Shown: one piece after another, positions 1-64,000 of the stretch
How positions within the stretch are numbered: the first letter of the stretch is position 1
Layout of the letters: each line of letters starts with the position of its first letter
Source: a virus
Lineage: Duplodnaviria > Caudoviricetes
Reading direction: 5' to 3' (one strand)
DNA length: 64,000 bases
IMG/VR virus record: IMGVR_UViG_3300042888_002988
Span: 136,159 to 200,158 of that record
The notes under the pieces: generated by a model
Databases searched by the model: none
The model's input: only the letters and a program-made list of their open reading frames with translations
What the model was told of the DNA's origin: nothing
Translations under genes and position numbers: made by a program

Positions 1-446
1 GTAACCCTGGCTCCGACAGTAACCCTGGCTCCGGCAGCAACCCTGGCAGTAACCCTGGCTCCGGCAGCAACTTTGGCTCCGGCAGTAACCCTGACAGCGG
101 CAGTAACCCTGACAGCGGCAGTAACCCTGGCAGTGGCAGTAACCCTGGCAGCAACCCTGGCTCCGGCGGCAGCAACCCTGGCAGCAACCCTGGCTCCGGC
201 GGCAGCAACCCTGGCAGTGGCAGTAACCCTGGCAGCAACCCTGGCTCCGGCGGCAGCAACCCTGGCAGCAACCCTGGCTCCGGCGGCAGCAACCCTGGCA
301 GTGGCAGTAACCCTGGCAGCAACCCTGGCTCCGGCGGCAGCAACCCTGGCAGCAACCCTGGCTCCGGCGGCAGCAACCCTGGCAGCAACCCTGGCTCCGG
401 CGGCAGCAACCCTGGCTCCGGCGGCAGCAACCCTGGCTCCGGCTCC
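1..446 (+). repeat. Degenerate tandem repeat built from ggc-agc-aac-cct and ggc-tcc units
   Basis: The repeat units are directly visible in the sequence. Confidence 0.95.
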
Positions 447-455
447 TACCCATGA
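3..455 (+). CDS. 3' end of a Gly/Ser/Asn/Pro low-complexity repeat protein (5' end lies outside the window)
   Basis: Frame +3 is open from the window start to TGA at 453-455 and reads NPGSDSNPGSGSNPGS...GSGSYP. The agt/agc variation between units is synonymous (Ser) in this frame, unlike in the +1 ORF of the track. Confidence 0.75.
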   Translation, partial: NPGSDSNPGSGSNPGSNPGSGSNFGSGSNPDSGSNPDSGSNPGSGSNPGSNPGSGGSNPGSNPGSGGSNPGSGSNPGSNPGSGGSNPGSNPGSGGSNPGSGSNPGSNPGSGGSNPGSNPGSGGSNPGSNPGSGGSNPGSGGSNPGSGSYP

Positions 456-515
456 GCGTAAGTTTTAGACTTGCGCCGCGACCGGCCACTCAGCATATTC
501 ACTACGCAAACCACT

Positions 516-1271
516 ATGAGCACCAATAGCAAACCGCACCCTAAAACACCCAAGAAACAAGCAGCCAGCACACCAGCGGGGGAGATCAACCAAGAGCCCC
601 AGCTACTGACTGACTGGTTCGACAAGGTTTTCATTATCAACTGCGCGCACCGCCCTGACAGGCTGCAGGCAGTGAAAGAAGAAATTGTGGGTAAAAAACT
701 CGGGGACTGGGACAAGATCACTGTTTCCCCGGCCATTATCGGTGACTACACCACGCACCCTGCGGGATGGGGAGGGGGCCGCGGCGCATGGGGATGCCTA
801 CAGTCGCACAGGCGAATCATGGAGGATCTCATGCACATGCGCGATGAGCGCGGTGACATGAACTGGGAGCGCGCTTTGATACTGGAGGACGACGTATTTT
901 TCTTGGACAACGCCTTGCGTGACCTGGGTGACTTCATGCGAATTGTGCCAGACGGCTGGGGACAAATCTATCTCGGCGGGCAGCATCGTGGCACGCAGCC
1001 GGTGCCGGTAATTCCGGGGGTGTTGCAGGGTCACTCGATCAATCGCACGCACGCCTATGCCGTCAGTCGTCAGTTTATCCAGAAGATCTACTGCCACATC
1101 TCCTACATGATGGATTACAACGGCAACAACAAGCACATCGATCACCAGTTGGAGCTGGCGCATCAACGCAAGGACTGGCTAGTATATTGTCCGCCCAAGT
1201 GGATCTGCGGGCAACGCGCGGGCGCGAGCAACATCAGCGGCAAAACTCTCCCTGACCAAATTTGGCAATGA
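516..1271 (+). CDS. Glycosyltransferase family 25 (LPS biosynthesis-like)
   Basis: Motifs KVFIINCAHRPDRL, GCLQSHRRIMED, ALILEDDVFF and THAYAVS. Start taken at ATG 516 after an A/C-rich leader. Confidence 0.85.
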   Translation: MSTNSKPHPKTPKKQAASTPAGEINQEPQLLTDWFDKVFIINCAHRPDRLQAVKEEIVGKKLGDWDKITVSPAIIGDYTTHPAGWGGGRGAWGCLQSHRRIMEDLMHMRDERGDMNWERALILEDDVFFLDNALRDLGDFMRIVPDGWGQIYLGGQHRGTQPVPVIPGVLQGHSINRTHAYAVSRQFIQKIYCHISYMMDYNGNNKHIDHQLELAHQRKDWLVYCPPKWICGQRAGASNISGKTLPDQIWQ

Positions 1272-1447
1272 AAACGTCCGTAATACCAGGTCTTATGTTG
1301 ATGGCGCGCACCGACGCGTCGCCCGATTATCTGCACGCGTTCCTCAGTCACCATGGTGTCAAGTTCGAGTCTATCAGTAAAACGTCATGGATCAGGCAGT
1401 CTGATGTGCCAAAACTCGAATCTGTATCAAATGGAAAATCTGCATGA
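1268..1447 (+). CDS. Small hypothetical protein
   Basis: ATGA overlap with the upstream stop codon; fills the gap in the operon. Confidence 0.45.
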   Translation: MKTSVIPGLMLMARTDASPDYLHAFLSHHGVKFESISKTSWIRQSDVPKLESVSNGKSA

Positions 1448-2141
1448 CAGGGTCACTGTGGTGATCAAGACGTTCATCCGTTATCAGACTTTGCGGCGCA
1501 CCATACGCCGCATTAAGTCCGTGTGGCCGGGTCTTCACATAATCGTTGTAGACGACACGCCGTTGAAATTACGCAAGCCTATCGCGATACCTGGCGTGAC
1601 GTTCGTCGTGACCGAGCCGGACATCGGGCTGTCTGCCGGACGTAACCGCGGGTTTGCGGAGGCATCGACCGAGTATGTGCTATACACTGACGATGATGCC
1701 TTTCCGCATGCGAGCTCATCGCTGGCCGATCTGGAGCACCTAGTGAAGCAACTGGACGCGGGCCTAGCGGATCTGATTGGGTGGCGAGGATGGACCATCA
1801 ACGAGAATGGCGGCAGGCTGTCGTTTCGAGGAGTCAGGCCCGGGGATCTGACGGTGTGTCAAGTCACGGAAAATGCTTACATCGCCAGGCGCGCTGTACT
1901 GGTGCAAAATCCGCACCCTGAGGAGATCAAGATTAACGGGGAGCACTTCTCGTTCTTCTACTTGCTCTACAAGGCCAAGGTAAAAGTGCGTTGCTCCAAG
2001 CTTCTGCGCTTCATCAACACCAAGGCCAGAAATCCTGAGTATACAGCTTATCGCAACCGGACGTATCGTAAGGCTGCCAAGCGAGCGACCGGTTACCAAG
2101 GCGCGCTATGGCAAGCTCCATCAGCAGACAGTGGATCATGA
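1431..2141 (+). CDS. GT-A fold glycosyltransferase (GT2, resembling the GT12/B4GALNT catalytic domain)
   Basis: Motifs VTVVIKTFIRY, HIIVVDD, GLSAGRN and YVLYTDDD (DxD). Confidence 0.85.
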   Translation: MENLHDRVTVVIKTFIRYQTLRRTIRRIKSVWPGLHIIVVDDTPLKLRKPIAIPGVTFVVTEPDIGLSAGRNRGFAEASTEYVLYTDDDAFPHASSSLADLEHLVKQLDAGLADLIGWRGWTINENGGRLSFRGVRPGDLTVCQVTENAYIARRAVLVQNPHPEEIKINGEHFSFFYLLYKAKVKVRCSKLLRFINTKARNPEYTAYRNRTYRKAAKRATGYQGALWQAPSADSGS

Positions 2142-2731
2142 TCGTTACCGAGTTGAACCTAGTGTTCCTACACCCCAGTAAGACGGGAGGAACTTCCGTA
2201 GAGAAGGCCCTGCTCTCGGCCCTCCTGCGCGGCCCGCTCAGCGATCTGGAGCGCAAGCATTACGCCATATGGGACAAAGGCAGCTCGCAGCACTGGCCTT
2301 TGGCGCACCTGCTGCGCCGTCGCCCGGAGGTTGCTAACTACAGGCAGGTGATGACGGTTCGCCATCCATACCACAGGTTCGTCAGTGAGTTCAATTATCA
2401 AGTGGCTGGTAATCGCTACAAGGTATCCCCATTTGAGCAATTCTACCGAAGCAATGATGTCAACGGGGCCATCCTCAGCGGCGCCCTGTGGCAGTGCAAG
2501 TATCCATGGCACGGCGCCAAGCAATGCGATTATCTGGGGGCAACGACCGAGATCATGCGGCTCGAGACATTGTCCCAAGACTGGGCTCGATGCTTTCCGG
2601 AATTCGAAGCGCTGCCGCACGAAATGAAGTCTCGGTCGGTCGTCACTGTCGCCGACTTGGACGACGAAGCGAAGGCGGAGCTAGTGAGGCGCTACGAGGA
2701 GGACTTTAGAGTGTTTAATTATGAGCCATGA
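2138..2731 (+). CDS. Sulfotransferase (Sulfotransfer_2-like)
   Basis: 5'-PSB motif FLHPSKTGGTS and 3'-PB motif VRHPYHRFVSEF; ATGA coupling with the upstream gene. Confidence 0.85.
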   Translation: MIVTELNLVFLHPSKTGGTSVEKALLSALLRGPLSDLERKHYAIWDKGSSQHWPLAHLLRRRPEVANYRQVMTVRHPYHRFVSEFNYQVAGNRYKVSPFEQFYRSNDVNGAILSGALWQCKYPWHGAKQCDYLGATTEIMRLETLSQDWARCFPEFEALPHEMKSRSVVTVADLDDEAKAELVRRYEEDFRVFNYEP

Positions 2732-3980
2732 TCTAACTCTGCAGGCCACGCCGTGGCATATAATCAACCCGACGCACATACCAGTAGCGGCGACGGCCAA
2801 CCTTGGAGACGCCATACAGAGCGCAGCTGCGCGGAAACTGTGGCCGACCACGAAGCTCGTACATCGCGATAAGCCGCGCTCGTGGCCCAAAGATGCGATA
2901 GTACCACTTGTTGGGTGGTATGGACATCATCGACAACCATTTCCAGCGTCGGCGAACGTCGTCATAGTAGGCTTTCACTGCAACCCAAAGTCGGCGCGCT
3001 GCCTGAAAAATCGCGCGGAATGGTTTAAGTCGCAGGTGCGCAATCAGGGCTTCCCAGCGTTCTGTCGTGATATTTACACGCGGGACCTGCTGCGATCGGT
3101 CGGTGTTGATGCGGAGTTCGGTGGCTGCGTCACGCTTACGCTACCTCCCCATACGGGCCCACGATCGGGGAGTATTGTCATCGATGTAGCCGGAGCCGAT
3201 CCGCGAGAGTTGAGCACGCACGAAATCGTAGCGCTTAGCAATATCCGGGCAGAGCAGCGCCTGATAGAAGCGAACAAACAGATAGCGCAGCTGGGGAGCG
3301 CGTTGACTGTGCGGACCTCCCGCCTCCACGCGTGGTTGCCTAGCCTGGCCGCGGGAACAAACGCATCGTTGATATTTCCGCCGGCCGCCGGTGACGTCAG
3401 GTTCACCGGCTACAACATCAACGCCAAGACCCGGCAGGAGCTGTTTTCTCAGACGTCGCGCGCAGAGCCGCATCGTTACCGCCTCATCGAGGGGTGGTTT
3501 GACTTCGCAGATGTATACCGGGATATCGCCGATCGATTGCCGACGGGCGGCACGTTTGTGGAGCTGGGAGTTTACGCCGGAAAGTCGCTTAGCTTCATGG
3601 TTGATTATCTGGCGTATCTAGGCAAGGAAGCGCGTGTGCTGGGTGTCGACCTTTTTGATCGGGTAGCCAAGCCCAAAGTAGAAAGCGCGCTGGGGGACGG
3701 CGCAGAGCTGCTGCAAGCTGATTCGGCGGCGGCAGCTGCAGCATTTGCCGATGGTTCTGTGGACGCCGTGTTCGTGGACGCAAATCACTCGGCGGACGCC
3801 GTGGCAGCGGACATCCGGGCGTGGCTGCCTAAACTGTCCGCGACGGGCGTCATTGCCGGCCATGACCTAAGTCCAGGTCACCCGGGTGTGCGGCGTGGGC
3901 TGTTGCGCGCTGGTATCCCGTATGAGCCAGTTTCCGCCGCCTGCTGGATACATGATCGCCGTCAATCTGAAGTTGACTAG
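2721..3980 (+). CDS. Fusion of polysaccharide pyruvyltransferase-like domain and class I SAM methyltransferase (Methyltransf_24-like)
   Basis: N-terminal NLGDAIQS, GCVTLTL and TSRLHAWLP; C-terminal FVELGVYAGKS, VFVDANH and VIAGHD. Confidence 0.8.
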   Translation: MSHDLTLQATPWHIINPTHIPVAATANLGDAIQSAAARKLWPTTKLVHRDKPRSWPKDAIVPLVGWYGHHRQPFPASANVVIVGFHCNPKSARCLKNRAEWFKSQVRNQGFPAFCRDIYTRDLLRSVGVDAEFGGCVTLTLPPHTGPRSGSIVIDVAGADPRELSTHEIVALSNIRAEQRLIEANKQIAQLGSALTVRTSRLHAWLPSLAAGTNASLIFPPAAGDVRFTGYNINAKTRQELFSQTSRAEPHRYRLIEGWFDFADVYRDIADRLPTGGTFVELGVYAGKSLSFMVDYLAYLGKEARVLGVDLFDRVAKPKVESALGDGAELLQADSAAAAAAFADGSVDAVFVDANHSADAVAADIRAWLPKLSATGVIAGHDLSPGHPGVRRGLLRAGIPYEPVSAACWIHDRRQSEVD

Positions 3981-4007
3981 GTGGCCCCTCAGGATTAGCC
4001 ATAGCTC

Positions 4008-4391
4008 ATGCCTCTTTCGCTGGTAGCGCTCATCGCCCTCATCGTCCTGCTGGTCGCCGGCTGGACTGCCGCCTGGTTGTATTGGTTCTTCGAGGGTGAT
4101 CTGCGTCACGCTCTGTTCGCCTTCGTCTTCCCAGAATCTTGGCGCGCCGATCGTCACAAGGAGGATCTGCTCACACTCAACCGGGAGGATTTTGAGATGT
4201 TCCTGGCTGCCGAATCCGCCGCGCCACCATTCGTCCGCGGCGTGCTGGGATGCCCTGGTTGCTTTTCCGCCTACGTGTCGGCCTCAGGCACTGCTCTGGG
4301 TGTCGCGAGTTTTTTCTTCCCCATCTTCCTGGTGCCGTTGATATGGGCATCGGCGGCATGGGCTGGCCATCGCCTTCTCCACAACACCTGA
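4008..4391 (+). CDS. Small membrane protein with CxxC (DUF1360-like)
   Basis: Hydrophobic segments at both ends and the motif GVLGCPGCFSAYVS. Confidence 0.55.
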   Translation: MPLSLVALIALIVLLVAGWTAAWLYWFFEGDLRHALFAFVFPESWRADRHKEDLLTLNREDFEMFLAAESAAPPFVRGVLGCPGCFSAYVSASGTALGVASFFFPIFLVPLIWASAAWAGHRLLHNT

Positions 4392-4396
4392 GACCC

Positions 4397-4768
4397 ATGA
4401 ATCGCAAACTCCGAATCTTCCGTATGATGGGTGACAAACGCGTCCCCTACACCATCGAGCTGGACGAACAGCTCACCGTCATCGCCGAATACGCCGACAC
4501 CTCCGCGCTGGATCATGTGGCGATGGGGCGGAAGCCCGAGGCGGAAGCGTCGTCACCCGAGCGCAGGAAAGCCATGCTGGTCGCGCGCTGGACGACGCCG
4601 GCCGTGGACGTCAATCCGATCCCCGGCAGCGAGGAGCTCCGCCAGGAATTCTTCGAGGCGAAGCGGAAGTTGGACGAGCAGCACGGCGTCAAAGGTTGCC
4701 CCAGCTGCAAGCTCGGCCCGCTCATTCGTCAATATCGCGAGAAGCTGGAAAAGGCCAACCTGCTATGA
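4397..4768 (+). CDS. Hypothetical protein with C-terminal CxxC helix motif
   Basis: Segment NPIPGSEELRQEFF...GCPSCKLGPLIRQYREKL; phage-typical codon usage. Confidence 0.6.
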   Translation: MNRKLRIFRMMGDKRVPYTIELDEQLTVIAEYADTSALDHVAMGRKPEAEASSPERRKAMLVARWTTPAVDVNPIPGSEELRQEFFEAKRKLDEQHGVKGCPSCKLGPLIRQYREKLEKANLL

Positions 4769-4944
4769 GCATCCCGGGTATGTCGCAGTATCCGGACCTT
4801 GAGCAGAAATACCGCCATCAACTGGCCGACGCGCGCTCCCAGCGCTCCTCTTGCTCCTCCTGCGCAGTCAACAAGGTGCACGAGAAATTCAGGCGCTTAT
4901 TAAGTGAAAGGCTCAAGCGTGACAAAGTGCTGAAGAAGCGGTAG
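4765..4944 (+). CDS. Small CxxC protein resembling the C-terminus of the upstream gene
   Basis: Segment IPG...CSSCAVNKVHEKFRRLL; ATGA overlap. Confidence 0.55.
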   Translation: MSIPGMSQYPDLEQKYRHQLADARSQRSSCSSCAVNKVHEKFRRLLSERLKRDKVLKKR

Positions 4945-4953
4945 AGTAGCCGC

Positions 4954-5682
4954 GTGAACCAAGATCTCCCGCCGGTAATTCCGCCAGAAACACCCGAGTC
5001 GATCTACGACGCGTGGCGTGTGGATCCCACCCCTGACAACCTGGGGCGGGTCGTGAAGTCCTTGGACAACACGATCAATTATAAGCTGTCCACCATGGGG
5101 ATCGGGGACAACCCTCAGATGCGTCACCAGGCCCGCCTGTTTGCGGCGGACGCGGTCAAGAAGTTCGACCCAGCCTCCGGCACCAATCTCCGCACATGGA
5201 CGCAGAGCCAGCTCCAGTCGCTGCAGCGCTACCGCCGGGAGTCGCAGGGGCCGGTGAAGATTCCGGACCGCGCCTCACTGGACGCCTGGACGCTGGAGAA
5301 GACCTCGCGCGAGCTGGAGGATGAGCTCGGCTTCGAACCCGACGTGAAACAGTTAGCCGACCGTTCTGGGCTTTCGGTCAAACGGATCGCCGCCGTGCGC
5401 AAGATCACCCGACCGATGGCCGCCGCCGCGCAGATGTATGACGACGGTCAAACGCCGACTGATTTCCTGGGGGAAGCGCTGGAATACATCTACGACACTT
5501 CCGACCGCACCGACCGCAAGATCATCGAACTCACGACTGGCTACGGCGGCTCACCGGTGATGGCGAAGAATGAGATTGCTCTCAAGCTGGGCATATCGCC
5601 GTCGCAGGTCACCCGGCGCGCCGACAGAATTGGCTTCAAGGTGCAGGAGATGGATCAACAGATCGAGGGGGTGCACGCATGA
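4954..5682 (+). CDS. Phage-encoded sigma-70 family factor (regions 2-4)
   Basis: Region 2 KKFDPASGTNLRTW, region 3 ELEDELGFEPDVKQLADRSGLSVKRI, region 4 HTH KNEIALKLGISPSQVTR. Confidence 0.85.
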   Translation: MNQDLPPVIPPETPESIYDAWRVDPTPDNLGRVVKSLDNTINYKLSTMGIGDNPQMRHQARLFAADAVKKFDPASGTNLRTWTQSQLQSLQRYRRESQGPVKIPDRASLDAWTLEKTSRELEDELGFEPDVKQLADRSGLSVKRIAAVRKITRPMAAAAQMYDDGQTPTDFLGEALEYIYDTSDRTDRKIIELTTGYGGSPVMAKNEIALKLGISPSQVTRRADRIGFKVQEMDQQIEGVHA

Positions 5683-5978
5683 GAGGTCACGCGATCGCCA
5701 AGGAGGAAGACCGCACGCGTGCTTTCCAGGAGCACCGGCAGGAGCTGCAGGGGCGTCTACCCAAGGGGCCGTTCGAGTTCGCGGCAGATCTGGATTTCAA
5801 GGACATCAAGCCCGATGATAAGGACCCGCCTGTGGTGCGGCGTTTCAAGCTGGCTGTGGCGCGCGATGCGCGATACGCTGTGGCTTCAGGCCCCTACCTG
5901 CAGATCTTCGGTCTCAGCCAGGGCCTGCGGTCTATCTACGACGGTGGTGCTCAAATCCAAGACGGCAGTGCAACATGA
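5679..5978 (+). CDS. Hypothetical protein
   Basis: Coupled ORF (ATGA overlaps at both ends) within the operon. Confidence 0.55.
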   Translation: MRGHAIAKEEDRTRAFQEHRQELQGRLPKGPFEFAADLDFKDIKPDDKDPPVVRRFKLAVARDARYAVASGPYLQIFGLSQGLRSIYDGGAQIQDGSAT

Positions 5979-6376
5979 AAGCTATAAAAGTCATATTCGG
6001 GGGGGCCAACAAGGTGGCTATCGACTGGAACGGTTCAGTTGACGGATTGACTGCGGTCGCGCAACGCGCCGGCATCTCGCTGATGACGCAGGAAGGCTCG
6101 GACAAGTTCCTGCCAGCGCGCGGCACCAACGTGTCGCGGGTGCTGTTCAGCTACGGCGCGTTCGATGTCATGGGAATGCAGCACGTGCTCAATTTCGGGG
6201 CGTTGAAAGCTCGCAGCGACATGCAAGCCTTCGACGAACCTTCCCGCGCGCCGGAGGACAGGGTCATCGCGATCCGCACGACGCTGATCACCGTGAAGAA
6301 CAACGCCGCCCAGGTGGGCGTCACCGTATCCAACCAAGCCGGGCAGACGACCCGGGCCATCACTGAAATCGAATGA
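5975..6376 (+). CDS. Baseplate wedge protein, gp25/GPW-like
   Basis: 133 aa with LMTQEGSDKFLPARGT pattern; directly upstream of the baseplate J-like gene. Confidence 0.6.
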   Translation: MKAIKVIFGGANKVAIDWNGSVDGLTAVAQRAGISLMTQEGSDKFLPARGTNVSRVLFSYGAFDVMGMQHVLNFGALKARSDMQAFDEPSRAPEDRVIAIRTTLITVKNNAAQVGVTVSNQAGQTTRAITEIE

Positions 6377-8124
6377 ACCTGAGCTTCACCCAAGAATACT
6401 ACCCGTCCGTCGAGGAACTCACACCAGAGCAGATCACCGCTGCTCGCGAGCAGATTGTCACCGCCCTGCGGCCGTTCATGCCCGACGTGGACTTGACGCC
6501 CGGAACGCCGACGGGTGACTTCGTGGTCACGCCCATGGCGGTCTACCGCGCCGCAGCTGAGGAAGCCAACAATCGCCTGATGAGCGACCTGGACCTGGCG
6601 AACGTCGCGGACGGTCTGATCTACTCGTGCGAGTTCGTCAAAGCCTACCTCGGCAACTTCGCCGTCTACGATGTCGACAACCTGCGCGCCAGCGGGTTGG
6701 TGCGGTTGACTTTCACCAGTCCCCTCGCGAGGGATATCGCCCGCACCATTCGGTTCCAGTTCAACACCGAGGACGACTGGACGCTGATGGTGGCTGATCC
6801 GAATACCACAGTCATCAAGATCCTGCAGGCCGGCAGCGCCCATAACGGCCAGCCGGACACCTACGTCCTCGCGCAGACCACAGCGAACACATGGGCCGTT
6901 GACGTGCCGGTGGAGGGAGTGCTGAGCGCGCCGATCGAGGCAGGCACCGCCGGTGCCGCCACCGAAATTGCCACGGATCTCGTCGGGATCGCCGCAGCGA
7001 TCAAGTTCATGTCCGGCGTGCCGTCCGCGTCGCTCCCCGATCTGGCCAGGATGGCTCGCAAGATTGCATTCTCAATCACGGCCGGCTCGCGCGCCTCCAC
7101 GAAAGCACTGGTGTATCGCAACTGGCCCGAGTCCAACATGGTGTCGCCGGTCGTTCCAGGCGACGACGAGATGCAGCGAATGGCCGCGCTGTCGCCACTG
7201 GGACTGCAGTCGCCGGCCGTGGATCTCTACTTCCGCTCGGCGCGCGACATGCAGCGTGTCACCCAGAACATCCGACTGGATTATGTGAACGCTGCCGGTG
7301 CGCCGGCCGCCAAGGTTTTCCGCGGCGTGCTGCCTCTCCTGCACCGGCCCTCGCGCATCCTGGGCATCGAGTGGTCCGGAACCTCAACTGAGTCCAAGGT
7401 GATCAACTACCGGGTGTTCAGCAAATCCGAGCGCGCCGACCTTTTCGGAAGTTCGCACTGCGGCACCCGGTTCGAGTCACTGTATGCGCAACTGGTGCCG
7501 GTCCTTGACGGCTCCTCCACCCCGCTCATCCCGTTGAGTCAGGATGTCAACGGGCAATACGCCATCTTCACGATCACCTACGACTGCGACCCGCTGCTGG
7601 AGACGGTATCGTCGCTCCTTGAGTCGCCGGAGTATCGACCTGCGGGCGTGGATGTGCTGGTGAAATCGGGCCCGTTGGTTCTGTTCGAGGACCTGGCCAT
7701 TACCTACGTCAAGAAACAGGGCGTGAAGACCACGCTCAACACCGCGCGTGAACGCATCGTCGAGTATCTGCGCACAGCTGGACACCCGGACGACTTCCGG
7801 GTGACGGAGCTTTACGACATCGTCCGCAACGCCGGAGCCGACAAGGTGCTGCAGCTGACTGCCTCCGGTCAGATCCTGGTATCGGCCGCGAACAAGCTGT
7901 TCCGTGCCGCGGTCACGTCACCGCTGGCGACCGCGAATTGGGACACCCCGTCGGACTGGTTGCAGGTCATCCCATTCGTCGCCGTTGAAGAAGTTGCCGC
8001 TCCGGCGATCATCATCAACGGTCCCATGTCTCCCGGCGGCCCGACGGATATCTGGGCGGCCACCAATCGCACGGTGCGCTATGCGACAGACCCCTCAAGC
8101 GTGAGATTCATTGAAACCTCCTGA
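6373..8124 (+). CDS. Baseplate wedge protein, J/gp6-like
   Basis: N-terminal PDVDLTPGTPTGDFVVTP pattern, size and position after the gp25-like gene. Confidence 0.65.
   Translation: MNLSFTQEYYPSVEELTPEQITAAREQIVTALRPFMPDVDLTPGTPTGDFVVTPMAVYRAAAEEANNRLMSDLDLANVADGLIYSCEFVKAYLGNFAVYDVDNLRASGLVRLTFTSPLARDIARTIRFQFNTEDDWTLMVADPNTTVIKILQAGSAHNGQPDTYVLAQTTANTWAVDVPVEGVLSAPIEAGTAGAATEIATDLVGIAAAIKFMSGVPSASLPDLARMARKIAFSITAGSRASTKALVYRNWPESNMVSPVVPGDDEMQRMAALSPLGLQSPAVDLYFRSARDMQRVTQNIRLDYVNAAGAPAAKVFRGVLPLLHRPSRILGIEWSGTSTESKVINYRVFSKSERADLFGSSHCGTRFESLYAQLVPVLDGSSTPLIPLSQDVNGQYAIFTITYDCDPLLETVSSLLESPEYRPAGVDVLVKSGPLVLFEDLAITYVKKQGVKTTLNTARERIVEYLRTAGHPDDFRVTELYDIVRNAGADKVLQLTASGQILVSAANKLFRAAVTSPLATANWDTPSDWLQVIPFVAVEEVAAPAIIINGPMSPGGPTDIWAATNRTVRYATDPSSVRFIETS
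6581..6661 (+). repeat. Copy 1 of an 81-nt dispersed repeat (copy 2 at 49048-49128)
   Basis: 71 of 81 positions identical by hand alignment, in the same reading frame. Confidence 0.95.
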
Positions 8125-9653
8125 TGAAAGCAGACTACGAACTTCGGCACAAGCTATACGGGCAGCAGGGATCCCTGTGGGAACGCCAAGTGGACGACGT
8201 GACTCGCGGTCGCATCCGCGCGATCGTGTCCGAGGCTGGCCACGCCTCCACGCTGGCGACACTTGATCGAGTGGCGGCCGGCGCTGTGAACGAGGGCCAG
8301 GTGCTCGTGGAGGATACCTTTTTCCGCTTCGTGGACGGCGACTTCGCAGTGGTCGGAAGACGCCAGCGTGATTACAACCACCGCAGTGTGGTGCTGTCCG
8401 ACGGCTCGCGTGTATACGTGGGCTACCGAGCGGGCGCCGGCAGCTACAGCGCTGATCCGATCCCCACAATACTGGCGAACGTATCCGATGCTTTCCTGAG
8501 TTACATCGACGGCACTCGTATGGGCATCAACGGCGACGCGACGCGGGACTGGTATCTCGTGCCGACGCCGTCGACGCTGCGACCCATCGTCATCCAAGGA
8601 AAGAACTTCGGTGAGTATCTCATCCAGGGCGTGGACTTCTTGGCGTTTGACGGCTACATCGCGCTCACCGACTCGCCGACCGAAGTGCTCCCGCTGGGGC
8701 TGGTGAAGGTGAACTCGGCCTACCGCAAGGTTTCGTCGCCCAACAACTTCGTGCTCTCCGCGCCGGCCCAGCGCACAGGCCACAAGTGGATGGCCGAGTA
8801 TGCCTACAAGACGCAATCGGTGGAAGCCTGCCGGCGCGCGGCAGCCGAGTATGCCGGCCTCTACGTTTTCGACGAAGCCGACGTGGCGCTGAGTGTCTAT
8901 GACATGGGCGGCGTCGCGAGAACCTACAACATGGCCGTGGCCGGAGTGCTGGAGATCACCTACCCCCACACACCGCTGACGCTGCGACAGACGGTGGAAG
9001 CTGGCTTCGTGCTGTGTCGCCGTTTCGATCTGGTGTCAGCGCGACACCTAGCCGAAGACAACGCCCTGAGAAATGCAGCCAGCGGATGGGATTACCCTTT
9101 CGCGCTGGACGGTGTCCTGCCTGTCAACGGTCTCACTTGGGACGGCGGCACGGTCACCATCGAAGCCGGCGCCACAGATCCCGGCACCGGTAAAGTGCAT
9201 GCCCGCATGATGTTTGAAGGCGAGCAGGAAACGCTCGAGGCACTATGGCGACTGACCGCCGCGCAGGAACTCGCCACAGGTGAGTTCCTGGTGGACACGC
9301 CGCTGCTCAGCGGTGGATTTCCGGGTGTGGTGGACGGGTGGGATTTGTTCCAAACCTTCTACGGCTCGCAGCTGCTGCTGGCGCTCGCCTCAAGTCACGA
9401 TCCAACGATCAACAGCCGGCTGTGGCGTTTCCTGTCCGAGCATCACCCGAAGTCATGCAACCTGCTGCTCAGTATAGATCTCGCGGCGGAGACTGTCCCC
9501 GTCACCGGCGGCAGCGGCGAGCCGCTGGTGGACGAGGTGGGAGAGTATGTCGCCGCGCCGCTGATTGAACCGTGCGAGGAGTTCCTGCTGGCCGTCCTCG
9601 GTAACCCGCTGTATGTCGTCGGCAATCCGCTGACCTACACGCTATGCTCCTAA
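8124..9653 (+). CDS. Putative baseplate/tail structural protein
   Basis: Long ORF coupled (TGATG) to the baseplate gene; no catalytic motif recognised. Confidence 0.5.
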   Translation: MKADYELRHKLYGQQGSLWERQVDDVTRGRIRAIVSEAGHASTLATLDRVAAGAVNEGQVLVEDTFFRFVDGDFAVVGRRQRDYNHRSVVLSDGSRVYVGYRAGAGSYSADPIPTILANVSDAFLSYIDGTRMGINGDATRDWYLVPTPSTLRPIVIQGKNFGEYLIQGVDFLAFDGYIALTDSPTEVLPLGLVKVNSAYRKVSSPNNFVLSAPAQRTGHKWMAEYAYKTQSVEACRRAAAEYAGLYVFDEADVALSVYDMGGVARTYNMAVAGVLEITYPHTPLTLRQTVEAGFVLCRRFDLVSARHLAEDNALRNAASGWDYPFALDGVLPVNGLTWDGGTVTIEAGATDPGTGKVHARMMFEGEQETLEALWRLTAAQELATGEFLVDTPLLSGGFPGVVDGWDLFQTFYGSQLLLALASSHDPTINSRLWRFLSEHHPKSCNLLLSIDLAAETVPVTGGSGEPLVDEVGEYVAAPLIEPCEEFLLAVLGNPLYVVGNPLTYTLCS

Positions 9654-9675
9654 CAACCCAAATACCCTCGAGCAC

Positions 9676-10269
9676 ATGTTCAAACTGATCAGAGACCAGA
9701 CATCCATCGGCGATGTGCTGAGCAACCGCGGACTGTGGCCGGTGAGCTACTCTGCCTACTACACGGAGAACAATCAACCGGCCGCCATCTTCGTGATGCA
9801 TTCATCACCGAGCCCGGATGTATTTGCTGACAGCTTTTCTTGCGTGGTCAGCGCCATCCAAATGACGGACTTGCCGGCGACGGCTCCGGAATTAGGGAGT
9901 CCGTTCTACAGGGTGTCTAGTTTCACCAAGCTTTTCCAGGACGCCGTTTCCGCCGTCGCTTTCGATGAGAAGATCAAGGCCCTCACGCAGGACCTGGTAA
10001 ATAATCTATACGCCGCGGGACAGCTGAGCGAAGTGCAGAACACCGTATTCGAGCCTCTGGGCGGTGGTGGCACCGACGTCCCAGCCCCCAGCAGCGGATC
10101 TGACCCAGGCAGCGTCGGCAGCGAATCTGACTCTGGCAGCGGATCTGACCCAGGCAGCGTCGGCAGCGAATCTGACTCTGGCAGTGGCTCCGACCCAGGC
10201 AGCGTCGGCAGCGAATCTGACTCTGGCAGTGGCTCCGACTCAGGCAGCTTCGGCAGCACGTCAGGCTGA
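9676..10269 (+). CDS. Putative virion protein with Gly/Ser/Asp repeat tail; paralog of 10317-10709
   Basis: Shared MFxLIRD, PAAIFVM and DVFADS with the next gene. Confidence 0.6.
   Translation: MFKLIRDQTSIGDVLSNRGLWPVSYSAYYTENNQPAAIFVMHSSPSPDVFADSFSCVVSAIQMTDLPATAPELGSPFYRVSSFTKLFQDAVSAVAFDEKIKALTQDLVNNLYAAGQLSEVQNTVFEPLGGGGTDVPAPSSGSDPGSVGSESDSGSGSDPGSVGSESDSGSGSDPGSVGSESDSGSGSDSGSFGSTSG
10096..10257 (+). repeat. 45-bp tandem repeat, about 3.6 copies (GSDPGSVGSESDSGS)
   Basis: Units start at 10096, 10141, 10186 and 10231. Confidence 0.95.
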
Positions 10270-10316
10270 CAGTCGCGCGTCTTGTATTTTCGATCCAACT
10301 CAAGTATCCTACCGCA

Positions 10317-10709
10317 ATGTTCCGGCTGATCAGAGATGAAACGACACCCACAGTAATGGTTGGCAGCCGCCATCAATGGGCCGTGCGCTTCACCGCGAGC
10401 CGCACCTTGAATTCTGCGCCCGCCGCGATCTTCGTCATGCGGAAAGCGCTGGCAACCGACGTGTTTGCTGACAGCCTCATCAGCGTCGCGAACGCGCTGC
10501 AGATGAGCGCACTGCCGATAGCTCCGCCAGATGTAGACGATCAGGTTTACCGGGCGAGCACCGTGACGCACCTCTGCCGCAGCGAAAAAGCCGCGGAAGA
10601 GTTCGTCAGCAAGATGGAGTTCGCCGTGCAGTATCTAGTCGAGGATCTCCACGCCGCCGACGGACTCAGCCAGCCGGAGGAAACACTAATCACGCCCGAC
10701 AATGACTGA
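10317..10709 (+). CDS. Putative virion protein, paralog of 9676-10269
   Basis: Alignable to the upstream gene over about 120 aa. Confidence 0.6.
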   Translation: MFRLIRDETTPTVMVGSRHQWAVRFTASRTLNSAPAAIFVMRKALATDVFADSLISVANALQMSALPIAPPDVDDQVYRASTVTHLCRSEKAAEEFVSKMEFAVQYLVEDLHAADGLSQPEETLITPDND

Positions 10710-11229
10710 TTTCGCCATACCCTACCTGATGGAGATCGAGCCGCGGCGTGTTGACGGCATGCTGGTGCCTCCCATGCGTCAGGACTTCAACCTGCCTGGG
10801 ATCATGGTGCTGCAACCGCTGCCGCCGGAATACGATACGGTGACCATGGAGCGCGCGCCTTACCTGACCATTCTTGACCTGTGGGCTCGGCAGGGCGACA
10901 CCTTCCTGTCCCGGGACATTGCTCGTTTCCTGCAGCCGAACGGCACGCCGGTGGCTGTGCAGTCGGCCCGCATGCAGATACGCCTCGCTGGCGGTGCGGC
11001 CCTCTACGAGTGGACCACCGAGGGCGTCAGTCCGAATATGCTCATCGGAGAGTCGGACAACCTTCTCACGCTGCTGCAGGTTGCGCCGGAAGTCACGGAC
11101 CTGTGGGTGGCCGGACAGCATCGCTACGATCTCGAAGTGACGTTCGTGGGCGGGCAAGTATTGACTCCTGTGGGCGGTGCTTTTACTGTAGCCGAGGACG
11201 TTACCAACGATGATCCACCGACCCCATGA
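10702..11229 (+). CDS. Tail-fibre/upper-baseplate (BppU-like) protein
   Basis: Motifs ARQGDTF and RYDLEVTF...GAFTVAEDVT; precedes the collagen-like fibre gene. Confidence 0.5.
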   Translation: MTDFAIPYLMEIEPRRVDGMLVPPMRQDFNLPGIMVLQPLPPEYDTVTMERAPYLTILDLWARQGDTFLSRDIARFLQPNGTPVAVQSARMQIRLAGGAALYEWTTEGVSPNMLIGESDNLLTLLQVAPEVTDLWVAGQHRYDLEVTFVGGQVLTPVGGAFTVAEDVTNDDPPTP

Positions 11230-12068
11230 GCGACCCTATCGAAGTCATTGTTCAGGTTCCACCGACAGGCCCTCCCAGCCCGCCGTTGCGGATCGGCATT
11301 GGCCCGCCCGGACCTCAAGGGATCCAGGGTGTCAAAGGGGACAAAGGTGATACCGGTGACACGGGGTCACAGGGAGCCACCGGACTTCAAGGGATCCAGG
11401 GTGTCAAAGGGGACAAAGGTGATACCGGTGCGCAAGGAGCCACCGGCCAGCAGGGTATACAGGGGGAACAAGGGCCAGCGCCTTGGACTTTTGTCGGAGC
11501 TTACGACAATGGGGCTGACTATGGCTTTAATGCGGCGGTAACTTATCAAGGCGGTTTCTACTACAGAACAGGTAACCCAAACAATCCGGGATACCCGCCG
11601 ACGCCTGGAGCAATCAATGCATCGTGGACGCCTGTTGCCGACAGGGGCGAGCAAGGTGCCACTGGTGATGTAGGTCCGCAGGGAGTCAAAGGCGACACTG
11701 GCGACATCGGTCCGCAAGGCGCCACTGGCCCGCAGGGTTCCCAAGGTGACCAGGGTGTCCAAGGAGAGCAAGGTGTCCAAGGAGAACAAGGTATCCAAGG
11801 CGACCAAGGCGGTCAGGGTATCCAAGGTGACCAGGGTGCCCAAGGAGAGCAAGGTGTCCAAGGAGAACAAGGTATCCAAGGCGACCAAGGCGGTCAGGGT
11901 ATCCAAGGTGACCAGGGCGTGGCTGGGCCAAACGAATTGACACAGTATACTTCGAGCGACGGCACTGCTACCTTGCAAATAGATACGCTGGATGCTAATC
12001 AAATGACAATAGGCGGACGAGCCGTATCTACCAAGAATTTTACCATCGCAATGGCTATCGCATTATGA
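11226..12068 (+). CDS. Collagen-like (Gly-X-Y) tail fibre protein
   Basis: Two long GXY runs. DNA-level duplications of 72 bp (11310/11382) and 81 bp (11741/11822/11903). Confidence 0.85.
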   Translation: MSDPIEVIVQVPPTGPPSPPLRIGIGPPGPQGIQGVKGDKGDTGDTGSQGATGLQGIQGVKGDKGDTGAQGATGQQGIQGEQGPAPWTFVGAYDNGADYGFNAAVTYQGGFYYRTGNPNNPGYPPTPGAINASWTPVADRGEQGATGDVGPQGVKGDTGDIGPQGATGPQGSQGDQGVQGEQGVQGEQGIQGDQGGQGIQGDQGAQGEQGVQGEQGIQGDQGGQGIQGDQGVAGPNELTQYTSSDGTATLQIDTLDANQMTIGGRAVSTKNFTIAMAIAL

Positions 12069-12649
12069 AAACACTTTGCCAGACCTATAGTCTGAGCGGA
12101 TCAGAGCTAACGCTAAGCGTGACTTTTCCGCTCAATCAAGAATCGATCTTGCTGATCACTGATGTCGATAATAACGACATTCTCTACAATTTTGCAGATC
12201 CAACACGCGGCGGCGTTTTGGTAGGCAACCTCATGATCTTGAATTACGTCGGATTGGCAACCGGCACTACACGTTTGCAGATTTACTTGGACGACGGAAA
12301 TGCACCAGCTTCCGAAGCTGGACTTCAGTCGATCACGAATCTGTCGACCGACACAAACGCATTACTCAATTCGCTTTCTGAAGCACTTAACGTACTCCAG
12401 AGGATCGCCAAAAACTTAGAGTCTCTGCAAGTCGTCGATGCCAACCAACGCCAGCGGGTGACAGTCGATTCCATCGCCGGCAGCTTGACGCTAGGAACCG
12501 TCACGACAGTAAGCACAGTCACCGCAGTCTCCGGAGTCGGGAGCGTGACGTCATTGAACCAGCTAGGCGGTGTTCCGACCATCTTCCTTCAAACCGACGT
12601 AGCCCGACAAGCCTTTGCCACTGGTATCCGCCGAAATCTAACCTTCTAA
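12065..12649 (+). CDS. Tail-fibre module protein
   Basis: Coupled to the collagen gene; T/V/S-rich C-terminus. Confidence 0.55.
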   Translation: MKTLCQTYSLSGSELTLSVTFPLNQESILLITDVDNNDILYNFADPTRGGVLVGNLMILNYVGLATGTTRLQIYLDDGNAPASEAGLQSITNLSTDTNALLNSLSEALNVLQRIAKNLESLQVVDANQRQRVTVDSIAGSLTLGTVTTVSTVTAVSGVGSVTSLNQLGGVPTIFLQTDVARQAFATGIRRNLTF

Positions 12650-12655
12650 TAGAAC

Positions 12656-15511
12656 ATGTCATACACAAGCAATCTCAAAAAAGTAGTGGATCTTCCGGTC
12701 TGGGAGTGGATGCGCGTCGCTCCTGCCACAACCTCGGCGCTGACCTGCCTCACCGCTGCAAACACCCTCAACAACCGTTATCTGTACTACCTGGCGACCA
12801 ACACACTGTTTCGTTACGACACGCACACAGACTGCTGGCAACAACTCGCAAGCTCGATCAACGTCAACATTACATTGATCGAGGCTGGCTACACGTCGGC
12901 CATGGGTCACCCGGGTCGCGCGATCGCAGGCGGTGCTTCGACGATCACCTTGGCTGGACTTGGTGGTAACGCTCTCGTCGGTCAAAAAATTCGCATTACC
13001 GGCGGGACGGGCGCGGGACAAGAGCGGACTATCACAGCTGTCAGCGCGCCGACCATCCACGATCGCGGTATCGTCGTTGGTTCGTCGACATCCAGCATCA
13101 TCGATTCCTCATCAGGTATCCTCACCAAGACCTGGCGTCCTAACAAGTGGCGTGATTATCAAGTGCGCGTGTTCTTCGGTACGTTTTCCGGGTTGGTGCG
13201 TCCCATCCTACAAAACTCAGGAACGACCCTATTCTTCTCTGACGCCGGCACGAATGTCATCAACGTGTGGAACGCGCCGACCGCATCAGGCACAGTCCCA
13301 GTGAACTCATTTTACCAGATCGAGTCCCACGTCGCAACGGTCGATTCGCCGTGGGACGTGCAACCTGACAGCACGTCTACGTTCATGATCATGTCTGGCG
13401 GGCTGTGGTCGATATCAAGCAATGCCGGCGGATTCTGCATCCATTACTACGACGTGCTCGGTGATTACTGGTATCAGAAATCAAACGTCACTGGCCATCT
13501 GGGAGCCATCGGAACGGCGATTGCGTTCGAGCGTTTTACTGAATCTGGAGGGGCAATTCTGACCGGCCTATCTGCCACTTCAGCTGCCGCAAGAACTCTA
13601 ACCAATTCGTTAGCGAATATGGGGGTCAACCGTTACGCGAACATGGAGATCCGCATCACCAGCGGCATCGCAAAAGGACAGATCAAAACCATTCTGGCCA
13701 ACTCACCCACCACATTCTACTTTGCCAGCCCTTTCAACGTGACACCCAACGCGGACGACACCTACGAGGTGTGGCGTGACTGTGGAAAGCTACTCGTGGC
13801 TGGTATGGCTGGCGCGCCAATTCAAATGTATACTGCCGGCGAGGATCTCTGGGCGTCCGGTCGAATCTTTGATGTAGGTATTAGTCGCCCGGCGACTGTC
13901 ACAGGCGCTGGGTTTGCTCCTATGGGTGTGGTCAGTATCACGAGGACCTCGAATTTGTATGGCGCAACCGCCATCAATCCTATTCCGTCCTCTGGCGGTA
14001 CCGGTTATCAAGTCGGGCAAATGCTCACGCTCGGAACTCCGTCTGGAGGTGTCGGGGCCTCTGCGGTGATCACGGATGTTAGCTCCACCGGAGCGGTCAC
14101 CGGCGTGGCACTCGTCGCGCCTGGCGCTCCTGCCGTCAACGGATACATTACCGGTAATAGATCTACAACGGTGACGCCCGTCGGAGGCACCGGCTGTATC
14201 GTCAACGTCACGGCCGTCGGAGAAATTGCGACAGTGACATTATCATCGAACGCGCCTTTTAAGCTTGGTGATTCTGTTACCATCGCCGGCGCAGTCCAAT
14301 CGGACTATAACGGCTCGAAATCGATCATTGGTATACCGACTGCCACGACTTTCAACTTCTCGCTGGGAGTGGCCGCCCCAGTTACGCCAGCAACTTTCAC
14401 CGCAATACAGTCCACTACGACCGTCGCAGACATTGCCAAGAACTGGATTCCAAACGAGCACGTCGGTAAAATTCTGACACTCACGTCAACTGTCGGTCAA
14501 ACCGTAGCGGCCACGCACCGTGTGATTGCGTCCAACACGTCAAATACGATCACAGTCGTCGGAACCAACTTCACACCAACAGTCGGTGTGTCGCAGTATT
14601 TGATTCAGGACATACGTTGCTTCGGTACTGAAATGTCGGTCGGCGCTCGCACCGGCGGCGGACGTTCGGGATTTGCCAGCGGCGGTTCCACCTCCACGCT
14701 TGTCGACGCGTCCAAAAATTGGCCACCAGCTTACTGGATTGGACGCAAGGTCCAAATCGTCGCCGGAACCGGTATAGGTGCTATTCTGACAATCACTGCA
14801 AACTCCGCCACGACGCTGACCTACGCGACGCAGACGTTCACCCCTGACGCAACCACAGTTTACCAAATTCACGACTGCTTCGGAGTGGCGACCGGCGGAT
14901 CAGGCACGACGCTGGTCGACACCACCCAGAACTGGGGCACCAACATCCACGTCGGCAAGCAGGTCAAATACACTATTGCTGCTACCGGTGCGTGGGTATA
15001 CGCTACCGTGACTTCAAACACATCGAACACGCTGACGTTTGCGACCGCAACAGCGCCTGATGCGACATCCGCGTATTCGATCCTAGAGTCTCAACTAATG
15101 GGCGCTGGTATTCACATGGACTGCGTTACCGGGTGCTCCGATCCTAGCATCAACAATCGCTACCTTTACAAGTGGACCGGAGGAGGTTCTGCTCAGCTCA
15201 CGCGCTATGACTTCACGACTGAGCAATTTGAGACATTGGTTTATTTCCCTCAAGGTGAGACGCTAAACGCAGGGTCGATGTTTGCCTACGACGGAGTAGA
15301 TCGTATCTACTTCACCAAGGACATCTCTGGGCGTGTGTTCTACTACGACGTGGTTAAGAACCTCGTCGTGCCGTTCGGAGTCATTCCATACGGCATGGGA
15401 GTTGCCGTCATTGGTAACCGCATGGAAGTCATTGAGTCGCCTGACGGGGTGAGGTTCCTCTACATCATGCGTCACACCGGCGTTGAGATGTGGCGCGCCT
15501 TGATACCGTGA
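12656..15511 (+). CDS. Large tail fibre/receptor-binding protein with repeated beta-rich modules
   Basis: 951 aa, T/G/S-rich, with repeated modules (TLVDxxxNW...GxxVxIxxGTGxG...I..N...TL). Confidence 0.7.
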   Translation: MSYTSNLKKVVDLPVWEWMRVAPATTSALTCLTAANTLNNRYLYYLATNTLFRYDTHTDCWQQLASSINVNITLIEAGYTSAMGHPGRAIAGGASTITLAGLGGNALVGQKIRITGGTGAGQERTITAVSAPTIHDRGIVVGSSTSSIIDSSSGILTKTWRPNKWRDYQVRVFFGTFSGLVRPILQNSGTTLFFSDAGTNVINVWNAPTASGTVPVNSFYQIESHVATVDSPWDVQPDSTSTFMIMSGGLWSISSNAGGFCIHYYDVLGDYWYQKSNVTGHLGAIGTAIAFERFTESGGAILTGLSATSAAARTLTNSLANMGVNRYANMEIRITSGIAKGQIKTILANSPTTFYFASPFNVTPNADDTYEVWRDCGKLLVAGMAGAPIQMYTAGEDLWASGRIFDVGISRPATVTGAGFAPMGVVSITRTSNLYGATAINPIPSSGGTGYQVGQMLTLGTPSGGVGASAVITDVSSTGAVTGVALVAPGAPAVNGYITGNRSTTVTPVGGTGCIVNVTAVGEIATVTLSSNAPFKLGDSVTIAGAVQSDYNGSKSIIGIPTATTFNFSLGVAAPVTPATFTAIQSTTTVADIAKNWIPNEHVGKILTLTSTVGQTVAATHRVIASNTSNTITVVGTNFTPTVGVSQYLIQDIRCFGTEMSVGARTGGGRSGFASGGSTSTLVDASKNWPPAYWIGRKVQIVAGTGIGAILTITANSATTLTYATQTFTPDATTVYQIHDCFGVATGGSGTTLVDTTQNWGTNIHVGKQVKYTIAATGAWVYATVTSNTSNTLTFATATAPDATSAYSILESQLMGAGIHMDCVTGCSDPSINNRYLYKWTGGGSAQLTRYDFTTEQFETLVYFPQGETLNAGSMFAYDGVDRIYFTKDISGRVFYYDVVKNLVVPFGVIPYGMGVAVIGNRMEVIESPDGVRFLYIMRHTGVEMWRALIP

Positions 15512-15550
15512 CAACCCACTCCTACGAACCGCATACGATAGATCAAAATT

Positions 15551-15880
15551 ATGGCTGAAATACTCATCCCAGAAGTAAAGGAAACGCCGCCTTCGGCAGC
15601 GCGCGTGGCTGCCGTAGACCTCCTGAAAGACCGGCGCGAGCTGGCCGTAGCGATTGTCGAAGGGCAGCGACGCCTTTTCGACCGCCTGTGGAAGTCACCG
15701 GATGCCACGCCCGAGGACATCCTCCGTGAGCTTGGCACTGACGCCTCGGCGTTCTTCACAGAGGGAGGACTGCTCGTGGAGTTTCTGATGGCGACAAAGA
15801 CGGTCCGGATGTCTGAGGCCGAATACGCCCCGCCAGTGGCTTACACCGCGCACGACGACGGGACGGTGACGTTGAATTAG
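15551..15880 (+). CDS. Hypothetical protein (tail-fibre associated)
   Basis: Last ORF of the fibre module. Confidence 0.55.
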   Translation: MAEILIPEVKETPPSAARVAAVDLLKDRRELAVAIVEGQRRLFDRLWKSPDATPEDILRELGTDASAFFTEGGLLVEFLMATKTVRMSEAEYAPPVAYTAHDDGTVTLN

Positions 15881-15882
15881 TA

Positions 15883-18348
15883 TCAGCTGACCACGACCGT
15901 CACGTCTGGCTCTTGGCCGTAGAACGTCGAAATTGCCGGCAGCAGCCTCACCGCTGGCGACATGAGCTTGTCTCCTTCAATCGCTACCAGCGTGCCCATG
16001 TCGCGCGCCTCGTGCACGATACCGTCATGGTCGCGCTGCAGGTCACGCAGATCGATGTGGAGATCCTGCCCGTCGATGAGAGTGATGCGGCGGCCGGCCA
16101 TCTCGTAGGGGATCTGCGCCAGGAGCTGCTCGAGCGCCGTGGGGGTCTGCTGCGAAATCGTCCAGTCGGTGAGTCCGCACACGTTTTCGATCAACCAGCG
16201 ACCTTCCCGCAGTAATGAGCGGTGATGCGTCATCGCTGGGATCTCACGGAAGGCGTCGCCGCCGGTGCTGAGGCACCAGTCGACCACGCGGCGCAGACAG
16301 AACTGAGCTGCTCGTCCGCCGGCCTCCGCTTGGATGGGATCTGGGTGCGTCGTGAAGCTGTAGCCGCTGTCGGTGAGATGCAGGAACGGCGTCTGGGATC
16401 CCACCGGCATGGCGTTCCTGGGGCCGGCGGCGAGCAGCGGATAGCCGCAGACCCCTTCCACCCGGCTGCCGTCGCGGGCGTTGGCATTGAGCGCGTGGAT
16501 CTCCTGCTGGCCCAGCGCTGTGCTGATACGGTCCAGCACCGTCATGGCCGCCGAACTTTGAGCGATCAGGATCGGTTGCGTCACGCACCGGCGGAAGTAG
16601 CGCACGCTGGAAGCCACCAGCATGGCGATCAAGTCGTGGCACGATGCGTCCAGGTCCGGCGGGCAGCTGTCCGCCCAGGATTTCATGTCGATCGCCTTGT
16701 AGCGCGACAGCACCGGCACCGACGGGCACAGGATCTGGCTGGTGACCTCTGTGCCGTCCATGGTAGCCACGAAGCCGGGGAACGTGAAGGACTTGCGGTT
16801 CTCGCTCCAGCCGAGGATGTCGACGCCGCGCACGGGCCGAGCCTCGGCCGCCTGCTTCCTCAGGTATGGAATGATGTATTGCCGGAACTTGGTGACTTCG
16901 ACCACCATCGGTATGCGGCCGGCGGTGGAGACTAGGTCGGCTACGGTGATCTGCCGCTGCAGCTCCCCTTCCAGCGCCGACACGCGGTCGTTGAGCATGT
17001 TCTGCGGGAAGATGACCTCCATCACCGCCCGGCCGCACTGCAGCGTCGCCTGGCAATAACGATCGGCCTTGTGGTTCCGGAAGGTGACGTTGGACGTGAT
17101 GCGGATCGTGAAGTTGGACAGCGACAAGCTGTCCGATCCGCGGACAACTCGATAATCGTCCGCCGTCTCCTTCACGGTCATGAAGCGTTCTGTGAGAATG
17201 TTCCTGTTGCGGGACAGGCGCTCGATGTCCTCCGCGAGCGCGATTCGACCTCGCTTCTGGAACCTGGCGATCAGAGCGACAGCATCCTCGTGTCTGGTGC
17301 CGGTCTGCTCGAAAATGCTGGCCGCCGCCGGTGGCATCTGCGTCGCGCTCGGCGGAATCATTTTGGCGATCATCGCGTAGCGCATGGCCGCCCAGGACGG
17401 GGCATCCTGACGCGGACTGAGCTGCATGATGTGCTCGATGGGAAAACACTGCACGCTGCGCTCCAGCCCTGGGAACTGGTCGAGGGCGTGCTGGATGCGT
17501 ACGATGTCGTCCGGCCCGAAGTATGACGGGTTGGCGTGCAGGTCGCAGTGGCGAGGGACGGCGGTCAGGAGGTGCTCCTGGACTTCCCATCGCGGGCAGG
17601 TGCCGCCGTTGTAGAGATCGAGGTGAATGCTGGCAACCTCCTCAGGTTTCCCCACTGACGCCAGGTCGTGCTGCATCTTCAGTGCGACATCCATGCCGGC
17701 CGCCATGATCCGAGGCTGCCCAGGCCGCAGCCCCAGTAGGGAGCACACGCCTGCCGCGTAAGCCCGCCAAACGATCTCCTCGCAGCGTCCACTGGCGTTC
17801 ATCAGAATGATGCGGTCGATGGTGTGCGGGATCGTCTGCACGCAGAACGCCCGGGAAGCCCCAGGCGGATTTTTTACCCACGTGTCCGGGATCACCGCTC
17901 CCGTCGACATCGCCACGGTCACCAGTTCCTTCACCTGCTGGGAGTCGAGGACGATGGCCCCGAACCGGCTGTGGCGGATGCCGAACCCCTGCCGGTCCAG
18001 TCTGCCGACGATTTGCAGGGCCTCGTTGGTGGGCGGAGTAGTGCAGAACCTCACCCACGTATTCAGCACGAGGCGCTCCGCCGATCGCATGTGCGCCCTG
18101 GCCATATCGGGCACGCGCTTGTAGCGGGTCGCGAGCGCCTGGGCGGCCAGTAGGTGATTCCCGTAATGCTGGGCCAGCAGGTCATCCGATGAGGCTGCTT
18201 GGATCCGGCAGGTGGGGTTGAGGCACTGCAGGAATTCGCGGGAGGCCCAGGCGTCCTCGTGGCACCACGGGCAAATGAGCTTGTGCGTCCAGTCGTTGAG
18301 AGAGGATACCGGGATGCCGAGCAGGTCTATGGCGGTGAGGATTCGCAC
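15883..18348 (-). CDS. Large hypothetical protein with N-terminal Zn-finger; possibly a degenerate primase/helicase-related protein
   Basis: CPWC...CLNPTC at the N-terminus and a DUF927-like LGW...F.FPG segment. No intact Walker A or TOPRIM motif seen. Confidence 0.5.
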   Translation of the reverse strand: MRILTAIDLLGIPVSSLNDWTHKLICPWCHEDAWASREFLQCLNPTCRIQAASSDDLLAQHYGNHLLAAQALATRYKRVPDMARAHMRSAERLVLNTWVRFCTTPPTNEALQIVGRLDRQGFGIRHSRFGAIVLDSQQVKELVTVAMSTGAVIPDTWVKNPPGASRAFCVQTIPHTIDRIILMNASGRCEEIVWRAYAAGVCSLLGLRPGQPRIMAAGMDVALKMQHDLASVGKPEEVASIHLDLYNGGTCPRWEVQEHLLTAVPRHCDLHANPSYFGPDDIVRIQHALDQFPGLERSVQCFPIEHIMQLSPRQDAPSWAAMRYAMIAKMIPPSATQMPPAAASIFEQTGTRHEDAVALIARFQKRGRIALAEDIERLSRNRNILTERFMTVKETADDYRVVRGSDSLSLSNFTIRITSNVTFRNHKADRYCQATLQCGRAVMEVIFPQNMLNDRVSALEGELQRQITVADLVSTAGRIPMVVEVTKFRQYIIPYLRKQAAEARPVRGVDILGWSENRKSFTFPGFVATMDGTEVTSQILCPSVPVLSRYKAIDMKSWADSCPPDLDASCHDLIAMLVASSVRYFRRCVTQPILIAQSSAAMTVLDRISTALGQQEIHALNANARDGSRVEGVCGYPLLAAGPRNAMPVGSQTPFLHLTDSGYSFTTHPDPIQAEAGGRAAQFCLRRVVDWCLSTGGDAFREIPAMTHHRSLLREGRWLIENVCGLTDWTISQQTPTALEQLLAQIPYEMAGRRITLIDGQDLHIDLRDLQRDHDGIVHEARDMGTLVAIEGDKLMSPAVRLLPAISTFYGQEPDVTVVVS

Positions 18349-18456
18349 TGGCGGGAGATTATCGCGATTTATTTAGGGAAGTCCACGCTAGGATTTGCGC
18401 TTTCAAAAATTGAAAGTAGGGGTTAAGGTGCGGCGAGCATCTACGGTGACACGGCC

Positions 18457-19524
18457 ATGACACAAGATTATACCACAATCAACAATCCCCGCTTCCTATT
18501 TCGTGCAGAGATGCACCAGCCATTTCCGGACTGGGTTGTCTCGCAAGCCATGCCTGAAGCGGGGGAGTTCACGAAGAAGGCAGCATCCGCTTTTGCCGAT
18601 CCGAAACGACGACTGCTGCCGATCTGTTCGAAGTCCGCTGCGTTCCATTCCGCCATCAACATCTTCGCCAAGCCTGACGACTATGATGAGGCCACGCTTG
18701 AGCGCGTCAAGGAAGCCTGCGCGTTCTACGGCATCGAGCAGGAGATCCTGCCGTATGCCGAACTGTTCAGCGAGGAGTTCTCCAAGTCCGCATCGCTGCA
18801 GGAACTCGCCGAGGGGCGATACGCCATCCACGATGTGATCAACGGCGAAGAATTCAAAATGCTTCCCCTCAATGACTCGGACGACGTGCTGAGCTCTGCT
18901 TTCGATCTGGCCAAGATGGCGTCCGACAATCGCATCCACCTTCTGATGTTCGTGCCGGCCGCGCGCGAAATCATCAAGGCCGCCGCTGACTTCAACCTGG
19001 AGCTGCGGTTGCCTGCCCTTATCACGCGCTTCGGCGTGGAGCGATTCGCTGATGCTGAAAGTGCCGCGAAAAAAATTCAAGGCCGTGAGGATCTGTGCAA
19101 GAACGCCGCCATCCGCGCCCGCTTGGCAGCCGACTATCAGGAAGCCATCGCCAACGTGGAAGCCGATCCGGAAGATGCGATGGCCAAGATCGCCGCGATC
19201 GATCACGCCGCCGGCCTCGAGCCCAGTTACCGGCTGTCGTCGCTGGTGCCGAACCCGTTCGACATCGTCTTCGGCGGTGCGCTGGTCGCGGACGCCGAGA
19301 AGGCCGCGCAGGAGAATGTCATGGTGCGGGAGGTATTGATACCGCTCGAGGCTGTGCAGAAGATCACGCCGCTGGACGCCGGCTACCGCCTGAGCAAGTC
19401 CGCAGCGGAGACGCTTACCAAGCTGCGTGACACGCAGGATGCCCGGGACCTTAGTCTCGCGATCGAGCATTGGTCGGAACGTGACCAACGCACCCTCCTC
19501 CGCCTGGCAGTCGACGCAGCCTAA
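18457..19524 (+). CDS. Hypothetical protein, possibly virion-internal
   Basis: Clean ORF with repeated K-x-A motifs. Confidence 0.6.
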   Translation: MTQDYTTINNPRFLFRAEMHQPFPDWVVSQAMPEAGEFTKKAASAFADPKRRLLPICSKSAAFHSAINIFAKPDDYDEATLERVKEACAFYGIEQEILPYAELFSEEFSKSASLQELAEGRYAIHDVINGEEFKMLPLNDSDDVLSSAFDLAKMASDNRIHLLMFVPAAREIIKAAADFNLELRLPALITRFGVERFADAESAAKKIQGREDLCKNAAIRARLAADYQEAIANVEADPEDAMAKIAAIDHAAGLEPSYRLSSLVPNPFDIVFGGALVADAEKAAQENVMVREVLIPLEAVQKITPLDAGYRLSKSAAETLTKLRDTQDARDLSLAIEHWSERDQRTLLRLAVDAA

Positions 19525-19539
19525 GCCTATTACCCAGAC

Positions 19540-20172
19540 ATGAGTATCGATGCGAGGGCACGAATTCCACTCAACGAGGGCGCCATCCGTAAGGCGCTCG
19601 GGGACTCGGACACGCCTGGGCTGGTCTTATTCACTATCGCGCTCTACGAGTTCGGACCGTCCGTAATGGGCGATGAGGACGAGGGCGTGGAGGCAATGGA
19701 TCCAGCCGAGATGTGGGCCGAGCTGCACTCCCGCTACAACACCTGGGTCACCGAGGAGGGCGAGAACAAACTCAACGCCATCGTCACCGGACTTACCGGC
19801 GGCAGCTTCTGGTATGACGTGGACATCTTCATGGCCGTCGCGACCGCGTTGTTCGACGGCGATCTGGGCGACATGATCGACACCGGCTTCGAAAACCTCA
19901 GCGCCACCGAGATCATGTGGGCGGTGCTGGAGATGGGGCTTGCTTGGGACTCGGACGAGGAGCCGCAGTTCTCCCTAGACGTGCGCCAGTATGTCAACGA
20001 GGTGCTGTCCTACGAGCAGGAGGATCAGGATCAGAACGCCGTCGAGATTGAGAAGGTGTATCTGCTCATGCTGGATCAGATGCGCGAACTCGGAATCCCG
20101 GGGTCGTTCATCCGGGTGTGGGATGAGGAGTATGCGCAGGTCGTGGCGAACCTGGAAGACGGACGCCTGTGA
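19540..20172 (+). CDS. Acidic hypothetical protein
   Basis: Clean ORF with phage-typical codon usage. Confidence 0.6.
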   Translation: MSIDARARIPLNEGAIRKALGDSDTPGLVLFTIALYEFGPSVMGDEDEGVEAMDPAEMWAELHSRYNTWVTEEGENKLNAIVTGLTGGSFWYDVDIFMAVATALFDGDLGDMIDTGFENLSATEIMWAVLEMGLAWDSDEEPQFSLDVRQYVNEVLSYEQEDQDQNAVEIEKVYLLMLDQMRELGIPGSFIRVWDEEYAQVVANLEDGRL

Positions 20173-20178
20173 TGGGCG

Positions 20179-20216
20179 TGCAATTCTCAACGCTTCCGCG
20201 TCATAATGATTTGCTA
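20179..20216 (+). promoter_or_regulatory. Putative promoter, site 1 (GCAA-N16-GTCATAATGATTTGC)
   Basis: 17 bp are identical to 22294-22310, with GCAA exactly 20 nt upstream of GTCA. Confidence 0.7.
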
Positions 20217-20223
20217 AGGCCGT

Positions 20224-20239
20224 TCGTAATGCATTACGA
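20224..20239. promoter_or_regulatory. Perfect 16-bp palindrome TCGTAATGCATTACGA, candidate operator
   Basis: Lies immediately downstream of promoter site 1. Confidence 0.5.
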
Positions 20240-20258
20240 GCTCACTCTACTTAGCACC

Positions 20259-20324
20259 GCGGCCAACTGCCAATGACGAATAATCACACCCCCGTGTTCT
20301 AATTTGTCTACGGCAGTTGGTCGC
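20259..20324 (+). ncRNA. Structured leader hairpin
   Basis: GCGGCCAACTGCC/GGCAGTTGGTCGC outer stem enclosing GACGAAT/ATTTGTC. Confidence 0.45.
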
Positions 20325-20356
20325 AACATCTATCGACTGTTTACAAAATTTTTACC

Positions 20357-20896
20357 ATGCCCGACTGCACGTCACTTCACATTCACATCCTTCCCGAGGA
20401 CGCCGCCTACTTCGAAGGTCTCACCAGCACTTCGGCGACCAGCACCAGGTTCCCTGGGCTGCTGGACATCGAATGCGAAGAGCTGGTGCCGGCGGATCTC
20501 AACGACTACTGCAAGCGGCCGTTCTTCGGTATGCACGGCAACTACTCCGGCAGCTACCACGCGCAGTCGCTCTGCTGTCCAGGCAAGGGATCGGTGTTCA
20601 CGCACGCCTGCGACGACAACGGCGCGCTCAGCATGTATGCCACGGACCCGTGGTCCATCAGCAATGCGCCGCTGCAGATCGCGTCGTTCACGATGCAGTA
20701 TCTGACGGTGGCCAGGCAGCTCGTCGCCGATATGCTGGACAAAGCTGCGAAGGCCATGGAAGTCAAGCTCAAGGAGCTCGAGTCCGCGACCGACACTCCG
20801 GAGTCTATCGCCGGCCGAGCCGCGAAGCTGTCCGGCGGCAAGACCGCCAAGAAGGCGCCAGCGAAAAAGGCTGGACGCAAACCCAAGAAGGGTTAA
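20357..20896 (+). CDS. Hypothetical protein with Lys/Ala-rich basic C-terminal tail
   Basis: Ends in KTAKKAPAKKAGRKPKKG. Confidence 0.65.
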   Translation: MPDCTSLHIHILPEDAAYFEGLTSTSATSTRFPGLLDIECEELVPADLNDYCKRPFFGMHGNYSGSYHAQSLCCPGKGSVFTHACDDNGALSMYATDPWSISNAPLQIASFTMQYLTVARQLVADMLDKAAKAMEVKLKELESATDTPESIAGRAAKLSGGKTAKKAPAKKAGRKPKKG

Positions 20897-20909
20897 GGTC
20901 AAATTTTCA

Positions 20910-21341
20910 GGGGGCGTTCTGGTTTCGACATGATTGTTGAAGGCATTACCCGCACGTGGTGGTTGATCGGCAGGCCACCTTAAAAGCCGTTCAAAACAAA
21001 CAAATGCCAACTCCAACGAGTTCGCGATGACCTCCGCCGAAGCAGACGCTTTGCTCGCCAATGGTATCGCCGCCCCAACGGGCGTCGAAGCCGGCGCGCT
21101 CGCAGCTGCCTAAGCAGACTGTCATCCCACGTGGGTTCCGCCGGTATACCGGGGCCTGCGCAGGACAACCAATGTATTCCTTAGAGCCAGGTAACACTGG
21201 CGGGCAGCCCGGGAAGACGGGATAGGTCTCAAGCCCCGAATGGTGCGATAGGGTGTCTCGGCCCGATAACTGAGACTAAACGTGTAGAAAGTATGCTTGA
21301 CGTAATTGTGGACAGGGGTTCGACTCCCCTCGCCTCCACCA
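20910..21341 (+). ncRNA. ssrA: tmRNA with a 35-codon tag reading frame (21006-21113)
   Basis: 5' GGGGGCGTTCTGGTTTCGAC; 3' T-arm GGGGTTCGACTCCCC plus CGCCTCC-A-CCA; G3-U70 pair; tag ANSNEFA...ALAAA with stop in a hairpin loop. Confidence 0.95.
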
Positions 21342-21349
21342 TTTCCCAC

Positions 21350-21428
21350 GGCAGGGTAGCTCAGTCTGGTCCAGAGCAACGGGCTCATAATCCGTAGGTC
21401 GGTGGTTCGAATCCACCCCCTGCCACCA
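21350..21428 (+). tRNA. tRNA with CAT anticodon (elongator Met or Ile2; not initiator)
   Basis: Full cloverleaf: GGCAGGG/CCCTGCC acceptor stem, loop CTCATAA, encoded CCA, G1-C72 pair. Confidence 0.92.
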
Positions 21429-21430
21429 AT

Positions 21431-21503
21431 GCCCGCTCAGTATCCCCTGCGCCAGTTTACCCCACGGGGTCTAGCAACGCAGGGGGCAACTGAGCGGGCG
21501 CCA
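21431..21503 (+). ncRNA. 73-nt rod-like hairpin ending in G-CCA
   Basis: GCCCGCTCAGT/ACTGAGCGGGC and CCCCTGCG/CGCAGGGG stems; 3' overhang GCCA. Confidence 0.5.
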
Positions 21504-21541
21504 TTTTCCGGACCCCCTTACCACGGGTCCCCTCCACAAAC

Positions 21542-21602
21542 GTCACAGCTCCGCCTGGCATGAAGCCGCGGACTGAGACCCGCTTGGGAGCGGGGCTGTG
21601 AC
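21542..21602 (+). ncRNA. Three-way-junction hairpin
   Basis: 13-bp closing stem GTCACAGCTCCGC/GCGGGGCTGTGAC enclosing two small hairpins. Confidence 0.45.
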
Positions 21603-21622
21603 ACAAACATCTTCCCGTATGG

Positions 21623-21714
21623 GAGCCAGGGCTGGTTGCCTATCCGATTATCCGCCGCCGTGGGACGCCACGACGGACATCGGTGGGGTAGGGTTCGAGT
21701 CCCTCCCTTGGTTC
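21623..21714 (+). ncRNA. tRNA-like element with acceptor stem and T-arm, and one long hairpin replacing the D and anticodon arms
   Basis: GAGCCAGGG/CCTTGGTTC stem and AGGG-TTCGAGT-CCCT T-arm; no encoded CCA. Confidence 0.55.
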
Positions 21715-21720
21715 ACGATT

Positions 21721-21800
21721 TCGCAGGTAGCTCAGACTGGTAGAGCATCGGTGCCAACACTTACCGAGGGTCGTAGGTTCAAATCCTACCCTGTGATCCA
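21721..21800 (+). tRNA. Non-canonical tRNA with a 10-nt anticodon loop (GCCAACACTT); no decodable anticodon
   Basis: TCGCAGG/CCTGTGA acceptor, TAGCTCAGACTGGTAGAGC D-arm, GTAGG-TTCAAAT-CCTAC T-arm and CCA are intact; TCGGT/ACCGA stem; no U33. Confidence 0.75.
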
Positions 21801-21809
21801 ATTTCCCCA

Positions 21810-22260
21810 CGTCCCGGACAAACCCTTCCCATTGCCGAACCCTGGATGGCCTTCTACGGAGGGCGAGAGGGTGTAGGTCGGCGCTCAGGCGTCGAGAGGG
21901 GACCGGGAGGTTACGGGACGGTCGTCGCCCGCGCTCGCAGTGCACTGCGAGCACACGCTGAACGTAAGCGTCCCACAGCGCGGCGGCGACCGACACTTTC
22001 TCGAAAAGCCCGTAGGCTCTGAGGGCAACCGCAAACCAGTGCCTTGGAATGCAACCGCCCGACAGGTGGCCCAAGAGAAAAGCCGGCGGGGTAGCGCTAC
22101 CCCGCCGGCACCCACCGCTCGGATCGCGACATTTATCAACATGGTGTCGCGATCCGAGCGGTGGTTCGGTGTTCATAGCTCCGGAGTATTTCCGGAAAGA
22201 TCGATCGCTCGATCTGCGGCGGAAGACGGCGGGGGCCGAGGTCCCCGCCGTCTTCCGTCT
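21810..22260 (+). ncRNA. Unassigned highly structured non-coding region with multiple long stems
   Basis: Stems 21810-16/21914-20; cUACGg hairpin 21849-64; 20-bp palindrome 21933-52; 28-bp palindrome 22082-109; 20-bp inverted repeat 22112-31/22145-64; 16-bp stem 22219-58. Confidence 0.6.
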
Positions 22261-22272
22261 GTTTACCTATCG

Positions 22273-22310
22273 CGCAAGTTCTGACTCTTCGGTGTCATAA
22301 TGATTTGCTA
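22273..22310 (+). promoter_or_regulatory. Putative promoter, site 2; near-leaderless ATG
   Basis: CGCAAG-N17-CATAAT, with ATG 8 nt downstream. Confidence 0.7.
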
Positions 22311-22657
22311 TGAACCAACCGTTTATTACCGCACAAAACATCAGCAGCAGTGGAGCCAGACCGTCAACGATCTGGGCCTCTGCGGCCAAGACGCTCAGAA
22401 GTTTGCAAACTGCCGATCTGCAGCAGCACCACGTTCGCTCGTGGGATGCCTACCCCAGCAACCGCTGGGGCTGGGTAGCCGACAGCGGACGACTGCTTGG
22501 TGTCGGTCACTGCGCCAAGTCGCAGGGCCGGCAGGGAGAACGCATCGCCCGGATCGACCTGCCCTACTACGGTAGCGGCCGGGAATTGAGGGAGGACGTG
22601 CGCAAGTATCTCGCCAAGATCGACAGAAAATTCCGCGTGGTCCGCAAAGCAGCGTGA
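22310..22657 (+). CDS. Hypothetical protein
   Basis: ORF directly after promoter site 2. Confidence 0.6.
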   Translation: MNQPFITAQNISSSGARPSTIWASAAKTLRSLQTADLQQHHVRSWDAYPSNRWGWVADSGRLLGVGHCAKSQGRQGERIARIDLPYYGSGRELREDVRKYLAKIDRKFRVVRKAA

Positions 22658-22714
22658 CGCGCCTTCCCCGCGCTGCAAGTTAATCCCCCGCTCATACATC
22701 AAGATTAGCAGCGC

Positions 22715-22757
22715 ACCGCGCGGCTTCCTTCGGGGAGCCGCGCGGTCCATCTTCTTT
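22715..22757 (+). terminator. Intrinsic terminator-like hairpin
   Basis: 14-bp stem with cUUCGg loop followed by a pyrimidine/T tract. Confidence 0.7.
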
Positions 22758-22774
22758 ACCTAACACATAATACA

Positions 22775-22978
22775 ATGAAAGTATACGAACTAATCAGACT
22801 ACTGGAAGAAGCACCCGCCGGATTGGAAGTTCAAGTTGTCCTACCCAACACGCTGGCTACACACATCAAGAAGGTCGAAAGTGACGAGGAGGCCTTTTAC
22901 ATCATAGGCCTAGATGCCGAAATCGTGAGCGACGCGAATGGCGAGAGTTTAGGAATGCTTTCAGCGCTCCAGTTCTGA
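22775..22978 (+). CDS. Small hypothetical protein
   Basis: A-rich leader and ATG; convergent with the terminase C-half. Confidence 0.55.
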   Translation: MKVYELIRLLEEAPAGLEVQVVLPNTLATHIKKVESDEEAFYIIGLDAEIVSDANGESLGMLSALQF

Positions 22979-24871
22979 TCACCCGCCCACGTAGCCGCCA
23001 TCGAACATGTCGCCCATCCGGGTGCCAAGGTCGTTGGGGATCGCGATGCCAAACATGGTCCGCAGCTCGTCCATGATCTGCTTGTTCGGGATCAGCGGCT
23101 CCTGGTTCACGATGCGCTTCATCATGCAGGCGTAGTTGGTGGCCATCAGGAAGTCATCCGCCCGAGCCCCGTGCTTGATGTAGCGCATGATCGTCCGGCC
23201 CGAGGGCGCCTCGGTGATGTTCCGGCGGACGTTCAAGCAGTCCAGAGCAAACGAGCTGGAGTCATCCCACCGCGGCCAGGTGATCATCCCGTCCTTGATG
23301 TCGGCCAGCACGGCTGAGATCGAGTCCGACCGGTGAAGCGACATGATGTTCGACTCCGGGTGTGGAATGCGATCGAGCATCAGCTTGGTGTCGGTGTATT
23401 GGAAGTGGATCAGCATGTTTGTGGGGATCGCGCCGCAGTCCCGCATGAAGGCATTGTAGTAAGCGCCTCCGCCGTTGTCGGTGCCCATGGCGAACGACTT
23501 GAACCGGTTGTGGGCGGCCACGATGGTCTGAGCGACATCGCGGTAATTCATCCCAGCGTAGCGGTGAGCGTAGAGCAGGTCCATCCGACCCTCAGGAGTC
23601 ATCCCGTAGATCACGTGCACCGTGTAGGAGAGCTTCGACCGGTAGGCCGGCTCCCAGTCAGAACCTCCCCAGTCGACGCCGGAGAACACCCTGGTGTAGC
23701 GCACGGTCTCCTCGAAGTAATCCGACTGGGTCTTCTTGAAGGTCTTGTCGGTGCAGCACTTCTTCAGATCCGCCTCGCTGAGCTCGGTCATCCCGGACTC
23801 CACCGCGATTCCCCAGATTTCCTGGAGGAACTTTTTGAACTGACCATTCTGGGTATACCGTTGGTAATACTGCCAGATGTCCATGAAGCGCTTGCCCTGC
23901 GCATACTCCGGCACGATCACCTGCGGAAGGTGGAAGCTCGGCATGTTGACGTTGAGCCTTGATCGATCCTCGTGGACGAACTCGCCGGCCATCGGGTTGA
24001 GCTTGATATGCTTGTTGTCCGGGCAGCGCAGGCCTTCCGGTGAGACCATCATGTTCGGAATGATTTCCGGATCCCCCAGGGAGTGGAACTTCTTCGGGCA
24101 GGAACAGGGGATGTGCCATACGCCACGGCTGCCTAGCCGATACTGTGCTTCGAGGCAGGTATCGAGGTCCTTGGAGGTGCCGGCGAAGATGGTGAGCCGG
24201 TCGTCGGGGAAGGCTTTCTGGACCTGCTCGATCTCAGGTAAATGCTCGGCATCGAAATCCTGCGCTTCGTCTATCAGGACTGATGGAACCGAGTTGCCCC
24301 GAATTTTACTGGGGTCAGTTAGAATGTGCATTAACTTCAGAGAACCGCCGGACGGTGCCTCTTTGTAATACATGTTATTGCGGTAGCCGCGGCTCGCAAA
24401 GTAGGACGGAGGACATACTGATCCGCGCTGCATGTCGAGCATTTTATCAGCGATCGTCTTGCTCTGCTCCTTGAGCGGAGTCAGGTAAATCGCGCGGTAG
24501 TTCGGGAACACGCAGAACTTGAGAAGCTCCGCTCCGCACAGCCCAGTCGAATTATGACTGGCGATCCCGGACGTGAAATACGTGTGCTCTTTGGAATCCA
24601 CCCGCAGATCGAACAGCTCGCGCAGTTCCCCCAGGGGCTCGCAGCTGGTGACCATCTGCCAATCGTGCTCAGTCAATACCCAGTCACCCACCAGGATCTG
24701 ATCCACCTGCGTGAAGCCACTCGTCCCGTTCACCAAATGCTTGCCGGCGCACTCCAGCGTGAATTCACGCGTCTGGAGTCGCCATACCGGCATGGGAATA
24801 GTGCGATAGGCATGTGTGACTTTTACAAAACCACCCCCAGGAGCGGCGACTTTTATGTCAAGATGCTCCAA
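22979..24871 (-). CDS. terL: Terminase large subunit C-terminal part, preceded by a C-terminal split-intein fragment
   Basis: After HN|S: YLTPL, IRGNSVPSVLIDEAQD (Walker B), FAGTSK, Cys-rich region, GVDWGG and GTDNGGG nuclease acids. TTG start at 24871 has GAGGA 7 nt upstream; the ORF is open to GTG 24955. Confidence 0.88.
   Translation of the reverse strand: MEHLDIKVAAPGGGFVKVTHAYRTIPMPVWRLQTREFTLECAGKHLVNGTSGFTQVDQILVGDWVLTEHDWQMVTSCEPLGELRELFDLRVDSKEHTYFTSGIASHNSTGLCGAELLKFCVFPNYRAIYLTPLKEQSKTIADKMLDMQRGSVCPPSYFASRGYRNNMYYKEAPSGGSLKLMHILTDPSKIRGNSVPSVLIDEAQDFDAEHLPEIEQVQKAFPDDRLTIFAGTSKDLDTCLEAQYRLGSRGVWHIPCSCPKKFHSLGDPEIIPNMMVSPEGLRCPDNKHIKLNPMAGEFVHEDRSRLNVNMPSFHLPQVIVPEYAQGKRFMDIWQYYQRYTQNGQFKKFLQEIWGIAVESGMTELSEADLKKCCTDKTFKKTQSDYFEETVRYTRVFSGVDWGGSDWEPAYRSKLSYTVHVIYGMTPEGRMDLLYAHRYAGMNYRDVAQTIVAAHNRFKSFAMGTDNGGGAYYNAFMRDCGAIPTNMLIHFQYTDTKLMLDRIPHPESNIMSLHRSDSISAVLADIKDGMITWPRWDDSSSFALDCLNVRRNITEAPSGRTIMRYIKHGARADDFLMATNYACMMKRIVNQEPLIPNKQIMDELRTMFGIAIPNDLGTRMGDMFDGGYVGG
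24551..24871 (-). mobile_element. IntC: long C-terminal split-intein fragment (107 aa from TTG)
   Basis: Block B ECAGKH, block F LFDLRV..EHTYF and block G SHN|S; no endonuclease domain. Confidence 0.9.
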
Positions 24872-24954
24872 GGATCGTTCCTCAGCTATTTCGTTTTCCA
24901 GCAGCACGGAGTCCACCGTAAGCCGCGAACGGAGCAGCGTCAAGATGATGACCA

Positions 24955-24987
24955 CGCAAGCAGATGCGGCGTGGTGTCACTTATAAA
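24955..24987 (+). promoter_or_regulatory. Putative promoter, site 4, driving the gene inserted between the terminase halves
   Basis: CGCAAG followed by GGTGTCA at the same 20-nt GCAA-to-GTCA spacing as sites 1-3; the downstream hexamer differs (CTTATAAA). Confidence 0.5.
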
Positions 24988-25146
24988 GCGCAGGAAGAAC
25001 GGCTCGCGCTGGAGCGACCGTGCGCACCAATCCCCATTACGGACGAAGGGGGCGCCGCATGTTTCCATAGGCTTGCAGCCTACTCATGCCGTGTTATTGT
25101 CGTCCTCAGCCACACATTGAACGCTACCCAACCACTACCCACACAC

Positions 25147-26031
25147 ATGCAATGGGCTCCTCGCCCAGCTCCCTACCTGCCCGGGCTTCACAGCGCCCAG
25201 GCGACGAACAGCAACGAGCGGATACCGTTCGTCTCTGTGTATCGCACCAAAGCCAAGGCCGCAGCGGATTGGATCCGTGGCTGCAAGCTTGCCACCGGCA
25301 CATCCTCGTTCTTCCTGCGCAGCGACGAGCAGGACGTGAAGCTCTACGATTACCGCGGCAGGTTCGTGAAGAACCTGGAGGCACCCACGTTCAAGGCCAC
25401 GCCGGAGCTCGAAGACAGCATCCCAGTGGATCGCGATTTCATGGTGCATGAGGCGCGGGAGGCCACCAAGCAGCCTCAGCTGTCGCTGCTCGTCTGCGCG
25501 GAAGACCACGCCGGCGCCAGCGCTGCCGACCATTCGAACTTCGTCATTGTCTGCAGGCGCATGCTCATCGAGGCCTCCGCCGCGGACCTGGAGCATTTCT
25601 ATGTAGTGGAGAGCCAGCGCTGGCCGTGCCGCATGACGGGCATCTACGCAAACGTCTCCGCGCTGTCGCCGGCCATGCAGGACATCTACCTGGAGCGATT
25701 CAAGTGGCTCAGCAACAGCTGGCCGCTGAATGCCCGGCACCACCTGGACATGCTGGCCGACCGGCTGGTGCGATCCAGGTCGCGCTACGTGACCGACCTA
25801 CTGCAGGACTGCGGACACGCCGCCCGTATGCCGCAGGACCTGATTCTGACCCTGCAGTCGAAGTGGATGCTGGCGTCGCCGGGATCCAAGTATCGGTTCG
25901 CGCAGCACTTGGTGGAGACGCTCCGGGAAGGTCTGCTGTTCGAAATCAACCAGGCTGAGGTGTTCGCGCCGTCCATCGTGGACAGCCACGGGGCGGCGGT
26001 CGTCAAGGAATTCAGGCAAATCCTGCGCTGA
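25147..26031 (+). CDS. Hypothetical protein inserted antisense between the terminase/intein halves
   Basis: ATG 25147 follows an A/C-rich leader typical of this genome; no HNH, GIY-YIG or LAGLIDADG motif seen. Confidence 0.7.
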   Translation: MQWAPRPAPYLPGLHSAQATNSNERIPFVSVYRTKAKAAADWIRGCKLATGTSSFFLRSDEQDVKLYDYRGRFVKNLEAPTFKATPELEDSIPVDRDFMVHEAREATKQPQLSLLVCAEDHAGASAADHSNFVIVCRRMLIEASAADLEHFYVVESQRWPCRMTGIYANVSALSPAMQDIYLERFKWLSNSWPLNARHHLDMLADRLVRSRSRYVTDLLQDCGHAARMPQDLILTLQSKWMLASPGSKYRFAQHLVETLREGLLFEINQAEVFAPSIVDSHGAAVVKEFRQILR

Positions 26032-26443
26032 CCGGCAGTCCCTGATCGAAAATTGCGCGCAGAGTCACACGTCCGTGATTGGTCTCCACGGGCGTGTCGC
26101 CGTCGGCGCACTTGCCCACCTGCCGGCCCGCTTTCAGGGTGATCACACTGCCCGGGGTCATGGCTGTCATGGCGAACATGAAGGGGCGGGAGCTGAAATC
26201 CAGTGGTGTGTCGAACGGATACCTGGGGAAGAACCTGGGGATCAGCAGACCGAAGTTGAAACCGCACAGCGGCAGCAAAGCACCCTCGGCATCCATGATG
26301 TCCTGGCGAGTGGCCTTGCCATTTGAGTAGTCCGCTGATACTGTGTCGATGCGCTTCATGGCGGCGGTGACCAACGCCGCCTGCTGGGGGTCCTTCCTCA
26401 GCTCGCTGATGAGGTCATAAACAAATTTACCTTGTGCCGCCAT
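26012..26443 (-). CDS. terL: Terminase large subunit N-terminal part (111 aa, ending in Walker A GRQVGK) plus short N-intein
   Basis: SRPFM...ITLKAGRQVGK followed directly by intein block A CADGDT. Confidence 0.88.
   Translation of the reverse strand: MAAQGKFVYDLISELRKDPQQAALVTAAMKRIDTVSADYSNGKATRQDIMDAEGALLPLCGFNFGLLIPRFFPRYPFDTPLDFSSRPFMFAMTAMTPGSVITLKAGRQVGKCADGDTPVETNHGRVTLRAIFDQGLPVSAGFA
26015..26110 (-). mobile_element. IntN: 32-aa N-terminal split-intein fragment
   Basis: CADGDTPVETNHGRVTLRAIFDQGLPVSAGFA then a TGA stop. Confidence 0.9.
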
Positions 26444-26565
26444 GCCTGAATCTAAATCTACTGTGTTGCTGGAGAATGAGCGAGCTGACCGCTTCGGCTC
26501 GGCCCGCGCAGGAGCTTACTTGATCTGGACACGCGAGCAAGGGGAGAAACTACGAGAAATTCAAG

Positions 26566-27210
26566 ATGAGCAATCCCAACCAGAACCCGAATCCCCAACC
26601 GCCCAAGAAATCCGCCAAAAATTCAACTCCTGAAACACCGGAGACGCCGCCCGATCCCGCGTTGCTCGCCATGGCCGCTTTGCAGCAGGCTATGGAGGTC
26701 ATCCAGGACTCGCGCAAAGTCATCCAGGACGCCAGCGAGCTGAACGACCGAATGCTGGAGCGTGAGAAACCGCTCATTGATTTCCACGAGGCCATCGAAG
26801 GCACCACCGAGAACGACATGCGTATCTGGTGGGACGTCCGCGTCATCCGCGGGCGCAACACGCCTTTCACCCAGAGCACCGGCACTTCCTACCTGCCGGG
26901 CTTGCTGAGCGACAAGCTCAGGCAGCACGCCATCGCGACGATCCAGCAGGAGATCAACGACAAGATCGCGGCCCCCATCGGCTCGGCCTTCATGGAGGAA
27001 ACCGAGCGCGTGACCATCGCCAACACGAGCCGTATCGCCAACCGTCCGCTCGTGGACCACGAAGACGGCGCTTCGCTGTTGCCGGCCCCGGACGCCGACG
27101 GAGGCTCCTCGAAGCTGCTGAGCATGGCTCGGGAGCACGAGGAGGAGACCGCCAAGAATGCGGACGTTTACGTTCCGGAAGACGACGAGGAGGAGGATGA
27201 CCATGCGTGA
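26566..27210 (+). CDS. Hypothetical protein
   Basis: Clean ORF with acidic tail. Confidence 0.6.
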   Translation: MSNPNQNPNPQPPKKSAKNSTPETPETPPDPALLAMAALQQAMEVIQDSRKVIQDASELNDRMLEREKPLIDFHEAIEGTTENDMRIWWDVRVIRGRNTPFTQSTGTSYLPGLLSDKLRQHAIATIQQEINDKIAAPIGSAFMEETERVTIANTSRIANRPLVDHEDGASLLPAPDADGGSSKLLSMAREHEEETAKNADVYVPEDDEEEDDHA

Positions 27211-27985
27211 TCCTAACCAGGACGCATGGAACAAACACGAATGGCGAAAAGAAACAACTTGGTGGGACTTGCTGGAAGTCGACACCGAGCTGGTAGGTAA
27301 AAATTACGCCGACGTGTTTGAGTGGCTGGAGGAGGTCGCCCCCGATCCCTACGAGCATGACTACATCCTCTACACGGACGGCTCCGGCTGCACCGAAGGC
27401 TGGGGAGGATACGCCGCTGTCTGGGAAAGGATTGACCTCCTGGGTCAATTCCGGGCGCCGATATCCACGGGGTTGCTGGTATCCAGCACGTATGGCTCCA
27501 CCGTCCAGCGGTGCGAGTTCAATGCCTTGCTGGACGGCGTGCACGCCATCCTCACTGAACGTGGGCGCGAGCTGCAGGAGCAGGCCAAGTTGGTCAAGGA
27601 TGACGAGCTGCTCTACCGATTAGGGACGCAGGGAATCCTAAACCAGTTCACAGGGCCCGACCGGATATCGATACTTTGGTATACCGACCGTGCCAACCTC
27701 GCACAATCGATGCTGCACGACGAGGCGGGTGATCCGCTGTTCTCACGCGGCAAAGAACGTGACCTGTGGCTTCGCTGGTCGTTCATGGCCAAACACGTCT
27801 GCCTCACACCCATGTGCCGTCCGCGGAACGTGGTGGCCGGGCAGGCGCTCTGCGACAACCTAGCCGGGCAAGCGCGTGCGCTGCTCAAAGGAGCTCAAGA
27901 ATCAATGGCCGCGGCTACCTCCGCGGCCCAACTATATCCAATCGAATCATGGCAAACCAAGCAACCCCAGACAGCGATCTTCTGA
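27203..27985 (+). CDS. rnh: Ribonuclease H-like protein
   Basis: Motifs LYTDGSG, VQRCEFNALLDG, WYTD and CDNLA. Confidence 0.85.
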   Translation: MRDPNQDAWNKHEWRKETTWWDLLEVDTELVGKNYADVFEWLEEVAPDPYEHDYILYTDGSGCTEGWGGYAAVWERIDLLGQFRAPISTGLLVSSTYGSTVQRCEFNALLDGVHAILTERGRELQEQAKLVKDDELLYRLGTQGILNQFTGPDRISILWYTDRANLAQSMLHDEAGDPLFSRGKERDLWLRWSFMAKHVCLTPMCRPRNVVAGQALCDNLAGQARALLKGAQESMAAATSAAQLYPIESWQTKQPQTAIF

Positions 27986-29154
27986 TCGCCCACATCGGTG
28001 ACACGCACTTGCGCGACACTCAATATGCCACCAGCCGGCGAGGGCTGGACTTCTTCGAGGGCTTTGCGCACGCGGTTCAAATCGCGTGCCGCTACGCCGA
28101 CATCGTGGTCATCACCGGAGACATCTTCGACCGGCCGCGGCCGAGCCCGAAGGTCATCGGACAGCTCATGCAGATCGATCAGATCCTGCAGCGGGCCGGC
28201 AAGGTGGCGCTCGCCATCACCGGCAACCACGACTGGAGCGATCCGACCTGGCTGCAGACCCTATTCCCCGGGCGCAGTCCTCGGGAGGGCGGCACCGGTC
28301 CTTGCTTCCTGGCAGACGACGCGTCCGGTATCATCCCCATCGACGACGCCGAGCTGACCTTCCGCGGTTACAAGTTCGCGGGGCTGGTCCCTCACTCGGC
28401 CGGCACGTTCAGGGCTTCCCTGGCCGACATCACCGTGCGGGTGCGGGAGGCGGACGTGGTGCTGTTTCACGGGCTGGTCGACGGCGTGGTGAAGTTCCCC
28501 ATCCACTTCGCCGATCCGCTGCACGTGCGCGAATTCCCCATCTCCAGGAACAACAAGGCCTGGTTGCTGGGTGACGTTCACTTGCAGGGGTTCGTCAGCG
28601 TTGATCGTCCCGGCGGCGGGCAGTGCCTCGTCGGCTACCCGGGGTCCACGGAGATGTGCTCCGCGGCCGAGCCGGTGGAGAAGGCGGTGCCGATCATCCG
28701 CCTGACCAAGGACGGCGCCTCGGTGGAGCGCACAGCTTCCTTCCCGATCCGCCCGTTCATCAAGGCGGAGGTGCGGGACGAGGAGCAGCTCGAAGCGCTC
28801 ATGAGGCGTATCGAGCCGGTCGCCGATCAGCACCCGGTCGTGGTCGTGCAGTTCAAGCGTGATCTGCCTCAAACGATCAATCGCCTGCACTCCATGCTGG
28901 ATGCGCAGCGCGCAGTCATTCGGTGCTACCCGCTGCCGGAGACCAAGACCTACACGGAGCGGGAAGTCAGCGACGAAGACGATCAGCACCTCGGTATGGA
29001 GCATTTCGTCAGTCGCCGGTTTGACGGCCGCGAGGACTTGCAGAAGTTCGCGCTGGATCTGCTGGTGCGCGGTGAGAGTGATGCTAACAACCTCATCGCC
29101 ACGCTGATCGAAACCCGCCTGGCTGCTACAGGTATACGCGAAGATGAGGAGTAA
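27949..29154 (+). CDS. SbcD/Mre11/gp47-like nuclease
   Basis: Motifs GDTHL, GDIFD, GNHD, FHG, LGDVH and YPGS. Confidence 0.92.
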   Translation: MANQATPDSDLLIAHIGDTHLRDTQYATSRRGLDFFEGFAHAVQIACRYADIVVITGDIFDRPRPSPKVIGQLMQIDQILQRAGKVALAITGNHDWSDPTWLQTLFPGRSPREGGTGPCFLADDASGIIPIDDAELTFRGYKFAGLVPHSAGTFRASLADITVRVREADVVLFHGLVDGVVKFPIHFADPLHVREFPISRNNKAWLLGDVHLQGFVSVDRPGGGQCLVGYPGSTEMCSAAEPVEKAVPIIRLTKDGASVERTASFPIRPFIKAEVRDEEQLEALMRRIEPVADQHPVVVVQFKRDLPQTINRLHSMLDAQRAVIRCYPLPETKTYTEREVSDEDDQHLGMEHFVSRRFDGREDLQKFALDLLVRGESDANNLIATLIETRLAATGIREDEE

Positions 29155-29159
29155 TACGG

Positions 29160-29708
29160 ATGCCCAAGCCCAGTGCCAAGCTGCTCGCAGAAGGATTCTT
29201 CGACTTCAAAAAGCACTCCCCTGATGGGAGGTGCTGGGTCAAAGGATGCCAGCGCGCGTCTCAGCATGACCTGTCGTTGTGCCATATGCATGAGATGCGT
29301 CGCTGGCGTGCCAGCAAGAAGAAGACTGCGGATTACTGCACGTTGCGCGACCATGCGCAGGCGAGGGGCATCAAGTTCGAAATCACGCTGGATTACTGGC
29401 GTGGACTGGTGGACGCATTCGGGTTTTACAACAAGGAGAATGACGACCTGGTGCTCTCGATCGACCGCGTGGATCCCACGCGCGGCTACGTCGAGGGCAA
29501 CATGCGCGTCATTACGACAGACCTGAACGTCTACAAATCGCACCGGGAGCGATACCTGCCGGAGCACGTGCAGCACATGCTTGAACGCAAGCGTGATCAG
29601 CTGCGCGCGGAGCAGGCCAAGTATTTGGCGCTGGACGCCCCCAACGAAGAGTATTGGGAAGAACCGGACGAGAGCCCGGAAGTAAACGACGATAACTGCC
29701 CGTTTTAG
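29160..29708 (+). CDS. His-Me finger (HNH-type) endonuclease
   Basis: SIDRVDPTRGYVEGNMRVITTDLN, plus an N-terminal Cys/His motif. Confidence 0.75.
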   Translation: MPKPSAKLLAEGFFDFKKHSPDGRCWVKGCQRASQHDLSLCHMHEMRRWRASKKKTADYCTLRDHAQARGIKFEITLDYWRGLVDAFGFYNKENDDLVLSIDRVDPTRGYVEGNMRVITTDLNVYKSHRERYLPEHVQHMLERKRDQLRAEQAKYLALDAPNEEYWEEPDESPEVNDDNCPF

Positions 29709-29729
29709 GGCCGCAAACCACACATCACC

Positions 29730-32249
29730 ATGATAGAAATCAAATCAATCGAAATCATCGATTTCGGCCGCCACAAGAAGATCAAGTCCAAGCTGAAGGG
29801 TCACAGCATCGGCTTGGCCGGCCCCAACGGGCGCGGCAAGTCCACCGTTCTGCAGGCCGTCCAGTTCGCCCTTACCGGCACCATCGATCATCCGGATCCG
29901 CTGAAAGCATTCATCCGGCGGTCGAGCGGCGACAACCCGCCGGCCGCTGCGGAGGTCACACTGGAGTTCGTCGCCGACGGCAAGCCAGGCAAGATCCAGC
30001 GCCGCATCACCCGGACGACCGTCACGCGCAAGCTGTGGTGGGACGGGAACGAGAAGCCCATCACATCCGAAGGGCAAGTCAGCGACATCCTGTTCAACAT
30101 CCTGGGTGTGGACAAGAAGGCCATCAACTCGACGGTGTTCATCCGCCAGGGTGAGATGGCCAGCATGTTTGGCGGCGACGTCGATCGCCGGGACTTCTAC
30201 ACGCGGCTGCTGATGCTGGGTCACCTGGCCAAGATCGCCACGACGTTAGAGAACTTCCGCGCGACGACGGCGGCCAGCGTACAGGATCTCGGCGCGGTGC
30301 GTGACGCCGCCCAGTCCACCTACGAAGGCGCCCGTATCTACTTCGAGCAGTGTGAGCGCGAGCTGGAGGACACGCCTACGGTCGCTGAGTCGCTCACCAA
30401 AGCACGCCGCGTGGTCGCTGCGTATGCTGATTACTCCGAGGCGTCCGAGGCGCTGAAGCGTGCGCTGGCTAAGCTGGAGAAATACATCTTCGGCGACACC
30501 GAGGTCACGGCGTGGCTGGATCACCAGCGCCTGCAGGTGCACAGCTGGAAAGCGGAAGCCGATAAATTGCAGAAGCGTCGAGGTCAGCACCAGGAAGTGT
30601 CCAAGGCGCTGGCTGAATCGACGCTGCGGTTCCAGAACCTGAAGGCCCTCGCGGAGAAATTCGAAGCTCTGCGTAAGGCCGAGGCGGACCTCGCCGCGCT
30701 GGGTGACATCGGAGTGGATCCCGAGCCGGGCATCAAGCGGAACGAAGGCTACATCACCAAGCTCGATCGAAAGGCGGCTCTGGAAGTCAGCGCCCCCGTC
30801 GTCAAGCAGGCAGCAGCCGACGCTCAGGCGAAGCTGGATCTCGTGGCGGAGTCGCTGGCCGCCATCCAAGAGGTCTACGATGCCAACCGCGAGGTCTACG
30901 TGCTGGCCCGCGGGGCGGTGAACATGCGCAAGGATCTTCTCAAAGGCCTGGAGTCCGGCGTTCCTTGCGCGGAAAGCTGCCCGCTCTGCGGCGGCGAAGC
31001 GCCACCGAATCCTGAGCACTTGAAGAAGGAGATCGCGGAATACGAGCAGCGCATGGCTGCTGCCGAGCTGAAGGGGCATGAGACAGCCGCGCGCTTGAAC
31101 GAGCGCAAGTCTGAGCACGCCGCAGCGAAGCGGGTGTTTGATGCCGCCGCCGACAAGCTGACCGAGGAGACGCAGGAGTATAAGCGGCTCGAGATCGAGA
31201 TGCGCCTGACCTCCCGTGAGACTGTGGAAACCATCCTCCGGGATCTCCGCGAGAAGGTGCCGACCTACCACGCGAAAGCATTCGAGTTCACTCGCCTGAC
31301 CGGTGAGATCACCCGCCGCAAGCACGCAGTGGGCCTCAACACGCCGCCGACGCAGAATGACATCGACGCCGAGCAGGACCTAGTGACCCGGCTGCAGAGC
31401 GATTTGCAGGAGTGCCCCTGGGAGACCACAGACGTCGCGGCGCTGGAGAATGCCGTTGCGTCTCACAGGAAATCTCAAGACGCCGTGGAAGCAGTGCAGG
31501 GCATCGTAGCGGACATCGAGGCGGCCGAGCGTCGCGACGAAAGTAGCGCCTCACACCTGCAAAACGAGATCGTTGCCGCAGGTCCGACCTTCTGGAAGCG
31601 CGAAGACGGAGCCGTCGTGACGCCGGAGATGGCGCAGGCGAAGCTCACGGAGCTAGAGCAGACCCAGACCAAGCACGACGAGACCCGGGGCCGGCGCGTG
31701 GCCGCCAACGAAGCGTTGAAAGCAGCGAGCCGCAAAATCGATGAGCTCGACCTGCGCACCGCAGAGCAGAAGCAACGGCTGAAGTTGGTCAAGGATCTGG
31801 AGGAGCTGCGCGACACGTTCAAGCCGAGCGGCGCCAGTCTCGACTACCTGGACTACAAGTTCGGTCGCATCGCCAGGCTGGCCGCGGATTACCTGTCCGA
31901 GAGCGGAGCCGACTTCATGGTCGCCGCCAGCAACGATGTTGCGCTGTCGTTCGACTTCCTGCGGACCGACCGCGCCGACGAGGTGTGGATGCCTCAGAAC
32001 CGCATGTCGGGCGGACAGAAAGTCCGTCTGGCTGTGGCAACCCTGCGGGCGATCCACGCCATGATTATGCCCAACGTGGGGCTGCTCGTCCTCGATGAGC
32101 CTACCACCCACCTGGACGAGGAAGCCAAGCGCAGCATGGCCGACATGCTGCAGAAGATTGGCGACGAGGGAACGCTGCAAATGATCGTCTGCGACCACTC
32201 GCCGACGCTAATTGATGCGTTCAGTGACCGTATCGAGATACCCGAATGA
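29730..32249 (+). CDS. SbcC/Rad50/gp46-like ATPase
   Basis: GPNGRGKS, coiled coil with CPLC hook, MSGGQ signature and LVLDEPTTHLD. Confidence 0.93.
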   Translation: MIEIKSIEIIDFGRHKKIKSKLKGHSIGLAGPNGRGKSTVLQAVQFALTGTIDHPDPLKAFIRRSSGDNPPAAAEVTLEFVADGKPGKIQRRITRTTVTRKLWWDGNEKPITSEGQVSDILFNILGVDKKAINSTVFIRQGEMASMFGGDVDRRDFYTRLLMLGHLAKIATTLENFRATTAASVQDLGAVRDAAQSTYEGARIYFEQCERELEDTPTVAESLTKARRVVAAYADYSEASEALKRALAKLEKYIFGDTEVTAWLDHQRLQVHSWKAEADKLQKRRGQHQEVSKALAESTLRFQNLKALAEKFEALRKAEADLAALGDIGVDPEPGIKRNEGYITKLDRKAALEVSAPVVKQAAADAQAKLDLVAESLAAIQEVYDANREVYVLARGAVNMRKDLLKGLESGVPCAESCPLCGGEAPPNPEHLKKEIAEYEQRMAAAELKGHETAARLNERKSEHAAAKRVFDAAADKLTEETQEYKRLEIEMRLTSRETVETILRDLREKVPTYHAKAFEFTRLTGEITRRKHAVGLNTPPTQNDIDAEQDLVTRLQSDLQECPWETTDVAALENAVASHRKSQDAVEAVQGIVADIEAAERRDESSASHLQNEIVAAGPTFWKREDGAVVTPEMAQAKLTELEQTQTKHDETRGRRVAANEALKAASRKIDELDLRTAEQKQRLKLVKDLEELRDTFKPSGASLDYLDYKFGRIARLAADYLSESGADFMVAASNDVALSFDFLRTDRADEVWMPQNRMSGGQKVRLAVATLRAIHAMIMPNVGLLVLDEPTTHLDEEAKRSMADMLQKIGDEGTLQMIVCDHSPTLIDAFSDRIEIPE

Positions 32250-32881
32250 ACGCGCCGCCGGTCAGACTGTGCTGTGGTCAGCGCCACTTCGGGCCAGTCT
32301 GCCCGGACGGTCTGGTGATGTGCTGCCTTTGTTTTTCGCGAGTTGAACAGGACGCCTTGCACATCACCAGCGATGGGTCTAAGGAAGATGTCTGCGCCGC
32401 GTGTGCGCTTGAGGAAGAAAAGATAATCAAACACCGTATAACTAACACAATGCAAACCGAGAAACTGATACCACTGGGCAAGCGACTCCTTGTCCTTCGC
32501 GATGAAACCAAGAACATGACCACCGGCGGCATTCTGCTGCCCGACGTGGCGAAAGAAGCCCCACGTCGGGGTAAGGTGCTGGCGGTTGGCGATGGCTGCG
32601 AGGTCAGCCTGGTCGCCGGCGACGAAGTGCTCCTGCCTCGTTACGGCGGCACCGACGTTACCCACGACAACAAGGCGTGCCTCCTCATCGAGGAGTGTGA
32701 CGTCCTCGGGAAGTTCCACGTGGAACAAGACGGAGCCATTGCGCGTTCTGAGGTCTACGAGACGATCGATAAAACCTCCGTGACAAAGGCCGAAGCGCCG
32801 CTCGACGACGACCTCAATGAGACGCTCGGCGAGCGAGCCCCTGGTGCCTGCGAGGGCGAAGTCTGCGAATCCTGTCAGTAA
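32246..32881 (+). CDS. groES: GroES/Cpn10 co-chaperonin (internal start 32450) with in-frame Cys-rich N-extension and CEGEVCESCQ tail
   Basis: LIPLGKRLLV, TTGGILLPD, GKVLAVG, VAGDEVLLPRYGGT and EECDVLG. Confidence 0.88.
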   Translation: MNAPPVRLCCGQRHFGPVCPDGLVMCCLCFSRVEQDALHITSDGSKEDVCAACALEEEKIIKHRITNTMQTEKLIPLGKRLLVLRDETKNMTTGGILLPDVAKEAPRRGKVLAVGDGCEVSLVAGDEVLLPRYGGTDVTHDNKACLLIEECDVLGKFHVEQDGAIARSEVYETIDKTSVTKAEAPLDDDLNETLGERAPGACEGEVCESCQ

Positions 32882-32891
32882 GCGAACCATT

Positions 32892-32930
32892 GCCGGCGGC
32901 TCCATCTGGGGCCGCCGGCTTTGCTTCTTT
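32892..32930 (+). terminator. Intrinsic terminator-like hairpin
   Basis: GCCGGCGGC/GCCGCCGGC stem followed by TTTGCTTCTTT. Confidence 0.7.
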
Positions 32931-32940
32931 ACGTGGCACG

Positions 32941-32979
32941 CCTACAAAACACCTACAGGACACCTACAGAACTCCTACA
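32941..32979 (+). repeat. Four CCTACA hexamers phased at 11 bp
   Basis: Copies start at 32941, 32952, 32963 and 32974. Confidence 0.8.
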
Positions 32980-33063
32980 ATGTAAAGGCATCCGCCATAC
33001 TTTGCGTGACAGCCTGTAAGAACGGACTTGTCACCCCCGCAAAGCCGTAGAACGATTATCCCT

Positions 33064-33669
33064 ATGCTACTCACGCGACGCTTCCGACTCATCACCCCAC
33101 TGCTGGCTGCGCGCCACAATCAGGATCGCGCCGATCCGAAGCGGGTGTTCAACAGGCTGTCGAAGCCGCCGCTGAACCAGCCCGAGGGGCGTATCTATCT
33201 GCACGCTGACCTGGGTCGGTGGGAGTGGGCATTCTTGGAGGCACGCGACGCGCTGGAGCTGAGCGACGTCGCGGTCAGCGCCATTCTCGCTGGGCGCTGG
33301 TATTCGGTGAAGAACACCACCACCTACCACCGCAAGTTCAAACGCGGCAGTCAGATGCTTACCGAGAAGTTTGAGTCGTTGAGTTCCGGTCAGGTGTTCG
33401 AGATGCAGTTCACACTATCGCGCCACATACCGCCCAACACGGACGGAAACGGACGGTTCACCCGGGCTCCCGATGAGATGGAATTCGACGCGATGCTGAC
33501 ACACATCGGCGACGCCCTGGGCGTTTCGGAGTGGGGACACGCAAGAGACTTCGGACGGTTTACCATCCAGAGGTTCGGGGAGAGTGACGCAACTATCGAC
33601 CGCGAGCCGCTACTCAATGTGCTGCTACCGCCGGTCGATCAATTTACCAACCTAAGTGAAGCAGATTAA
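33064..33669 (+). CDS. Stand-alone RAMP superfamily (Cas7/Csm3/Csf2-like) protein
   Basis: First strand FRLITPLLA, FESLSSGQVFEMQFTL, and G-loop IGDALGVSEWGHARDFGRFTI. Confidence 0.6.
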   Translation: MLLTRRFRLITPLLAARHNQDRADPKRVFNRLSKPPLNQPEGRIYLHADLGRWEWAFLEARDALELSDVAVSAILAGRWYSVKNTTTYHRKFKRGSQMLTEKFESLSSGQVFEMQFTLSRHIPPNTDGNGRFTRAPDEMEFDAMLTHIGDALGVSEWGHARDFGRFTIQRFGESDATIDREPLLNVLLPPVDQFTNLSEAD

Positions 33670-35164
33670 CCCTATTGAATTTACCATTGCACGCGATGAA
33701 GGAGGACTGACGATCATACCGGATCATCCGCTCGTGCGCACGTTCCTGACGCTGCAGTATCGACAGATGATCAAAGATAAAGGGCGCACGCGTTTCGAGA
33801 CGCTGAAGGAGCCCATGTTCCAGCTGACGTCGGTGCACGGCCAGGCTGCCCTGTTCAGCTACCAAGGATTCTGGTTGAAGCTGCGGGAGTTCCTCGTGGA
33901 GGCCGGCCACAAGGTGGACGTGCAGGACGTCCGGAGAAATATACTGGGCCACCCGAACTTCCTCTCCGGCATTCCCGGTCTGCGCGAGTTCCAGAAGAAG
34001 TGGATCCTGAAGGCGCTCATGAATGGCAACTCCGGACTGTTGGGCGCACCGACTCGATTCGGTAAAAGCTACGGCATCAAGGCCATCATCAAGGCCTACC
34101 CTCGCGCCATGACGGTGGTCACCGCGCCGGGCGTCGATCTGTGCAAGCAGCTGCTTGTGTTCCTCAAGGCCGAGCTGCCGAACCGCGATGTGCGCGGTGT
34201 GTTCACCGGCAGCCGCAACAGCATCCAGTCGGACGACATCACCGTGTGCTCGATCGACTCGCTCGACAAGATGGATCCGGACGCCACGGAGCTTCTGCTC
34301 ATCGACGAGCCGCACGCCGCCGTTTCCGACGAGCGACTGCCGAAGGTGGCAGCGTTCTCGAAGGCTCGGAAGTATGGGTTCGGCGCCACGCTCAACGGAC
34401 GCTTCGACCAGAAGGACCGGTTGATCGAGGGGCTGATCGGTCCGGTGATTTCCAACGTCACCTATCGCGAGGCGGTGGAGTGGGGAGCCATCGCGCCGCT
34501 GAAGGTGATCTTCATCAAAGTGCCGTTCAGCAAGGACACGGTGCCAGGCGGGCGCGTGGATCGGGACACCGTCTACAGGCGCCTGCTGACCGAGTCCTCA
34601 CGCACCGCGGCGCTGGTCAAGAAACTGGTCGACGAGGTCATCCCGCAGGACTGGCAGACCATGGCCTTCATCATGAACGAGAAGCAGGCGGAGTTCTACC
34701 TGGAGCACGCCATGCCGCCGTGGGGCACCATCGCGATGGCCAAGCGTATGACCAACAAGGAGCGCGACATCGTCACCAAGAACATCGCCGACGGTAAAAC
34801 CATCCGGGTGCTCGCGAGCAACATCTACGTCCAGGGACTGACGTTCCCGGACCTGAAGGTGGTGCTGAACCTGGCCGGCGGCGGCGCGAACACCACGGCG
34901 ATCCAGAAGCCTGGGCGTCTGCTGCAGTGCCGACCAGGCAAGAACTACGGCGTGATGATCGACTTCATGTTCGAGTGCCGCGACAAGGAGCTGGAGATGC
35001 GCACGAATCCACCCTATGCTGGCGTCGTCGGTGAATGCTGGGCGCGCCACAAGGCCTACGTCGACATCGGCTATGACGTCGAGTTCGTCACAGACTCGGC
35101 CCGCGCACGGGAGATCGTGCTCGGCTCCTACGCAGAAGATTACTCATCCATCATCATACCATGA
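33656..35164 (+). CDS. Superfamily 2 helicase (UvsW/XPB-like)
   Basis: APTRFGKS, LLLIDEPH, GFGAT, QGLTFPDL and IQKPGR. Confidence 0.9.
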   Translation: MKQINPIEFTIARDEGGLTIIPDHPLVRTFLTLQYRQMIKDKGRTRFETLKEPMFQLTSVHGQAALFSYQGFWLKLREFLVEAGHKVDVQDVRRNILGHPNFLSGIPGLREFQKKWILKALMNGNSGLLGAPTRFGKSYGIKAIIKAYPRAMTVVTAPGVDLCKQLLVFLKAELPNRDVRGVFTGSRNSIQSDDITVCSIDSLDKMDPDATELLLIDEPHAAVSDERLPKVAAFSKARKYGFGATLNGRFDQKDRLIEGLIGPVISNVTYREAVEWGAIAPLKVIFIKVPFSKDTVPGGRVDRDTVYRRLLTESSRTAALVKKLVDEVIPQDWQTMAFIMNEKQAEFYLEHAMPPWGTIAMAKRMTNKERDIVTKNIADGKTIRVLASNIYVQGLTFPDLKVVLNLAGGGANTTAIQKPGRLLQCRPGKNYGVMIDFMFECRDKELEMRTNPPYAGVVGECWARHKAYVDIGYDVEFVTDSARAREIVLGSYAEDYSSIIIP

Positions 35165-35580
35165 ATCAAAGCAAACCACCCGAAGACAGATACGACGGCT
35201 GCGGACTAATTGCCCGCGCCCGTGAATCCGACAGGAACCTACCGCCCATGGAGCGCCCGGCTACTGACGAGCAGCACCGCTACATGCCCATCGAGCGGCT
35301 GGTAGCCATCGGCGTGGCGGCGGCGCGCGAGATCGACAACCGTCGCGACCAGTTCAAGAAGTCCTGCAACCGGCTATCCAAGGCCAAGCTGGGCGTCGTG
35401 GTGTTCGATGAGATGGACGCCTACGAGCTGGAAGGAATACCCTGGATGGACGTGTCGCCCGACTGGTTCCTGAAGGAGCGCTTCGGGAAGGACTACGAAC
35501 GTCTGGAGACGGAGCATGCGAACCGGCTGGCGGCAGAGAAGCCCGAGCCCACGGAAGAGGAGGCTGAAGATGGCCGCTAA
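35161..35580 (+). CDS. Hypothetical protein
   Basis: Coupled ORF. Confidence 0.55.
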   Translation: MNQSKPPEDRYDGCGLIARARESDRNLPPMERPATDEQHRYMPIERLVAIGVAAAREIDNRRDQFKKSCNRLSKAKLGVVVFDEMDAYELEGIPWMDVSPDWFLKERFGKDYERLETEHANRLAAEKPEPTEEEAEDGR

Positions 35581-36424
35581 AAAGAAGGCGCCGACTCCCA
35601 AGAAGGACCCTTTCCAGAAGGCGGCCGAGCAGCTGGTATCGAAACATCCGGATCGGTTCGAGTTTGCTTGCGGTGCCGAATGGCTTATCGCGAAGCACGC
35701 GGACCAGAACTTGGTGTTCAAGGGAAGTCCCGCGGGCGTCGACGCTTTCTTGGCCAGCTCGTCGCTGTGCTTGAAGCAGCTGGACCTGCAGGAGACCACC
35801 GACCTGGGGGATATTCTGCAATTTATTTATACCACGGTCGCAGCTCTGGATCCAGCGCCGCCGCCTGCCCATCTCGGCGGCAACGGCAAGGACTTCGAGG
35901 AATCCCTGATGACCGAAGCTGGAAGGCTGGAAAAGCAGGGCATACTCACAATGGGCCGCTACGGCACGATGGTCAGCCTGGTCGACAATGAGTGGCGCCC
36001 GATCCCGAGTTACCCGGACTTCGAGGGTGCGCGGCGCAACGGCCGGCAGTTCATAATCGAGGCCAAGGTGTGCACGCAGCCATCGTTCCGGGTCCGCAAC
36101 GACAACCTGAAGTTCAAGCAGGTGCGGCACATGATGACGCGCAGCCGGTTCAGCGTGAGTTGCTATCTCGTCGTCCACTTCAACGCCCGCCTGGGCCGGA
36201 CGTTCTACGATCCGGCGTTCACAGTCGCCATACCGGTCAAGCCGGCGGAGCTGGGCGGCTGGCCGGTATGGGACGAGTATGCGCGCTGCAAGGACAAGAA
36301 CTTCGAGTTCCCACCGATCACCCGAGAGCAAGCGTTGCAGCTCGGGGAGCTCGTGAAGTGGCACATCCCAGCCCGCTCCACCAATCCTCGCCCTGATCTT
36401 CTGGGCATCGTCGACACCCACTAA
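35570..36424 (+). CDS. RecU-like Holliday junction resolvase (PD-(D/E)XK)
   Basis: GKDFEE, PDFEG, FIIEAK, then Q..HM and YLVVHF. Confidence 0.75.
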   Translation: MAAKKKAPTPKKDPFQKAAEQLVSKHPDRFEFACGAEWLIAKHADQNLVFKGSPAGVDAFLASSSLCLKQLDLQETTDLGDILQFIYTTVAALDPAPPPAHLGGNGKDFEESLMTEAGRLEKQGILTMGRYGTMVSLVDNEWRPIPSYPDFEGARRNGRQFIIEAKVCTQPSFRVRNDNLKFKQVRHMMTRSRFSVSCYLVVHFNARLGRTFYDPAFTVAIPVKPAELGGWPVWDEYARCKDKNFEFPPITREQALQLGELVKWHIPARSTNPRPDLLGIVDTH

Positions 36425-36434
36425 CCCATACGCC

Positions 36435-36629
36435 ATGCACAACTACGCATTTTGCTTCGCGGCTGAGATACTCAGTCCGCTACCGTTCGACGAGATTCCC
36501 GTCGAGGAGATCTGCGCGGCAATTCGAGAGCGTCTCGAAAAGGCCTGCGCAGATGGCAATCGAGAGGTCTTCGAATGCTTCGATGAGTTCGACGAAGACG
36601 AGCCCGAACCCGCTGCCGGAGATGATTGA
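36435..36629 (+). CDS. Small acidic hypothetical protein
   Basis: Coupled ORF. Confidence 0.5.
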   Translation: MHNYAFCFAAEILSPLPFDEIPVEEICAAIRERLEKACADGNREVFECFDEFDEDEPEPAAGDD

Positions 36630-37230
36630 CCAGGACCTGGTAAGGGATCTCCTCAACAATTACATCTACCAGAAAGAGAAACTCCTAGAAGCCGCCGGGC
36701 ATCGTGGGAAGCTGGACGCTGGTCGACTGTCGGAATTGGTGAGGCCGAGGATCGAACGGATGGCGGACGTAATCCGTGACTGGACGGTGGACCCGGACAT
36801 CGTCATGGAGGCGGTGTTCGACTGGGCCAAATACAACAAGCATCCGGACGGACCGATGCCCAACATGCTGTTCTCGTCGAAATACATCACCAAGGCCCTC
36901 AGCCATTACCTGCAGGTGCCATACGAGGTAGTGATGGAGAAGCGCAGCAAGCAACTGTTTCTGGAGCGGCGTGACTTTGAATTCACCCGTATGAAGCAGG
37001 AGCTGGAACGGGCCGGGGTGACCGATCTGGTGACCGCCACATCCTATCCGGTGGACGTCCGCTACCTGATGGCGTTGCATAAGAACGACATGACCTCCGC
37101 ATTCTACATGGCGCCGGAAGTTCTGGCGATGATGAAGGATGACCGGCGGGTCCGAAGCTGGCTGGAACACCGCGGCGCCAAATACGAGCGCGTCGCGGCT
37201 CACTTTAACCGAATGAAAAAATCACTGTAA
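36622..37230 (+). CDS. Hypothetical protein
   Basis: Clean ORF upstream of the helicase. Confidence 0.6.
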   Translation: MIDQDLVRDLLNNYIYQKEKLLEAAGHRGKLDAGRLSELVRPRIERMADVIRDWTVDPDIVMEAVFDWAKYNKHPDGPMPNMLFSSKYITKALSHYLQVPYEVVMEKRSKQLFLERRDFEFTRMKQELERAGVTDLVTATSYPVDVRYLMALHKNDMTSAFYMAPEVLAMMKDDRRVRSWLEHRGAKYERVAAHFNRMKKSL

Positions 37231-37508
37231 TGAGCCAAAAAGATATTAGAGACCTGATGCATCCCATGCGGCTCCTGTCGCCGGCAGACACGCGCGGGGT
37301 CATTGGAAGACTTGAGTTCCCATTGCCGGAAGAGAACGACGCGTTCCTGGTTGCCGTCAGGGCGCCGATCCTCCACAGCACGCTGCGGGAGATCGACGAG
37401 GAACTGCGGCGACTCCTCAAGGACGAGAATCCCAGCGGGAAATCCGCTGAGGATCTGGCCGAATGGTTGCGGTCCAAGATCGCGGGAACACTATACCCCC
37501 ACGACTGA
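37230..37508 (+). CDS. Hypothetical protein
   Basis: TAATG coupling with the upstream gene. Confidence 0.55.
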   Translation: MSQKDIRDLMHPMRLLSPADTRGVIGRLEFPLPEENDAFLVAVRAPILHSTLREIDEELRRLLKDENPSGKSAEDLAEWLRSKIAGTLYPHD

Positions 37509-37510
37509 CT

Positions 37511-38962
37511 ATGGCTGCGCTGACCAAAGAAATGACCCAGTGGCTCTCGGACAACCGGGACACCTACGAGTTCTACCTGCTGCACTCGATGTTTCACGAC
37601 CCGCTCATGCGGGCTTCGATGCTCGGAGTCCCGGTGACGACCGACGACTTCGGGCTGGAGGAGCACTCGCTGGCCATGGGTGCGCTGGTCAACGCCACCA
37701 AGATCTCGAACCACCTTGGCAAGCAAGTGCCGTGTCCGCCGACCTACGAGTTCCTCCGGACCTACCTGGAGGTGGCTGCGCGAACGGAGAGCTCAGACGA
37801 TGAGATCGTCGGCCGAGCCGTGAAGATCATCCGCGAGCTGCAGGACCCGGCGTTCACGGAGCAGCACTACTGCGTGAAGCCCTACTTCGAAGCTTGGTAC
37901 AGTGGTAACCGCGCGAAGAAGGCGGCCAAGATGATCATGCGCTATCCGGTGCCGGACGTGCAGGGTCAGATCGGGGAGATGCAGCGGGCGCTCAACTCGG
38001 CATCCATGGCGGTATCCGACGGCGAGGACGACCCGATGGACAGCTTCCTCACCGGCCAGGAGCTGGTGCGGGTGCTCCGCCGGCCCTCAGGTATCGGCGA
38101 GTTCGACACCTGTCTGAACGGCGGCTGGGGCCGCGGGGAATGCTACCTGCTGTTCGGCGGCACCGGCTCGGGCAAGTCGATCGCCGCCGGGCAGTTCGCC
38201 TGGTGGGAAGCGTTCGCCAACGACGGCTGGCCGCTGATCGTGACCACGGAGCTGATGCCTCGCGAGTATGCTGCCCGCACGGTGTCCAACGCGGCCGGCA
38301 TTCCGATCAACATCATCCAGGACTGCGAGAACATCGAGCAGGTGCGCCAGGACGTGATGAACAACCCGGCGTCCATGTATCGGATCAAGAAGGTCGACGA
38401 GGTGCTGGCCAAGTTCTCCGAGCGGATTCGGATCCACAAGGTTTCGCCGGAGGACGGCATGAACCTGAAGGACCTGCTGGAGCGCGAGTGCATGCGCTAC
38501 GAGGCCAAGATGGGACGGCGCCCCACGTGGATCTGCCTGGATTGGCTGGGAAGCGTCGCCGACGTGAACGGTGCCGGCGGCAAGGGCGGCACTTCGGAGC
38601 GAGCCCTAGCATGGGAGATGTCGGCCAACAGCGGTGTGCGGTTCGCAGACGAGTCCGGGATCCCCACGCTGATCTTGGCGCAGGCGGTCAACGACGCGCA
38701 GCTCAAGCGCATCCTGACCATTGGTGACATCGGCATCTCGAAGGGCATCGGCAAGAACATGGTGCTGGCCGTCGGCGTCACCAACTCGATCGACAAGGCT
38801 GGCATTCTGGCCGCCGAACGAGGCAAGGCCGACATGCCCCGCAGCATGATTCTGGAGAACCAGTTCTTCTGCGTCTGCAAGGCCCGGAAGGGTGAGGGAC
38901 TCAACATACCTGTGCGCCGGGAGTTCCGGTTCCAGAGATTCACATCAGCGCAGAGAGACTAG
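37511..38962 (+). CDS. dnaB: DnaB-like replicative helicase (SF4)
   Basis: GGTGSGKS, TTEL, ICLDWL, ILAQ and KARKG. Confidence 0.85.
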   Translation: MAALTKEMTQWLSDNRDTYEFYLLHSMFHDPLMRASMLGVPVTTDDFGLEEHSLAMGALVNATKISNHLGKQVPCPPTYEFLRTYLEVAARTESSDDEIVGRAVKIIRELQDPAFTEQHYCVKPYFEAWYSGNRAKKAAKMIMRYPVPDVQGQIGEMQRALNSASMAVSDGEDDPMDSFLTGQELVRVLRRPSGIGEFDTCLNGGWGRGECYLLFGGTGSGKSIAAGQFAWWEAFANDGWPLIVTTELMPREYAARTVSNAAGIPINIIQDCENIEQVRQDVMNNPASMYRIKKVDEVLAKFSERIRIHKVSPEDGMNLKDLLERECMRYEAKMGRRPTWICLDWLGSVADVNGAGGKGGTSERALAWEMSANSGVRFADESGIPTLILAQAVNDAQLKRILTIGDIGISKGIGKNMVLAVGVTNSIDKAGILAAERGKADMPRSMILENQFFCVCKARKGEGLNIPVRREFRFQRFTSAQRD

Positions 38963-38967
38963 CAGCC

Positions 38968-39450
38968 ATGGATAAGAAGGAAGGACGTCGCAAACCAGGG
39001 CGGCCCCTGCTCGACGTCACGGACTTTCCGCACGCCGACTGGAGCCAGTCAGTGGAGCAGCTTCAGCAAGAGCTGGGCATAGGGCAGCGCGCGGCCTGGC
39101 GGCTTCGTCAGGAGGCACGCTCGCTGATCAGGCTACATCATCCGGAAAAGTTCAAGCCAGCGCGCCCTGGTCGCCGTGGGTATACGGTTGCGGATTTTCC
39201 GGGGGTGGACTGGACGTTACCGACAAGCGCGCTGGCTCAGATTACCGGGTTGAATCGGGTCATCGTCTACCGTCTACTCAGAGAAGCCGGGGTTGACCCC
39301 GGGTCCCGTAAACAGCAACGCCAACACCAATTTCGAAAAGTCGACAGTCAAACACCAACACCAATCTCGAAAAGTCGACAGTTAAACACCAACACCAATC
39401 TCGAAAACCCGGGAGTAAACCACCAAAACGGACAACGCCAATCCCGGTAA
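38968..39450 (+). CDS. Protein with two tandem HTH-like repeats; its tail runs into the repeat region
   Basis: DFPHADWSQ..ELGIGQRAAWRLR and DFPGVDWTL..ITGLNRVIVYRLLR. Confidence 0.6.
   Translation: MDKKEGRRKPGRPLLDVTDFPHADWSQSVEQLQQELGIGQRAAWRLRQEARSLIRLHHPEKFKPARPGRRGYTVADFPGVDWTLPTSALAQITGLNRVIVYRLLREAGVDPGSRKQQRQHQFRKVDSQTPTPISKSRQLNTNTNLENPGVNHQNGQRQSR
39321..39407 (+). repeat. 34-bp tandem repeat, about 2.5 copies, containing CAACACCAAT
   Basis: Units start at 39321, 39355 and 39389. Confidence 0.9.
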
Positions 39451-39685
39451 AACGTATGGTGTTTGATTGGTGTTGGTGGTTTTTTGTATTGATTTACAGT
39501 GAGTTACAAAAACACCAATCCGGAAAACCCATTTCCTATAGTAAGAAAAAAAGAATAGACGCGTGCGCGTAGTGTAGGAATTGACTTTTCCGGATTGGTG
39601 TTGCTATAAACCCATGGTAATCAACGGATTAAAAAAACCACCAACGAGCAACACCATACATTTCCGCAGATTGGTGTTGGTGTTT
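39430..39685. repeat. Large imperfect inverted repeat, AT-rich; candidate replication origin
   Basis: Perfect 17-bp inner arms 39511-27/39586-602; 14-bp arms 39472-85/39633-46; further matching outer arms. Confidence 0.75.
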
Positions 39686-39991
39686 CCTATTCGACGTAGT
39701 TCCCGGGCCAACAACCGCAAAGCGAAGGCGCCGATCCTCGGGAGAAGATCGGCGCCCCGTTGGCTGTTTTGAGGTATCCCCGGTGAAACACCGCACAATG
39801 CGACTCGTGCTCCTCGCTGGCAACTTTACTCCGCTACGGGAGCAGCGTCAACCTATAAAACCAACGGTATTTCATTAAGTTGAACAAACCGATTGACGGT
39901 CGACAGCGCCGCCGCTACTCATCTTTTGTTGACCGCGCGGTTTGGCTGCCGCGTCGGATTCACCACGAACCAACTATCACAATGCGACAAC

Positions 39992-41782
39992 ATGAACCAA
40001 ACTTCACATGAAGCCCGGGCGTCAATGCTATCGGAGCTGCTACTCTATCATGCCTTCTTAGGGAGAGGTTATATCTCCCCATTTCCAGTCACTCGCGGTA
40101 TCGTATTCTCGTCCGCGACACCGGCCGACGCGCTCAACAATGTGTTCAGCGTCGAGGCTTTGTTCCACCGCTTTCACGAGCAGGCCATAGCCGAAGACAG
40201 GCGAGCGCTTGAGCAAGCCGAGAATCAGCCCGAAGCCCTCGCGGTGGTCACCGGCATGACCAAGGCCAAGCTGAAGGAGATGAAGGAAAAACTATCCAGG
40301 CGGTCACACACTGTGTGGACGGAGGACAATACGTTGAAGTCCACGATCGTCGAACTGCTGAAAAACCATTACTATGGGGCGTTCACCTACCTTGACGCCA
40401 CCGGTTCCCGGTTGGCCGGTAGCCTGGCACACCCGTCCAAGCTATCAGCTGATCTTGGTTGGCGGTCGCTGCTGGAGGGCACTACCGACGCGACGTTCAT
40501 TCGGGCCGGCTCAACGGGCGGCGCGCTCATCCACTCGCTCGCCGGTATGAATCCGATCTTCAACTACTACTCGCATTGCATGGAGCCACAGTTGGAAAAG
40601 CTCATCGAGAAGATCAGGAACTCGTCGCAGGGCCAGGTAGGCCTGGGCACCTCGGTTGTCATCCGCGGACGCCCCGGTATTTTTAGCGGCACGTCGGTCG
40701 ATACGCTCTACTCGCTGGTCACGCGGGTGTTTGCGCTCGGTGATCAGCCGGAGGCAAAACGGGTGCGCGTCCGCTTTGCCCCGGGTCTGGAACGTGCGTG
40801 GCATGAGTTTCTCAACTGGCACCTGGGTGACCTGCTGGGTGATCCAGATCCGCCGGCATGGCAGGTGAAGCTTGCGCAGGGAGCGCCAACGTCTCCCCGC
40901 GTTTCGGTCCTGTTCGCGGCTCGGGCGGCCATGGTGAACGCGTTTCTGCAGGCAGCGGAAGCCAACCCCGCCGGACCGCTGCGCGAGATCGAGTTGGACG
41001 ACCGCGCGCTCATGACTGCGCAGGAAATGGCGAAGTTCCTCTACCGCACTTCCAGCAACCAGGAGAGCTATGAGAAGCGACTCAAGAACCTGAAAGATCC
41101 AAAGGAGGTATTCCTCACTCCGCACAAGCTGGACATCGCCCGCATCGCAATCATGGAAGCGATCGAGCGTGCACCGCTGCGGAGGCTGTCGCGCGAAAAC
41201 GTCCGACGTGAAGTGATGGGGGCCACGCTGGGGCTGCTGGACGAGCTGGTGAGGCTTGGCGAGATCAACGAGCTGTGCGGCACAGAAGAGTGTCAGATGG
41301 GTAAAACCACGCGCGCCTACACACTTCCCAAGTTTGCTCCGCCTGGCAACATGCAGGACGCGCTGGTGGAATACGAGGAGGCTGTCGCCGACTTCGCTGA
41401 ACGCCCGGAAGCTTTTCCGGACAGCGATGCATTGATTGCGGCGCAAAGGCTGCGTGAGAAAGCGGCGATCATGCGTGCGGATCATTTCCTGCCGGTCGTG
41501 CCACTGTCTCGGATGTCCAAAGGTGAGATCCGTTCGCTGCCCAAGGTGCTGGCTATGTTCCCCAGCTCGTTCCTACTCCGCGGCGATGCCACCGACATTC
41601 CCGAGCCGAAGGATTTGCTGGATGACGCAGACACTCCGCTGGACCGCGGCGGTATCAATCTATGGGTGCGCTACAAACCCGGCGGCGGTGACTTCACTGA
41701 CTGGCATCGCGCCAAGCAGATGCAGTTGGCACAATACTGGGGCGAGGATGATGAACAAGCGCCGGGCGTCGTTCCGGCTTAA
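39992..41782 (+). CDS. Large hypothetical protein, possibly replication-associated
   Basis: Clean ORF between the origin-like region and the primase. Confidence 0.6.
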   Translation: MNQTSHEARASMLSELLLYHAFLGRGYISPFPVTRGIVFSSATPADALNNVFSVEALFHRFHEQAIAEDRRALEQAENQPEALAVVTGMTKAKLKEMKEKLSRRSHTVWTEDNTLKSTIVELLKNHYYGAFTYLDATGSRLAGSLAHPSKLSADLGWRSLLEGTTDATFIRAGSTGGALIHSLAGMNPIFNYYSHCMEPQLEKLIEKIRNSSQGQVGLGTSVVIRGRPGIFSGTSVDTLYSLVTRVFALGDQPEAKRVRVRFAPGLERAWHEFLNWHLGDLLGDPDPPAWQVKLAQGAPTSPRVSVLFAARAAMVNAFLQAAEANPAGPLREIELDDRALMTAQEMAKFLYRTSSNQESYEKRLKNLKDPKEVFLTPHKLDIARIAIMEAIERAPLRRLSRENVRREVMGATLGLLDELVRLGEINELCGTEECQMGKTTRAYTLPKFAPPGNMQDALVEYEEAVADFAERPEAFPDSDALIAAQRLREKAAIMRADHFLPVVPLSRMSKGEIRSLPKVLAMFPSSFLLRGDATDIPEPKDLLDDADTPLDRGGINLWVRYKPGGGDFTDWHRAKQMQLAQYWGEDDEQAPGVVPA

Positions 41783-41793
41783 CCAAACAGCAC

Positions 41794-42057
41794 ATGCACA
41801 CTGATAGAAAATTGATTTCCCTGCACGGGGGACACTGGAACGGTATATCCATTGAGGACTCCGGAACCGTAGTCGTGAAGCTCGGAATCGCATCCGCTTA
41901 CGAAGACACACCCAACGGTCGCCGGCCGCTGGTTGGCGCCAGGGTAGGTCATGCGATCTACGAGTTCGCCAGCCGGTATGCCCGGGATGAAGCGTTTTTC
42001 CTAAGCAACCACTGGGAAGGTATTTGTGAGGGCATACAGGAGGTCGGCGATGAGTGA
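41794..42057 (+). CDS. Small hypothetical protein
   Basis: Coupled ORF. Confidence 0.5.
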   Translation: MHTDRKLISLHGGHWNGISIEDSGTVVVKLGIASAYEDTPNGRRPLVGARVGHAIYEFASRYARDEAFFLSNHWEGICEGIQEVGDE

Positions 42058-43522
42058 CGACATCCGCACCAATGACAGCGCCGCCCACGCACCGGATGAA
42101 GTCCGGCGCTGGGCCAAGCGCATCGTGGAAGCGCAGGGATGCCCTGCGATTCTGGCCAAGGAAGTGAGTGGCTACCACCTCTACATCCCGTGTCCGGAGT
42201 GCCTGGTCACCCACGGCCGCCGTGAGCTGGACGATCCCAAGTATGCGATCAACCTGAGCGTGCTGGCCGGGCTCGGCGAGTATCGCGACGAAACCGAAGG
42301 TCAGGCGTGGCGTCCCAACCTGTTCGAGGATCGGGAAGAGATGCGCAAGAAGAAGGAGTTCGGGGCCGGAGTGTGCATGCGCACCAGGTCGTCGAGAAAA
42401 CCGCACCTGGTGCCGATGGCCGATATCATGACCATGGGCACCGTCACGGAGCGTCACCCAGACATCCAGACGCGGGCTGACATGCGCGGCGGCGCTGCCT
42501 CTGATAACGTCGAGGAGATGTGGGAGGAGGATCCCGTGTCCGGCAAGCTGTGCCCGCCTCCTCCTGGAGAGGTGGTACCACTGGGTAGCCTGCCACCGAA
42601 GCACCCGGCCATCCAGTATCTGGTGAACCGCGGCTACGACATCGCGGCGCTGGAGGACCAGTTCAAGATGGCCTTCTGCGTCAAGGAATACCCCTACGGC
42701 CAGAAGAACATCTTCTACCGCAAGATGCCGGGCGGCTGGAAGGACTCGCCGCAGCATCGGATCGTGTTCTACTCGATGGTGGGCGGGATGCCATTGTCCT
42801 GGCAGGCCCGCGTGATCGAGAAGCTGTCCGAGGACGAGCTCAACAAATACATGCTGCATCCTTACGCCGGCGGGTTCTATCGCGGTAAGGACACCAGCAG
42901 CATCCTGCGCTCGTTCAAGAAGTCGTTCAAGATGGGCAGCGACGGTGACAAGGTCCAGCTGGTGTGGGACGACGGCCGCAGCGGTTACTGGCTACACGTG
43001 TGGAGCCACACCCACACCAGAGCTAACCCCAAGGCCGCGTGGTTGCCGATGGCGCCCTACGATGAGATCGGCGAGACCGGGACATTCAAGTTCCGCCCGT
43101 CGAAATATCGCACGGCGAAGTATTCCCACCGGCAGTTGATGGGCTGGGATGCGGCACAGAAACGAGCCGCCAAGGACGTCGAGGAGCTGCGCTGGTGCGT
43201 GTTGTGCGAGGGCCCGTTGGACGGCGGTCGAATCGGTGCCGGCGGACTCCCGGTGACCGGGTCGTCCATCAGCATGGAGAACGCTGCCAAGGTCGTCAGC
43301 AACTACCACCTGGTCTTCATGGCCTTCGACGATGACGTGGCCGGCCGCGAGGCTACCGCCAAGATCACGTCGATCCTGCGGTCTCCGCACCACAAGTCGT
43401 CGATCATGCTGGATCTCGTGTTCTTGCCGCTGCCGCAGGGCCGGGATCCAGGTGACCTGACGCCATTCGAATACTCCACGATCTTCAACCGAGCTTTGAA
43501 ACGCGCCAAGCGCGACCACTAA
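42050..43522 (+). CDS. dnaG: DnaG-type DNA primase
   Basis: Zn motif CPECLVTH; TOPRIM VLCEGPLD, AFDDDVAG and GRDPGD. Confidence 0.88.
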   Translation: MSDDIRTNDSAAHAPDEVRRWAKRIVEAQGCPAILAKEVSGYHLYIPCPECLVTHGRRELDDPKYAINLSVLAGLGEYRDETEGQAWRPNLFEDREEMRKKKEFGAGVCMRTRSSRKPHLVPMADIMTMGTVTERHPDIQTRADMRGGAASDNVEEMWEEDPVSGKLCPPPPGEVVPLGSLPPKHPAIQYLVNRGYDIAALEDQFKMAFCVKEYPYGQKNIFYRKMPGGWKDSPQHRIVFYSMVGGMPLSWQARVIEKLSEDELNKYMLHPYAGGFYRGKDTSSILRSFKKSFKMGSDGDKVQLVWDDGRSGYWLHVWSHTHTRANPKAAWLPMAPYDEIGETGTFKFRPSKYRTAKYSHRQLMGWDAAQKRAAKDVEELRWCVLCEGPLDGGRIGAGGLPVTGSSISMENAAKVVSNYHLVFMAFDDDVAGREATAKITSILRSPHHKSSIMLDLVFLPLPQGRDPGDLTPFEYSTIFNRALKRAKRDH

Positions 43523-43531
43523 ACTACCCAC

Positions 43532-44302
43532 ATGTACAGCCCATTCAATAAACTGCACCCAGCCCCGCACGAAAACGGGAAACGCTTACACTTCAACGTC
43601 AAGAACGCGAAGCTGATCAAAACCCGCACGGCAGCCTTCTCCCTGCCCGCGGGTTACACTTGCCCCGGAGCGAATGAATGTCTCGCCTGGGCAGACCGAA
43701 ACGAAAACCGTTTAATTGAGGGACCTAACTCTAAGCATCGCTGCTTTGCTGCGTCGCTGGAGATTGCGCGAAAGTCTGTTCGTGTCTCCGTCGATCGTAA
43801 CTTAGCAGCGCTGCAACAAGCGCGGACTGTGGAAAGGATGGCGGACTTGATCGATATGAATCTGCCTGCCGTGTTCTTCCACCACATCCGAATTCACGCT
43901 GACGGTGACTTCTACAACCAGGAGTATTTCCTCGCCTGGCTGGAAGCTGCTCGACGCAACCCCAGGCGGTTGTTCTACGCCTACACCAAGAGCCTGCCGA
44001 TCTGGATCAAGTTCAGGGCGGCACTCCCCGAGAACTTCGTACTCACGGCTTCTTGGGGTGGCAAATGGGACCATCTCATCGAGCCCAACGGACTGCGCAG
44101 CGCACGTGTCGTCTATCACCCGGAGGAGGCTGAGCGCCTCGGACTGGAGATTGACCACGATGACAGTTGTGCTCGATCGAAAGACGGCAAAGACTTCGCC
44201 CTGCTCCTGCACGGCGTACAAGCAAAGGGATCGGAAGCATCGGAAGCTCTCAAGCGGATGAAACGCGAGAAGATCAAATTCTCTTACAGCCAAGAGGCAT
44301 AA
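43532..44302 (+). CDS. Gp88-like protein
   Basis: FSLPAGYTCPGA, CFAA, IRIHADGDFY and FYAYTKSLP. Confidence 0.75.
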   Translation: MYSPFNKLHPAPHENGKRLHFNVKNAKLIKTRTAAFSLPAGYTCPGANECLAWADRNENRLIEGPNSKHRCFAASLEIARKSVRVSVDRNLAALQQARTVERMADLIDMNLPAVFFHHIRIHADGDFYNQEYFLAWLEAARRNPRRLFYAYTKSLPIWIKFRAALPENFVLTASWGGKWDHLIEPNGLRSARVVYHPEEAERLGLEIDHDDSCARSKDGKDFALLLHGVQAKGSEASEALKRMKREKIKFSYSQEA

Positions 44303-44327
44303 CCAAACACACGCAAACCAAACTGAT

Positions 44328-45044
44328 ATGAATACCACCTGCATTCCCACTGACCACAAAGACATGATCAACCGCCTGTTCAAGGGCGGAGACAAGCTGC
44401 TGCCGCAAATCATCGATCACGATGTGACGCTGCTGCACGCTGCCATCGGCATCGCCGGCGAAGCCGCCGAGTTGGAGAAAGCCGTCCTGCCCATGAGGTT
44501 GGATATGGCCTACAAGATGGCGCCGATGAAGCGCATCAACGACGGCGTCAAGCACTCCCAGTGGGATGGTTACGACGGGTTTTCCGGCGTGCCGGTCGAG
44601 AACATCACTGAAGAGCTCGGTGATCATTTGTTCTATGAGGGAGCGCTGCGTATCGCCACCGAGCTGGAGGAACTGCCGGACGAGTTTCGTCAGCCGAAGC
44701 TATGGACAGCCTCCAGCCCGTTATCGCGCGCCAACCAAGGGCAGCCGCGCAAGCTGGTGCTGTGCGAGCTGATCAGTCTGCACTCGGTAATCGCCGGGGA
44801 CATTCTGGACGTCGTCAAGAAGCGTGTCATGTATCGCAAAGAGCTGGACCGTGATAAGCTGACTCACTTGCTGGTGGATGACTGCTGGGTTGTGCAGGGC
44901 ATCGCCGACATCCTCGGCATCAGCGAGAACGACATTCGCACCCACAACTTGAATAAGCTCGAGCGCGGCGCCAACGCCCGCTACAAGGACGGCTACTCGG
45001 ACCAGGCCGCCCAGGATCGCGCTGACAAGAAAGGAGAGGAATGA
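44328..45044 (+). CDS. MazG-like NTP pyrophosphohydrolase with internal duplication
   Basis: GIAGEAAELE and EELGDHLFY; C-terminal NLNKLE..RYKDGYS. Confidence 0.8.
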   Translation: MNTTCIPTDHKDMINRLFKGGDKLLPQIIDHDVTLLHAAIGIAGEAAELEKAVLPMRLDMAYKMAPMKRINDGVKHSQWDGYDGFSGVPVENITEELGDHLFYEGALRIATELEELPDEFRQPKLWTASSPLSRANQGQPRKLVLCELISLHSVIAGDILDVVKKRVMYRKELDRDKLTHLLVDDCWVVQGIADILGISENDIRTHNLNKLERGANARYKDGYSDQAAQDRADKKGEE

Positions 45045-46774
45045 TGGACTTGGAAGCATTCATGCGTGACATGCTGCAGAAGGACATCAGCCACATCGAA
45101 GGCGCGGCGCCGGTCAACCGTCGCAAACGTGCGAGCGTGGAGGAGCTGCAGGCCAGGCTGGCCTACTACCAGAAGAACAACCCCGACTTCGAAGTAACGG
45201 AGGAGCATCTGGAGATTCTGCAGGCCATCTTCAGTGAGCACCGCAACACGCTCATCACGGGCGGCGCTGGCGTCGGTAAGACATCCTTCGTGCGGACAGT
45301 GCTGATCCCGGAGCTGGATCACCGGAACATGCACTGGGCGGTTACAGCCACCACCGGCATCGCCGGCAGCCACCTAGACGGGAAGACGATGCACTCGTTC
45401 TTCGGCATCGGGCTCGGGCCTGACTGGCCGGAGCTCTACCCGCGCAAGATGTCCGAATACCTCGAAGACATCAGCCCCGGCGACCCAGTTCCGCGTCCGC
45501 AGGACATGAGCGTCGAGGAGCGCAACGCTTGGTATCGGATGTTCTACGATGTGTGGCTGAACGGCCCCAAGGTGAAGAAGGGGCAGCGCAGCGGTGTCAT
45601 GGCCCGCCTCCGATCGCACGAGATCGTGCTGATCGATGAGGTGTCCATGATGCACGGCGACGCCATGCTAGGCTATCTGGACTTCATGCTGAAGGAAATC
45701 CGCGGCAGCTCCGCCCCTTTCGGCGGTCTGCAGCTGGTGTTTATCGGCGACTTCGCCCAGCTGCCGCCGGTGGAAGAAGGCGGCGACCCTGACAAGGCCG
45801 ACTGGGCATTCATGTCCAAGGCCTGGGATGAGGGCCGGGTAAAGTGCATTGAGCTGACCAAGGTGTTCCGCCAAGGTGACCAACGGTTCATCCGGTTCCT
45901 CAACAATATCCGCAGCGGGCAGCTGACACCAGACGATCGACAATACGCCGCGACCTTCGTGCGGACGGACCTGACGCTGGAGGAGACCAAGCACTACACC
46001 TTCCTGGTGCCCACCAACGATCAGGCGCGGAGGATCAACCTCGCGTCGCTGGATCAATACGAAGGTCCGAACTTACCGCTGAACGCCGAGTTCTACGTCT
46101 ACCCAGAACTGCAGAGGATGAAGGACTGGGAAGCTAGGGACATTGGTAAGGTCAAGGAAGAATTGACCAAGGCAATGGGGAGGAGGCTGCTCGCTCCGCG
46201 TCACTTCGTGCGGATCGGCTACCCGGTCATGTTCACTGTCAACGACCACTTGGAAGGTCAGTTTGTCAACGGCACCAGGGGGTTTGTGCGTGAGGTCAAT
46301 ATCAACCCTCGGTCGGACGAGGTCGGATGGGATGACACTGACAATATCGTTGTCGGGATCCCAGGCCGCAAAGAGGGAGATCCGGAGCGCCTGGTGACAC
46401 TCACGCGTTGGGCCTATAGCCGGGAGCGGGAGCAGGACTCAAAGGAGCAGGTTGCTGTGGGCACCGAGTGGAATGCCACGCCGGGCAACCCGAAGCTGCC
46501 GGAATACATCAGCATATATCCGACGGTGAAGCAGTTTCCTCTGATCCCGGCCGTGGCCATCACCATCCACAAGTCGCAAGGCATGTCGATGGACAGCGGC
46601 ATTCTGGCACTGGCTCGCACGTTCGCGGCGGGGCATGTGTATGTCGGCTTGTCGAGGTTGCGATCTCCGGAGGGCCTGGTGCTCACGGACCGTGATTTCG
46701 ATGTGCGTGTGGATCCTATCGTTATGGAATTCTACAGCTCAATAAGAGAATCAATATGCCTGACAGTGCCCTGA
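45041..46774 (+). CDS. Pif1/RecD-like SF1B helicase
   Basis: TGGAGVGKT, TATTGIAG, TMHSFFGIG, IDEVSM, PFGGLQLVFIGDFAQLPPV and AITIHKSQG. Confidence 0.93.
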   Translation: MMDLEAFMRDMLQKDISHIEGAAPVNRRKRASVEELQARLAYYQKNNPDFEVTEEHLEILQAIFSEHRNTLITGGAGVGKTSFVRTVLIPELDHRNMHWAVTATTGIAGSHLDGKTMHSFFGIGLGPDWPELYPRKMSEYLEDISPGDPVPRPQDMSVEERNAWYRMFYDVWLNGPKVKKGQRSGVMARLRSHEIVLIDEVSMMHGDAMLGYLDFMLKEIRGSSAPFGGLQLVFIGDFAQLPPVEEGGDPDKADWAFMSKAWDEGRVKCIELTKVFRQGDQRFIRFLNNIRSGQLTPDDRQYAATFVRTDLTLEETKHYTFLVPTNDQARRINLASLDQYEGPNLPLNAEFYVYPELQRMKDWEARDIGKVKEELTKAMGRRLLAPRHFVRIGYPVMFTVNDHLEGQFVNGTRGFVREVNINPRSDEVGWDDTDNIVVGIPGRKEGDPERLVTLTRWAYSREREQDSKEQVAVGTEWNATPGNPKLPEYISIYPTVKQFPLIPAVAITIHKSQGMSMDSGILALARTFAAGHVYVGLSRLRSPEGLVLTDRDFDVRVDPIVMEFYSSIRESICLTVP

Positions 46775-47790
46775 TAGATACGCTGCTGAAACACCGCGAG
46801 GCAATGGACTGTGACTTAGTCACATTGCCTCGCATGGCCTTCTGGAACAACTCGGTCAAAACGGCCGAGCAGAAGGCTCACATCATTGATCGCGCCCAGA
46901 CCCTGCAGGCCGGGATCAACCGGCCCTTCGAGGACAAGCTGCTGCACGCCCGCAAGGTCATAAAGCAGTCCCTGGAGGTGGCCGGTGTCAACTGGGCGGT
47001 CAGCTACTCGGCGGGGCGGGACAGCACTGCGCTGTCCCACCTGATGACGGAGGAGATCGGTATCCGCCACGTTCCGCACATCATGAGCAACACCCGGATG
47101 GAATATCCGGAGACGCTACAGATGTTCAAGGTGTGGAAGCTGTGGCTTGCCGAGCGTGGCGTGGAGTGCCACCAGGTGTTCCCCGAGATGCGCCCCAAGG
47201 AATTGTGGCCGCTGATCGGTGTGCCTCTGTGGAGCAAGCAGATCGCCTACAAGTATCGTAAGTTCGCGGCATCCAAGAGCGACAAAATTCCGGCCCACAC
47301 GCCGGAGGACCTGCACGATCAGTTCCGTCAGGCGAAAGCCGCGGGACTGAAGATCACCGAGAAGTGCTGCGACTACCTCAAGAAGAAGCCCATGAAAAAG
47401 TGGGACAAGGAAAACAACGTCCAGGGTCATTTCACCGGCGTGCGCTGCTCCGAGTCACGCGCACGCCGGCTGGCCTGGATCACGTCGGGGGCGCTATATC
47501 AGGCGGTGCACCACGGCGGCCTGTGGATATCGAATCCGCTGGCGTTCTGGACTGACGCGGACGTGGCACGCTACCTCGACGAGAGGAAGATCCACGTCCT
47601 GCGCCCCGACACGCTGAGCGGCGGATCGGGGTGTGTGACCTGCATGTTCGGCTGCCGTAGCCGGGCGCAGGAAGGGACACCCAACGCCATGCAGGACCTG
47701 AAGACCAGGAACCCGAAGATGTGGCAGACCGCCCTGGATGACTGGGGCTATCGCGAAGTGCTTGATCAATTAGGAATACCATATGAGTGA
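46756..47790 (+). CDS. PAPS-reductase/CysH/DndC-like adenine nucleotide alpha-hydrolase
   Basis: PP-loop VSYSAGRDS, CCDYLKKKP, TGVRCSESRAR and GCVTC. Confidence 0.82.
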   Translation: MPDSALIDTLLKHREAMDCDLVTLPRMAFWNNSVKTAEQKAHIIDRAQTLQAGINRPFEDKLLHARKVIKQSLEVAGVNWAVSYSAGRDSTALSHLMTEEIGIRHVPHIMSNTRMEYPETLQMFKVWKLWLAERGVECHQVFPEMRPKELWPLIGVPLWSKQIAYKYRKFAASKSDKIPAHTPEDLHDQFRQAKAAGLKITEKCCDYLKKKPMKKWDKENNVQGHFTGVRCSESRARRLAWITSGALYQAVHHGGLWISNPLAFWTDADVARYLDERKIHVLRPDTLSGGSGCVTCMFGCRSRAQEGTPNAMQDLKTRNPKMWQTALDDWGYREVLDQLGIPYE

Positions 47791-48052
47791 ATCTGAAAAT
47801 GCAAAGTTAAGGGCAGCCCTCGAGAAGTTCGTGAGCTGCATCAACGTCACCGGCGGAATGCTGAAATACGAGTCAGGGAACATCGCCGGATGCGGCGGAG
47901 ACCCGGAGTGGATCGACTTGTCGGATGCCTACGTGGTGGCTTGCGAGGCGCTGGGTATTGAGCCCAAGACCCAGCTGGTAGCTGACGACGATTACGAAGG
48001 CGGCACCGAGAGCATCTTGGATATAGTTTCGAAGGAGGCATCGGATGAGTGA
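47783..48052 (+). CDS. Small hypothetical protein
   Basis: Coupled ORF. Confidence 0.5.
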   Translation: MSESENAKLRAALEKFVSCINVTGGMLKYESGNIAGCGGDPEWIDLSDAYVVACEALGIEPKTQLVADDDYEGGTESILDIVSKEASDE

Positions 48053-51000
48053 TCGACCACAGTCACGCCGGGGCATGACCCTGGAAGAACGGCAGCCCGA
48101 TTACGAGGACCTGTCGAAGTGCCCCAAGACCCTGACGAAGACACGCCACATCGACGACGTGCTCTACGTCGCCGGCCGAGCCCCGATCGAAGGCCAGGCT
48201 GAATACGGCGTCATGTTCGTGACGTCGTCCGTCGAGGAGGAGGAAGCCACCACCGCTGCCAACTCAGTGTTCGGGATGCGGATCACCCAACCCGCGGAAT
48301 ACCTGAAGGGTGCCACCGGCATCATTAAGGACGTCGCACTGCGGGCTGGCATCGACCTCGACAAGTGCTACTACACCGCGTGCTGCAAATGGCTACTACC
48401 CCGGACGCAGCGGGCCAAGCCGGCGAAGAAGATCATGAAGTGGGGCATGCCGGTGCTGGAAGACGAGATCAAACGGGTGAAGCCGAAGATTATCGTCTGT
48501 CTGGGCAAGCACGTGTTCGACATGGTCAGCCCACAGAAGATCAGCTTCGACGACGCCCACGGCTGCTGGTTCTGGTCGGAGGACTACCAGGCCCACCTCT
48601 ACGTGATGTATGCCCCCTTCACGCTGGTCGGCAAGCCCGAGTTCTACGAGACGTTCCGCGTCGACTTCAAGGAGGTCGCACGGCGGAAGGAGATCCTCGA
48701 CAACGGTGGCTCGATTACCGGCCGACCCTTCCAGCACCAGGTCATCCGCGACATGGACGCTCTGGAGGACTGGCTCGACCACATCGAGACGCTTGTGGAG
48801 GAAGACCGCTGGCCGGGGCATAAGGACGAGAACGGGCACCCGCTGCTGGCGGTGGACTGTGAATGGCACGGTCGAACCCACGTCGACGGCAAGCTGCGCA
48901 CGATCCAGTTCGCCTGGTCGGAGACGGATGCCGTGGTGATCGAGTTCCGGGACGAGAAGACGGAGTGGAGCTTTGAGATGGGTAGCTGCGAGGACCTGCC
49001 GCCGCTCGATCCGGAAAATCCGCTGGCCGTTAAATTGAATGGAATGCTGAGCGACCTGGATTTGGCGAACGTCGCGGATGGCCTGATCGACTCGCGTGAT
49101 TTCGTTGAAGCCTACCTCGGCAACTTCGATCCGGAGCTGGAAACGAAAAGTAGGAGCGATATTGACAACGGCAAATTGAAGCTGGGGAAGGAGTTCACGG
49201 TCCACATGATCACCATGGGAAGCGACACGTGCGCTGTCTGCGGCGAGGAAGAATGCGACCACCTGCGCGTGAATCGCAACGGCGACGCTATCGCCCCGGA
49301 TGCGTTCCGGCAGATGCCACGCGGCCCGTCCGAGTATCAGCCACCACCAGCCGATCGTATCGCCCAGCGCATGGCAGAACTGGAGCTGGAACACCGCGCC
49401 CGCTACAAGGCAATCGGCAAGCGTCTCAACCACACCACGGAGAAGATCAAAGCCCGTTACATCGGTCACCACTACGCGGCTGACGCCCCGTGGATGAGCC
49501 ACACCCTGGGGATGGAGATCTACCAACGCTGCGAGCTGGACACCGAGTTCGCCCAGCAGACCGTGGACGAGTCCAGCGAGCTGGGACTGGAGCGTGGCAT
49601 CGCGATGAAGTACACGAACCTGGGTCGCTACGACTATGACCTGATGATGTGGAAGCGGGAGAACAAGGAACTCTGCAAGGGCGGCTACGGCTTCATCCCG
49701 TCAAAGATCATCCACCCATACGGCGCAGCTGACGTCATCACACCATACCGGGCCTACCCGATGATCAAGCGGCAGCTGGAGGCCCAACGTCTGTGGGCCT
49801 ACTACAGGGACATCTTCAACCCGTTCGTCACGGACGTCTTCACCGAATTCACGATGACCGGGCTACCGATGGACGTGGACACGATGAACGACCTACGGGA
49901 CCTGTTCACGTTCACGAAGGACCGCCTCAACAAGAAGCTGAAGCTCAGGATCGCCAAGGAGGCTACCCAGAAGCTCAAGCGCAAGCTCATGCAGACGTTC
50001 GGCGTGATGGCTGCCAAGGTCTGCTCAGTGACGATCGACGCCCGCAACGCCGAGATGCTCCGCAACACGGTGAAGCAGCTGCTGCTCGATACCGGCAAGC
50101 TGGTGGACGTCCCCAAGTGGAACAAGATCATCGCTCACTGGGAAGAGGCACCAGCGTTCAACATCCGATCCCCTGACCAGATGGCCAGGTGGCTGTTCGA
50201 CTTCGAGGAGCTCATCCCGATCAAGTCCACCAACCAGAAAGCCAAGGGCCTTCCCAGCATGGCGTGGGAGAAGGTGCTGGAGCTTCCAGCCGACCGCCAG
50301 GCGATGTTCAAGCCGGCCGTAGACAAGCAGACGCTCGCGATCCTCTCGGAGCAGCTGCCGGCGATCGACGAGCTTCTGAATTTGAATGCCGTCGGCAACT
50401 TGTCGAAGGCATTCCTCAAGGAGCCGGACGTTTACGTCGACGAGGATACCGGTGAGGAAGTGACCGAGGAACACGGGCTGCATGCATGGCTCGCAAGTGA
50501 TGGTAGGGTGCACGGACAGATGTCGGCCACGGAAACTGGTAGACCTCGCAGTTGGGCCCCGAACACACTCAACTGGCCATCCTATGTCAACAAGAGAGTT
50601 GCTATATCGGTGGCTACTTGCGTGCAGGAAGCATTCGAAGAAGGTGACTTGCCGGAAAATCTACTGAAGTGGGTTGGAGCTACACCAGATGACTTGCCTT
50701 CTATCAGATCATGTGTTAAGGTGCCCGAGGGATGGATAGCCGTCGAATCCGATTATGCAACTGCGGAGATGGTTGCACTTGCTATCATATCAGGTGACAA
50801 AGACTTAATGCGTATCTTGTTCGATCCGGATCCTGAATGGGCCGTGTTAAAGCATAAGAAGCACGGAGCGTCGGTGGTGCGAGTAGCATTCACCGATCCA
50901 AAACTTTCAGGCGTCCCGGAGAGCGCGCGAAGCAACAAGTTCCTGATGCATGTGTGGGCGGCAGGTGAATGCCTTGGACCAGTGGATGATTCTGATCTGC

Positions 51001-51803
51001 TGCGGGACAATGACGGCAACATTGTGCATGCCAAGTATGACATTCACTGGTCGCTGGTGGAGCGCACCTACGGCAAGTATCGCGAGATGATGAAGGCCAA
51101 GGTCGATCGCAACGCCGCCAAGGTCCTCAACTTCTCCAGTGCCTACGGTGCTTCTAGTAGTTCGCTGGAGCGCAAGATCGAATCCGACACAGGCGTCAAG
51201 CCCGAGGAAGGAACCGGCGAACGCGGACTGGAAGCCATTCGGGAACGCCAGCCCCGGGCGACAGAGTTTCTGGAGGAGATGGCCAAGGTGCCGAAGGAGC
51301 GCGGAATGTATCGCGCCGCTTCCGGTCGCATCCGGCACTGCCTGTCACACTCGGCAGGTAGCGGAGTCGGCTGGCGCCAACGCAACTCGATCGACAGCGC
51401 GCTGGGCCGGGAGATGCGGAACTTTCCCATGCAGGAGTCCGTCGGCGCCACGTCGGCTCGGGCGTGCAAATGGCTGCTCAAGGCCTACCGCAAGCTCAAG
51501 CTGCAGGCGCGCCCGCTGACCTGTCTCTATGACTCTGTGGTGACGATCTGCCCACTGGAGGAACGCTTCTTGGTTGCCCGGCTTCACCAGCTATGCATGT
51601 CGGTCCACAACACCTGGGCCTACAGCGATGACTACGGGGATCGGACGCTGACCTATACGATCGACAACGAGTTCAATTACCGATGGTCCACCCGTCCGAG
51701 CGACGAAGACCAGAAGCAGTTGGATGACCGCACCTGGCACGCGCCGGACAGCAAGTTGACGTTCTTGGAGCAGCACGCAAATCTGTGGCAGTTGGTGTCA
51801 TAA
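48045..51803 (+). CDS. polA: Family A DNA polymerase with N-terminal UDG-like domain and 3'-5' exonuclease (SPO1-like architecture)
   Basis: UDG-like PKIIVCLG; Exo motifs VDCE, HHYAAD and YGAAD; motif A SDYATAEM, motif B RNAAKVLNFSSAYG, motif C LYDSV. Confidence 0.93.
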   Translation: MSDRPQSRRGMTLEERQPDYEDLSKCPKTLTKTRHIDDVLYVAGRAPIEGQAEYGVMFVTSSVEEEEATTAANSVFGMRITQPAEYLKGATGIIKDVALRAGIDLDKCYYTACCKWLLPRTQRAKPAKKIMKWGMPVLEDEIKRVKPKIIVCLGKHVFDMVSPQKISFDDAHGCWFWSEDYQAHLYVMYAPFTLVGKPEFYETFRVDFKEVARRKEILDNGGSITGRPFQHQVIRDMDALEDWLDHIETLVEEDRWPGHKDENGHPLLAVDCEWHGRTHVDGKLRTIQFAWSETDAVVIEFRDEKTEWSFEMGSCEDLPPLDPENPLAVKLNGMLSDLDLANVADGLIDSRDFVEAYLGNFDPELETKSRSDIDNGKLKLGKEFTVHMITMGSDTCAVCGEEECDHLRVNRNGDAIAPDAFRQMPRGPSEYQPPPADRIAQRMAELELEHRARYKAIGKRLNHTTEKIKARYIGHHYAADAPWMSHTLGMEIYQRCELDTEFAQQTVDESSELGLERGIAMKYTNLGRYDYDLMMWKRENKELCKGGYGFIPSKIIHPYGAADVITPYRAYPMIKRQLEAQRLWAYYRDIFNPFVTDVFTEFTMTGLPMDVDTMNDLRDLFTFTKDRLNKKLKLRIAKEATQKLKRKLMQTFGVMAAKVCSVTIDARNAEMLRNTVKQLLLDTGKLVDVPKWNKIIAHWEEAPAFNIRSPDQMARWLFDFEELIPIKSTNQKAKGLPSMAWEKVLELPADRQAMFKPAVDKQTLAILSEQLPAIDELLNLNAVGNLSKAFLKEPDVYVDEDTGEEVTEEHGLHAWLASDGRVHGQMSATETGRPRSWAPNTLNWPSYVNKRVAISVATCVQEAFEEGDLPENLLKWVGATPDDLPSIRSCVKVPEGWIAVESDYATAEMVALAIISGDKDLMRILFDPDPEWAVLKHKKHGASVVRVAFTDPKLSGVPESARSNKFLMHVWAAGECLGPVDDSDLLRDNDGNIVHAKYDIHWSLVERTYGKYREMMKAKVDRNAAKVLNFSSAYGASSSSLERKIESDTGVKPEEGTGERGLEAIRERQPRATEFLEEMAKVPKERGMYRAASGRIRHCLSHSAGSGVGWRQRNSIDSALGREMRNFPMQESVGATSARACKWLLKAYRKLKLQARPLTCLYDSVVTICPLEERFLVARLHQLCMSVHNTWAYSDDYGDRTLTYTIDNEFNYRWSTRPSDEDQKQLDDRTWHAPDSKLTFLEQHANLWQLVS
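49048..49128 (+). repeat. Copy 2 of the 81-nt dispersed repeat, inside an insertion in the polymerase exonuclease domain
   Basis: 71 of 81 positions identical to 6581-6661. Confidence 0.95.
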
Positions 51804-51811
51804 TGAATTGC
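51776..51811 (+). promoter_or_regulatory. Putative promoter, site 3
   Basis: CGCAAA-N17-CATAATGAATTGC; shares GGTGTCATAATGA with site 2; ATG 9 nt downstream. Confidence 0.7.
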
Positions 51812-51813
51812 AC

Positions 51814-52017
51814 ATGAACGACATTATTAAAATGTTACTATGCGCTCTGGGAGCTGCCGCGGGTGCGGCAGCAATCCTGGCAGGCCTTGGCCTGACAGCA
51901 TCCGCCCTTGTGGCAATGTTGGCGGGAGGAGCCGGCTTCGCCGTTGCGGTGTTGCCGGCCTTGGCCTGTTTGGGAGGCGTGGCTTATGCCGCCTCTCGCA
52001 CAGGATACGGCGGGTAG
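51814..52017 (+). CDS. Small hydrophobic (Gly/Ala-rich) membrane protein
   Basis: Two hydrophobic stretches; follows promoter site 3. Confidence 0.55.
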   Translation: MNDIIKMLLCALGAAAGAAAILAGLGLTASALVAMLAGGAGFAVAVLPALACLGGVAYAASRTGYGG

Positions 52018-52069
52018 GTTTTACCCGACTCAGGCATAAGCCAAAGACAAACACACGTCCGACCGAGGT

Positions 52070-52106
52070 GGCCGGGGCCGAGTGCCCCGGCCGATTCGGC
52101 TTCTTT
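52070..52106 (+). terminator. Terminator-like hairpin
   Basis: GGCCGGGGC/GCCCCGGCC stem, then a weak T tract. Confidence 0.5.
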
Positions 52107-52156
52107 ACCTGCCACTGAAAATTCCGTTGGACGGCGGTAGGCGGTTCTGCTGAATT

Positions 52157-52702
52157 GTGCCTGTGGATACCGATTTCAAACTCACACCGGAAACACTTGA
52201 AGCACTCCGACGCGTGACCGCCGCATCACCTTCGGAAATCAAACTGACGCGCTACGAACCATGTCTCTGCGGTAAGCTGCTGGACGTGGCTCAGTGGGAG
52301 CGGAAGTGGCACAGTGGCCGGTTCCACAAGAGCCAGATGATTGAGCGCGGCATCAACTACACCGACCTGGTCTGCGAGGACTGCCGAAAGGAGTGGCGCG
52401 ACTGGCCGCGTATTGTTTGCCTGGGCTGTCGGTCGCTCATGGGTTTCTACAAGCCTGGCAAGCAGGCGACTGGATTCGAATTCGAGAAGGGCCGGCATTA
52501 TCACATCCTGGACTGTCCCCGGTGTAACCCGACCCGCCGCAGCACTCCGGTGCTGGAGCACGAGCAGTTCTGCAGGGCACACGGAATTAAGACCACGACC
52601 AATTACGATTTGCTTCAAGAAATTGAACAAAAAATCTTGCAGGCCGAAGACACAGCCGCTAGGTTGCGCGCGGAGTATGAATCCTCCGTAAAACAACCAT
52701 GA
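52157..52702 (+). CDS. Multi-CxxC zinc-finger protein
   Basis: CLCG, CEDC, CLGC and CPRC. Confidence 0.65.
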   Translation: MPVDTDFKLTPETLEALRRVTAASPSEIKLTRYEPCLCGKLLDVAQWERKWHSGRFHKSQMIERGINYTDLVCEDCRKEWRDWPRIVCLGCRSLMGFYKPGKQATGFEFEKGRHYHILDCPRCNPTRRSTPVLEHEQFCRAHGIKTTTNYDLLQEIEQKILQAEDTAARLRAEYESSVKQP

Positions 52703-53346
52703 AAGTTACACCACGTGCCACGCACTCCAGAGTAGTTGTGAAGCGGATCACCGCTCCCGAAACTAGGCCCGACCACAAAAGCGGTAAACGCATCGCCCTG
52801 CTGTCTTTCATCGACGGCGGGAGCTACCAGCAGCATTGCCCGACCACGAAGGACTTGTTCCTATACGCGGCCGGCACCAATGAGATGGGCGAGATCCCGG
52901 ACGGACTTGACCGCCTGATGCACCATCAGTTCATCGTGCACAAGAACGAGAAGGGGAAGGCGATTGGTTTGGACATCATCCCGAGCCGCTTGTATCGCTC
53001 TGGCGTTGTCCCGAAATCACAGGAGGGCGTCACCACGCTGGTCATTCAATACGATCTGGGCGGCGCAGTGGCACGTGTAATTCAGCGTCCGTTCAACATT
53101 CGCTTCGATCACTCCGCGGCGATTCTTCGCGAGTTGGACAGGTTGATCACTGCCGGCAAGCCGATCGCGACATCTGTTCGCCTCGGCAATCTGGCGCGCG
53201 TCGTATCCACCACGGAGAACACGGTCGAGGTCAAGCTGACCAACAACGCCAGCGCACAGCCCACCAACAACGCGCAGAACACCTTGGACGCCGACGACCT
53301 GTCGGAGGAAGGGGACCTGTCCGAGGCGGGAGGCGGCGCGGAGTAA
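52699..53346 (+). CDS. Hypothetical protein
   Basis: Coupled ORF with acidic tail. Confidence 0.6.
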   Translation: MKVTPRATHSRVVVKRITAPETRPDHKSGKRIALLSFIDGGSYQQHCPTTKDLFLYAAGTNEMGEIPDGLDRLMHHQFIVHKNEKGKAIGLDIIPSRLYRSGVVPKSQEGVTTLVIQYDLGGAVARVIQRPFNIRFDHSAAILRELDRLITAGKPIATSVRLGNLARVVSTTENTVEVKLTNNASAQPTNNAQNTLDADDLSEEGDLSEAGGGAE

Positions 53347-53378
53347 ACGCCCGCCTGTCAGATTGAGGAATCTTTCAG

Positions 53379-53407
53379 GGCGGACCAATCCTGGTCCGCC
53401 ATTTTCT
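53379..53407 (+). terminator. Terminator-like hairpin
   Basis: GGCGGACCA/TGGTCCGCC stem followed by ATTTTCT. Confidence 0.6.
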
Positions 53408-53438
53408 ACGAACAAAAAGCAAACCACCACACATCAAT

Positions 53439-55181
53439 ATGTCTAAAGTATTCACGCCCGTTGTCGATGCAGATGCCGTTTATGGCGAAGGAGATTGGAG
53501 GCCGTTGCTCGGCGATGCGCCGCGCAAAGCCGACTGGAAGCTCTACATGATCGGCAAGCAGTCGATCGAGCATCGACTCAAGGGGATCATCCTCCCCGCT
53601 TATGACTGGTCGTTGTCCATCGACGACAAGGCATTCGGCGAGTCCGTTGGCTCCTGCTGGAGCTCGGTCCCCGACAAGCGTCTCGGTCGTCACTTCACGC
53701 CGAACGCATTCGCAATCCCGCTGCTCGTTTACCCCTACATGGGTGAGCGCAAGGAGCACTGGATTTCCCCAGGCAACCGCCGCAACATGATCGGCGGCTC
53801 CGATATGGATCCCGAAGACGGCTCGGACGCATTCGACGATCTCAACAAGTGGATCCGCCGCAACAAGGCGTTCAGCGACCAGAAGAAGGATTTCTTCCTC
53901 AAGGCTCCCTCCATGAAGGAGGATGCTCTTGTCCCGGGACGCACCATCCGCTACTTCTGCCTAGCTCGCTGCTACGACAAGGAGACGCCTTGGCACGATG
54001 CGGTTGTGGCCTACACGCCATCGGCCTACTCGTATATCATCGAGCAGATGCGCTGGGCTCACCAAGCACAGGACGGACCGCCACGCGATCCCAACTGGCC
54101 GCAATACATGCTCGGCGACCCGACCAGTCCGGAAGGGGCGATCGAGTGGCACGTCGACAAAGTGCAGCTTGATGCGAAGGATCAGCACGACACCAACGTG
54201 CTGGTGTTCACCGAGCGCGCGGAGTTCCTGGATGCCAACCAGAAGACCGTCAAGCTCAGCCGCGACGACCTAGCTCGCCGGTTCCGCCTGCCCGATCCGG
54301 ACAACTGGAACATCCCGACCTACGAGGAGCAGGTCGACTACATGATGAACAACTTCGACGCGGCTATCACCGCCGAGATGATCCGCGCAGCCTGCTCCTA
54401 CCGTTACCGCGGTGAAATCCCGGCTTCTCGCCCGGATCACATCATGTCGACGGCGGGAGCGCCCAAGGACAAGTCGCCCGATGAAACGGAGGACTACAGC
54501 CGCAACAGCCGCAGCCGCACCAGCCGCGAGCCTGAAGGCGATCCGATTGCTGCTGTCACCGGTGGTGGCGGTGGCGGTCGCGGTGCCCGCCTGACTCCCG
54601 ACAGCGAGCCTCCGCTTCCAACCCGCACTGCTCCTCCCCGTGAGTCAGCAGCGCCGGCCCGCACGCCAGCAGCCGCTGTCGCCGCCACTGGTGCGGTCTT
54701 CTGGGCCGGTGCTACCGGTGAGAAGCCCACCAAGATGACGGTGCCGCAGCTGCAGGAGGTGGTCGACAAAGGCCAGCACGAAGGGTTCAAGGTCATGGTG
54801 GCTCAGAACGACTGGAAGCTGCTCGCCGAGTCCGGGCTGGTTGTGATCCCTGAGCCTCCGGTCGAAGATGAAGCACCGCCGTCCGTTCCGGACGATGATG
54901 CACCGCCTTCCGTGCCGGAGGACGATGCGCCTCCGTCGGTACCAGCTGACGCACCCAAGGCTACCGCGCGTAGCGTCGATGCGCCCACGGCCGAAGGGCA
55001 GTGCACACTGGAGCAGATGAAGGAGCGCCTGTTCCCGGACACCAACAGCTACAACAGCCTGTCCTCCGAGCAGAAGAAGAAGGCGGAGGAACTCGTGGAT
55101 CGCGCCTGGAAGGGCACGAACTTCGGGGCCGAAACCGAGCTGCCGGATGATGTGGTCGACGACCTGCTCCAACTGGTCTGA
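53439..55181 (+). CDS. Hypothetical protein, possibly a single-stranded DNA-binding protein, with Pro/Ala/acidic linker
   Basis: Aromatic-rich N-domain, DAPPSVP repeated three times, acidic end; sits upstream of the RecA-like gene. The SSB call is weak. Confidence 0.4.
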   Translation: MSKVFTPVVDADAVYGEGDWRPLLGDAPRKADWKLYMIGKQSIEHRLKGIILPAYDWSLSIDDKAFGESVGSCWSSVPDKRLGRHFTPNAFAIPLLVYPYMGERKEHWISPGNRRNMIGGSDMDPEDGSDAFDDLNKWIRRNKAFSDQKKDFFLKAPSMKEDALVPGRTIRYFCLARCYDKETPWHDAVVAYTPSAYSYIIEQMRWAHQAQDGPPRDPNWPQYMLGDPTSPEGAIEWHVDKVQLDAKDQHDTNVLVFTERAEFLDANQKTVKLSRDDLARRFRLPDPDNWNIPTYEEQVDYMMNNFDAAITAEMIRAACSYRYRGEIPASRPDHIMSTAGAPKDKSPDETEDYSRNSRSRTSREPEGDPIAAVTGGGGGGRGARLTPDSEPPLPTRTAPPRESAAPARTPAAAVAATGAVFWAGATGEKPTKMTVPQLQEVVDKGQHEGFKVMVAQNDWKLLAESGLVVIPEPPVEDEAPPSVPDDDAPPSVPEDDAPPSVPADAPKATARSVDAPTAEGQCTLEQMKERLFPDTNSYNSLSSEQKKKAEELVDRAWKGTNFGAETELPDDVVDDLLQLV

Positions 55182-55199
55182 TCGACATTCGAACTGATG

Positions 55200-55240
55200 C
55201 AACGGGGGAGGCTAGTCCTCCCCCGTTGTCATTTCGCTTT
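55200..55240 (+). terminator. Terminator-like hairpin
   Basis: 12-bp stem CAACGGGGGAGG/CCTCCCCCGTTG followed by a T-rich tract. Confidence 0.65.
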
Positions 55241-55260
55241 ACCTCTCACACACTTGAATT

Positions 55261-56790
55261 ATGTCCGCGAAGAAAACTACCCCAGCCGCCAAGAAGGCCG
55301 CCCCCGTCAAGAAAGTCGCCGCCAAGAAGGCCGCCGCCCCGCGCAAACCTGCCGCGCCAAAACCAGCCGCCGCCCCCAAAGAGGAAGGCAAGAAGAAGGC
55401 CCCACCCAAGAAGGGCAAGGTCGCCGAGCCAGTGAGACTGGAAGATCCCAACAAGCTTTCACCGCTGCTGTTCAAGCCGCGCGTGTCCGCCGCCGGCAAA
55501 CCAGCGATGGTGACCGGGATGGTGGAGAACGTCCGCAAGAGCATCAGCGTTCTCAACGAGCGCTCCAAGAAGAAGCCCGTCCAACTGTTCACCCCGGCGA
55601 TGCTGCGGATGAACATCCTTCCTTACCCCGCGCTCTACTTCCAGCAGATGTTGGACTCGCTGGGCTTCCGTTATCCGTGCGCTATCGAAATCATCGCGCC
55701 GGAGCACCTGGGTAGCACCACTTTTGTGTTCGACTGGATCGGCCACCTGATCGACATGGGATGCTATGCCATCTATTGCGAGTGCGAGGGCAAGCAGATG
55801 CGCGACTCGCAGATTCTGCGCCTCATGGACCGTGACCCAAAGCTGGCGCTCCTCAAGCTCAACGCCGTCGAGTTCACCAAGGCTCGGTCAGTCGCACAGC
55901 TTGATGAGACGCTTCGCCAGACGGTGAAGGATCTCCGGAAGCGCTGCGACAGCAACCCCGAGACGAAGGGTAACCCGATCTTCTTCTTCGCCGATCCGCG
56001 CAGTGCCCTGATGTCCAAGAGCGAGGCCAAGGGCAACTCTGACTGGGGCCTGGCGGCCAACGCCAAGGCGGAAGAAGCCAAGGGCACCGACGAGGGCTCC
56101 AACTTCGAGCACGCGAAGCACGACCAGGCGATGGCCCGGTGGCTGCCGGCGTTCATGGAGGAGCACAACTGCACGGTGGTGTTCGTCAATAAGCAGAACG
56201 ACAAGATCGACATGGAGCAGAAGCGCGGCCCAGCGGCCTACGCGACCCCAAGCCCGCTCAAGAACGACACCCGCCTCGGCGGCCGTGCTCTCAAGCGGCT
56301 GTGTGGCTACCGCATCACGATGCTGAAGCTGAACGACATTCGCGATAAGAAGGGCGACAAGAAGGAATACGGTCACCACATCCGCCTGATGCTGATCAAG
56401 AACTCCTTCGGTCCCCGGGCGCGCACTTGCGACGCTTCGATCTACCACGACCAATACCAGGATCGTGAGGACTACCAGGCGCCGGCGTTCTCGTTCGCGG
56501 ATCGCACCGCGGCGTGGATGGCTTCGCGCAAGTTCCTCGGCACCACCGTGGAGAACGACCTATACACCTGCGACGCGGTAGGCTGCGTGGCGGTGCCGCC
56601 GGAGGAGTTCATGGACGCGCTCCGTGCCAATCCGCAGCACCTGGAGTATCTCGGCGGACAGCTGGACATCGAAGGATATGCGCGCGCCGTCAAAGACTTC
56701 GCGCCGGTTGCCGACGCCGGCGACGGCGACGACCTGCTGGACGGCGACCTGGTCGACGGTGATGATGATCAACCCGATTTCGTGCCCTGA
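55261..56790 (+). CDS. RecA/UvsX-like protein with degenerate Walker A and histone H1-like N-terminal tail
   Basis: EIIAPEHLGSTT, FFFADP, VFVNKQ, GGRALK and IKNSFGP; K/A/P-rich first 55 aa. Confidence 0.8.
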   Translation: MSAKKTTPAAKKAAPVKKVAAKKAAAPRKPAAPKPAAAPKEEGKKKAPPKKGKVAEPVRLEDPNKLSPLLFKPRVSAAGKPAMVTGMVENVRKSISVLNERSKKKPVQLFTPAMLRMNILPYPALYFQQMLDSLGFRYPCAIEIIAPEHLGSTTFVFDWIGHLIDMGCYAIYCECEGKQMRDSQILRLMDRDPKLALLKLNAVEFTKARSVAQLDETLRQTVKDLRKRCDSNPETKGNPIFFFADPRSALMSKSEAKGNSDWGLAANAKAEEAKGTDEGSNFEHAKHDQAMARWLPAFMEEHNCTVVFVNKQNDKIDMEQKRGPAAYATPSPLKNDTRLGGRALKRLCGYRITMLKLNDIRDKKGDKKEYGHHIRLMLIKNSFGPRARTCDASIYHDQYQDREDYQAPAFSFADRTAAWMASRKFLGTTVENDLYTCDAVGCVAVPPEEFMDALRANPQHLEYLGGQLDIEGYARAVKDFAPVADAGDGDDLLDGDLVDGDDDQPDFVP

Positions 56791-56793
56791 GCC

Positions 56794-57252
56794 ATGCCAC
56801 CAATCCGTAAAGCTCCACCGAGTCCAATCAAAGCGTCGGAGACCGTCGTGTCGCGCATGCTGGCAAAGATGCTGGGTGTGCCGGCGTTCGAGAACCTGCA
56901 GGAAGTCTGCGATGCGTTTTGCGAAAGCGGCCCCACTGACGCCATGCTGTCCGTAATGATCAGCCGCATCCACGGGGTATACCCGTGGATGTCGGACGTG
57001 GCCACCGAGGTCATGAGCACTGGTTCTACGCCGTTGGCGGAGCACCTATTGTCCATGCCTGGGACGCTGTATGTTGCCAAGGACAGCATCAGGGCCGGTC
57101 CAGATTCCATCTGGCTGGTCGTGGCTGATCCGCCGCAGGAGATCACGTTTGCCATCCAGCGTATGGAGTGCCGAGGACTTTTCCATACATTCAAAATAGG
57201 CAACGCGCGCTCCATGCTGCTCGCTGTCCAACTCGCATCATGCAAACCTTGA
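56794..57252 (+). CDS. Hypothetical protein
   Basis: Clean ORF between the RecA-like gene and RecQ. Confidence 0.55.
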   Translation: MPPIRKAPPSPIKASETVVSRMLAKMLGVPAFENLQEVCDAFCESGPTDAMLSVMISRIHGVYPWMSDVATEVMSTGSTPLAEHLLSMPGTLYVAKDSIRAGPDSIWLVVADPPQEITFAIQRMECRGLFHTFKIGNARSMLLAVQLASCKP

Positions 57253-57260
57253 CCCAAACC

Positions 57261-58961
57261 ATGAAACAACCTCCCGCAGACATTGTCATCGCTAACCGCC
57301 CGGCTTCTACTACAACGGACGCCATGCAGGCGCTGATGCAAGGGATGCGGAAACTACCGGGCGTTCTGAACGGGCTCGGGTTCGAAGGGCTCCGCGAGGG
57401 GCAGGACCGCGCCGTGAAGTCTATCATGGCGCAACGTGACACCGTGGTCATCCTCCCCACCGCCACCGGTAAGTCGGCATGCTTCGTCGTGCCGACCCTG
57501 TGTATGGGGTGGAGGACCATCGTCATCTACCCGCTGATCGCGCTGATGCGTGACCAGGCCACGTCCATGCAGCGCAAGGGGCTCGCGGCGGCATCCATTT
57601 CCAGTCAGGAGACGGAGGCGCACAATGCCTCAGTGCTGCGGGACTGGGCGTCCGGTGAGCTGCAGTTCATGCTGGTCAGTCCGGAACGCTTCTCGAATGA
57701 GGAGTGGGCGAATGTGGTGACGCAGTTCCCTCCGGACTTCGTGGCGATGGACGAGGCTCACACCTTCCACGAGTGGGCGGACACGTTCCGCCCGGGCTAC
57801 AAGTTCGCCGGTGAGTTCATCCAGAAGGTGCAGCCGAAGGTGGTCGCTGCTTTCTCGGCGACGCTGTCTGAAGAGGCGGAGGCCGAGGTGAGGTCCGGGT
57901 TGGGCATCGTCGGCGCGAAGCTGATCTACCACTACCCGCGCCGGCAGAACCTGCACCTCAGTTCGCTGTTCCTCGATCGGATGTCGGAAGCGCCGCCGTG
58001 GGTGGTCAACAACTGCGACGGCCCGACGATCATCTACGCCTCGACGCGCAAGCGAGTAGAGGAATACGCCGCGACGCTCTGTCGCTACACCAGCCGCAAC
58101 GTGTTCTTCTACCACGGCGGCATGCAGCAGAAGGAGAGGCGTTTCAACCAAGACAAGTTCATGGCGGACCCAGACGGTCTGATCGTCGCCACCAATGCTT
58201 TCGGCATGGGTGTGGACAAATCAGACATCCGCAACGTCGTCCACTTCGATGTCCCCGGGACCTTGGTGGCGCTGGCCCAAGAAGTCGGACGAGCCGGCCG
58301 TGACGGTAATGATTCGTTCTGCACGATCATCCCGACCCCCGAGGGTATCCGCACGCGCAAGCATTTCATCCGTTGCGGCAACCCCACGCCGGACGACATC
58401 AAGGCGTTCTTCAGGGCAGCCGCGAAGATGCGCGAGGGCGCAGGCGGTGCCATCATGGCCACGCGGGACGAGATCTGTCGCCACGCCTCGATCGATCCGT
58501 TCGCCTCCCAGGCGATCATGTCGTTCTGCCTGGGTGAGCGCATCTTCACGCACGACACGGAGGCCGCTCGCCAGCACCGCATCCGGTTCGAGGAGATCAT
58601 CCCATCGCTGACCACCAAGGAGGCAGAGACGCGTAATGCGATCTACGACGTGGGGATTGATGTGAAGGGCTGGTGGCAGTTCGATGTCGAGGCGCTGGCC
58701 GAGCAGTGCGACGTGGAGGTCACAGCGGTCATGGCCCGCCTCCGTAAGATGCACGACAAGGGCGCGCTCGAGTGGGTGCGGTCGACGTCACGCAAGCCGC
58801 TGCAGATCGGGCTGCGTCCCGAGGAGATCCCCGCGGAGTCGTTCGAGCGGCTCAAGGAGAAGTCGGCCCGCGCCAACCATGACCTGGACCTGGTGCTGGC
58901 CTACACTGAAGCTGCAGACGACGAGAAACACAGTTTCTTGGAGCAGCACCTGAATCGCTGA
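57261..58961 (+). CDS. recQ: RecQ-family helicase
   Basis: LPTATGKS, DEAH, FSAT, ATNAFGMGVDKSDIR and QEVGRAGRDG. Confidence 0.93.
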   Translation: MKQPPADIVIANRPASTTTDAMQALMQGMRKLPGVLNGLGFEGLREGQDRAVKSIMAQRDTVVILPTATGKSACFVVPTLCMGWRTIVIYPLIALMRDQATSMQRKGLAAASISSQETEAHNASVLRDWASGELQFMLVSPERFSNEEWANVVTQFPPDFVAMDEAHTFHEWADTFRPGYKFAGEFIQKVQPKVVAAFSATLSEEAEAEVRSGLGIVGAKLIYHYPRRQNLHLSSLFLDRMSEAPPWVVNNCDGPTIIYASTRKRVEEYAATLCRYTSRNVFFYHGGMQQKERRFNQDKFMADPDGLIVATNAFGMGVDKSDIRNVVHFDVPGTLVALAQEVGRAGRDGNDSFCTIIPTPEGIRTRKHFIRCGNPTPDDIKAFFRAAAKMREGAGGAIMATRDEICRHASIDPFASQAIMSFCLGERIFTHDTEAARQHRIRFEEIIPSLTTKEAETRNAIYDVGIDVKGWWQFDVEALAEQCDVEVTAVMARLRKMHDKGALEWVRSTSRKPLQIGLRPEEIPAESFERLKEKSARANHDLDLVLAYTEAADDEKHSFLEQHLNR

Positions 58962-59002
58962 CGCGGATTGCAATCCGTCCCAAACTGAGGTAAAAGTTCC
59001 CC

Positions 59003-60496
59003 GTGCAAGCTACCATACCCGATCTACCAGAGCCACCTCCAGGCGTCCGCCTGCGCGACCCGGAGGACTCTGACGGTATCCGCACGGACATTGAGGACTC
59101 GGTCCTGCAGTCCATGCAGCGCTACGTGAACGGCTACGCCTACGGCGGGGTCAGGCTCGAGCTGAAGGATTTGAAATACATCGGGCAGCCGAAATACAGC
59201 AAATCCGAACAGCGCGAGGCGCTCATGAGCGACAAGATGCTGGCCCGTCGGCTGCGCGGCACGGTGCGGCTGGTCGACGAGGAGACCAACAAGGTGATCG
59301 ACGAGCGAAAGAATCTCACCCTAGCTCGCGTTCCTTACCTGACCGAGCGCGGGACTTTCATCGACAACGGCAGCGAGTTCGCGCCAGTGATGCAGTCCCG
59401 CCTCCTGCCAGGAGCCTACACCAGACGCCGGGACAACGGCGAGCTGGAGACTCACTTCAACGTGCGGCCCGGCACCGGCTCGGCTATGCGGGTATCATTC
59501 GATCCCAGCACGGCGCAGTATCGCATCAAAGTCGGCACCTCAGATCTCCACGCCTACTCGGTGTTCCGGGACCTGGGCGTAACCGACGAGGAGCTGGAGC
59601 GCCGCTGGGGTAAGGACATCCTTGAGGTCAACCGCTCCAAGTATTCCCGCCACACGCTGGACAGGCTGTATCGCAAGGCGGTGCCCAAGTGGGAGCGGGA
59701 CGAGACGCGCCCGCCCGAGGAGCGCGTCAAGGAGATCCGAGCCGCGCTGGACCGCACGCAGGTGGCCGAGTCGATCCTCAAGCAGAACCTGCCGAATCTC
59801 TACAGTCAGGAGAAGGCCGCGCATTGGCGTATGGCCGGTCGCGCGATCGAGGTCGCCGAGAATATGACGAAGGAGGCGGCGCGCAAAGCGTTCGCTCCCG
59901 ATTACTCGCCGGAGCAGATCTGGAACCAGTGGGAATCCTTCGAGCTGCCGCTGGAGAAGCGCGCCGAGTTCTCCCCGGACTTCACACCGACCGAACTCAA
60001 GGAGTCTTACAATTCGATCTACGGTCGCAAGGGTCCGCAGCTGGCATCCATGCGGCAGTGGCCGGCGCACTGGCTGGACGATCAGGACTCGCAGGGCTGG
60101 CTGCAGTGGTATGAGAACTACCACGCCGGCCGCCGCAGTGACACGGACGAGAGACAAATCAAGCGCTGGCACAGCTTCAAGGCTCGTCACGGTTCGCAGT
60201 TCGCGGCCAAGCCGAGCCCCCGCCGAGCGTTTGCGTTGACCAACTGGGGTGTCGATCCGCTCAAGCTGTTGCCGGCCGAGCAGGCAGAATCATTCGGCAA
60301 GGAGATGGAGGGCTACCGCCGTAAGGAGTTCGTGCGCTGGTATATGCAGCGGCATGACTTTGACGAGACCCAGAGCGCACGTCTTGCCAGCCTGGCCCGC
60401 AAGCGCGGCGCCGAACTCAAGAATGAGAAGCCAGGCCCAGGCGAGTTGATGGGACTGGCACTCGACGGCTACATCAAACCGGAGGATCTGACATGA
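59003..60496 (+). CDS. RNA polymerase beta-like N-terminal fragment fused to an extra C-terminal domain
   Basis: LARVPYLTERGTFIDNGSEFAPVMQSRLLPG matches the beta N-terminus (P.MT..GTF.ING.E...V.Q..R.PG). The C-terminal half is unrelated to beta. Confidence 0.8.
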   Translation: MQATIPDLPEPPPGVRLRDPEDSDGIRTDIEDSVLQSMQRYVNGYAYGGVRLELKDLKYIGQPKYSKSEQREALMSDKMLARRLRGTVRLVDEETNKVIDERKNLTLARVPYLTERGTFIDNGSEFAPVMQSRLLPGAYTRRRDNGELETHFNVRPGTGSAMRVSFDPSTAQYRIKVGTSDLHAYSVFRDLGVTDEELERRWGKDILEVNRSKYSRHTLDRLYRKAVPKWERDETRPPEERVKEIRAALDRTQVAESILKQNLPNLYSQEKAAHWRMAGRAIEVAENMTKEAARKAFAPDYSPEQIWNQWESFELPLEKRAEFSPDFTPTELKESYNSIYGRKGPQLASMRQWPAHWLDDQDSQGWLQWYENYHAGRRSDTDERQIKRWHSFKARHGSQFAAKPSPRRAFALTNWGVDPLKLLPAEQAESFGKEMEGYRRKEFVRWYMQRHDFDETQSARLASLARKRGAELKNEKPGPGELMGLALDGYIKPEDLT

Positions 60497-61155
60497 CAGC
60501 AAAACCGACTTCCCCTTCGCAGGGACACCACCGCTACCTCGCCGATGACGACGAGCATGAGACATACGCTCCGGTCGGAATCGACGGGCTGCTGGCTGCC
60601 ACCGAGAAGTTGCTGGCGGTGAACCGCGGACTGGCCGAGCCCGACGACCGTGACAGCCTGCCGAACGACCGGATCTACACGGTGGACCGGCTGATCGCTG
60701 AGCGTATCAAGCTGGACAGCGGGCGCACGCTCCGCAGCATGATGGGGCGACTGAGCCGGGCGCGAACGCTGGCGCCCATGGGGCCGGATGTGTTCGGTGA
60801 CTACACCGTCGGCTACATCAAGAGCAACCCGAACGTCCCGGCGCTCGAAGAGATCAACCTCATGCACGCGCTGGAACAGAAGCGGCGTATCACCAAGATG
60901 GGTCCCGGCGGTATCGGTGACCCGAACGCCATCACGGAAGACATGCAGTCCGTCAGCGCGTCACAGTTCGGTTTTGTGGATCCCATTGCGGGTCCAGAAA
61001 GTGAAAAAGCGGGAATCGATGTCCGTCTCGCGCATGGTGCGCGGATCGGTTCTGATGGGCGAATTTACCAGTTGCTCATCAACCGCAAGACGGGTAAGAA
61101 GACGTGGGCAAGCCCGAGCGATTTGCGCGGGAAGACCCTTAAACTACCAGACTGA
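60493..61155 (+). CDS. RNA polymerase beta-like middle (fork-loop) fragment
   Basis: EINLMHALEQKRRITKMGPGGI...QFGFVDPIAGPESEKAG matches beta NPL..L.HKRR.SALGPGG...YGR.CPIETPEG...G. Confidence 0.88.
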   Translation: MTAKPTSPSQGHHRYLADDDEHETYAPVGIDGLLAATEKLLAVNRGLAEPDDRDSLPNDRIYTVDRLIAERIKLDSGRTLRSMMGRLSRARTLAPMGPDVFGDYTVGYIKSNPNVPALEEINLMHALEQKRRITKMGPGGIGDPNAITEDMQSVSASQFGFVDPIAGPESEKAGIDVRLAHGARIGSDGRIYQLLINRKTGKKTWASPSDLRGKTLKLPD

Positions 61156-61161
61156 AATATC

Positions 61162-61353
61162 ATGAGCCAACAAACCGCACAGCCCACCCAGGAGCAAATC
61201 CGCGCCGCACGTCGTGACGGCTTCAGGACCACCGTCGGACACATGCCGGCCGCTCGTCAGAAGAGGTTCGTCGACAGCCACGCGCAGCAGGATGCGAACC
61301 GCGAGAAGAACGTCTCGGGATTCTACAAGACAGTGCTAGGCGACCGTAAGTAA
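61162..61353 (+). CDS. Small hypothetical protein
   Basis: Coupled ORF. Confidence 0.5.
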   Translation: MSQQTAQPTQEQIRAARRDGFRTTVGHMPAARQKRFVDSHAQQDANREKNVSGFYKTVLGDRK

Positions 61354-62093
61354 TGTTGCAGGAGCCGCCATCAAGGGCTGGCTCTGCGCACATTGCTGAC
61401 GATGACACGCTGCTGCCGACAGAGTCAACCGCGAGGCTGATTCACTACCTGCGGGCATACGCCAGCAAGCAGTCGAATCAGGCGGAGGCCGTGCGTCATT
61501 TGTTGCGGTGCTCCGAGCGCACAGCGAACAGGATGCTGTCACCCACCAAGCGCTATAAATCGCGCATCAAGGTGGCGTGGGCCGTGCAGATATGCACAGC
61601 TGCGGGTAAGACATTGGATGATGTTTTACCGATGGGCGTGTCTAAGAGCTGCGAGCAAGCGTTGACCGGCTGGATCTCGGCTATCAACTTATCCGAGGAG
61701 TTCCAGCAGGCGTCGGACTGCGCTCAGGCCATATGCCTATTGGCGTATCACGAATTCAAACTGCACGGATGGTTTGCTGTAAAATTTGGTCACGGACACG
61801 TCGCGAGAGCGGAAGTCAACTTGTCGCCATGCCCTGAGCTGGCAAGCTTGAAAACGAAGGAGGCGCTGAAGTATCAACTGCACCAGCTGATTATTAACGC
61901 GGACGCGGACACGGACGGACGCAGGCGTATGACCATACGCCACCACCACCCCACCGAAGGAGGATCTGACAAGCTACCGCTGACGTTCCGTAAAGTTGAA
62001 TACCTAATCAAACACATCAATGCACTCACGAAGAACCACACCGCCGACCTCAAACGAGAGATCGCTAGGCTTCAGGCCGCCCAACCCGGATGA
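61353..62093 (+). CDS. Putative HTH (XRE-like) DNA-binding protein
   Basis: QAEAVRHLLRCSERTANRML. Confidence 0.55.
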   Translation: MLQEPPSRAGSAHIADDDTLLPTESTARLIHYLRAYASKQSNQAEAVRHLLRCSERTANRMLSPTKRYKSRIKVAWAVQICTAAGKTLDDVLPMGVSKSCEQALTGWISAINLSEEFQQASDCAQAICLLAYHEFKLHGWFAVKFGHGHVARAEVNLSPCPELASLKTKEALKYQLHQLIINADADTDGRRRMTIRHHHPTEGGSDKLPLTFRKVEYLIKHINALTKNHTADLKREIARLQAAQPG

Positions 62094-62106
62094 CTCCACC
62101 AAGGAG

Positions 62107-62883
62107 ATGATCAACCGCCTGCGTAGCGGCGACACCAGCGATTTACTGACCGAAGAGGATGAGGACGACATTGCCGCTGACGACGCTGCGTTGCGCCAGT
62201 TCCACCAGATCCCAGACGCTGAGGATGAGGCGGACGAAGTGACTTTTTCGGAGTCGCCAGCCACCACTGCGGCGCGCCGCATGCAACAGGCCCCCAGCCT
62301 CGAGCCGCGCCTGCCGCCGGCCCTGGCCAAGTTGATCGGCACTGAAGCCGAGCACGAGCTGATGGCGGTGGCACGGTTTCTCGACGCCCGCAACAAAAAG
62401 GGGCTGACGCTGGTGTTCCACACGCCGATCGGCGACGTGAAGTGCCCCGTGAACTGGAGCAGCACCGAGCCGTCGCAGCTGTATCGATGCAAGCACATGC
62501 TGATGATCATGGTCCGGTCGTCGGAGTCGATGTTCGTCCCGCACCCAGGATCGGATCTGGAGATCAGCTTCTGGGAACACCGCGACACACCCCGACTGCG
62601 CGTGACGTGCTTGGCGCCGCCCATGCAGCTCTATCCCGGAGTGGGTATTGACTTATTGTGCTTTTTGCCGCAGACTGAGTCCGTGGAAAAGCAAGGCGTA
62701 TTACACGATGGGGCTCCGTCGGTCGTTTCCGGACGGCCGAGCACGCACACGGAGAGCGAGACTGGCGAACCCGTAGCGGAAGGCGAGAAAAGCGCCGGCG
62801 CCAAATTCACCGGAGTTGACTGGGGCTCTACCGAGCCTGTGTTCAGCCCTCCCGTCGAGAATTTCGACAAGCCGCGCAGCTGA
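62107..62883 (+). CDS. Hypothetical protein
   Basis: AAGGAG Shine-Dalgarno sequence before ATG 62107. Confidence 0.6.
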   Translation: MINRLRSGDTSDLLTEEDEDDIAADDAALRQFHQIPDAEDEADEVTFSESPATTAARRMQQAPSLEPRLPPALAKLIGTEAEHELMAVARFLDARNKKGLTLVFHTPIGDVKCPVNWSSTEPSQLYRCKHMLMIMVRSSESMFVPHPGSDLEISFWEHRDTPRLRVTCLAPPMQLYPGVGIDLLCFLPQTESVEKQGVLHDGAPSVVSGRPSTHTESETGEPVAEGEKSAGAKFTGVDWGSTEPVFSPPVENFDKPRS

Positions 62884-62898
62884 TAAGCACTCTGTCCT

Positions 62899-64000
62899 AT
62901 GGCCATCCTTGCCCCATCATTTCTCAACGGTTCCAAGAAGTTTGGGGATCCGTTCTTGCTGCCTTCGACGGATTCGTTTCCGACGGACATCAAGTCAACG
63001 CTGGACCTGTGCCTGTATCTCTACCGGATCAACCGACTCTACGGGGCGGTCTGCAACCGGGTGGTGTCCTACTTCATCACGAGCGTGGAGTTCGTGGACA
63101 AGGGCGATAAGGACACGCAGAAGAAGCTGGAACGCTTGCTGACCGAGACTCTGCACATCTTCTCGAAGATGCAGCGGGCCGGGATGGAGTGGGCCATCTA
63201 CGGCAATGCCTTCGTGCGCTGCGTGGAACCGTTCGACCGCTGGCTGATGGATGACCGCGACGGTCGCGTGCGAGCCATTTCGCTCGACGTGTTCCCTGAG
63301 CACCTAGTCAAATACCACTGGCAGGAGATGAAATACGAGGTGCCTGACCTCGCCGCGGCTTCCAAGCTGCCGAAGGATCAGCGCAAGGTGGCTAACCTGC
63401 CAACGGTGAAGCTGGACTTCAAGGACAAGCCTTCCAGCGCGCCTGACCGATTCTCCATCATCTTCCTCGACCCGCGCTACCTGGAGCTGGACACGCCGCA
63501 CCATGCGGACACGACGGAATACATCTACCGCATCCCGCCGGACATGGACGCGCGGATCAAGCACAACAAGCTCCACGAGATCAATCACACCCCGCGCGGG
63601 CTGCTGGAAGCAGTTGCGAAATCCAAGGATTTCCGTTTCCGCAAGGGGGAAGTCTACCACCTCAAGTCGCCGACACCGTGCGGAGTTTCTGACTCCGGGT
63701 GGGCGGTACCTGAGATCATCATGCACTACGATGCGCTCTACCAGCTGCAGATCTACCGCAAGGCGGACTTCGCAGTGGCGCAGGATTTCTTGCTGCCGTT
63801 CCGGGTGTTCAGCCCGAACTTCGCCAACGCCGTGGGCGACTCGGTCATGACGACCATGATGTCGCGCTGGCGCGGTGAGATGCAGAACATGATCGCCCAG
63901 CGCCGTAAGGATGCGACATCGATCCACGCCCTGCCGTTCCCGGTCAACCTGCAGGAGTTCTCCGGCAACGGGAAAGCCATGGTGATGTACGAGGTGGTTG
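62899..64000 (+). CDS. Portal protein (3' end lies outside the window; absent from the ORF track)
   Basis: Frame is open from ATG 62899 to the window end: KFGDPF, VCNRVVSYFIT, IYGNAF and YHLKSPTPCGVSDSGWAVP. Confidence 0.72.
   Translation, partial: MAILAPSFLNGSKKFGDPFLLPSTDSFPTDIKSTLDLCLYLYRINRLYGAVCNRVVSYFITSVEFVDKGDKDTQKKLERLLTETLHIFSKMQRAGMEWAIYGNAFVRCVEPFDRWLMDDRDGRVRAISLDVFPEHLVKYHWQEMKYEVPDLAAASKLPKDQRKVANLPTVKLDFKDKPSSAPDRFSIIFLDPRYLELDTPHHADTTEYIYRIPPDMDARIKHNKLHEINHTPRGLLEAVAKSKDFRFRKGEVYHLKSPTPCGVSDSGWAVPEIIMHYDALYQLQIYRKADFAVAQDFLLPFRVFSPNFANAVGDSVMTTMMSRWRGEMQNMIAQRRKDATSIHALPFPVNLQEFSGNGKAMVMYEVV

Follow-up and report, generated by a model that had tools for sequence, protein, structure and literature searches.

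A short piece of the baseplate wedge gene of this lake phage has been copied into its DNA polymerase gene, inside the proofreading exonuclease domain. We regard the copy as a lineage-specific patch laid down by a one-off ectopic recombination event, tolerated by the polymerase and most likely a functionless passenger, a reading to which we give a probability of roughly 0.75. The features of the window, the analysed 64,000-nt stretch of a 200,158-bp viral genome, are listed below.

6373..8124, + strand: baseplate wedge gene, donor, 583 aa (P0001), T4 gp6 / Mu gp47 / XM1 gp16 class
6571..6661, + strand: donor tract, residues 67-96, most conserved stretch of the wedge family, N-terminal helical region
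48045..51803, + strand: UDG-exo-PolA DNA polymerase gene, predicted, recipient, 1252 aa (P0002), or 1242 aa from an alternative start at 48075
48852..48872, + strand: ExoI motif VDCEWHG, residues 270-276; D and E invariant in 7 and in 50 homologues
48975..49403, + strand: hypervariable ExoI-ExoII linker, residues 311-453, 143 aa, from length comparison and AF2
49038..49128, + strand: recipient tract, the baseplate-derived patch, residues 332-361, from three-way comparison with L013 and the phage's own baseplate gene
49143..49304, + strand: older linker core, residues 367-420, similar to the N-terminal region of this phage's head maturation protease
49230..49262, + strand: C-x2-C-x4-C-x-H motif CAVCGEEECDH, residues 396-406, pLDDT ~60-69
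49272-49286, + strand: NRNGD motif inside the older linker core, part of the protease-like region
49458..49496, + strand: ExoII motif YIGHHYAADAPWM, residues 472-484; D480 invariant

Positions 6581-6661 and 49048-49128 are identical at 71 of 81 nt and the encoded peptides at 22 of 26 residues, both figures of the earlier note being reproduced on recomputation. The alignment extends to 91 nt (6571-6661 / 49038-49128; 85% identity), over which the peptides agree at 23 of 30 residues (BLASTP E 4e-10), and the reading frame is kept in both copies (583-aa ORF 6373-8124 and 1252-aa ORF 48045-51803). The differences had been counted as five synonymous and five non-synonymous; the Nei-Gojobori method gives about 6 and 4, and the earlier even split hinges on how the TGC-to-CGT codon is counted. 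In a self-BLAST of the whole genome, the pair was recovered on the same strand at 87% identity (E 8e-19), and apart from a 181-nt terminal repeat it was the only dispersed repeat with E < 1e-5. The tracts have sharp boundaries and unrelated flanks at two non-allelic loci. The possibility that the patch flanks carry further baseplate homology was ruled out, as their comparison with the baseplate gene gave non-significant E values of 19-20.

The identical polymerase protein with the identical patch was assembled from two other JGI samples (L015 and L016). Contigs of independent lake and freshwater metagenome runs were also inspected: those of X3, X4, and X6 run through the patch into the polymerase sequence on either side with 0 differences, and the baseplate copy with baseplate flanks lies on separate contigs of the same runs. 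Runs X5 and X6 cover the stretch only partly, and their gaps are uninformative. Partial matches occur in lake metagenome runs X5-X10. Reads over both loci had been proposed as a check, and these contigs hold each copy in its own context. An assembly chimera is excluded.

The donor protein matched PHROG 6, "baseplate wedge subunit" (E 3e-6). Its AF2 model (pLDDT 85) was compared with the PDB using Foldseek, and the best matches were solved baseplate wedge chains (Pa193, XM1 7kh1_A5, phage 7-7-1, Mu, and T4 5iv5_A/B; E down to 1e-10, prob 1.0), so that fold and family profile both place it in the gp6/gp47/gpJ class. The neighbouring gene spans 8124-9653; the PHROGs of the gene neighbourhood were uninformative. 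The donor segment was found in 55 of 55 wedge homologues, its mean column conservation was 0.86 versus ~0.6 for the whole protein, and in the family alignment C86 is invariant and Y84 near-invariant. In the model, the tract comprises the end of helix 46-73, H75-79, and H86-94, with pLDDT of 51-73; by homology with XM1 gp16, it falls in the inter-subunit core-bundle/trifurcation region (PMC10457771).

The recipient is predicted to be a UDG-fused family A DNA polymerase, with Pfam matches to UDG (residues 41-195), DNA_pol_A_exo1, and DNA_pol_A, a match to PHROG 17 (E 1e-48), and exonuclease residues D271, E273, D480, Y559, and D563 invariant in the polymerase alignments. LAGLIDADG_2 domains occur in some polymerase homologues. 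Among INPHARED phages, searched at the DNA and protein level, distant Bacillus-phage polymerases turned up but no close relatives. Between ExoI and ExoII, where an insertion of about 140 aa had been described, the measured linker is 143 aa. Across 50 homologues, the linker is between 3 and 172 aa long, which suggests that this site tolerates almost any in-frame sequence. The AF2 pLDDT is 32-69 in the linker versus ~98 in the exonuclease core, and the fold is not assignable. No match to the linker was found among Pfam, PHROG, or PDB sequences, and an intein or homing-endonuclease insertion was rejected on this ground.

Three-way comparison showed that the patch is unambiguously of the baseplate type at 49055-49122, with switch zones at 49038-49054 and 49123-49128. 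Among 50 UDG-exo-PolA homologues, it is limited to the polymerase of this phage: the L003-L008 polymerases lack it although their baseplate genes hold the segment, and it is also missing from 43 further homologues beyond these and P0004/L013. The alignment of related polymerases suggested in the earlier note thus finds the patch missing in the closest and 49 other homologues, the linker itself being variable across the family. Pattern scans of metagenome and viral contigs with the polymerase patch flanks found no further carriers. Likewise, when P0002:305-455 was compared with 1.8 billion representatives, no other patch carrier was found, and the one borderline match was a repeat protein (E 2e-4). 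Because the segment is present in 55/55 wedge homologues and in no other polymerase of the 50, its distribution indicates a transfer from the baseplate gene to the polymerase gene. At A76 and D80, two lineage-specific residues, the patch agrees with the baseplate type of this phage, and the baseplate copy retains the family consensus, i.e., the donor is unchanged and the transfer non-reciprocal. The claim that the polymerase captured baseplate-gene sequence within a large ExoI-ExoII insertion is therefore borne out.

The closest polymerase, P0004/L013, has ~91% nucleotide identity overall and 95-97% in the flanks, and in place of the patch it carries an unrelated middle of ~94 nt. This middle holds a 33-nt tandem duplication whose units are 89% identical, and no donor for it was found in this genome. 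The edges of the baseplate-type tract fall in sequence common to the patch, L013, and the baseplate gene. At the left junction, the L013-type and baseplate sequences match at 12 of 14 nt, and at the right junction at 6 nt (ACTTCG), matches that are meaningful only if the L013-type sequence is the ancestor; as a single close relative is known, the ancestral state rests on parsimony. Switch points in putative microhomologies, together with the unrelated ~94 nt in the relative, argue for a short templated replacement rather than a simple insertion.

From this architecture we infer a single non-reciprocal ectopic recombination, in which gene conversion or template switching would have laid down a short templated patch. 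About 70-90 nt of the wedge gene, from the phage itself or from a co-infecting close relative, would have overwritten a comparably long part of the polymerase gene, with the left switch at an imperfect CTG..GAGCGA.CTGGA and the right one at ACTTCG. The site hit would have been the linker, a putative surface excursion of the proofreading domain, and the recombinant probably survived because the frame of the essential enzyme was kept and no harm was done. The copy would then have drifted off the baseplate constraints as a passenger, most likely without a function of its own.

Y84D, C86R, E87D, and K90E all arose in the polymerase copy, so that the invariant C86 and the near-invariant Y84 of the baseplate motif have become Arg and Asp. 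The GC3 of the patch has moved to the level of the polymerase (0.77, with a polymerase average of 0.78 and a donor value of 0.92), and C-to-T accounts for 5 of the 10 changes between the copies. On the polymerase branch alone, neutrality was not rejected with synonymous changes split evenly (P ~0.2); with all synonymous changes put on that branch, the deficit of non-synonymous changes was nominally significant (P 0.013). Twenty-six codons are too few to demonstrate selection on the copy. The intact frame is accounted for by the essential polymerase domain downstream, which already forces it. The statement that the copy was kept under selection is unsupported, as the patch is missing in relatives, C86 and Y84 are replaced, and neutrality on the polymerase branch is not rejected. 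A neutral insertion had been offered as the fallback: its neutrality is the better reading, and the simple insertion gives way to a templated replacement of ~70-90 nt.

The timing of the event bears on an alternative in which the patch was acquired before the split from L013 and was later overwritten in the L013 lineage. Patch and donor differ by a dS of 0.44, against 0.36-0.44 between this phage's and the L013 polymerases, a comparison that also speaks for the preferred single event. In favour of the alternative, the value lies at the top of that range, the changes that can be polarised are mostly on the polymerase copy, and weak residual similarity is present in L013 at both tract ends. However, this history requires a second patch event at identical boundaries, and the L013 middle has no donor in this genome. 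The 33-nt duplication in L013 is itself old, judging from the 89% identity of its units, which argues that the L013-type sequence has long been in place. We therefore consider an older capture unlikely. Gradual divergence of the middle is ruled out by the 95-97% identity of the flanks.

The earlier note had also proposed that the copy mimics the baseplate. In this case, the polymerase would expose a peptide of the wedge core bundle and use it to bind a baseplate partner (the gp7-like neighbour or another wedge subunit) or a host factor, thereby coupling replication to assembly or acting as a decoy. Some observations run counter to the passenger reading here: the captured piece is the donor's single most conserved segment, as expected of a co-opted interaction peptide, and 22 of 26 residues were retained with an omega of 0.16 over both branches, a figure that includes the strongly constrained baseplate branch. 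Fold homology also puts the segment in the N-terminal helical region, which forms inter-subunit bundles in solved baseplates (PMC10457771). Yet the patch is missing from the closest relative and every other homologue, charged residues replace the invariant Cys and the near-invariant Tyr, the copied ~30 aa are just part of a longer helix-turn-helix element, the model of the region has low confidence, and neutrality on the polymerase branch is not rejected. On the same grounds as the claim of selection, a mimic, coupling, or decoy function is unsupported, and we judge a co-opted interface to be very unlikely.

The remainder of the linker has a history of its own. The CAVC-x4-C-x-H motif noted previously was recovered as C-x2-C-x4-C-x-H at residues 396-406; it is kept in P0004 and in the L003/L006 lineage, the other lineages being without it, and from its sequence it may possibly be a zinc knuckle. 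When the linkers of 7 polymerases were aligned with 32 protease N-termini using hhalign, the probability was 95% and the score 51.4; the controls scored 9.9 +/- 1.8 (column shuffles) and 13.2 (reversed). The nucleotide identity between linker core and protease is only ~60%, so the relationship appears to be old. The N-terminal region of the protease corresponds to residues 35-95 of P0119. An extension of the protease-like module into the L013-type middle was considered and dropped, as the greedy hhalign columns had zero confidence. No other recent intragenomic match was found in the rest of the linker, and the L003-lineage linker gave only a self-match against the records of four relatives. 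One could imagine the linker as an accretion platform that repeatedly takes up virion-morphogenesis peptides, an old protease-like one and a recent baseplate one, and links the polymerase to assembling particles, e.g., by tethering, packaging into virions, or control by the prohead protease; we hold this to be a highly doubtful speculation.

A nucleic-acid element common to both genes (an RNA operator, an sRNA target, or a protein-binding or homing-endonuclease site) might be expected from two copies on the same strand with 87% identity. This reading is largely refuted and barely credible, since synonymous divergence of the donor segment among baseplate orthologues is normal (pS 0.5-0.6 vs 0.6 gene-wide), the RNA folding z-scores are -0.05 and -0.63 with no Rfam match found, ten substitutions separate the copies, and the relatives' polymerases are without the segment. 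The genome is a metagenome assembly, but an assembly artefact or chance resemblance has a negligible chance of explaining copies that differ at 10 positions, each within its own intact ORF, with both contexts given exactly by three assemblies and contigs of further runs and with a self-BLAST E value of 8e-19.

The preferred reading, a tolerated recombination patch, makes this an unusually clean and datable case of phage protein mosaicism below the domain level. Donor, recipient, putative junction microhomologies, and the putative pre-event state, preserved in a sister lineage, are visible together, and the gene that received the patch encodes an essential replication enzyme. In this polymerase family, the proofreading domain appears to have a loop that accepts arbitrary sequence and could serve as an engineering site. 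The case also cautions against inferring function from brief protein similarities within one genome. Binding of baseplate proteins by the patch would connect replication to assembly in a new way, an idea unsupported by the present data.

The pair resembles the template and variable repeats of diversity-generating retroelements, in that a single phage genome contains two ~90-nt repeats that differ by point substitutions and one of which lies in a virion gene. Unlike in those systems, an adenine of the donor was hit in only 1 of 10 substitutions, the differences are mostly C-to-T and T-to-C, and the invariant copy is the baseplate copy; such an element was rejected, as the genome has no RVT_1 match and the substitutions are not adenine-specific. 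The donor shares its fold with the core-bundle proteins T4 gp6, Mu gp47, and XM1 gp16, and the copied segment comes from the donor's N-terminal helical region (PMC10457771). Unlike these proteins, the polymerase has only ~30 of the residues, with the invariant Cys and near-invariant Tyr replaced. Lineage-specific ordered insertions are known in family A polymerases (the thioredoxin-binding domain of T7 and the thumb insertion of phiKMV are examples), as are UDG-PolA fusions (PMC10201439). The present enzyme is likewise a predicted UDG-exo-PolA fusion with an extra segment inside a conserved domain. Whereas the T7 and phiKMV insertions are conserved across a subfamily, predicted to be ordered, and, in T7, partner-binding, the linker here is hypervariable (3-172 aa) and of low confidence, and the patch occurs in one lineage.

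Phage genomes and genes are known to become mosaic through illegitimate or homeologous recombination, at homologies that are diverged or very short (PMC2327257), and composite genes occur widely among viruses (PMC4202312). As in those cases, a sharply bounded foreign patch lies in a collinear gene, with putative junctions at very short or imperfect homologies, non-reciprocal transfer, and a viability filter. The present case differs in that donor and recipient are two unrelated genes of one genome or of two very close phages, and in that the patch spans ~70-90 nt inside a domain, not at a gene or module boundary, of a replicative polymerase. The event itself would be a further case of known ectopic-recombination mosaicism.

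The two stretches named by the earlier note, one in the baseplate gene and one in the polymerase gene, were identical at 71 of 81 nt, and the match extended over 91 nt (6571-6661 and 49038-49128) with 85% similarity. As the earlier note had stated, both copies lie in frame, and both open reading frames are intact:

6373-8124: baseplate ORF P0001, 583 aa, holding one copy in frame
48045-51803: polymerase ORF P0002, 1252 aa, holding the other copy in frame

The encoded peptides were identical at 23 of 30 positions (E = 4e-10). In a self-comparison of the whole 200,158-bp IMG/VR phage record, of which the window is the final 64 kb, the pair was detected at E = 8e-19; the 181-nt terminal repeat aside, no other dispersed repeat fell below E = 1e-5. 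This 181-nt direct repeat (99.4% identical) occupies the record ends (G000:C1:1-181 and 199978-200158; window 63820-64000), a layout compatible with a terminal repeat, or with one full turn of assembly around a circular or permuted genome. An assembly artefact was ruled out, because the same patch and both contexts were recovered elsewhere: the same polymerase with an identical patch was assembled from two further JGI samples, contigs of other lake or freshwater runs (X3, X4, and X6) spanned the patch and both polymerase flanks with 0 differences, and the baseplate copy, set in its baseplate surroundings, was found on separate contigs of these runs.

P0001 belongs to the T4 gp6 / Mu gp47 / XM1 gp16 class of baseplate wedge proteins. 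It matched PHROG 6, and its AF2 model (pLDDT 85) matched many solved wedge chains with a Foldseek probability of 1.0. In this model, the donor segment comprised the end of helix 46-73 and two short helices, with confidence below that of the rest of the protein. XM1 gp16, whose N-terminal helices build the (gp16)2-gp17 core bundle and the trifurcation region (PMC10457771), was among the top fold matches; by homology, the donor segment would lie at an inter-subunit interface. Directly upstream of the baseplate module, an ORF at 4954-5682 resembles an RNA polymerase sigma factor (phrog_351, E = 2e-10) and may encode a late-gene sigma factor. Downstream of the baseplate genes, virion-region ORFs contain Ser/Gly/Asp-rich repeats and collagen-like G-x-y repeats with 9-nt periodicity (10046-10257 and 11308-11935).

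The segment was present in all 55 wedge homologues retrieved, in which residues 70-96 were the best-conserved stretch (0.86 versus about 0.6 overall), with C86 invariant and Y84 nearly so. It was absent from all other polymerases among the 50 homologues compared; the related records G002-G004 have a baseplate gene with the segment and polymerases (L004-L006) without it. A76 and D80 of this phage's own baseplate type also occur in the patch. These observations show that sequence passed from baseplate to polymerase, the capture proposed earlier; the donor was the baseplate gene of this phage or its counterpart in a very close co-infecting phage.

P0002 combines a family-4 UDG, a 3'-5' exonuclease, and a family A polymerase in one fused protein; polymerases of N4-like and SPO1-like phages, among others, are described with this architecture (PMC10201439). 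Its exonuclease acidic residues were invariant in the homologue alignments. The large insertion reported between ExoI and ExoII was confirmed as a 143-aa linker holding the polymerase copy; this linker is hypervariable, ranging from 3 to 172 aa across 50 homologues. The exonuclease core was modeled with pLDDT of about 98 and the linker with 32-69, and no fold was assignable to the linker from the AF2 model. Six UDG-PolA homologues (P0007, P0013, P0025, P0048, P0050, and P0051; up to 1540 aa) carry LAGLIDADG_2 (PF03161) or DUF4326 (PF14216) domains; judging from these domains, homing-endonuclease or intein-type insertions probably also enter this family. The region 46756-47790 and the DNA upstream of it may be tied to DNA modification, a subject that PMC10201439 treats for UDG-PolA phages.

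The closest polymerase, P0004 on ENA contig L013 (about 91% nucleotide identity), has near-identical flanks on both sides of a middle of about 94 nt that is unrelated to the patch. Three-way comparison of the window polymerase, L013, and the baseplate gene delimited the unambiguous baseplate-type tract to 49055-49122. Both switch zones fell in sequence common to all three: on the left, L013-type and baseplate sequences agreed at 12 of 14 nt, and on the right, ACTTCG was shared. These switch points and the unrelated L013 middle indicate that about 70-90 nt were probably replaced from a template, with switches at microhomologies, rather than simply inserted. The opposite history, an old capture overwritten later in the L013 lineage, is unlikely, as it requires two events with the same boundaries. 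Exactly at the patch position, L013 contains a 33-nt tandem duplication (L013:10991-11056; KLMGLRSELDG / KLIGLRSELAP, units 89% alike), a second sign that slippage or recombination readily occurs here. In L013:10001-16367, the polymerase ORF ends after 863 aa, similarity to the window stops at about 50494, and two tyrosine-recombinase-like genes (458 and 443 aa) follow; the gene looks interrupted by a mobile element or by rearrangement.

The patch differed from its donor with dS 0.44 (6 changes over 18 sites) and dN 0.07, and the window and L013 polymerases differed with dS 0.36-0.44 and dN 0.02-0.03; the event therefore dates to about the time of their split. The four amino-acid changes (Y84D, C86R, E87D, and K90E) all occurred in the polymerase copy, two of them at the best-conserved sites of the baseplate motif. 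C-to-T accounted for 5 of the 10 nucleotide changes, and GC3 fell from 0.92 in the donor to 0.77 in the patch, equal to the polymerase average. The joint omega of 0.16 covers the baseplate branch as well, which is under constraint. With the polymerase branch taken by itself, neutrality was not rejected (P about 0.2), and nominal significance (P = 0.013) was reached only with every synonymous change placed on that branch, the tests resting on 26 codons, too few to decide. The claim that the copy was kept under selection was thus not upheld, and the suggested baseplate-mimic function is improbable, its sole positive support being the peptide's origin.

The linker core (P0002 residues 367-420, window 49143-49304, with an NRNGD motif) is older and more widely shared than the patch. 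Its pattern, TKS..KL.L..F.VH.I.MGS..NRNGD, resembles the N-terminal region of another protein of this phage:

G000:C1:108255-109697 (L019:756-2198): head maturation protease P0119, phrog_18299

The hhalign probability was 95% with a score of 51.4, whereas 100 column shuffles scored 9.9 ± 1.8 and the reversed control scored 13.2; the signal persisted without this phage's sequences. At the nucleotide level the two are about 60% identical, which makes the relationship an old one. A D-x-C-x2-C...C-x-H-L-R-x-N motif is also common to the two proteins, a weak match seen pairwise only (E = 0.008). Because of this resemblance, one could regard the linker as an accretion platform for virion-morphogenesis peptides, protease-like and then baseplate, linking the polymerase to assembling particles; we consider this very improbable. 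A shared nucleic-acid element was rejected, as the segment's synonymous sites diverge normally among baseplate orthologues; neither a stable RNA fold nor an Rfam match was found for the segment. A DGR was rejected because the differences lack adenine specificity and no reverse transcriptase was detected in the genome, and an intein or homing endonuclease because the linker matched no domain in Pfam, PHROG, or PDB sequence searches.

The best-supported reading is a single ectopic recombination patch in an insertion-tolerant loop. Recombination, one time only, would have placed baseplate sequence in the polymerase, where we propose that it was retained because the reading frame of an essential enzyme was preserved, and its sequence would now be drifting. 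That phage mosaicism arises through recombination at homologies that are diverged or very short is well established (PMC2327257), and viruses commonly carry composite genes (PMC4202312).

Follow-up and report, generated by a model that had tools for sequence, protein, structure and literature searches.

Behind the tmRNA gene of a freshwater (lake) phage we found a structured RNA of about 470 nt, here called Y, which belongs to no known Rfam family, recurs in related phages with compensatory changes in its stems, and bears a short conserved motif, predicted to be unpaired, that is complementary to the 5' end of the adjacent gene at its start codon. The stretch of DNA analysed, 64,000 nt of a 200-kb virus record (the window), holds Y on the + strand at 21801-22268, as the last of three modules in the non-coding region behind the tmRNA gene, the preceding two being a group of hairpins with a non-decoding tRNA-like element (21431-21720) and a tRNA with a 10-nt anticodon loop (21721-21800), both on the + strand. 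Our main reading, to which we assign a probability of roughly 0.45, is that the region forms the non-coding end of an RNA operon which is accessory in these phages, and that Y may act as an antisense regulator of leaderless mRNAs. A preliminary description of this DNA had proposed, for positions 21431-22260, either one large non-coding RNA or a polycistronic precursor of several small ones. The region is a mosaic, not a single 830-nt RNA, because a portion of its 5' segment is swapped in a relative and because the tRNA and the tRNA-like element split it into modules; the polycistronic precursor is plausible, given that the region lies in one apparent transcription unit with the tmRNA and tRNAs.

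The start of this putative unit is set by a promoter-like site on the + strand (20179-20207; TGCAAT, 17 nt, extended -10 CGTCATAAT), a motif found after the gene for a 210-aa protein in all relatives examined. No further site of that promoter class occurs between it and position 22272, where the next promoter-like site (22272-22301, with TGTCATAAT at 22293-22301) closes the structured stretch, as had been described; together with the 5' end of ORF 22310-22657 it forms the proposed target of the motif (22272-22324, +). The unit probably terminates at hairpin H4 (22218-22268, +), whose conserved apex GGC-YGAG-GUC contains a G.U pair and behind which come a U-rich tail and TTTACC. H4, with a terminator-type hairpin at 22220-22257, is present in the window and in the relatives L019, L026, L009 and L006, and in all four lineages tested its + strand fold is 3-6 kcal/mol more stable than that of the - strand. 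The tract behind the hairpin proper (22218-22259), UGUUUACC, is an imperfect U tract, and H4 is not listed by a consensus terminator scan; the same arrangement of a hairpin plus TTTACC also closes other cassettes. One promoter class and one terminator type flank the unit, in the window and the relatives alike.

Within these boundaries, tRNA-type elements and hairpins interleave as the preliminary description had it. The tmRNA gene (20910-21341, +; Rfam RF00023, 127 bits, and ARAGORN) is also present in L019, L026 and L082. A second or permuted tmRNA, called by ARAGORN at 21249-21692, was rejected: the call reuses the 3' end of the real tmRNA, and the Rfam tmRNA_permuted model scores 20 bits against a cut-off of 47. 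The tRNA-Met (CAU) that follows (21350-21425, +; Rfam tRNA, 71 bits) has been replaced, together with the next hairpin, by a different tRNA-Met and unrelated sequence in the close relative L096 and in one lake run, and positions 21345-21487 are exchanged for other sequence in a 90%-identical relative. That hairpin, X1 (21431-21499, +; inverted repeat I3, MFE fold), lies directly behind the tRNA-Met and is followed by GCCAUUUU; since it is not kept in L096, it is lineage-specific; it may serve in processing or as a partial terminator. Next come a small hairpin with the loop CCUUACCAC (21510-21530, +; MFE fold), comparable by eye to hairpins with C-Y-U/C-A-C-C-A-A loops behind the tmRNA in L096, L019 and L026, and the branched hairpin X3 (21542-21602, +; inverted repeat I5, MFE fold), which is almost unchanged in L096. 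Compared with dinucleotide-preserving shuffles, the fold of 21429-21720 has a z score of -4.9 on the + strand and -3.9 on the - strand.

Two elements between these hairpins and Y resemble tRNAs in form and lack the features of canonical decoding tRNAs, that is, a 7-nt anticodon loop with U33. The tRNA-like element, read from the sequence at 21623-21715 (+), has a 9-bp acceptor-type helix (21623-21631 / 21706-21714) and a T arm (21689-21705) with the loop UUCGAGU; a D stem is missing, and in the position of the anticodon arm stands a long closed hairpin whose loop reads GACG. Compared with L096, the element shows double compensatory changes at five pairs: the acceptor helix and the hairpin account for two each (in the hairpin 21659:21672 and 21661:21670), and the stem 21644-21648 / 21679-21683 for the fifth. 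The second element, at 21721-21800 (+), consists of a tRNA body (21721-21797; Rfam tRNA, 52 bits) with a 10-nt anticodon loop without U33 (GCCAACACUU) and an encoded CCA; ARAGORN returns '???' for its anticodon, and it is probably non-decoding. It is 100% identical in L096, and its counterpart in L019 likewise has a 10-nt loop.

Y itself folds far more stably than expected from its composition: on the + strand, 21798-22268 reaches -269.5 kcal/mol against -194.9 +/- 6.0 for dinucleotide-preserving shuffles (z -12.4), with a z of -8.2 on the - strand. The predicted architecture on the + strand begins with three multi-branch junctions, a feature noted in the preliminary description. Domain A (21804-21918; MFE fold) includes the cUACGg hairpin noted there (21849-21864); it is partly kept in L019, with helices at nearly the same positions, and in L096 a U-to-C change makes one of its G.U pairs into G-C. 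Domain B (21919-21992) is a three-way junction formed by an outer stem P1, a hairpin Ba with the palindromic loop GUGCAC, and a hairpin Bb, and it contains the 20-bp perfect palindrome at 21933-21952. Its junction is also found in L019, L026 and L114 with different stem sequences, and the Ba loops in the window and these three lineages are GUGCAC, GUGCAC, GCGCGC and GGCC. Domain C (21997-22080; MFE fold), a closing stem UUUCUC/GAGAAA around three small hairpins, is the weakest part, with a rough match in L019 and one hairpin degraded in L096; the weak conservation of domains A and C counts against our main reading.

The rest of Y is mainly a row of hairpins. Hairpin D (22082-22109, +), which is the previously noted 28-bp perfect palindrome, has a 12-bp stem and a GCGC loop, and L019 has a hairpin at the same place, with a stem and loop of the same kind, in which 7 of the 12 pairs are changed on both sides. 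Hairpin E (22112-22164, +), a 22-bp stem just upstream of the conserved motif that contains the described 20-nt perfect inverted repeat (22112-22131 / 22145-22164), is present in all five lineages, where its stems covary. The motif, UUCGGUGUUCAUAGC (22165-22179, +), is predicted to be unpaired and has the core GGUGUUCAU at 22168-22176. It is followed by H2 (22180-22196) and H3 (22198-22215), both present in the five lineages; the H2 stem has a different sequence in every lineage, and for H3 the sequence is kept in three lineages and the shape alone in two. None of E, H2 and H3 is followed by a U tract, and D fits a terminator pattern on the - strand alone.

Y is collinear with its counterpart in L019 at 57% sequence identity, and RNAalifold assigns the pair 129 consensus base pairs, 31 of which are changed on both sides with pairing kept. 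Sliding the pairing partners by 1-3 columns left 0-4 such pairs, and 60 column shuffles gave a mean of 10.4 and a maximum of 18. The consensus energy is -114 kcal/mol, compared with -26 +/- 4 for shuffles and with -93 kcal/mol on the - strand; this difference, the G.U pair kept at the H4 apex and the greater + strand stability of H4 all favour the + strand. The elements of Y recur in L026, L114, L009 and L006 with different stem sequences; the core common to the five lineages comprises hairpin E, the motif GGUGUUCAU, H2 and H3, and most lineages carry in addition the upstream three-way junction or the terminator hairpin H4. Searching with a covariance model made from three lineages recovers L006 and L114 at 29 bits each and L009 at 25.6 bits, with E values of 1e-4 to 5e-4. 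Against L096, 8.6% of paired and 17.6% of unpaired positions have changed. The covariation comes from about five independent lineages, too few for a proper phylogeny-aware significance; L079 and L082 were excluded from the counts on account of MAFFT misalignment and of GUUCAU-type motifs in other contexts. The conserved 3' fold of about 470 nt with its compensatory changes is what a functional structured RNA would predict. Other relatives have no Y RNA, which makes it an accessory element.

The motif core remains constant while the flanking stems covary: GGUGUUCAU is invariant in the window, L026, L114, L009 and L006, and L019 has GGUAUUCAU. The core is the reverse complement of AUGAACACC, and complementarity between the motif and the 5' end of the next gene, around the start codon, is seen in four lineages, three of which are not independent because they have a homologous downstream gene in common. 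In the window this gene is ORF 22310-22657 (115 aa), whose ATG lies 8 nt past the -10 hexamer, with no Shine-Dalgarno sequence; judged by this spacing, it is apparently leaderless. The predicted duplexes between the motif and the first 30 nt of the next gene reach -18.4 kcal/mol in the window (top 2.7% of the background), -22.0 in L114 (top 0.2%), -18.7 in L009 (top 4.5%) and -23.2 in L006 (top 0.3%), and MFE folds of the read-through RNA pair the motif with the start region in 4 of 4 lineages. Three more promoter-proximal 5' ends in the window's genome give predicted duplexes of -18.9 to -21.8 kcal/mol, which amount to about one observation, since the conserved initial transcribed sequence of the promoter is common to the targets. 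Covariation between motif and target upstream of the AUG is not clean, with L009 and L006 having UGUAUG against the motif's CAUCAA; and L019 and L026 carry the motif with no downstream gene before the terminase, which argues against an antisense role. In one study (PMC8459731), how accessible the start codon is was measured to be a determinant of translation from leaderless mRNAs.

Taken as an antisense regulator, Y could work as follows. Transcription of the operon would start at the promoter-like site (20179-20207) and stop at the terminator hairpin (22218-22268), and the tmRNA, the tRNA-Met, the tRNA-like element (21623-21715) and the non-decoding tRNA (21721-21800) would supply sites for RNase P and 3'-end processing, at which the precursor would be cut into separate stable RNAs. 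We infer from the sequence that Y, which represents a new family of structured RNAs in phages, would be the last of these pieces. Its exposed motif would pair with leaderless phage mRNAs at their 5'-terminal start-codon region (GCUAUGAAC...), foremost with the mRNA of the adjacent gene, either in trans or in cis on read-through transcripts, and either kind of pairing would block 70S initiation. The upstream domains would confer stability and perhaps self-association through self-complementary loops. If this holds, an ornate phage RNA would be linked to the control of leaderless translation, and the 9-17-nt motif complementary to the adjacent start-codon region offers a directly testable handle. 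A more ambitious version, which we regard as quite unlikely, is that Y founds a new class of large phage RNAs, released from a tmRNA/tRNA-mimic operon, that would self-assemble by palindromic kissing loops, like ROOL and GOLLD, and capture the 5' ends of leaderless phage mRNAs with the displayed motif, so that a single class of the phage's genes is switched off at a fixed time; were it true, it would provide the first concrete molecular target for an ornate phage RNA.

The preliminary description had pointed to GOLLD and ROOL, large structured RNAs that phages encode beside tRNA genes; no RNA of this kind is known to have an established function. As an actual membership this pointer failed. 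The Rfam cmscan against all 4227 families, which covers GOLLD, gave no GOLLD or ROOL match, with none at gathering score in the window and none at E <=10 over 21300-22400, and no such family at E <=1 in L019, L026, L114 and L082; the ROOL model RF03087 has no match in the whole phage genome. Y does share features with these RNAs: it is phage-encoded, in a 200-kb virus record, behind a tmRNA, a tRNA-Met and a tRNA-type element, and like GOLLD and ROOL it has several hundred nucleotides in multiple domains, lies next to tRNA genes including a tRNA-Met, combines a conserved 3' part with a variable 5' part and has no associated protein (PMC12286853). With GOLLD it further shares the freshwater origin of the first sequences and apical loops that change from one palindrome to another (PMC12286853). 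Unlike GOLLD and ROOL, Y measures about 470 nt instead of 580 to >800, has no predicted pseudoknots so far, apparently shares its transcript with a tmRNA, has a conserved, unpaired stretch that is antisense to a start-codon region and is known from only a handful of related lake phages. Being smaller and modular, with variable 5' domains and a constant 3' core, it should be easy to dissect.

In antisense sRNAs derived from 3' ends and acting in trans, and in type I antitoxin-like neighbours, a short unpaired seed and the terminator hairpin are the most conserved parts. Y is alike in this respect, and its conserved unpaired seed is complementary to the translation start of a nearby gene. The difference is that Y would bind a leaderless mRNA at its very 5' end, not at a Shine-Dalgarno region; Y is also much larger and more structured than typical sRNAs, has no known chaperone, and adjoins a gene for a 115-aa protein that is unlike a small toxin. 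Phage T4 makes two stable structured RNAs of about 120-140 nt, species 1 and species 2, which are transcribed together with its tRNAs and freed by the enzymes that process these; the T4 region has no tmRNA. Y would be comparable to them in kind. Bacterial Y RNAs such as YrlA have a tRNA-like module bound by Ro60/Rsr. They occur in some phages (PMC4201824), and YrlA (RF02553) gave a weak match at 21667-21773 (27.3 bits, E 0.0019, against a cut-off of 69), which was rejected as a T-arm/D-arm likeness only, since it spans two separate elements and combines the tRNA-like element's T arm with the D arm of the tRNA behind it; TROVE/Ro60 (PF05731) is absent from the 200-kb genome, with controls detected.

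Several other accounts of the region have to be weighed. The hairpins might be passive, serving as terminators, exonuclease barriers or processing hairpins that insulate the tmRNA/tRNA operon from the next cassette and the convergent terminase, with an RNA role limited to 3'-end formation and stability. H4 with its U-rich tail and TTTACC is indeed of the type that ends other cassettes, hairpin D matches a terminator pattern on the - strand, the slot is full of short promoter-terminator cassettes, and terminators typically have perfect GC-rich stems. Terminators, however, need neither three-way junctions nor conserved unpaired motifs of 9-17 nt nor conserved loop sequences, and the order of nine elements conserved across 57%-identical phages would be superfluous to them; D and E lack U tracts on the + strand, and a single terminator hairpin suffices in the same slot of the relative L108. 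We consider this account unlikely, and much the same doubt attaches to the idea that Y is an ornate self-assembling RNA like GOLLD and ROOL, forming a multimeric scaffold or cage through symmetric kissing of its apical loops, with the antisense likeness of the motif being incidental. Here the palindromic tetra- or hexanucleotide loop of Ba, kept in all four lineages while the stem changes, the constant GCGC loop of D on its largely rewritten stem, and a substitution in L096 that opens the Ba closing pair and leaves GUGCAC intact are all suggestive, and switching between palindromic tetranucleotide loops is the reported signature of symmetric kissing loops in OLE and GOLLD; the conserved 3' and variable 5' parts near tRNAs including a tRNA-Met recur in GOLLD as well (PMC12286853). 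Yet the window and L019 loops have only 4 nt in the MFE fold, so that kissing requires the top pairs to open, five lineages are too few for tertiary or quaternary covariation, L009 and L006 keep the 3' module without domains B and D, and there is the missing Rfam match to GOLLD or ROOL. Homo-oligomeric assembly as in these RNAs is hinted at indirectly by the palindromic loops of the predicted Ba and D hairpins, and it would be compatible with an antisense function.

A role at the DNA level, as an origin or lagging-strand priming site formed by single-strand hairpins, a packaging site adjoining the terminase gene or a recombination boundary of the cassette slot, appears very unlikely to us, even though perfect palindromes of 20 and 28 bp would suit one, the element lies 0.7 kb from the end of the terminase gene within a broad minimum of the cumulative GC skew, assembled contigs from five samples end between 22036 and 22140, and the motif and the start region make up an imperfect inverted repeat in four lineages. 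In this scenario, that repeat would surround the terminator-promoter segment. The element is missing from L100, L103, L107 and L108, relatives whose terminase is 70% identical and whose flanking genes are the same, so it is not essential for replication or packaging; its stems conserve pairing and not sequence, which ill suits protein recognition sites, G.U pairs favour one strand, and the element sits inside a promoter-terminator unit with the tmRNA and tRNAs. The spread of contig ends over 100 nt fits poor coverage of hairpins, not a defined terminus. Protein coding is highly improbable, in agreement with the earlier judgement that 21431-22260 has no credible ORF. The sole long frame, 178 aa on the - strand (21640-22176; small + strand ORFs were the other candidates), was called in one public record by one gene caller, starts at an ATG complementary to the motif's CAU and gives 27% identity over 184 aa to L019 in tblastn. 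It runs antisense through the tRNA gene, is not conserved and has no Pfam or PHROGs match; no gene is called at the equivalent place in L019 and L026, the L019 frame stops after 10 codons (by eye), the - strand products of L114 and L009 agree in no more than their initial residues, MNTN, and the lineages differ by compensatory changes in stems, not by synonymous ones. We also dismissed a - strand promoter from which a leaderless - strand gene would begin at the motif, as L019 and L026 have no conserved -10 hexamer by eye.

The comparison with relatives indicates that tmRNA, tRNA-like element, non-decoding tRNA and structured RNA can travel together as an accessory cassette, which occupies one hypervariable slot in a family of freshwater phages. 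In a blastn search of 20900-22300 against GenBank phage records, the match was limited to the tRNA-Met part. Four IMG/VR relatives reached through the terminase lack both tmRNA and tRNA and do not match the region at the DNA level; the 3' module common to them was recognized by eye and with model R1. An IMG/VR scan with the T arm of the tRNA-like element found nothing, a search for the 16-nt motif returned 45 loci, none with the second motif nearby, which we regard as chance matches, and the terminase relatives P0215 and P0147 yielded no new viral contigs. Among the flanking proteins, only the terminase has a Pfam or PHROGs match; NCBIfam has nothing for ORF179, ORF115 or the 210-aa protein. 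For ORF179 (20357-20896), the AlphaFold model (pLDDT 54) is not good enough to search for similar folds; comparing its profile with the PDB brought no match, to SmpB or to anything else, and the phage genome has no SmpB domain. A speculative link to a solo RAMP protein found no support: the protein at 33028-33669 lies 11 kb away, has no Pfam match, and its NCBIfam hit (RNA polymerase sigma factor family, E 0.076) is insignificant. No RNA run is listed among the sequencing runs that contain the stretch. A wastewater relative has a 1-nt deletion in the 10-nt anticodon loop of the tRNA preceding Y, and its 11-kb contig occurs in runs labelled RNA-Seq, which are probably DNA.

Comparison of the non-coding region at 21431-22260 with loci of related phages supports the reading of its 3' part (21801-22268, hereafter Y) as one conserved structured RNA. 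The segment 21798-22268 folds far better than dinucleotide shuffles of itself (z -12.4 on the plus strand, -8.2 on the minus strand), as does 21429-21720 to a lesser degree (z -4.9 and -3.9), in line with the strong stems reported in the preliminary description; the palindromes and inverted repeats listed there are all present. That description had also found no credible ORF, and the sole sizeable one, 178 aa on the minus strand and antisense across a tRNA, has no counterpart in the relatives. In predicted folds, the helices of Y pair off one-to-one, at almost equal positions, with those of a diverged relative (L019 6208-6705), in the order domain A, three-way junction B, domain C, hairpins D and E, an unpaired linker (the motif), and hairpins H2, H3 and H4. 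Although the two sequences share 57% identity, RNAalifold recovered 129 consensus pairs, 31 of them altered on both sides with pairing kept, compared with 0-4 when partners were slid by 1-3 columns and a mean of 10.4 (maximum 18) in 60 column shuffles; covariation across homologous loci, proposed earlier as a check on the RNA reading, is thus present. The consensus energy was -114 kcal/mol on the plus strand versus -93 on the minus strand and -26 +/- 4 in the shuffles. The pattern is clearest in hairpin D, which has a 12-bp stem and GCGC loop in both phages, with 7 of the 12 pairs differing on both sides.

Parts of this architecture extend to other lineages. Junction B, E, the motif, H2 and H3 are kept in L026 and L114, H4 in L026 too, and L009 and L006 retain the portion from E to H4. 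A covariance model spanning the motif to H4, built from the window, L019 and L026, matched L006 (29 bits), L114 (29 bits) and L009 (25.6 bits), with no match in relatives lacking the RNA; the 3' module is single-copy in the window's genome. Relative to the close relative L096, paired positions of Y changed at 8.6% and unpaired ones at 17.6%, several changes being G.U to G-C or A-U to G.U on the plus strand. The H4 apex GGC-YGAG-GUC, including a G.U pair, is kept in four lineages, in which H4 is 3-6 kcal/mol more stable on the plus than on the minus strand. These patterns favour a plus-strand RNA over double-stranded DNA, and are also compatible with hairpins in single-stranded DNA. In five samples (L030-L033, L096), contigs assembled independently of one another all end within 22036-22140, which contains a 28-bp palindrome and a 20-bp inverted repeat, and Logan contigs are gapped there, probably because strong hairpins lower the coverage or disturb assembly.

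By sequence comparison, the 5' part (21431-21720) is a mosaic. Both L096, whose 210-aa protein is 97% identical to that of the window, and one lake run have, in place of 21345-21487 with its tRNA-Met and first long hairpin, a different tRNA-Met and ~290-375 nt of unrelated sequence; from 21488 on, identity is ~90%. In a wastewater relative, ~1 kb of other sequence takes the place of everything up to a tRNA body at 21721-21800 (called by ARAGORN and Rfam at 21721-21797), and that tRNA and the RNA downstream are kept. The earlier non-coding RNA reading is supported, on compensatory changes, for Y and for a tRNA-like element at 21623-21715, whereas the 5' hairpins are lineage-specific. In this element the acceptor-type helix is 9 bp long, the T loop reads UUCGAGU, there is no D stem, and a closed 9-bp hairpin (GACG loop) stands where the anticodon loop would be, so that, judged from its predicted fold, it cannot decode; five double compensatory changes relative to L096, partly identified by eye, indicate selection on it as a structure. 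The neighbouring tRNA has a ten-nt anticodon loop and is identical in L096; the loop is also 10 nt in the L019 counterpart and 9 nt in the wastewater relative. A body kept while its loop is free to vary suggests a role in processing or as a handle rather than in decoding. The T arms of the two are near-copies (GUAGGGUUCGAGUCCCU at 21686-21698, GUAGGUUCAAAUCCUAC at 21779-21791), and a duplication of the tRNA may be the origin of the mimic. A small hairpin with a 7-9-nt loop C-Y-U/C-A-C-C-A-A/C (21510-21530) lies behind the tmRNA in four lineages (window, L096, L019, L026); in L019, L026 and L082 it is enclosed in a longer hairpin with GAGUYUGC upstream.

The IMG/VR virus record (200,158 bp, estimated complete) has the window as its last 64 kb, and many studies of lake and freshwater metagenomes contain DNA that is nearly identical. 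The sole Pfam- or PHROGs-assigned protein around the region is the large terminase (22979-24955, minus strand). Seven conventional tRNAs (three Leu, Tyr, Ser, Asn, Cys) cluster outside the window at ~28.6-29.5 kb of the record (G000:C1:28635-29478, minus strand), and the RNA genes described here therefore form a separate island. A promoter-like motif (TGCAAT, 17 nt, extended -10 TGTCATAAT) occurs eight times in the genome, at 20179-20207, 22272-22301 and 51775-51804 of the window and at genome positions 7074, 80318, 83571, 84234 and 84582. In six of the eight, an ATG without a Shine-Dalgarno sequence lies 8 nt (9 nt at one site) past the -10 hexamer, so the genes behind them appear leaderless; their 5' ends are mostly GCUAUGA(A/G)C. 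The first window site lies immediately 3' of the conserved 210-aa gene; between it and the next lie ORF179, the tmRNA (20910-21341; Rfam 127 bits, ARAGORN), tRNA-Met (21350-21425; ARAGORN, Rfam), the non-coding region and a GC-rich hairpin with a U-rich tail and TTTACC. This last element also terminates other cassettes of the phage and its relatives, whose ends consist of the GC hairpin plus TCTTCTTTACC. From this layout we infer that ORF179, both RNA genes and the non-coding region are co-transcribed. ORF179 (20357-20896) has a basic tail rich in Lys and Ala and lies upstream of the tmRNA in every tmRNA-bearing lineage; searches for family, SmpB and PDB matches found none, and its AlphaFold model was poor (pLDDT 54). 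The tmRNA tag, translated by eye starting at the GCC resume codon, spans 35 codons (20986-21093) ending in ALAAA and agrees with the long ARAGORN tags in L026, L081 and L082; the tag that ARAGORN itself assigns to the window (GPAQDNQCIP) probably lies in the wrong place.

Relatives were gathered via the terminase, ORF179 and the 210-aa protein (147 clusters at E < 1e-20). They remain syntenic around a hypervariable slot (20172-22979), flanked by the 210-aa gene on one side and the convergent terminase gene on the other. We compared this slot in L006, L009, L019, L026, L079, L082, L100, L103, L104, L106-L108 and L114. It holds a bare promoter plus terminator in L108 (164 nt), protein cassettes in L104 and L106, RNA-only cassettes in L114, L009 and L006, an ORF179 homologue followed by a non-coding tail without tmRNA in L079, and a tmRNA island in the window, L096, L019, L026 and L082, each cassette having its own promoter and terminator. 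Because the content differs by lineage, the RNA is accessory, which speaks against its being essential, as DNA, for replication or packaging. In the lower-GC L082, ~730 nt of highly structured non-coding sequence 3' of the tmRNA (2285-3015), in which the covariance model detected nothing, carries UUCAU four times, twice in hairpin loops (GAUGUUCAUAG and GGUAUUCAUAU). L026 has a second small promoter-terminator unit (6436-6690) with another tRNA-like element, uncalled by ARAGORN and Rfam, in which an acceptor-type helix and a T arm (GCAGG-UUCGAGU-CCUGC) surround a non-canonical core.

Set against Rfam models, Y represents a new family of large structured phage RNA beside tRNAs: beyond the tmRNA and tRNAs, no family reached its gathering score in the window, and 21300-22400 gave noise only at E up to 10. 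The top such match, YrlA at 27 bits, spans two elements, covering the T arm of the first and the D arm of its successor; the score is too low, and the genome has no Ro60 gene. Nor does Y qualify as a second tmRNA in the same scan. GOLLD, whose 3' region is conserved and 5' region variable and which lies near tRNAs (PMC12286853), and ROOL are ornate phage RNAs that Y seems to resemble in working and position, but neither covariance model matched it. In its 3' module, Y is reminiscent of an sRNA made up of a seed plus a terminator. About 8,500 candidate structured RNAs from IMG/VR have been catalogued (PMC10690425).

Our best current guess at the function of Y is an antisense block of leaderless initiation. 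The motif is its most conserved sequence (UUCGGUGUUCAUAGC at 22165-22179, core GGUGUUCAU), and its reverse complement (GCUAUGAACACC...) corresponds to the conserved 5' end of the apparently leaderless genes. Duplexes predicted to form when the motif meets the initial 30 nt downstream of each promoter-class site were ranked against background (-11.8 +/- 3.1 kcal/mol in the window). The adjacent gene (ORF 22310-22657) scored -18.4 kcal/mol (top 2.7%) and three others of the genome -18.9 to -21.8 (top 0.6-2.1%), although all these targets share the promoter's initial transcribed sequence and so amount to about one observation. Values for the next gene were -22.0 in L114 (top 0.2%), -18.7 in L009 (top 4.5%) and -23.2 in L006 (top 0.3%), although these genes are homologous and thus not independent cases; the second cassette downstream in each was at background level. 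Mismatches in L114 and L006 are G.U-compatible, but motif-target covariation is not clean, and in L019 and L026 no gene intervenes between the RNA and the terminase. In minimum free energy folds of hypothetical read-through RNAs, the window, L114, L009 and L006 all showed pairing of the motif with the start region, across ~300 nt in L006. Measurements have shown start-codon accessibility to be a determinant of leaderless translation (PMC8459731), so an RNA covering a 5'-terminal AUG should block initiation; abundant, stable Y RNA or a read-through transcript could act in this way.

Y may also self-associate. The loop of hairpin Ba, within junction B, is palindromic in all four lineages with that junction (GUGCAC, GUGCAC, GCGCGC, GGCC), and D retains GCGC. 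For OLE and GOLLD, which form homo-oligomers, symmetric kissing loops have been reported in which one palindromic tetranucleotide is exchanged for another (PMC12286853).

Follow-up and report, generated by a model that had tools for sequence, protein, structure and literature searches.

A large terminase broken at the Walker A motif by a short-N split intein in a freshwater jumbo phage and its uncultured relatives

The window analysed here, a stretch of 64,000 nucleotides, belongs to the 200-kb genome of a freshwater jumbo phage whose terminase large subunit (TerL) is encoded by two genes on the minus strand. Gene 1 (26012-26443; 143 aa) carries the first 111 residues of TerL, an N-extein (26111-26443) delimited by its translation, by the mapping of an intact relative and by alignment to intein-less terminases, and ending in the Walker A residues GRQVGK. 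Directly after the Walker A lysine begins the N-terminal intein fragment, IntN (26012-26110), with 32 codons at 26015-26110, Cys1 first, and a stop codon at 26012-26014. Gene 2 (22979-24907), whose start lies about 1.1 kb from the stop of gene 1, supplies the remainder of the intein and 523 residues of TerL; its open frame spans 22979-24955, with the intein end SHN|STG at frame residues 135/136. IntC (24551-24907), delimited by alignment, synonymous changes and PDB and Pfam profile matches, runs over 119 codons from a GTG at 24907 to the terminal Asn, and its anatomy comprises a conserved 16-aa leader, the block B His, the block F Asp and the block G His-Asn. The C-extein (22979-24550; 523 aa and stop), recognised by phrog_2, tblastn and the same mapping, opens with the Walker A Ser as residue +1 and contains the nuclease half together with an unbroken Walker B (LIDEA). 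A sequence-only reading had proposed a TerL in two genes broken at Walker A, with a 32-aa Cys-initiated tail and a stop closing the first, SHN|STG ending the intein in the second, and a gap of about 1.1 kb on one strand; coordinates and translations agree with each of these points, and the exteins align end to end. That reading made no mention of a plus-strand gene inside the gap (25147-26031; 294 aa from an ATG at 25147), which is conserved and found at the same place in relatives. This antisense gene shares 20 nt with the 3' end of gene 1 and diverges from gene 2 across an intergenic region (24908-25146) that holds a minus-strand TTGACG at 24938-24943.

The joined exteins amount to 634 aa and align over their full length to five intein-less terminases and to the TerL of Salmonella phage Arash. 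Alignment to the intact terminases sets the exact junction: the extein break falls at RQxxK|S/T, in the window GRQVGK|S, with the insertion between the Walker A Lys and the next Ser. An intact relative, likewise of 634 aa (P0081), aligns to just two segments of the genome and to no third place, its residues 49-113 to the N-extein and 111-613 to the C-extein. The C-extein matches phrog_2 (terminase large subunit; 2.8e-10), and annotated phage terminases are matched by tblastn. A second terminase was found in the genome neither by the P0081 mapping nor by other searches, all of limited sensitivity; a six-frame genome search with phrog_2 gave no match, though the gene 2 protein itself matches phrog_2, which shows the limited sensitivity of that search. 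We regard it as very probable, judging from sequence, that the two-gene TerL with its split intein is the sole large terminase of this phage and is spliced to 634 aa.

Comparison to known inteins confirms the nature of the interrupting segments. Homology is evident from an IntC profile built on 42 relatives (alignment A1), which matches the solved inteins VidaL (1.1e-17), gp41-1 (2.6e-11) and CatC (7.4e-9), and from Pfam Intein_splicing (PF14890), matched by 35 of the 42 family members at 1.8e-8 or weaker; the IntC of the window itself scores 13.7 bits, below the 35.8-bit gathering cut-off. IntN alone, too short a query for phmmer, had no match in the PDB. The window presents the features of a class 1 intein, namely Cys1, the block F Asp, the block G His-Asn and Ser+1, and the catalytic residues are conserved throughout the family. 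Cys1 is invariant in 105 of 105 N-gene clusters, all of which end in GRQVGK|C followed by 25-47 aa and a stop (IntN lengths in the clade are 25-47 aa with a mode of 27, against 32 aa in the window). The block B His, the block F Asp, the penultimate His, the terminal Asn and Ser+1 are each present in all 64 C genes; the Thr position of block B (TxxH) is taken by Cys in 56 of these, Gly in 4 and Ala in 4. Divergence of intein and extein co-varies (Spearman 0.87, n=63, uncorrected for shared ancestry).

Where was the intein split? CatC aligns to the IntC profile from position 13 on, which indicates that both IntC begin at the same structural place, and together with the predicted IntN-IntC complex this puts the split after helix alpha1, the position termed S2 (PMC13014065). 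The complex was predicted with an ipSAE of 0.70, against 0.01 for the best control. Among solved complexes 51 of 78 attain the mark passed by this prediction, among mismatches 2 of 108; prediction runs had at least 71% of contacts in common, with a partner pLDDT of at least 65. The modelled interface pairs IntN residues 119-122 with IntC 34-37 and sets the segment 128-136 against the IntC leader. Part of this result may stem from resemblance to split inteins of known structure. The earlier proposal of a short-N/long-C split intein, with DNA packaging dependent on protein trans-splicing, survived all the tests that we ran, and from the conservation of the catalytic residues we infer that protein splicing takes place.

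The extent of IntC required revision. It had been read as 107 aa from a TTG at 24871, but translation of gene 2 most likely begins at the GTG at 24907, giving 119 aa: the 12 residues between the two codons are conserved as protein while their codons vary synonymously, and in relatives an ATG stands in place of the GTG. The TTGACG lies 36 nt ahead of this GTG, and across the window and two relatives (L002 and L003) its spacing from the start codon is -36/-35, which suggests a promoter. A sigma-70 consensus scan of 22700-26900 found sites no commoner than in shuffled sequence, and no long motif common to the upstream regions of both halves was found. The oppositely oriented gene between the halves would imply separate promoters for gene 1 and gene 2, and gene orientation combined with the conserved TTGACG points to separate transcription. 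Short contigs from a marine metatranscriptome (X18), 90-99% alike, cover parts of both halves; they come from relatives, may represent DNA carry-over, and demonstrate neither transcription nor a joined form.

What could be the role of the gene lodged in the break? Its product, for which an alternative GTG start about 50 nt upstream of the ATG is possible, has 36 homologues of 41-96% identity with an invariant DH...D.SN...R motif, and the gene occupies the same position in five relatives (L002, L003, L007, L011 and L015). The AlphaFold model of the protein is confident (pLDDT 92). No match was found in Pfam, PHROGs or NCBIfam, nothing at E <= 0.001 by Foldseek against PDB, AFDB clusters and BFVD, nothing above TM 0.32 in an atlas shape search and no usable match in an atlas feature search; in the wide VIA-align search the whole protein reached Z 6.0 at most, over a helical segment, and the central domain Z 4.2. 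These domain and fold searches revealed no recognisable nuclease domain or known fold, and the empty fold searches do not show that the fold is new. Comparison by hhalign with gap or neighbouring genes of L008, L009, L010 and L066 detected no relation, nor was there similarity to the Vsr-like gap ORF of L066. One relative with the same TerL family and the same insertion site (L018) has a DUF559/Vsr-like nuclease gene in the gap, on the same strand as the halves. The antisense gene might conceivably encode a homing or maintenance factor associated with the intein, with an undescribed fold, or form part of a switch timing trans-splicing, a speculation to which we give rather low odds. If such a switch existed, converging transcription over the 3' end of the N gene, acting with a promoter of its own for each half, would yield active terminase only late in infection.

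It is improbable that the halves associate through the intein without splicing, leaving a non-covalent two-chain enzyme in which the intein acts as a dimerisation module. The predicted complex does depict docking and no chemistry, and block B lacks its canonical Thr, both of which are compatible with such a role. Without splicing, however, about 150 residues would remain in the P-loop between the ATP-binding Lys and Ser. A role in docking only is further disfavoured because the residues needed solely for chemistry (Cys1, block F Asp, penultimate His, terminal Asn and Ser+1) do not vary in 64-105 clusters, even at identities as low as about 22-33%, a constancy that docking alone would not require.

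Still less probable is a decaying terminase, a pseudogene in a phage that is non-viable or relies on another packaging enzyme. The record comes from metagenome assembly and is classed as linear, and the limited sensitivity of the terminase searches leaves some room for this view, but CheckV rates the genome as 100% complete, and the searches yielded no further terminase match. Both halves and the intein are moreover under clear purifying selection in more than 60 C-gene and more than 100 N-gene clusters, and near-identical DNA occurs in lake metagenomes from several studies and years.

Joining of the halves at the RNA level, by an intron, trans-splicing or recoding, had been named in the sequence-only reading as a finding that would overturn it, and introns and coding gaps are indeed known in phage terminase genes. 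We consider this very unlikely here: no Rfam family matches within 22500-27000 at E up to 1, the opposite strand of the gap encodes a conserved protein, the flanks code for complete and conserved halves of the intein, one with its own stop and the other with its own start, and no joined, unbroken form occurs among DNA or RNA contigs. Misassembly of the 1.1-kb insert or of the order of the pieces, a natural concern with a metagenome assembly and one raised from the outset, is scarcely credible given a 2728-bp contig from a different study (X3) that covers 23443-26170 with zero differences, a second contig (X5) that spans 25485-26600, and the same gene order in at least seven other independent contigs.

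The order of N gene, antisense gene and C gene recurs in independent DNA, in contigs with 71%, 49% and 41% TerL identity and in IMG/VR, where a scan returned 328 related stretches, most of the 80 examined being split. In one distant relative (L004; 33% identity, GC 33%) no N gene was found within 5 kb upstream. The arrangement of TerL with a split intein is real, ancient, common to more than 100 uncultured relatives and of a known kind.

We propose the following course for the spliced terminase. Piece one comprises TerL residues 1-111, up to the Walker A lysine, and the 32-residue IntN with beta1-beta2 and helix alpha1. After translation the short IntN would dock on IntC to complete the HINT fold, and class 1 splicing would then join the exteins through an N-S acyl shift at Cys1, attack by Ser+1, cyclisation of the terminal Asn and an O-N shift. 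This would rebuild the P-loop GRQVGKST and give an active terminase of 634 aa. As to its history, a gene likely entered the linker after alpha1 of a contiguous P-loop mini-intein, comparable to that in Kuttervirus TerL, and so broke it, a course with which the Vsr-like homing endonuclease gene retained at the break in L018 would fit; vertical descent would then have carried the split into a large freshwater clade of jumbo phages.

The closest parallels are AceL-TerL, GOS-TerL and the consensus Cat (PDB 6DSL), which are natural, atypically split inteins of phage TerL (Dassa 2009, PMC2677866; PMC11766414; PMC13014065). The intein of the window resembles them in its TerL host and in its dimensions (IntN of 25-37 aa there and 32 here, IntC of 104-122 and 119), and it shares the break after helix alpha1, Cys1 and the class 1 motifs. 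The +1 residue in all three is Cys (table in PMC11766414), whereas here it is the Walker A Ser, in a different, jumbo-phage family of TerL; the GOS locus lies in a T4 gp17-like terminase. Their insertion site probably differs from that of the window, because a Walker A GK|S/T demands Ser or Thr at +1, and the statement in the sequence-only reading that AceL-TerL sits elsewhere in the terminase thereby gains indirect support. By sequence our IntC is closer to VidaL than to Cat, and the gap in the window differs from theirs in holding an antisense gene rather than an endonuclease gene on the same strand. VidaL (PDB 6vgv), the best sequence match among solved structures, is also a natural atypical split intein with a short IntN, though split after beta2 (S1, 16-aa IntN; PMC13014065) and not after alpha1.

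The insertion point itself is familiar. That of TerL1-a of a mycobacteriophage, between the invariant Walker A Lys and Ser/Thr, has been called the 'classic' site (Kelley 2016, PMC5050341), and both TerL1-a and the mini-intein of Kuttervirus ECML-4 TerL are inserted at the same point as the intein in the window. The latter is contiguous, at GK|T, and homologous to ours (tblastn 5e-7 over intein and extein). Both, however, are single-chain, cis-splicing inteins, while that of the window is spread over two genes. In this respect the locus recalls fractured genes, in which the halves of a split intein are parted by a free-standing homing endonuclease gene (Dassa et al. 2009, PMC2677866): as in those, two ORFs stop and start independently, a further gene sits in the break and the host is a phage. 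The textbook form is met in L018, with its nuclease gene on the same strand; in the window and the clade the lodged gene differs in lying on the opposite strand and in having no detectable nuclease domain or known fold. The split intein of the window is, on good support, new within a known kind.

Characterised natural inteins with a short-N split number only about four: AceL-TerL, GOS-TerL, VidaL and PolB16 (PMC13014065). The earlier statement that such forms are rare holds for characterised examples and fails for nature, where the present clade includes 105 N-gene clusters and IMG/VR contains hundreds of related P-loop split inteins. Short-N split inteins are prized tools for protein semisynthesis, since peptide synthesis gives access to the short piece. 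To these the family described here adds a Cys1/Ser+1 intein with a core IntN of 25 residues, and its more than 100 natural IntN and more than 60 IntC variants provide raw material for consensus design like that of Cat. The range of IntN lengths in the clade suggests that the tail of the natural fragment, residues 26-32, may be dispensable. Within the clade, the homing endonuclease gene expected in the gap is replaced by an antisense gene of no recognised family. The conserved residues suggest that in these freshwater jumbo phages, down to about 33% TerL identity, an essential packaging motor would rely on protein trans-splicing.

The large terminase subunit (TerL) of this phage is distributed over two minus-strand genes, of which gene 1 (26012–26443, 143 aa) carries residues 1–111 ending in GRQVGK, followed by 32 residues from a Cys to the stop codon, and the open frame of gene 2 (22979–24955) reads GIASHN/STGLCG at residues 135/136. 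The gene 2 product matches the PHROG terminase large subunit family (phrog_2, 2.8e-10) as well as terminases annotated in cultured phages. When the N-extein (111 aa) and the C-extein (523 aa) are fused, they form a 634-aa protein that aligns over its full length, at 32–34% identity, with five uninterrupted metagenome terminases (609–634 aa); the TerL of Salmonella phage Arash also aligns, displaying KAGRQIGK-SVSLGG against KAGRQVGK / STGLCG in the window. When an intact relative, P0081, is compared with the whole genome, exactly two segments match, one for its residues 49–113 and one for 111–613, and nothing else does; a search of the phage genome for a second terminase detected none. Read from the sequence, the junction between the halves is exact, and the insertion point, where the Walker A Lys meets Ser/Thr, is identical to the ‘classic’ P-loop intein site of mycobacteriophage TerL1-a (PMC5050341).

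A profile of 42 C-terminal intein regions (IntC) matches the solved inteins VidaL (1.1e-17), gp41-1 (2.6e-11), CatC (6DSL, the consensus TerL intein; 7.4e-9) and Spl DnaX (4.4e-8). Pfam Intein_splicing is matched by 35 of the 42 members, the window's own copy falling below the curated cut-off. Block B His, block F Asp, the penultimate His, the terminal Asn and Ser+1 are invariant in 64 full-length C genes spanning 22–88% IntC identity, and all 105 N-gene clusters show GRQVGK/C, then 25–47 residues (modal length 27) and a stop. The element interrupting TerL is an intein with conserved chemistry. A homologous mini-intein occupies the same GK/T site in the TerL of Kuttervirus ECML-4, where it is contiguous, whereas that of the window lies in two genes. 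The sequence-only reading of a terminase split at Walker A by an atypical split intein is right in substance.

That reading began IntC at a TTG, giving 107 aa, and in this respect it has to be revised. The C genes of relatives open upstream of this codon with a conserved leader (consensus MLLxxEIAEERSVEHL) whose codons vary synonymously among loci, which means that selection acts on the protein; as homologous start codon the related loci L003 and L007 use ATG, the window and L002 GTG. The conserved leader and the homologous upstream start together make IntC 119 aa long (24551–24907). No good Shine-Dalgarno sequence precedes the window GTG. A TTGACG (24938–24943, minus strand) lies 35–36 nt before the C-gene start, at the same offset in L002 and L003, and its conservation across these three diverged phages suggests that the C gene may be transcribed from a promoter of its own, into an mRNA with a very short leader or none.

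How would the two halves fit together? The complex predicted from gene 1 residues 95–143 and gene 2 residues 17–165 scores 0.70 in three of three runs (best control 0.01), a mark that 51 of 78 solved complexes attain, against 2 of 108 mismatched pairs, with at least 71% of contacts common to the runs and partner pLDDT of at least 65. In the model, residues 119–122 of the N-terminal piece (IntN) pair with IntC 34–37, IntN segment 128–136 packs against the C-gene leader and residues 46–52, and the leader contacts the IntN helix. Because solved split-intein complexes exist, the modelled score shows likeness to them and is no proof of binding by this pair. The alignment of CatC to the IntC profile begins at position 13, so that CatC and the window IntC start at the same structural place. 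AceL and GOS TerL inteins split after helix alpha1 (S2), VidaL and PolB16 after beta2 (PMC13014065); the window intein is of the S2 type.

Within the 1.1-kb gap lies a plus-strand gene (25147–26031, 294 aa) that shares 20 nt with the end of gene 1. For its product there are 36 homologues (41–96% identity), in which His, Asp, Asn, Arg and Cys positions are invariant; it has an invariant E-D-H-x-G-x-S-A-A-D-x-S-N stretch, and the gene occupies the same place in relatives with TerL 71%, 49% and 41% identical and in IMG/VR loci. A family search returned no match; the AlphaFold model is confident (pLDDT 92, pTM 0.88), and neither it nor its central domain alone found a convincing match in PDB, AFDB clusters, BFVD or ESM Atlas. 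In locus L018 (same TerL family, 35% identity), split at the same site, the gap gene is instead on the same strand and encodes 387 aa with a DUF559/Vsr-like nuclease domain, a textbook fractured gene; similar same-strand nuclease genes occur in more distant IMG/VR P-loop split inteins. In a relative (L008:1728-7893, 34% identical) a stretch of 3.8 kb with eight antisense genes, one PAPS reductase-like, separates the halves, and in L004 (GC 33%) the N gene was not found within 5 kb. The break in TerL seems to serve as a site where genes land.

The window is the final 64 kb of a 200,158-bp IMG/VR record with CheckV completeness of 100%. Just downstream of the terminase locus are genes for tmRNA (20910–21341, 127 bits), tRNA-Met (21350–21428) and another tRNA whose anticodon loop is odd (21721–21800). 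Mre11-like (Metallophos) and Rad50-like (SMC_N) genes (27766–32249, plus strand) adjoin the locus and are transcribed away from it. In intein-less relatives the terminase gene likewise diverges from a leftward Mre11-Rad50 operon, a synteny retained in the split clade. Identity in the intein tracks identity in the exteins (Spearman 0.87, n=63, with no correction for phylogeny), which fits vertical inheritance. In many relatives Walker B holds a second intein (...VHN/CQDFD), contiguous and long in some (P0024, P0032, P0065, P0068) and in others canonically split with a short IntC of ~40 aa, making a three-piece terminase (P0066, P0070, P0072, P0074, P0076, P0079); it is also recorded at L018:6989-10399, and is absent from the window, where LIDEAQDFD is intact.

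With the IntC profile as query, IMG/VR yielded 328 related stretches, of which 80 were kept. In 68 of these fewer than 100 codons of open frame precede the IntC match, too few for N-extein plus IntN, and they are therefore split; in at least 27 a gene that ends in GK/C, 25–50 residues and a stop lies upstream on the same strand, across gaps of 83 nt to 2 kb. Some of these stretches sit in P-loop proteins other than the window-type terminase, and the intein type therefore extends beyond terminases: in L031, L059, L064, L067 and L076 such proteins are interrupted by short-N split inteins of this family (GxxGxGK/C...stop), with gaps as small as 125–200 nt.

The halves might alternatively be joined at the RNA level; however, an Rfam search of 22500–27000 (E up to 1) gave no match, no joined form was seen among matching metagenome contigs, and, the gap gene being antisense, the two halves cannot share a simple mRNA. 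An assembly artefact is contradicted by a contig of 2728 bp assembled in another study and identical over 23443–26170, by a further contig spanning 25485–26600, and by near-identical DNA that several studies recovered from lake and freshwater metagenomes. The split-intein terminase is real.

Among known relatives, GOS-TerL (37/115 aa, Ser1/Cys+1), AceL-TerL (25/104 aa, Cys1/Cys+1) and Cat (30/104 aa, Cys1/Cys+1) are tabulated in a review (PMC11766414), and the GOS locus is gp17-like with a C part of 122 residues (Dassa et al., PMC2677866). Insertion at Walker A needs Ser/Thr at +1, so these Cys+1 inteins must lie elsewhere, as the sequence-only reading had it for AceL-TerL, in contrast to the Ser+1 window intein in another TerL family. 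The window intein thus joins the known class of atypically split phage terminase inteins as a new member, at a different site and in a different TerL family; what is notable in it is the Walker A/Ser+1 site, that it is fixed throughout a large clade of phages, and the antisense gene lodged in the break.
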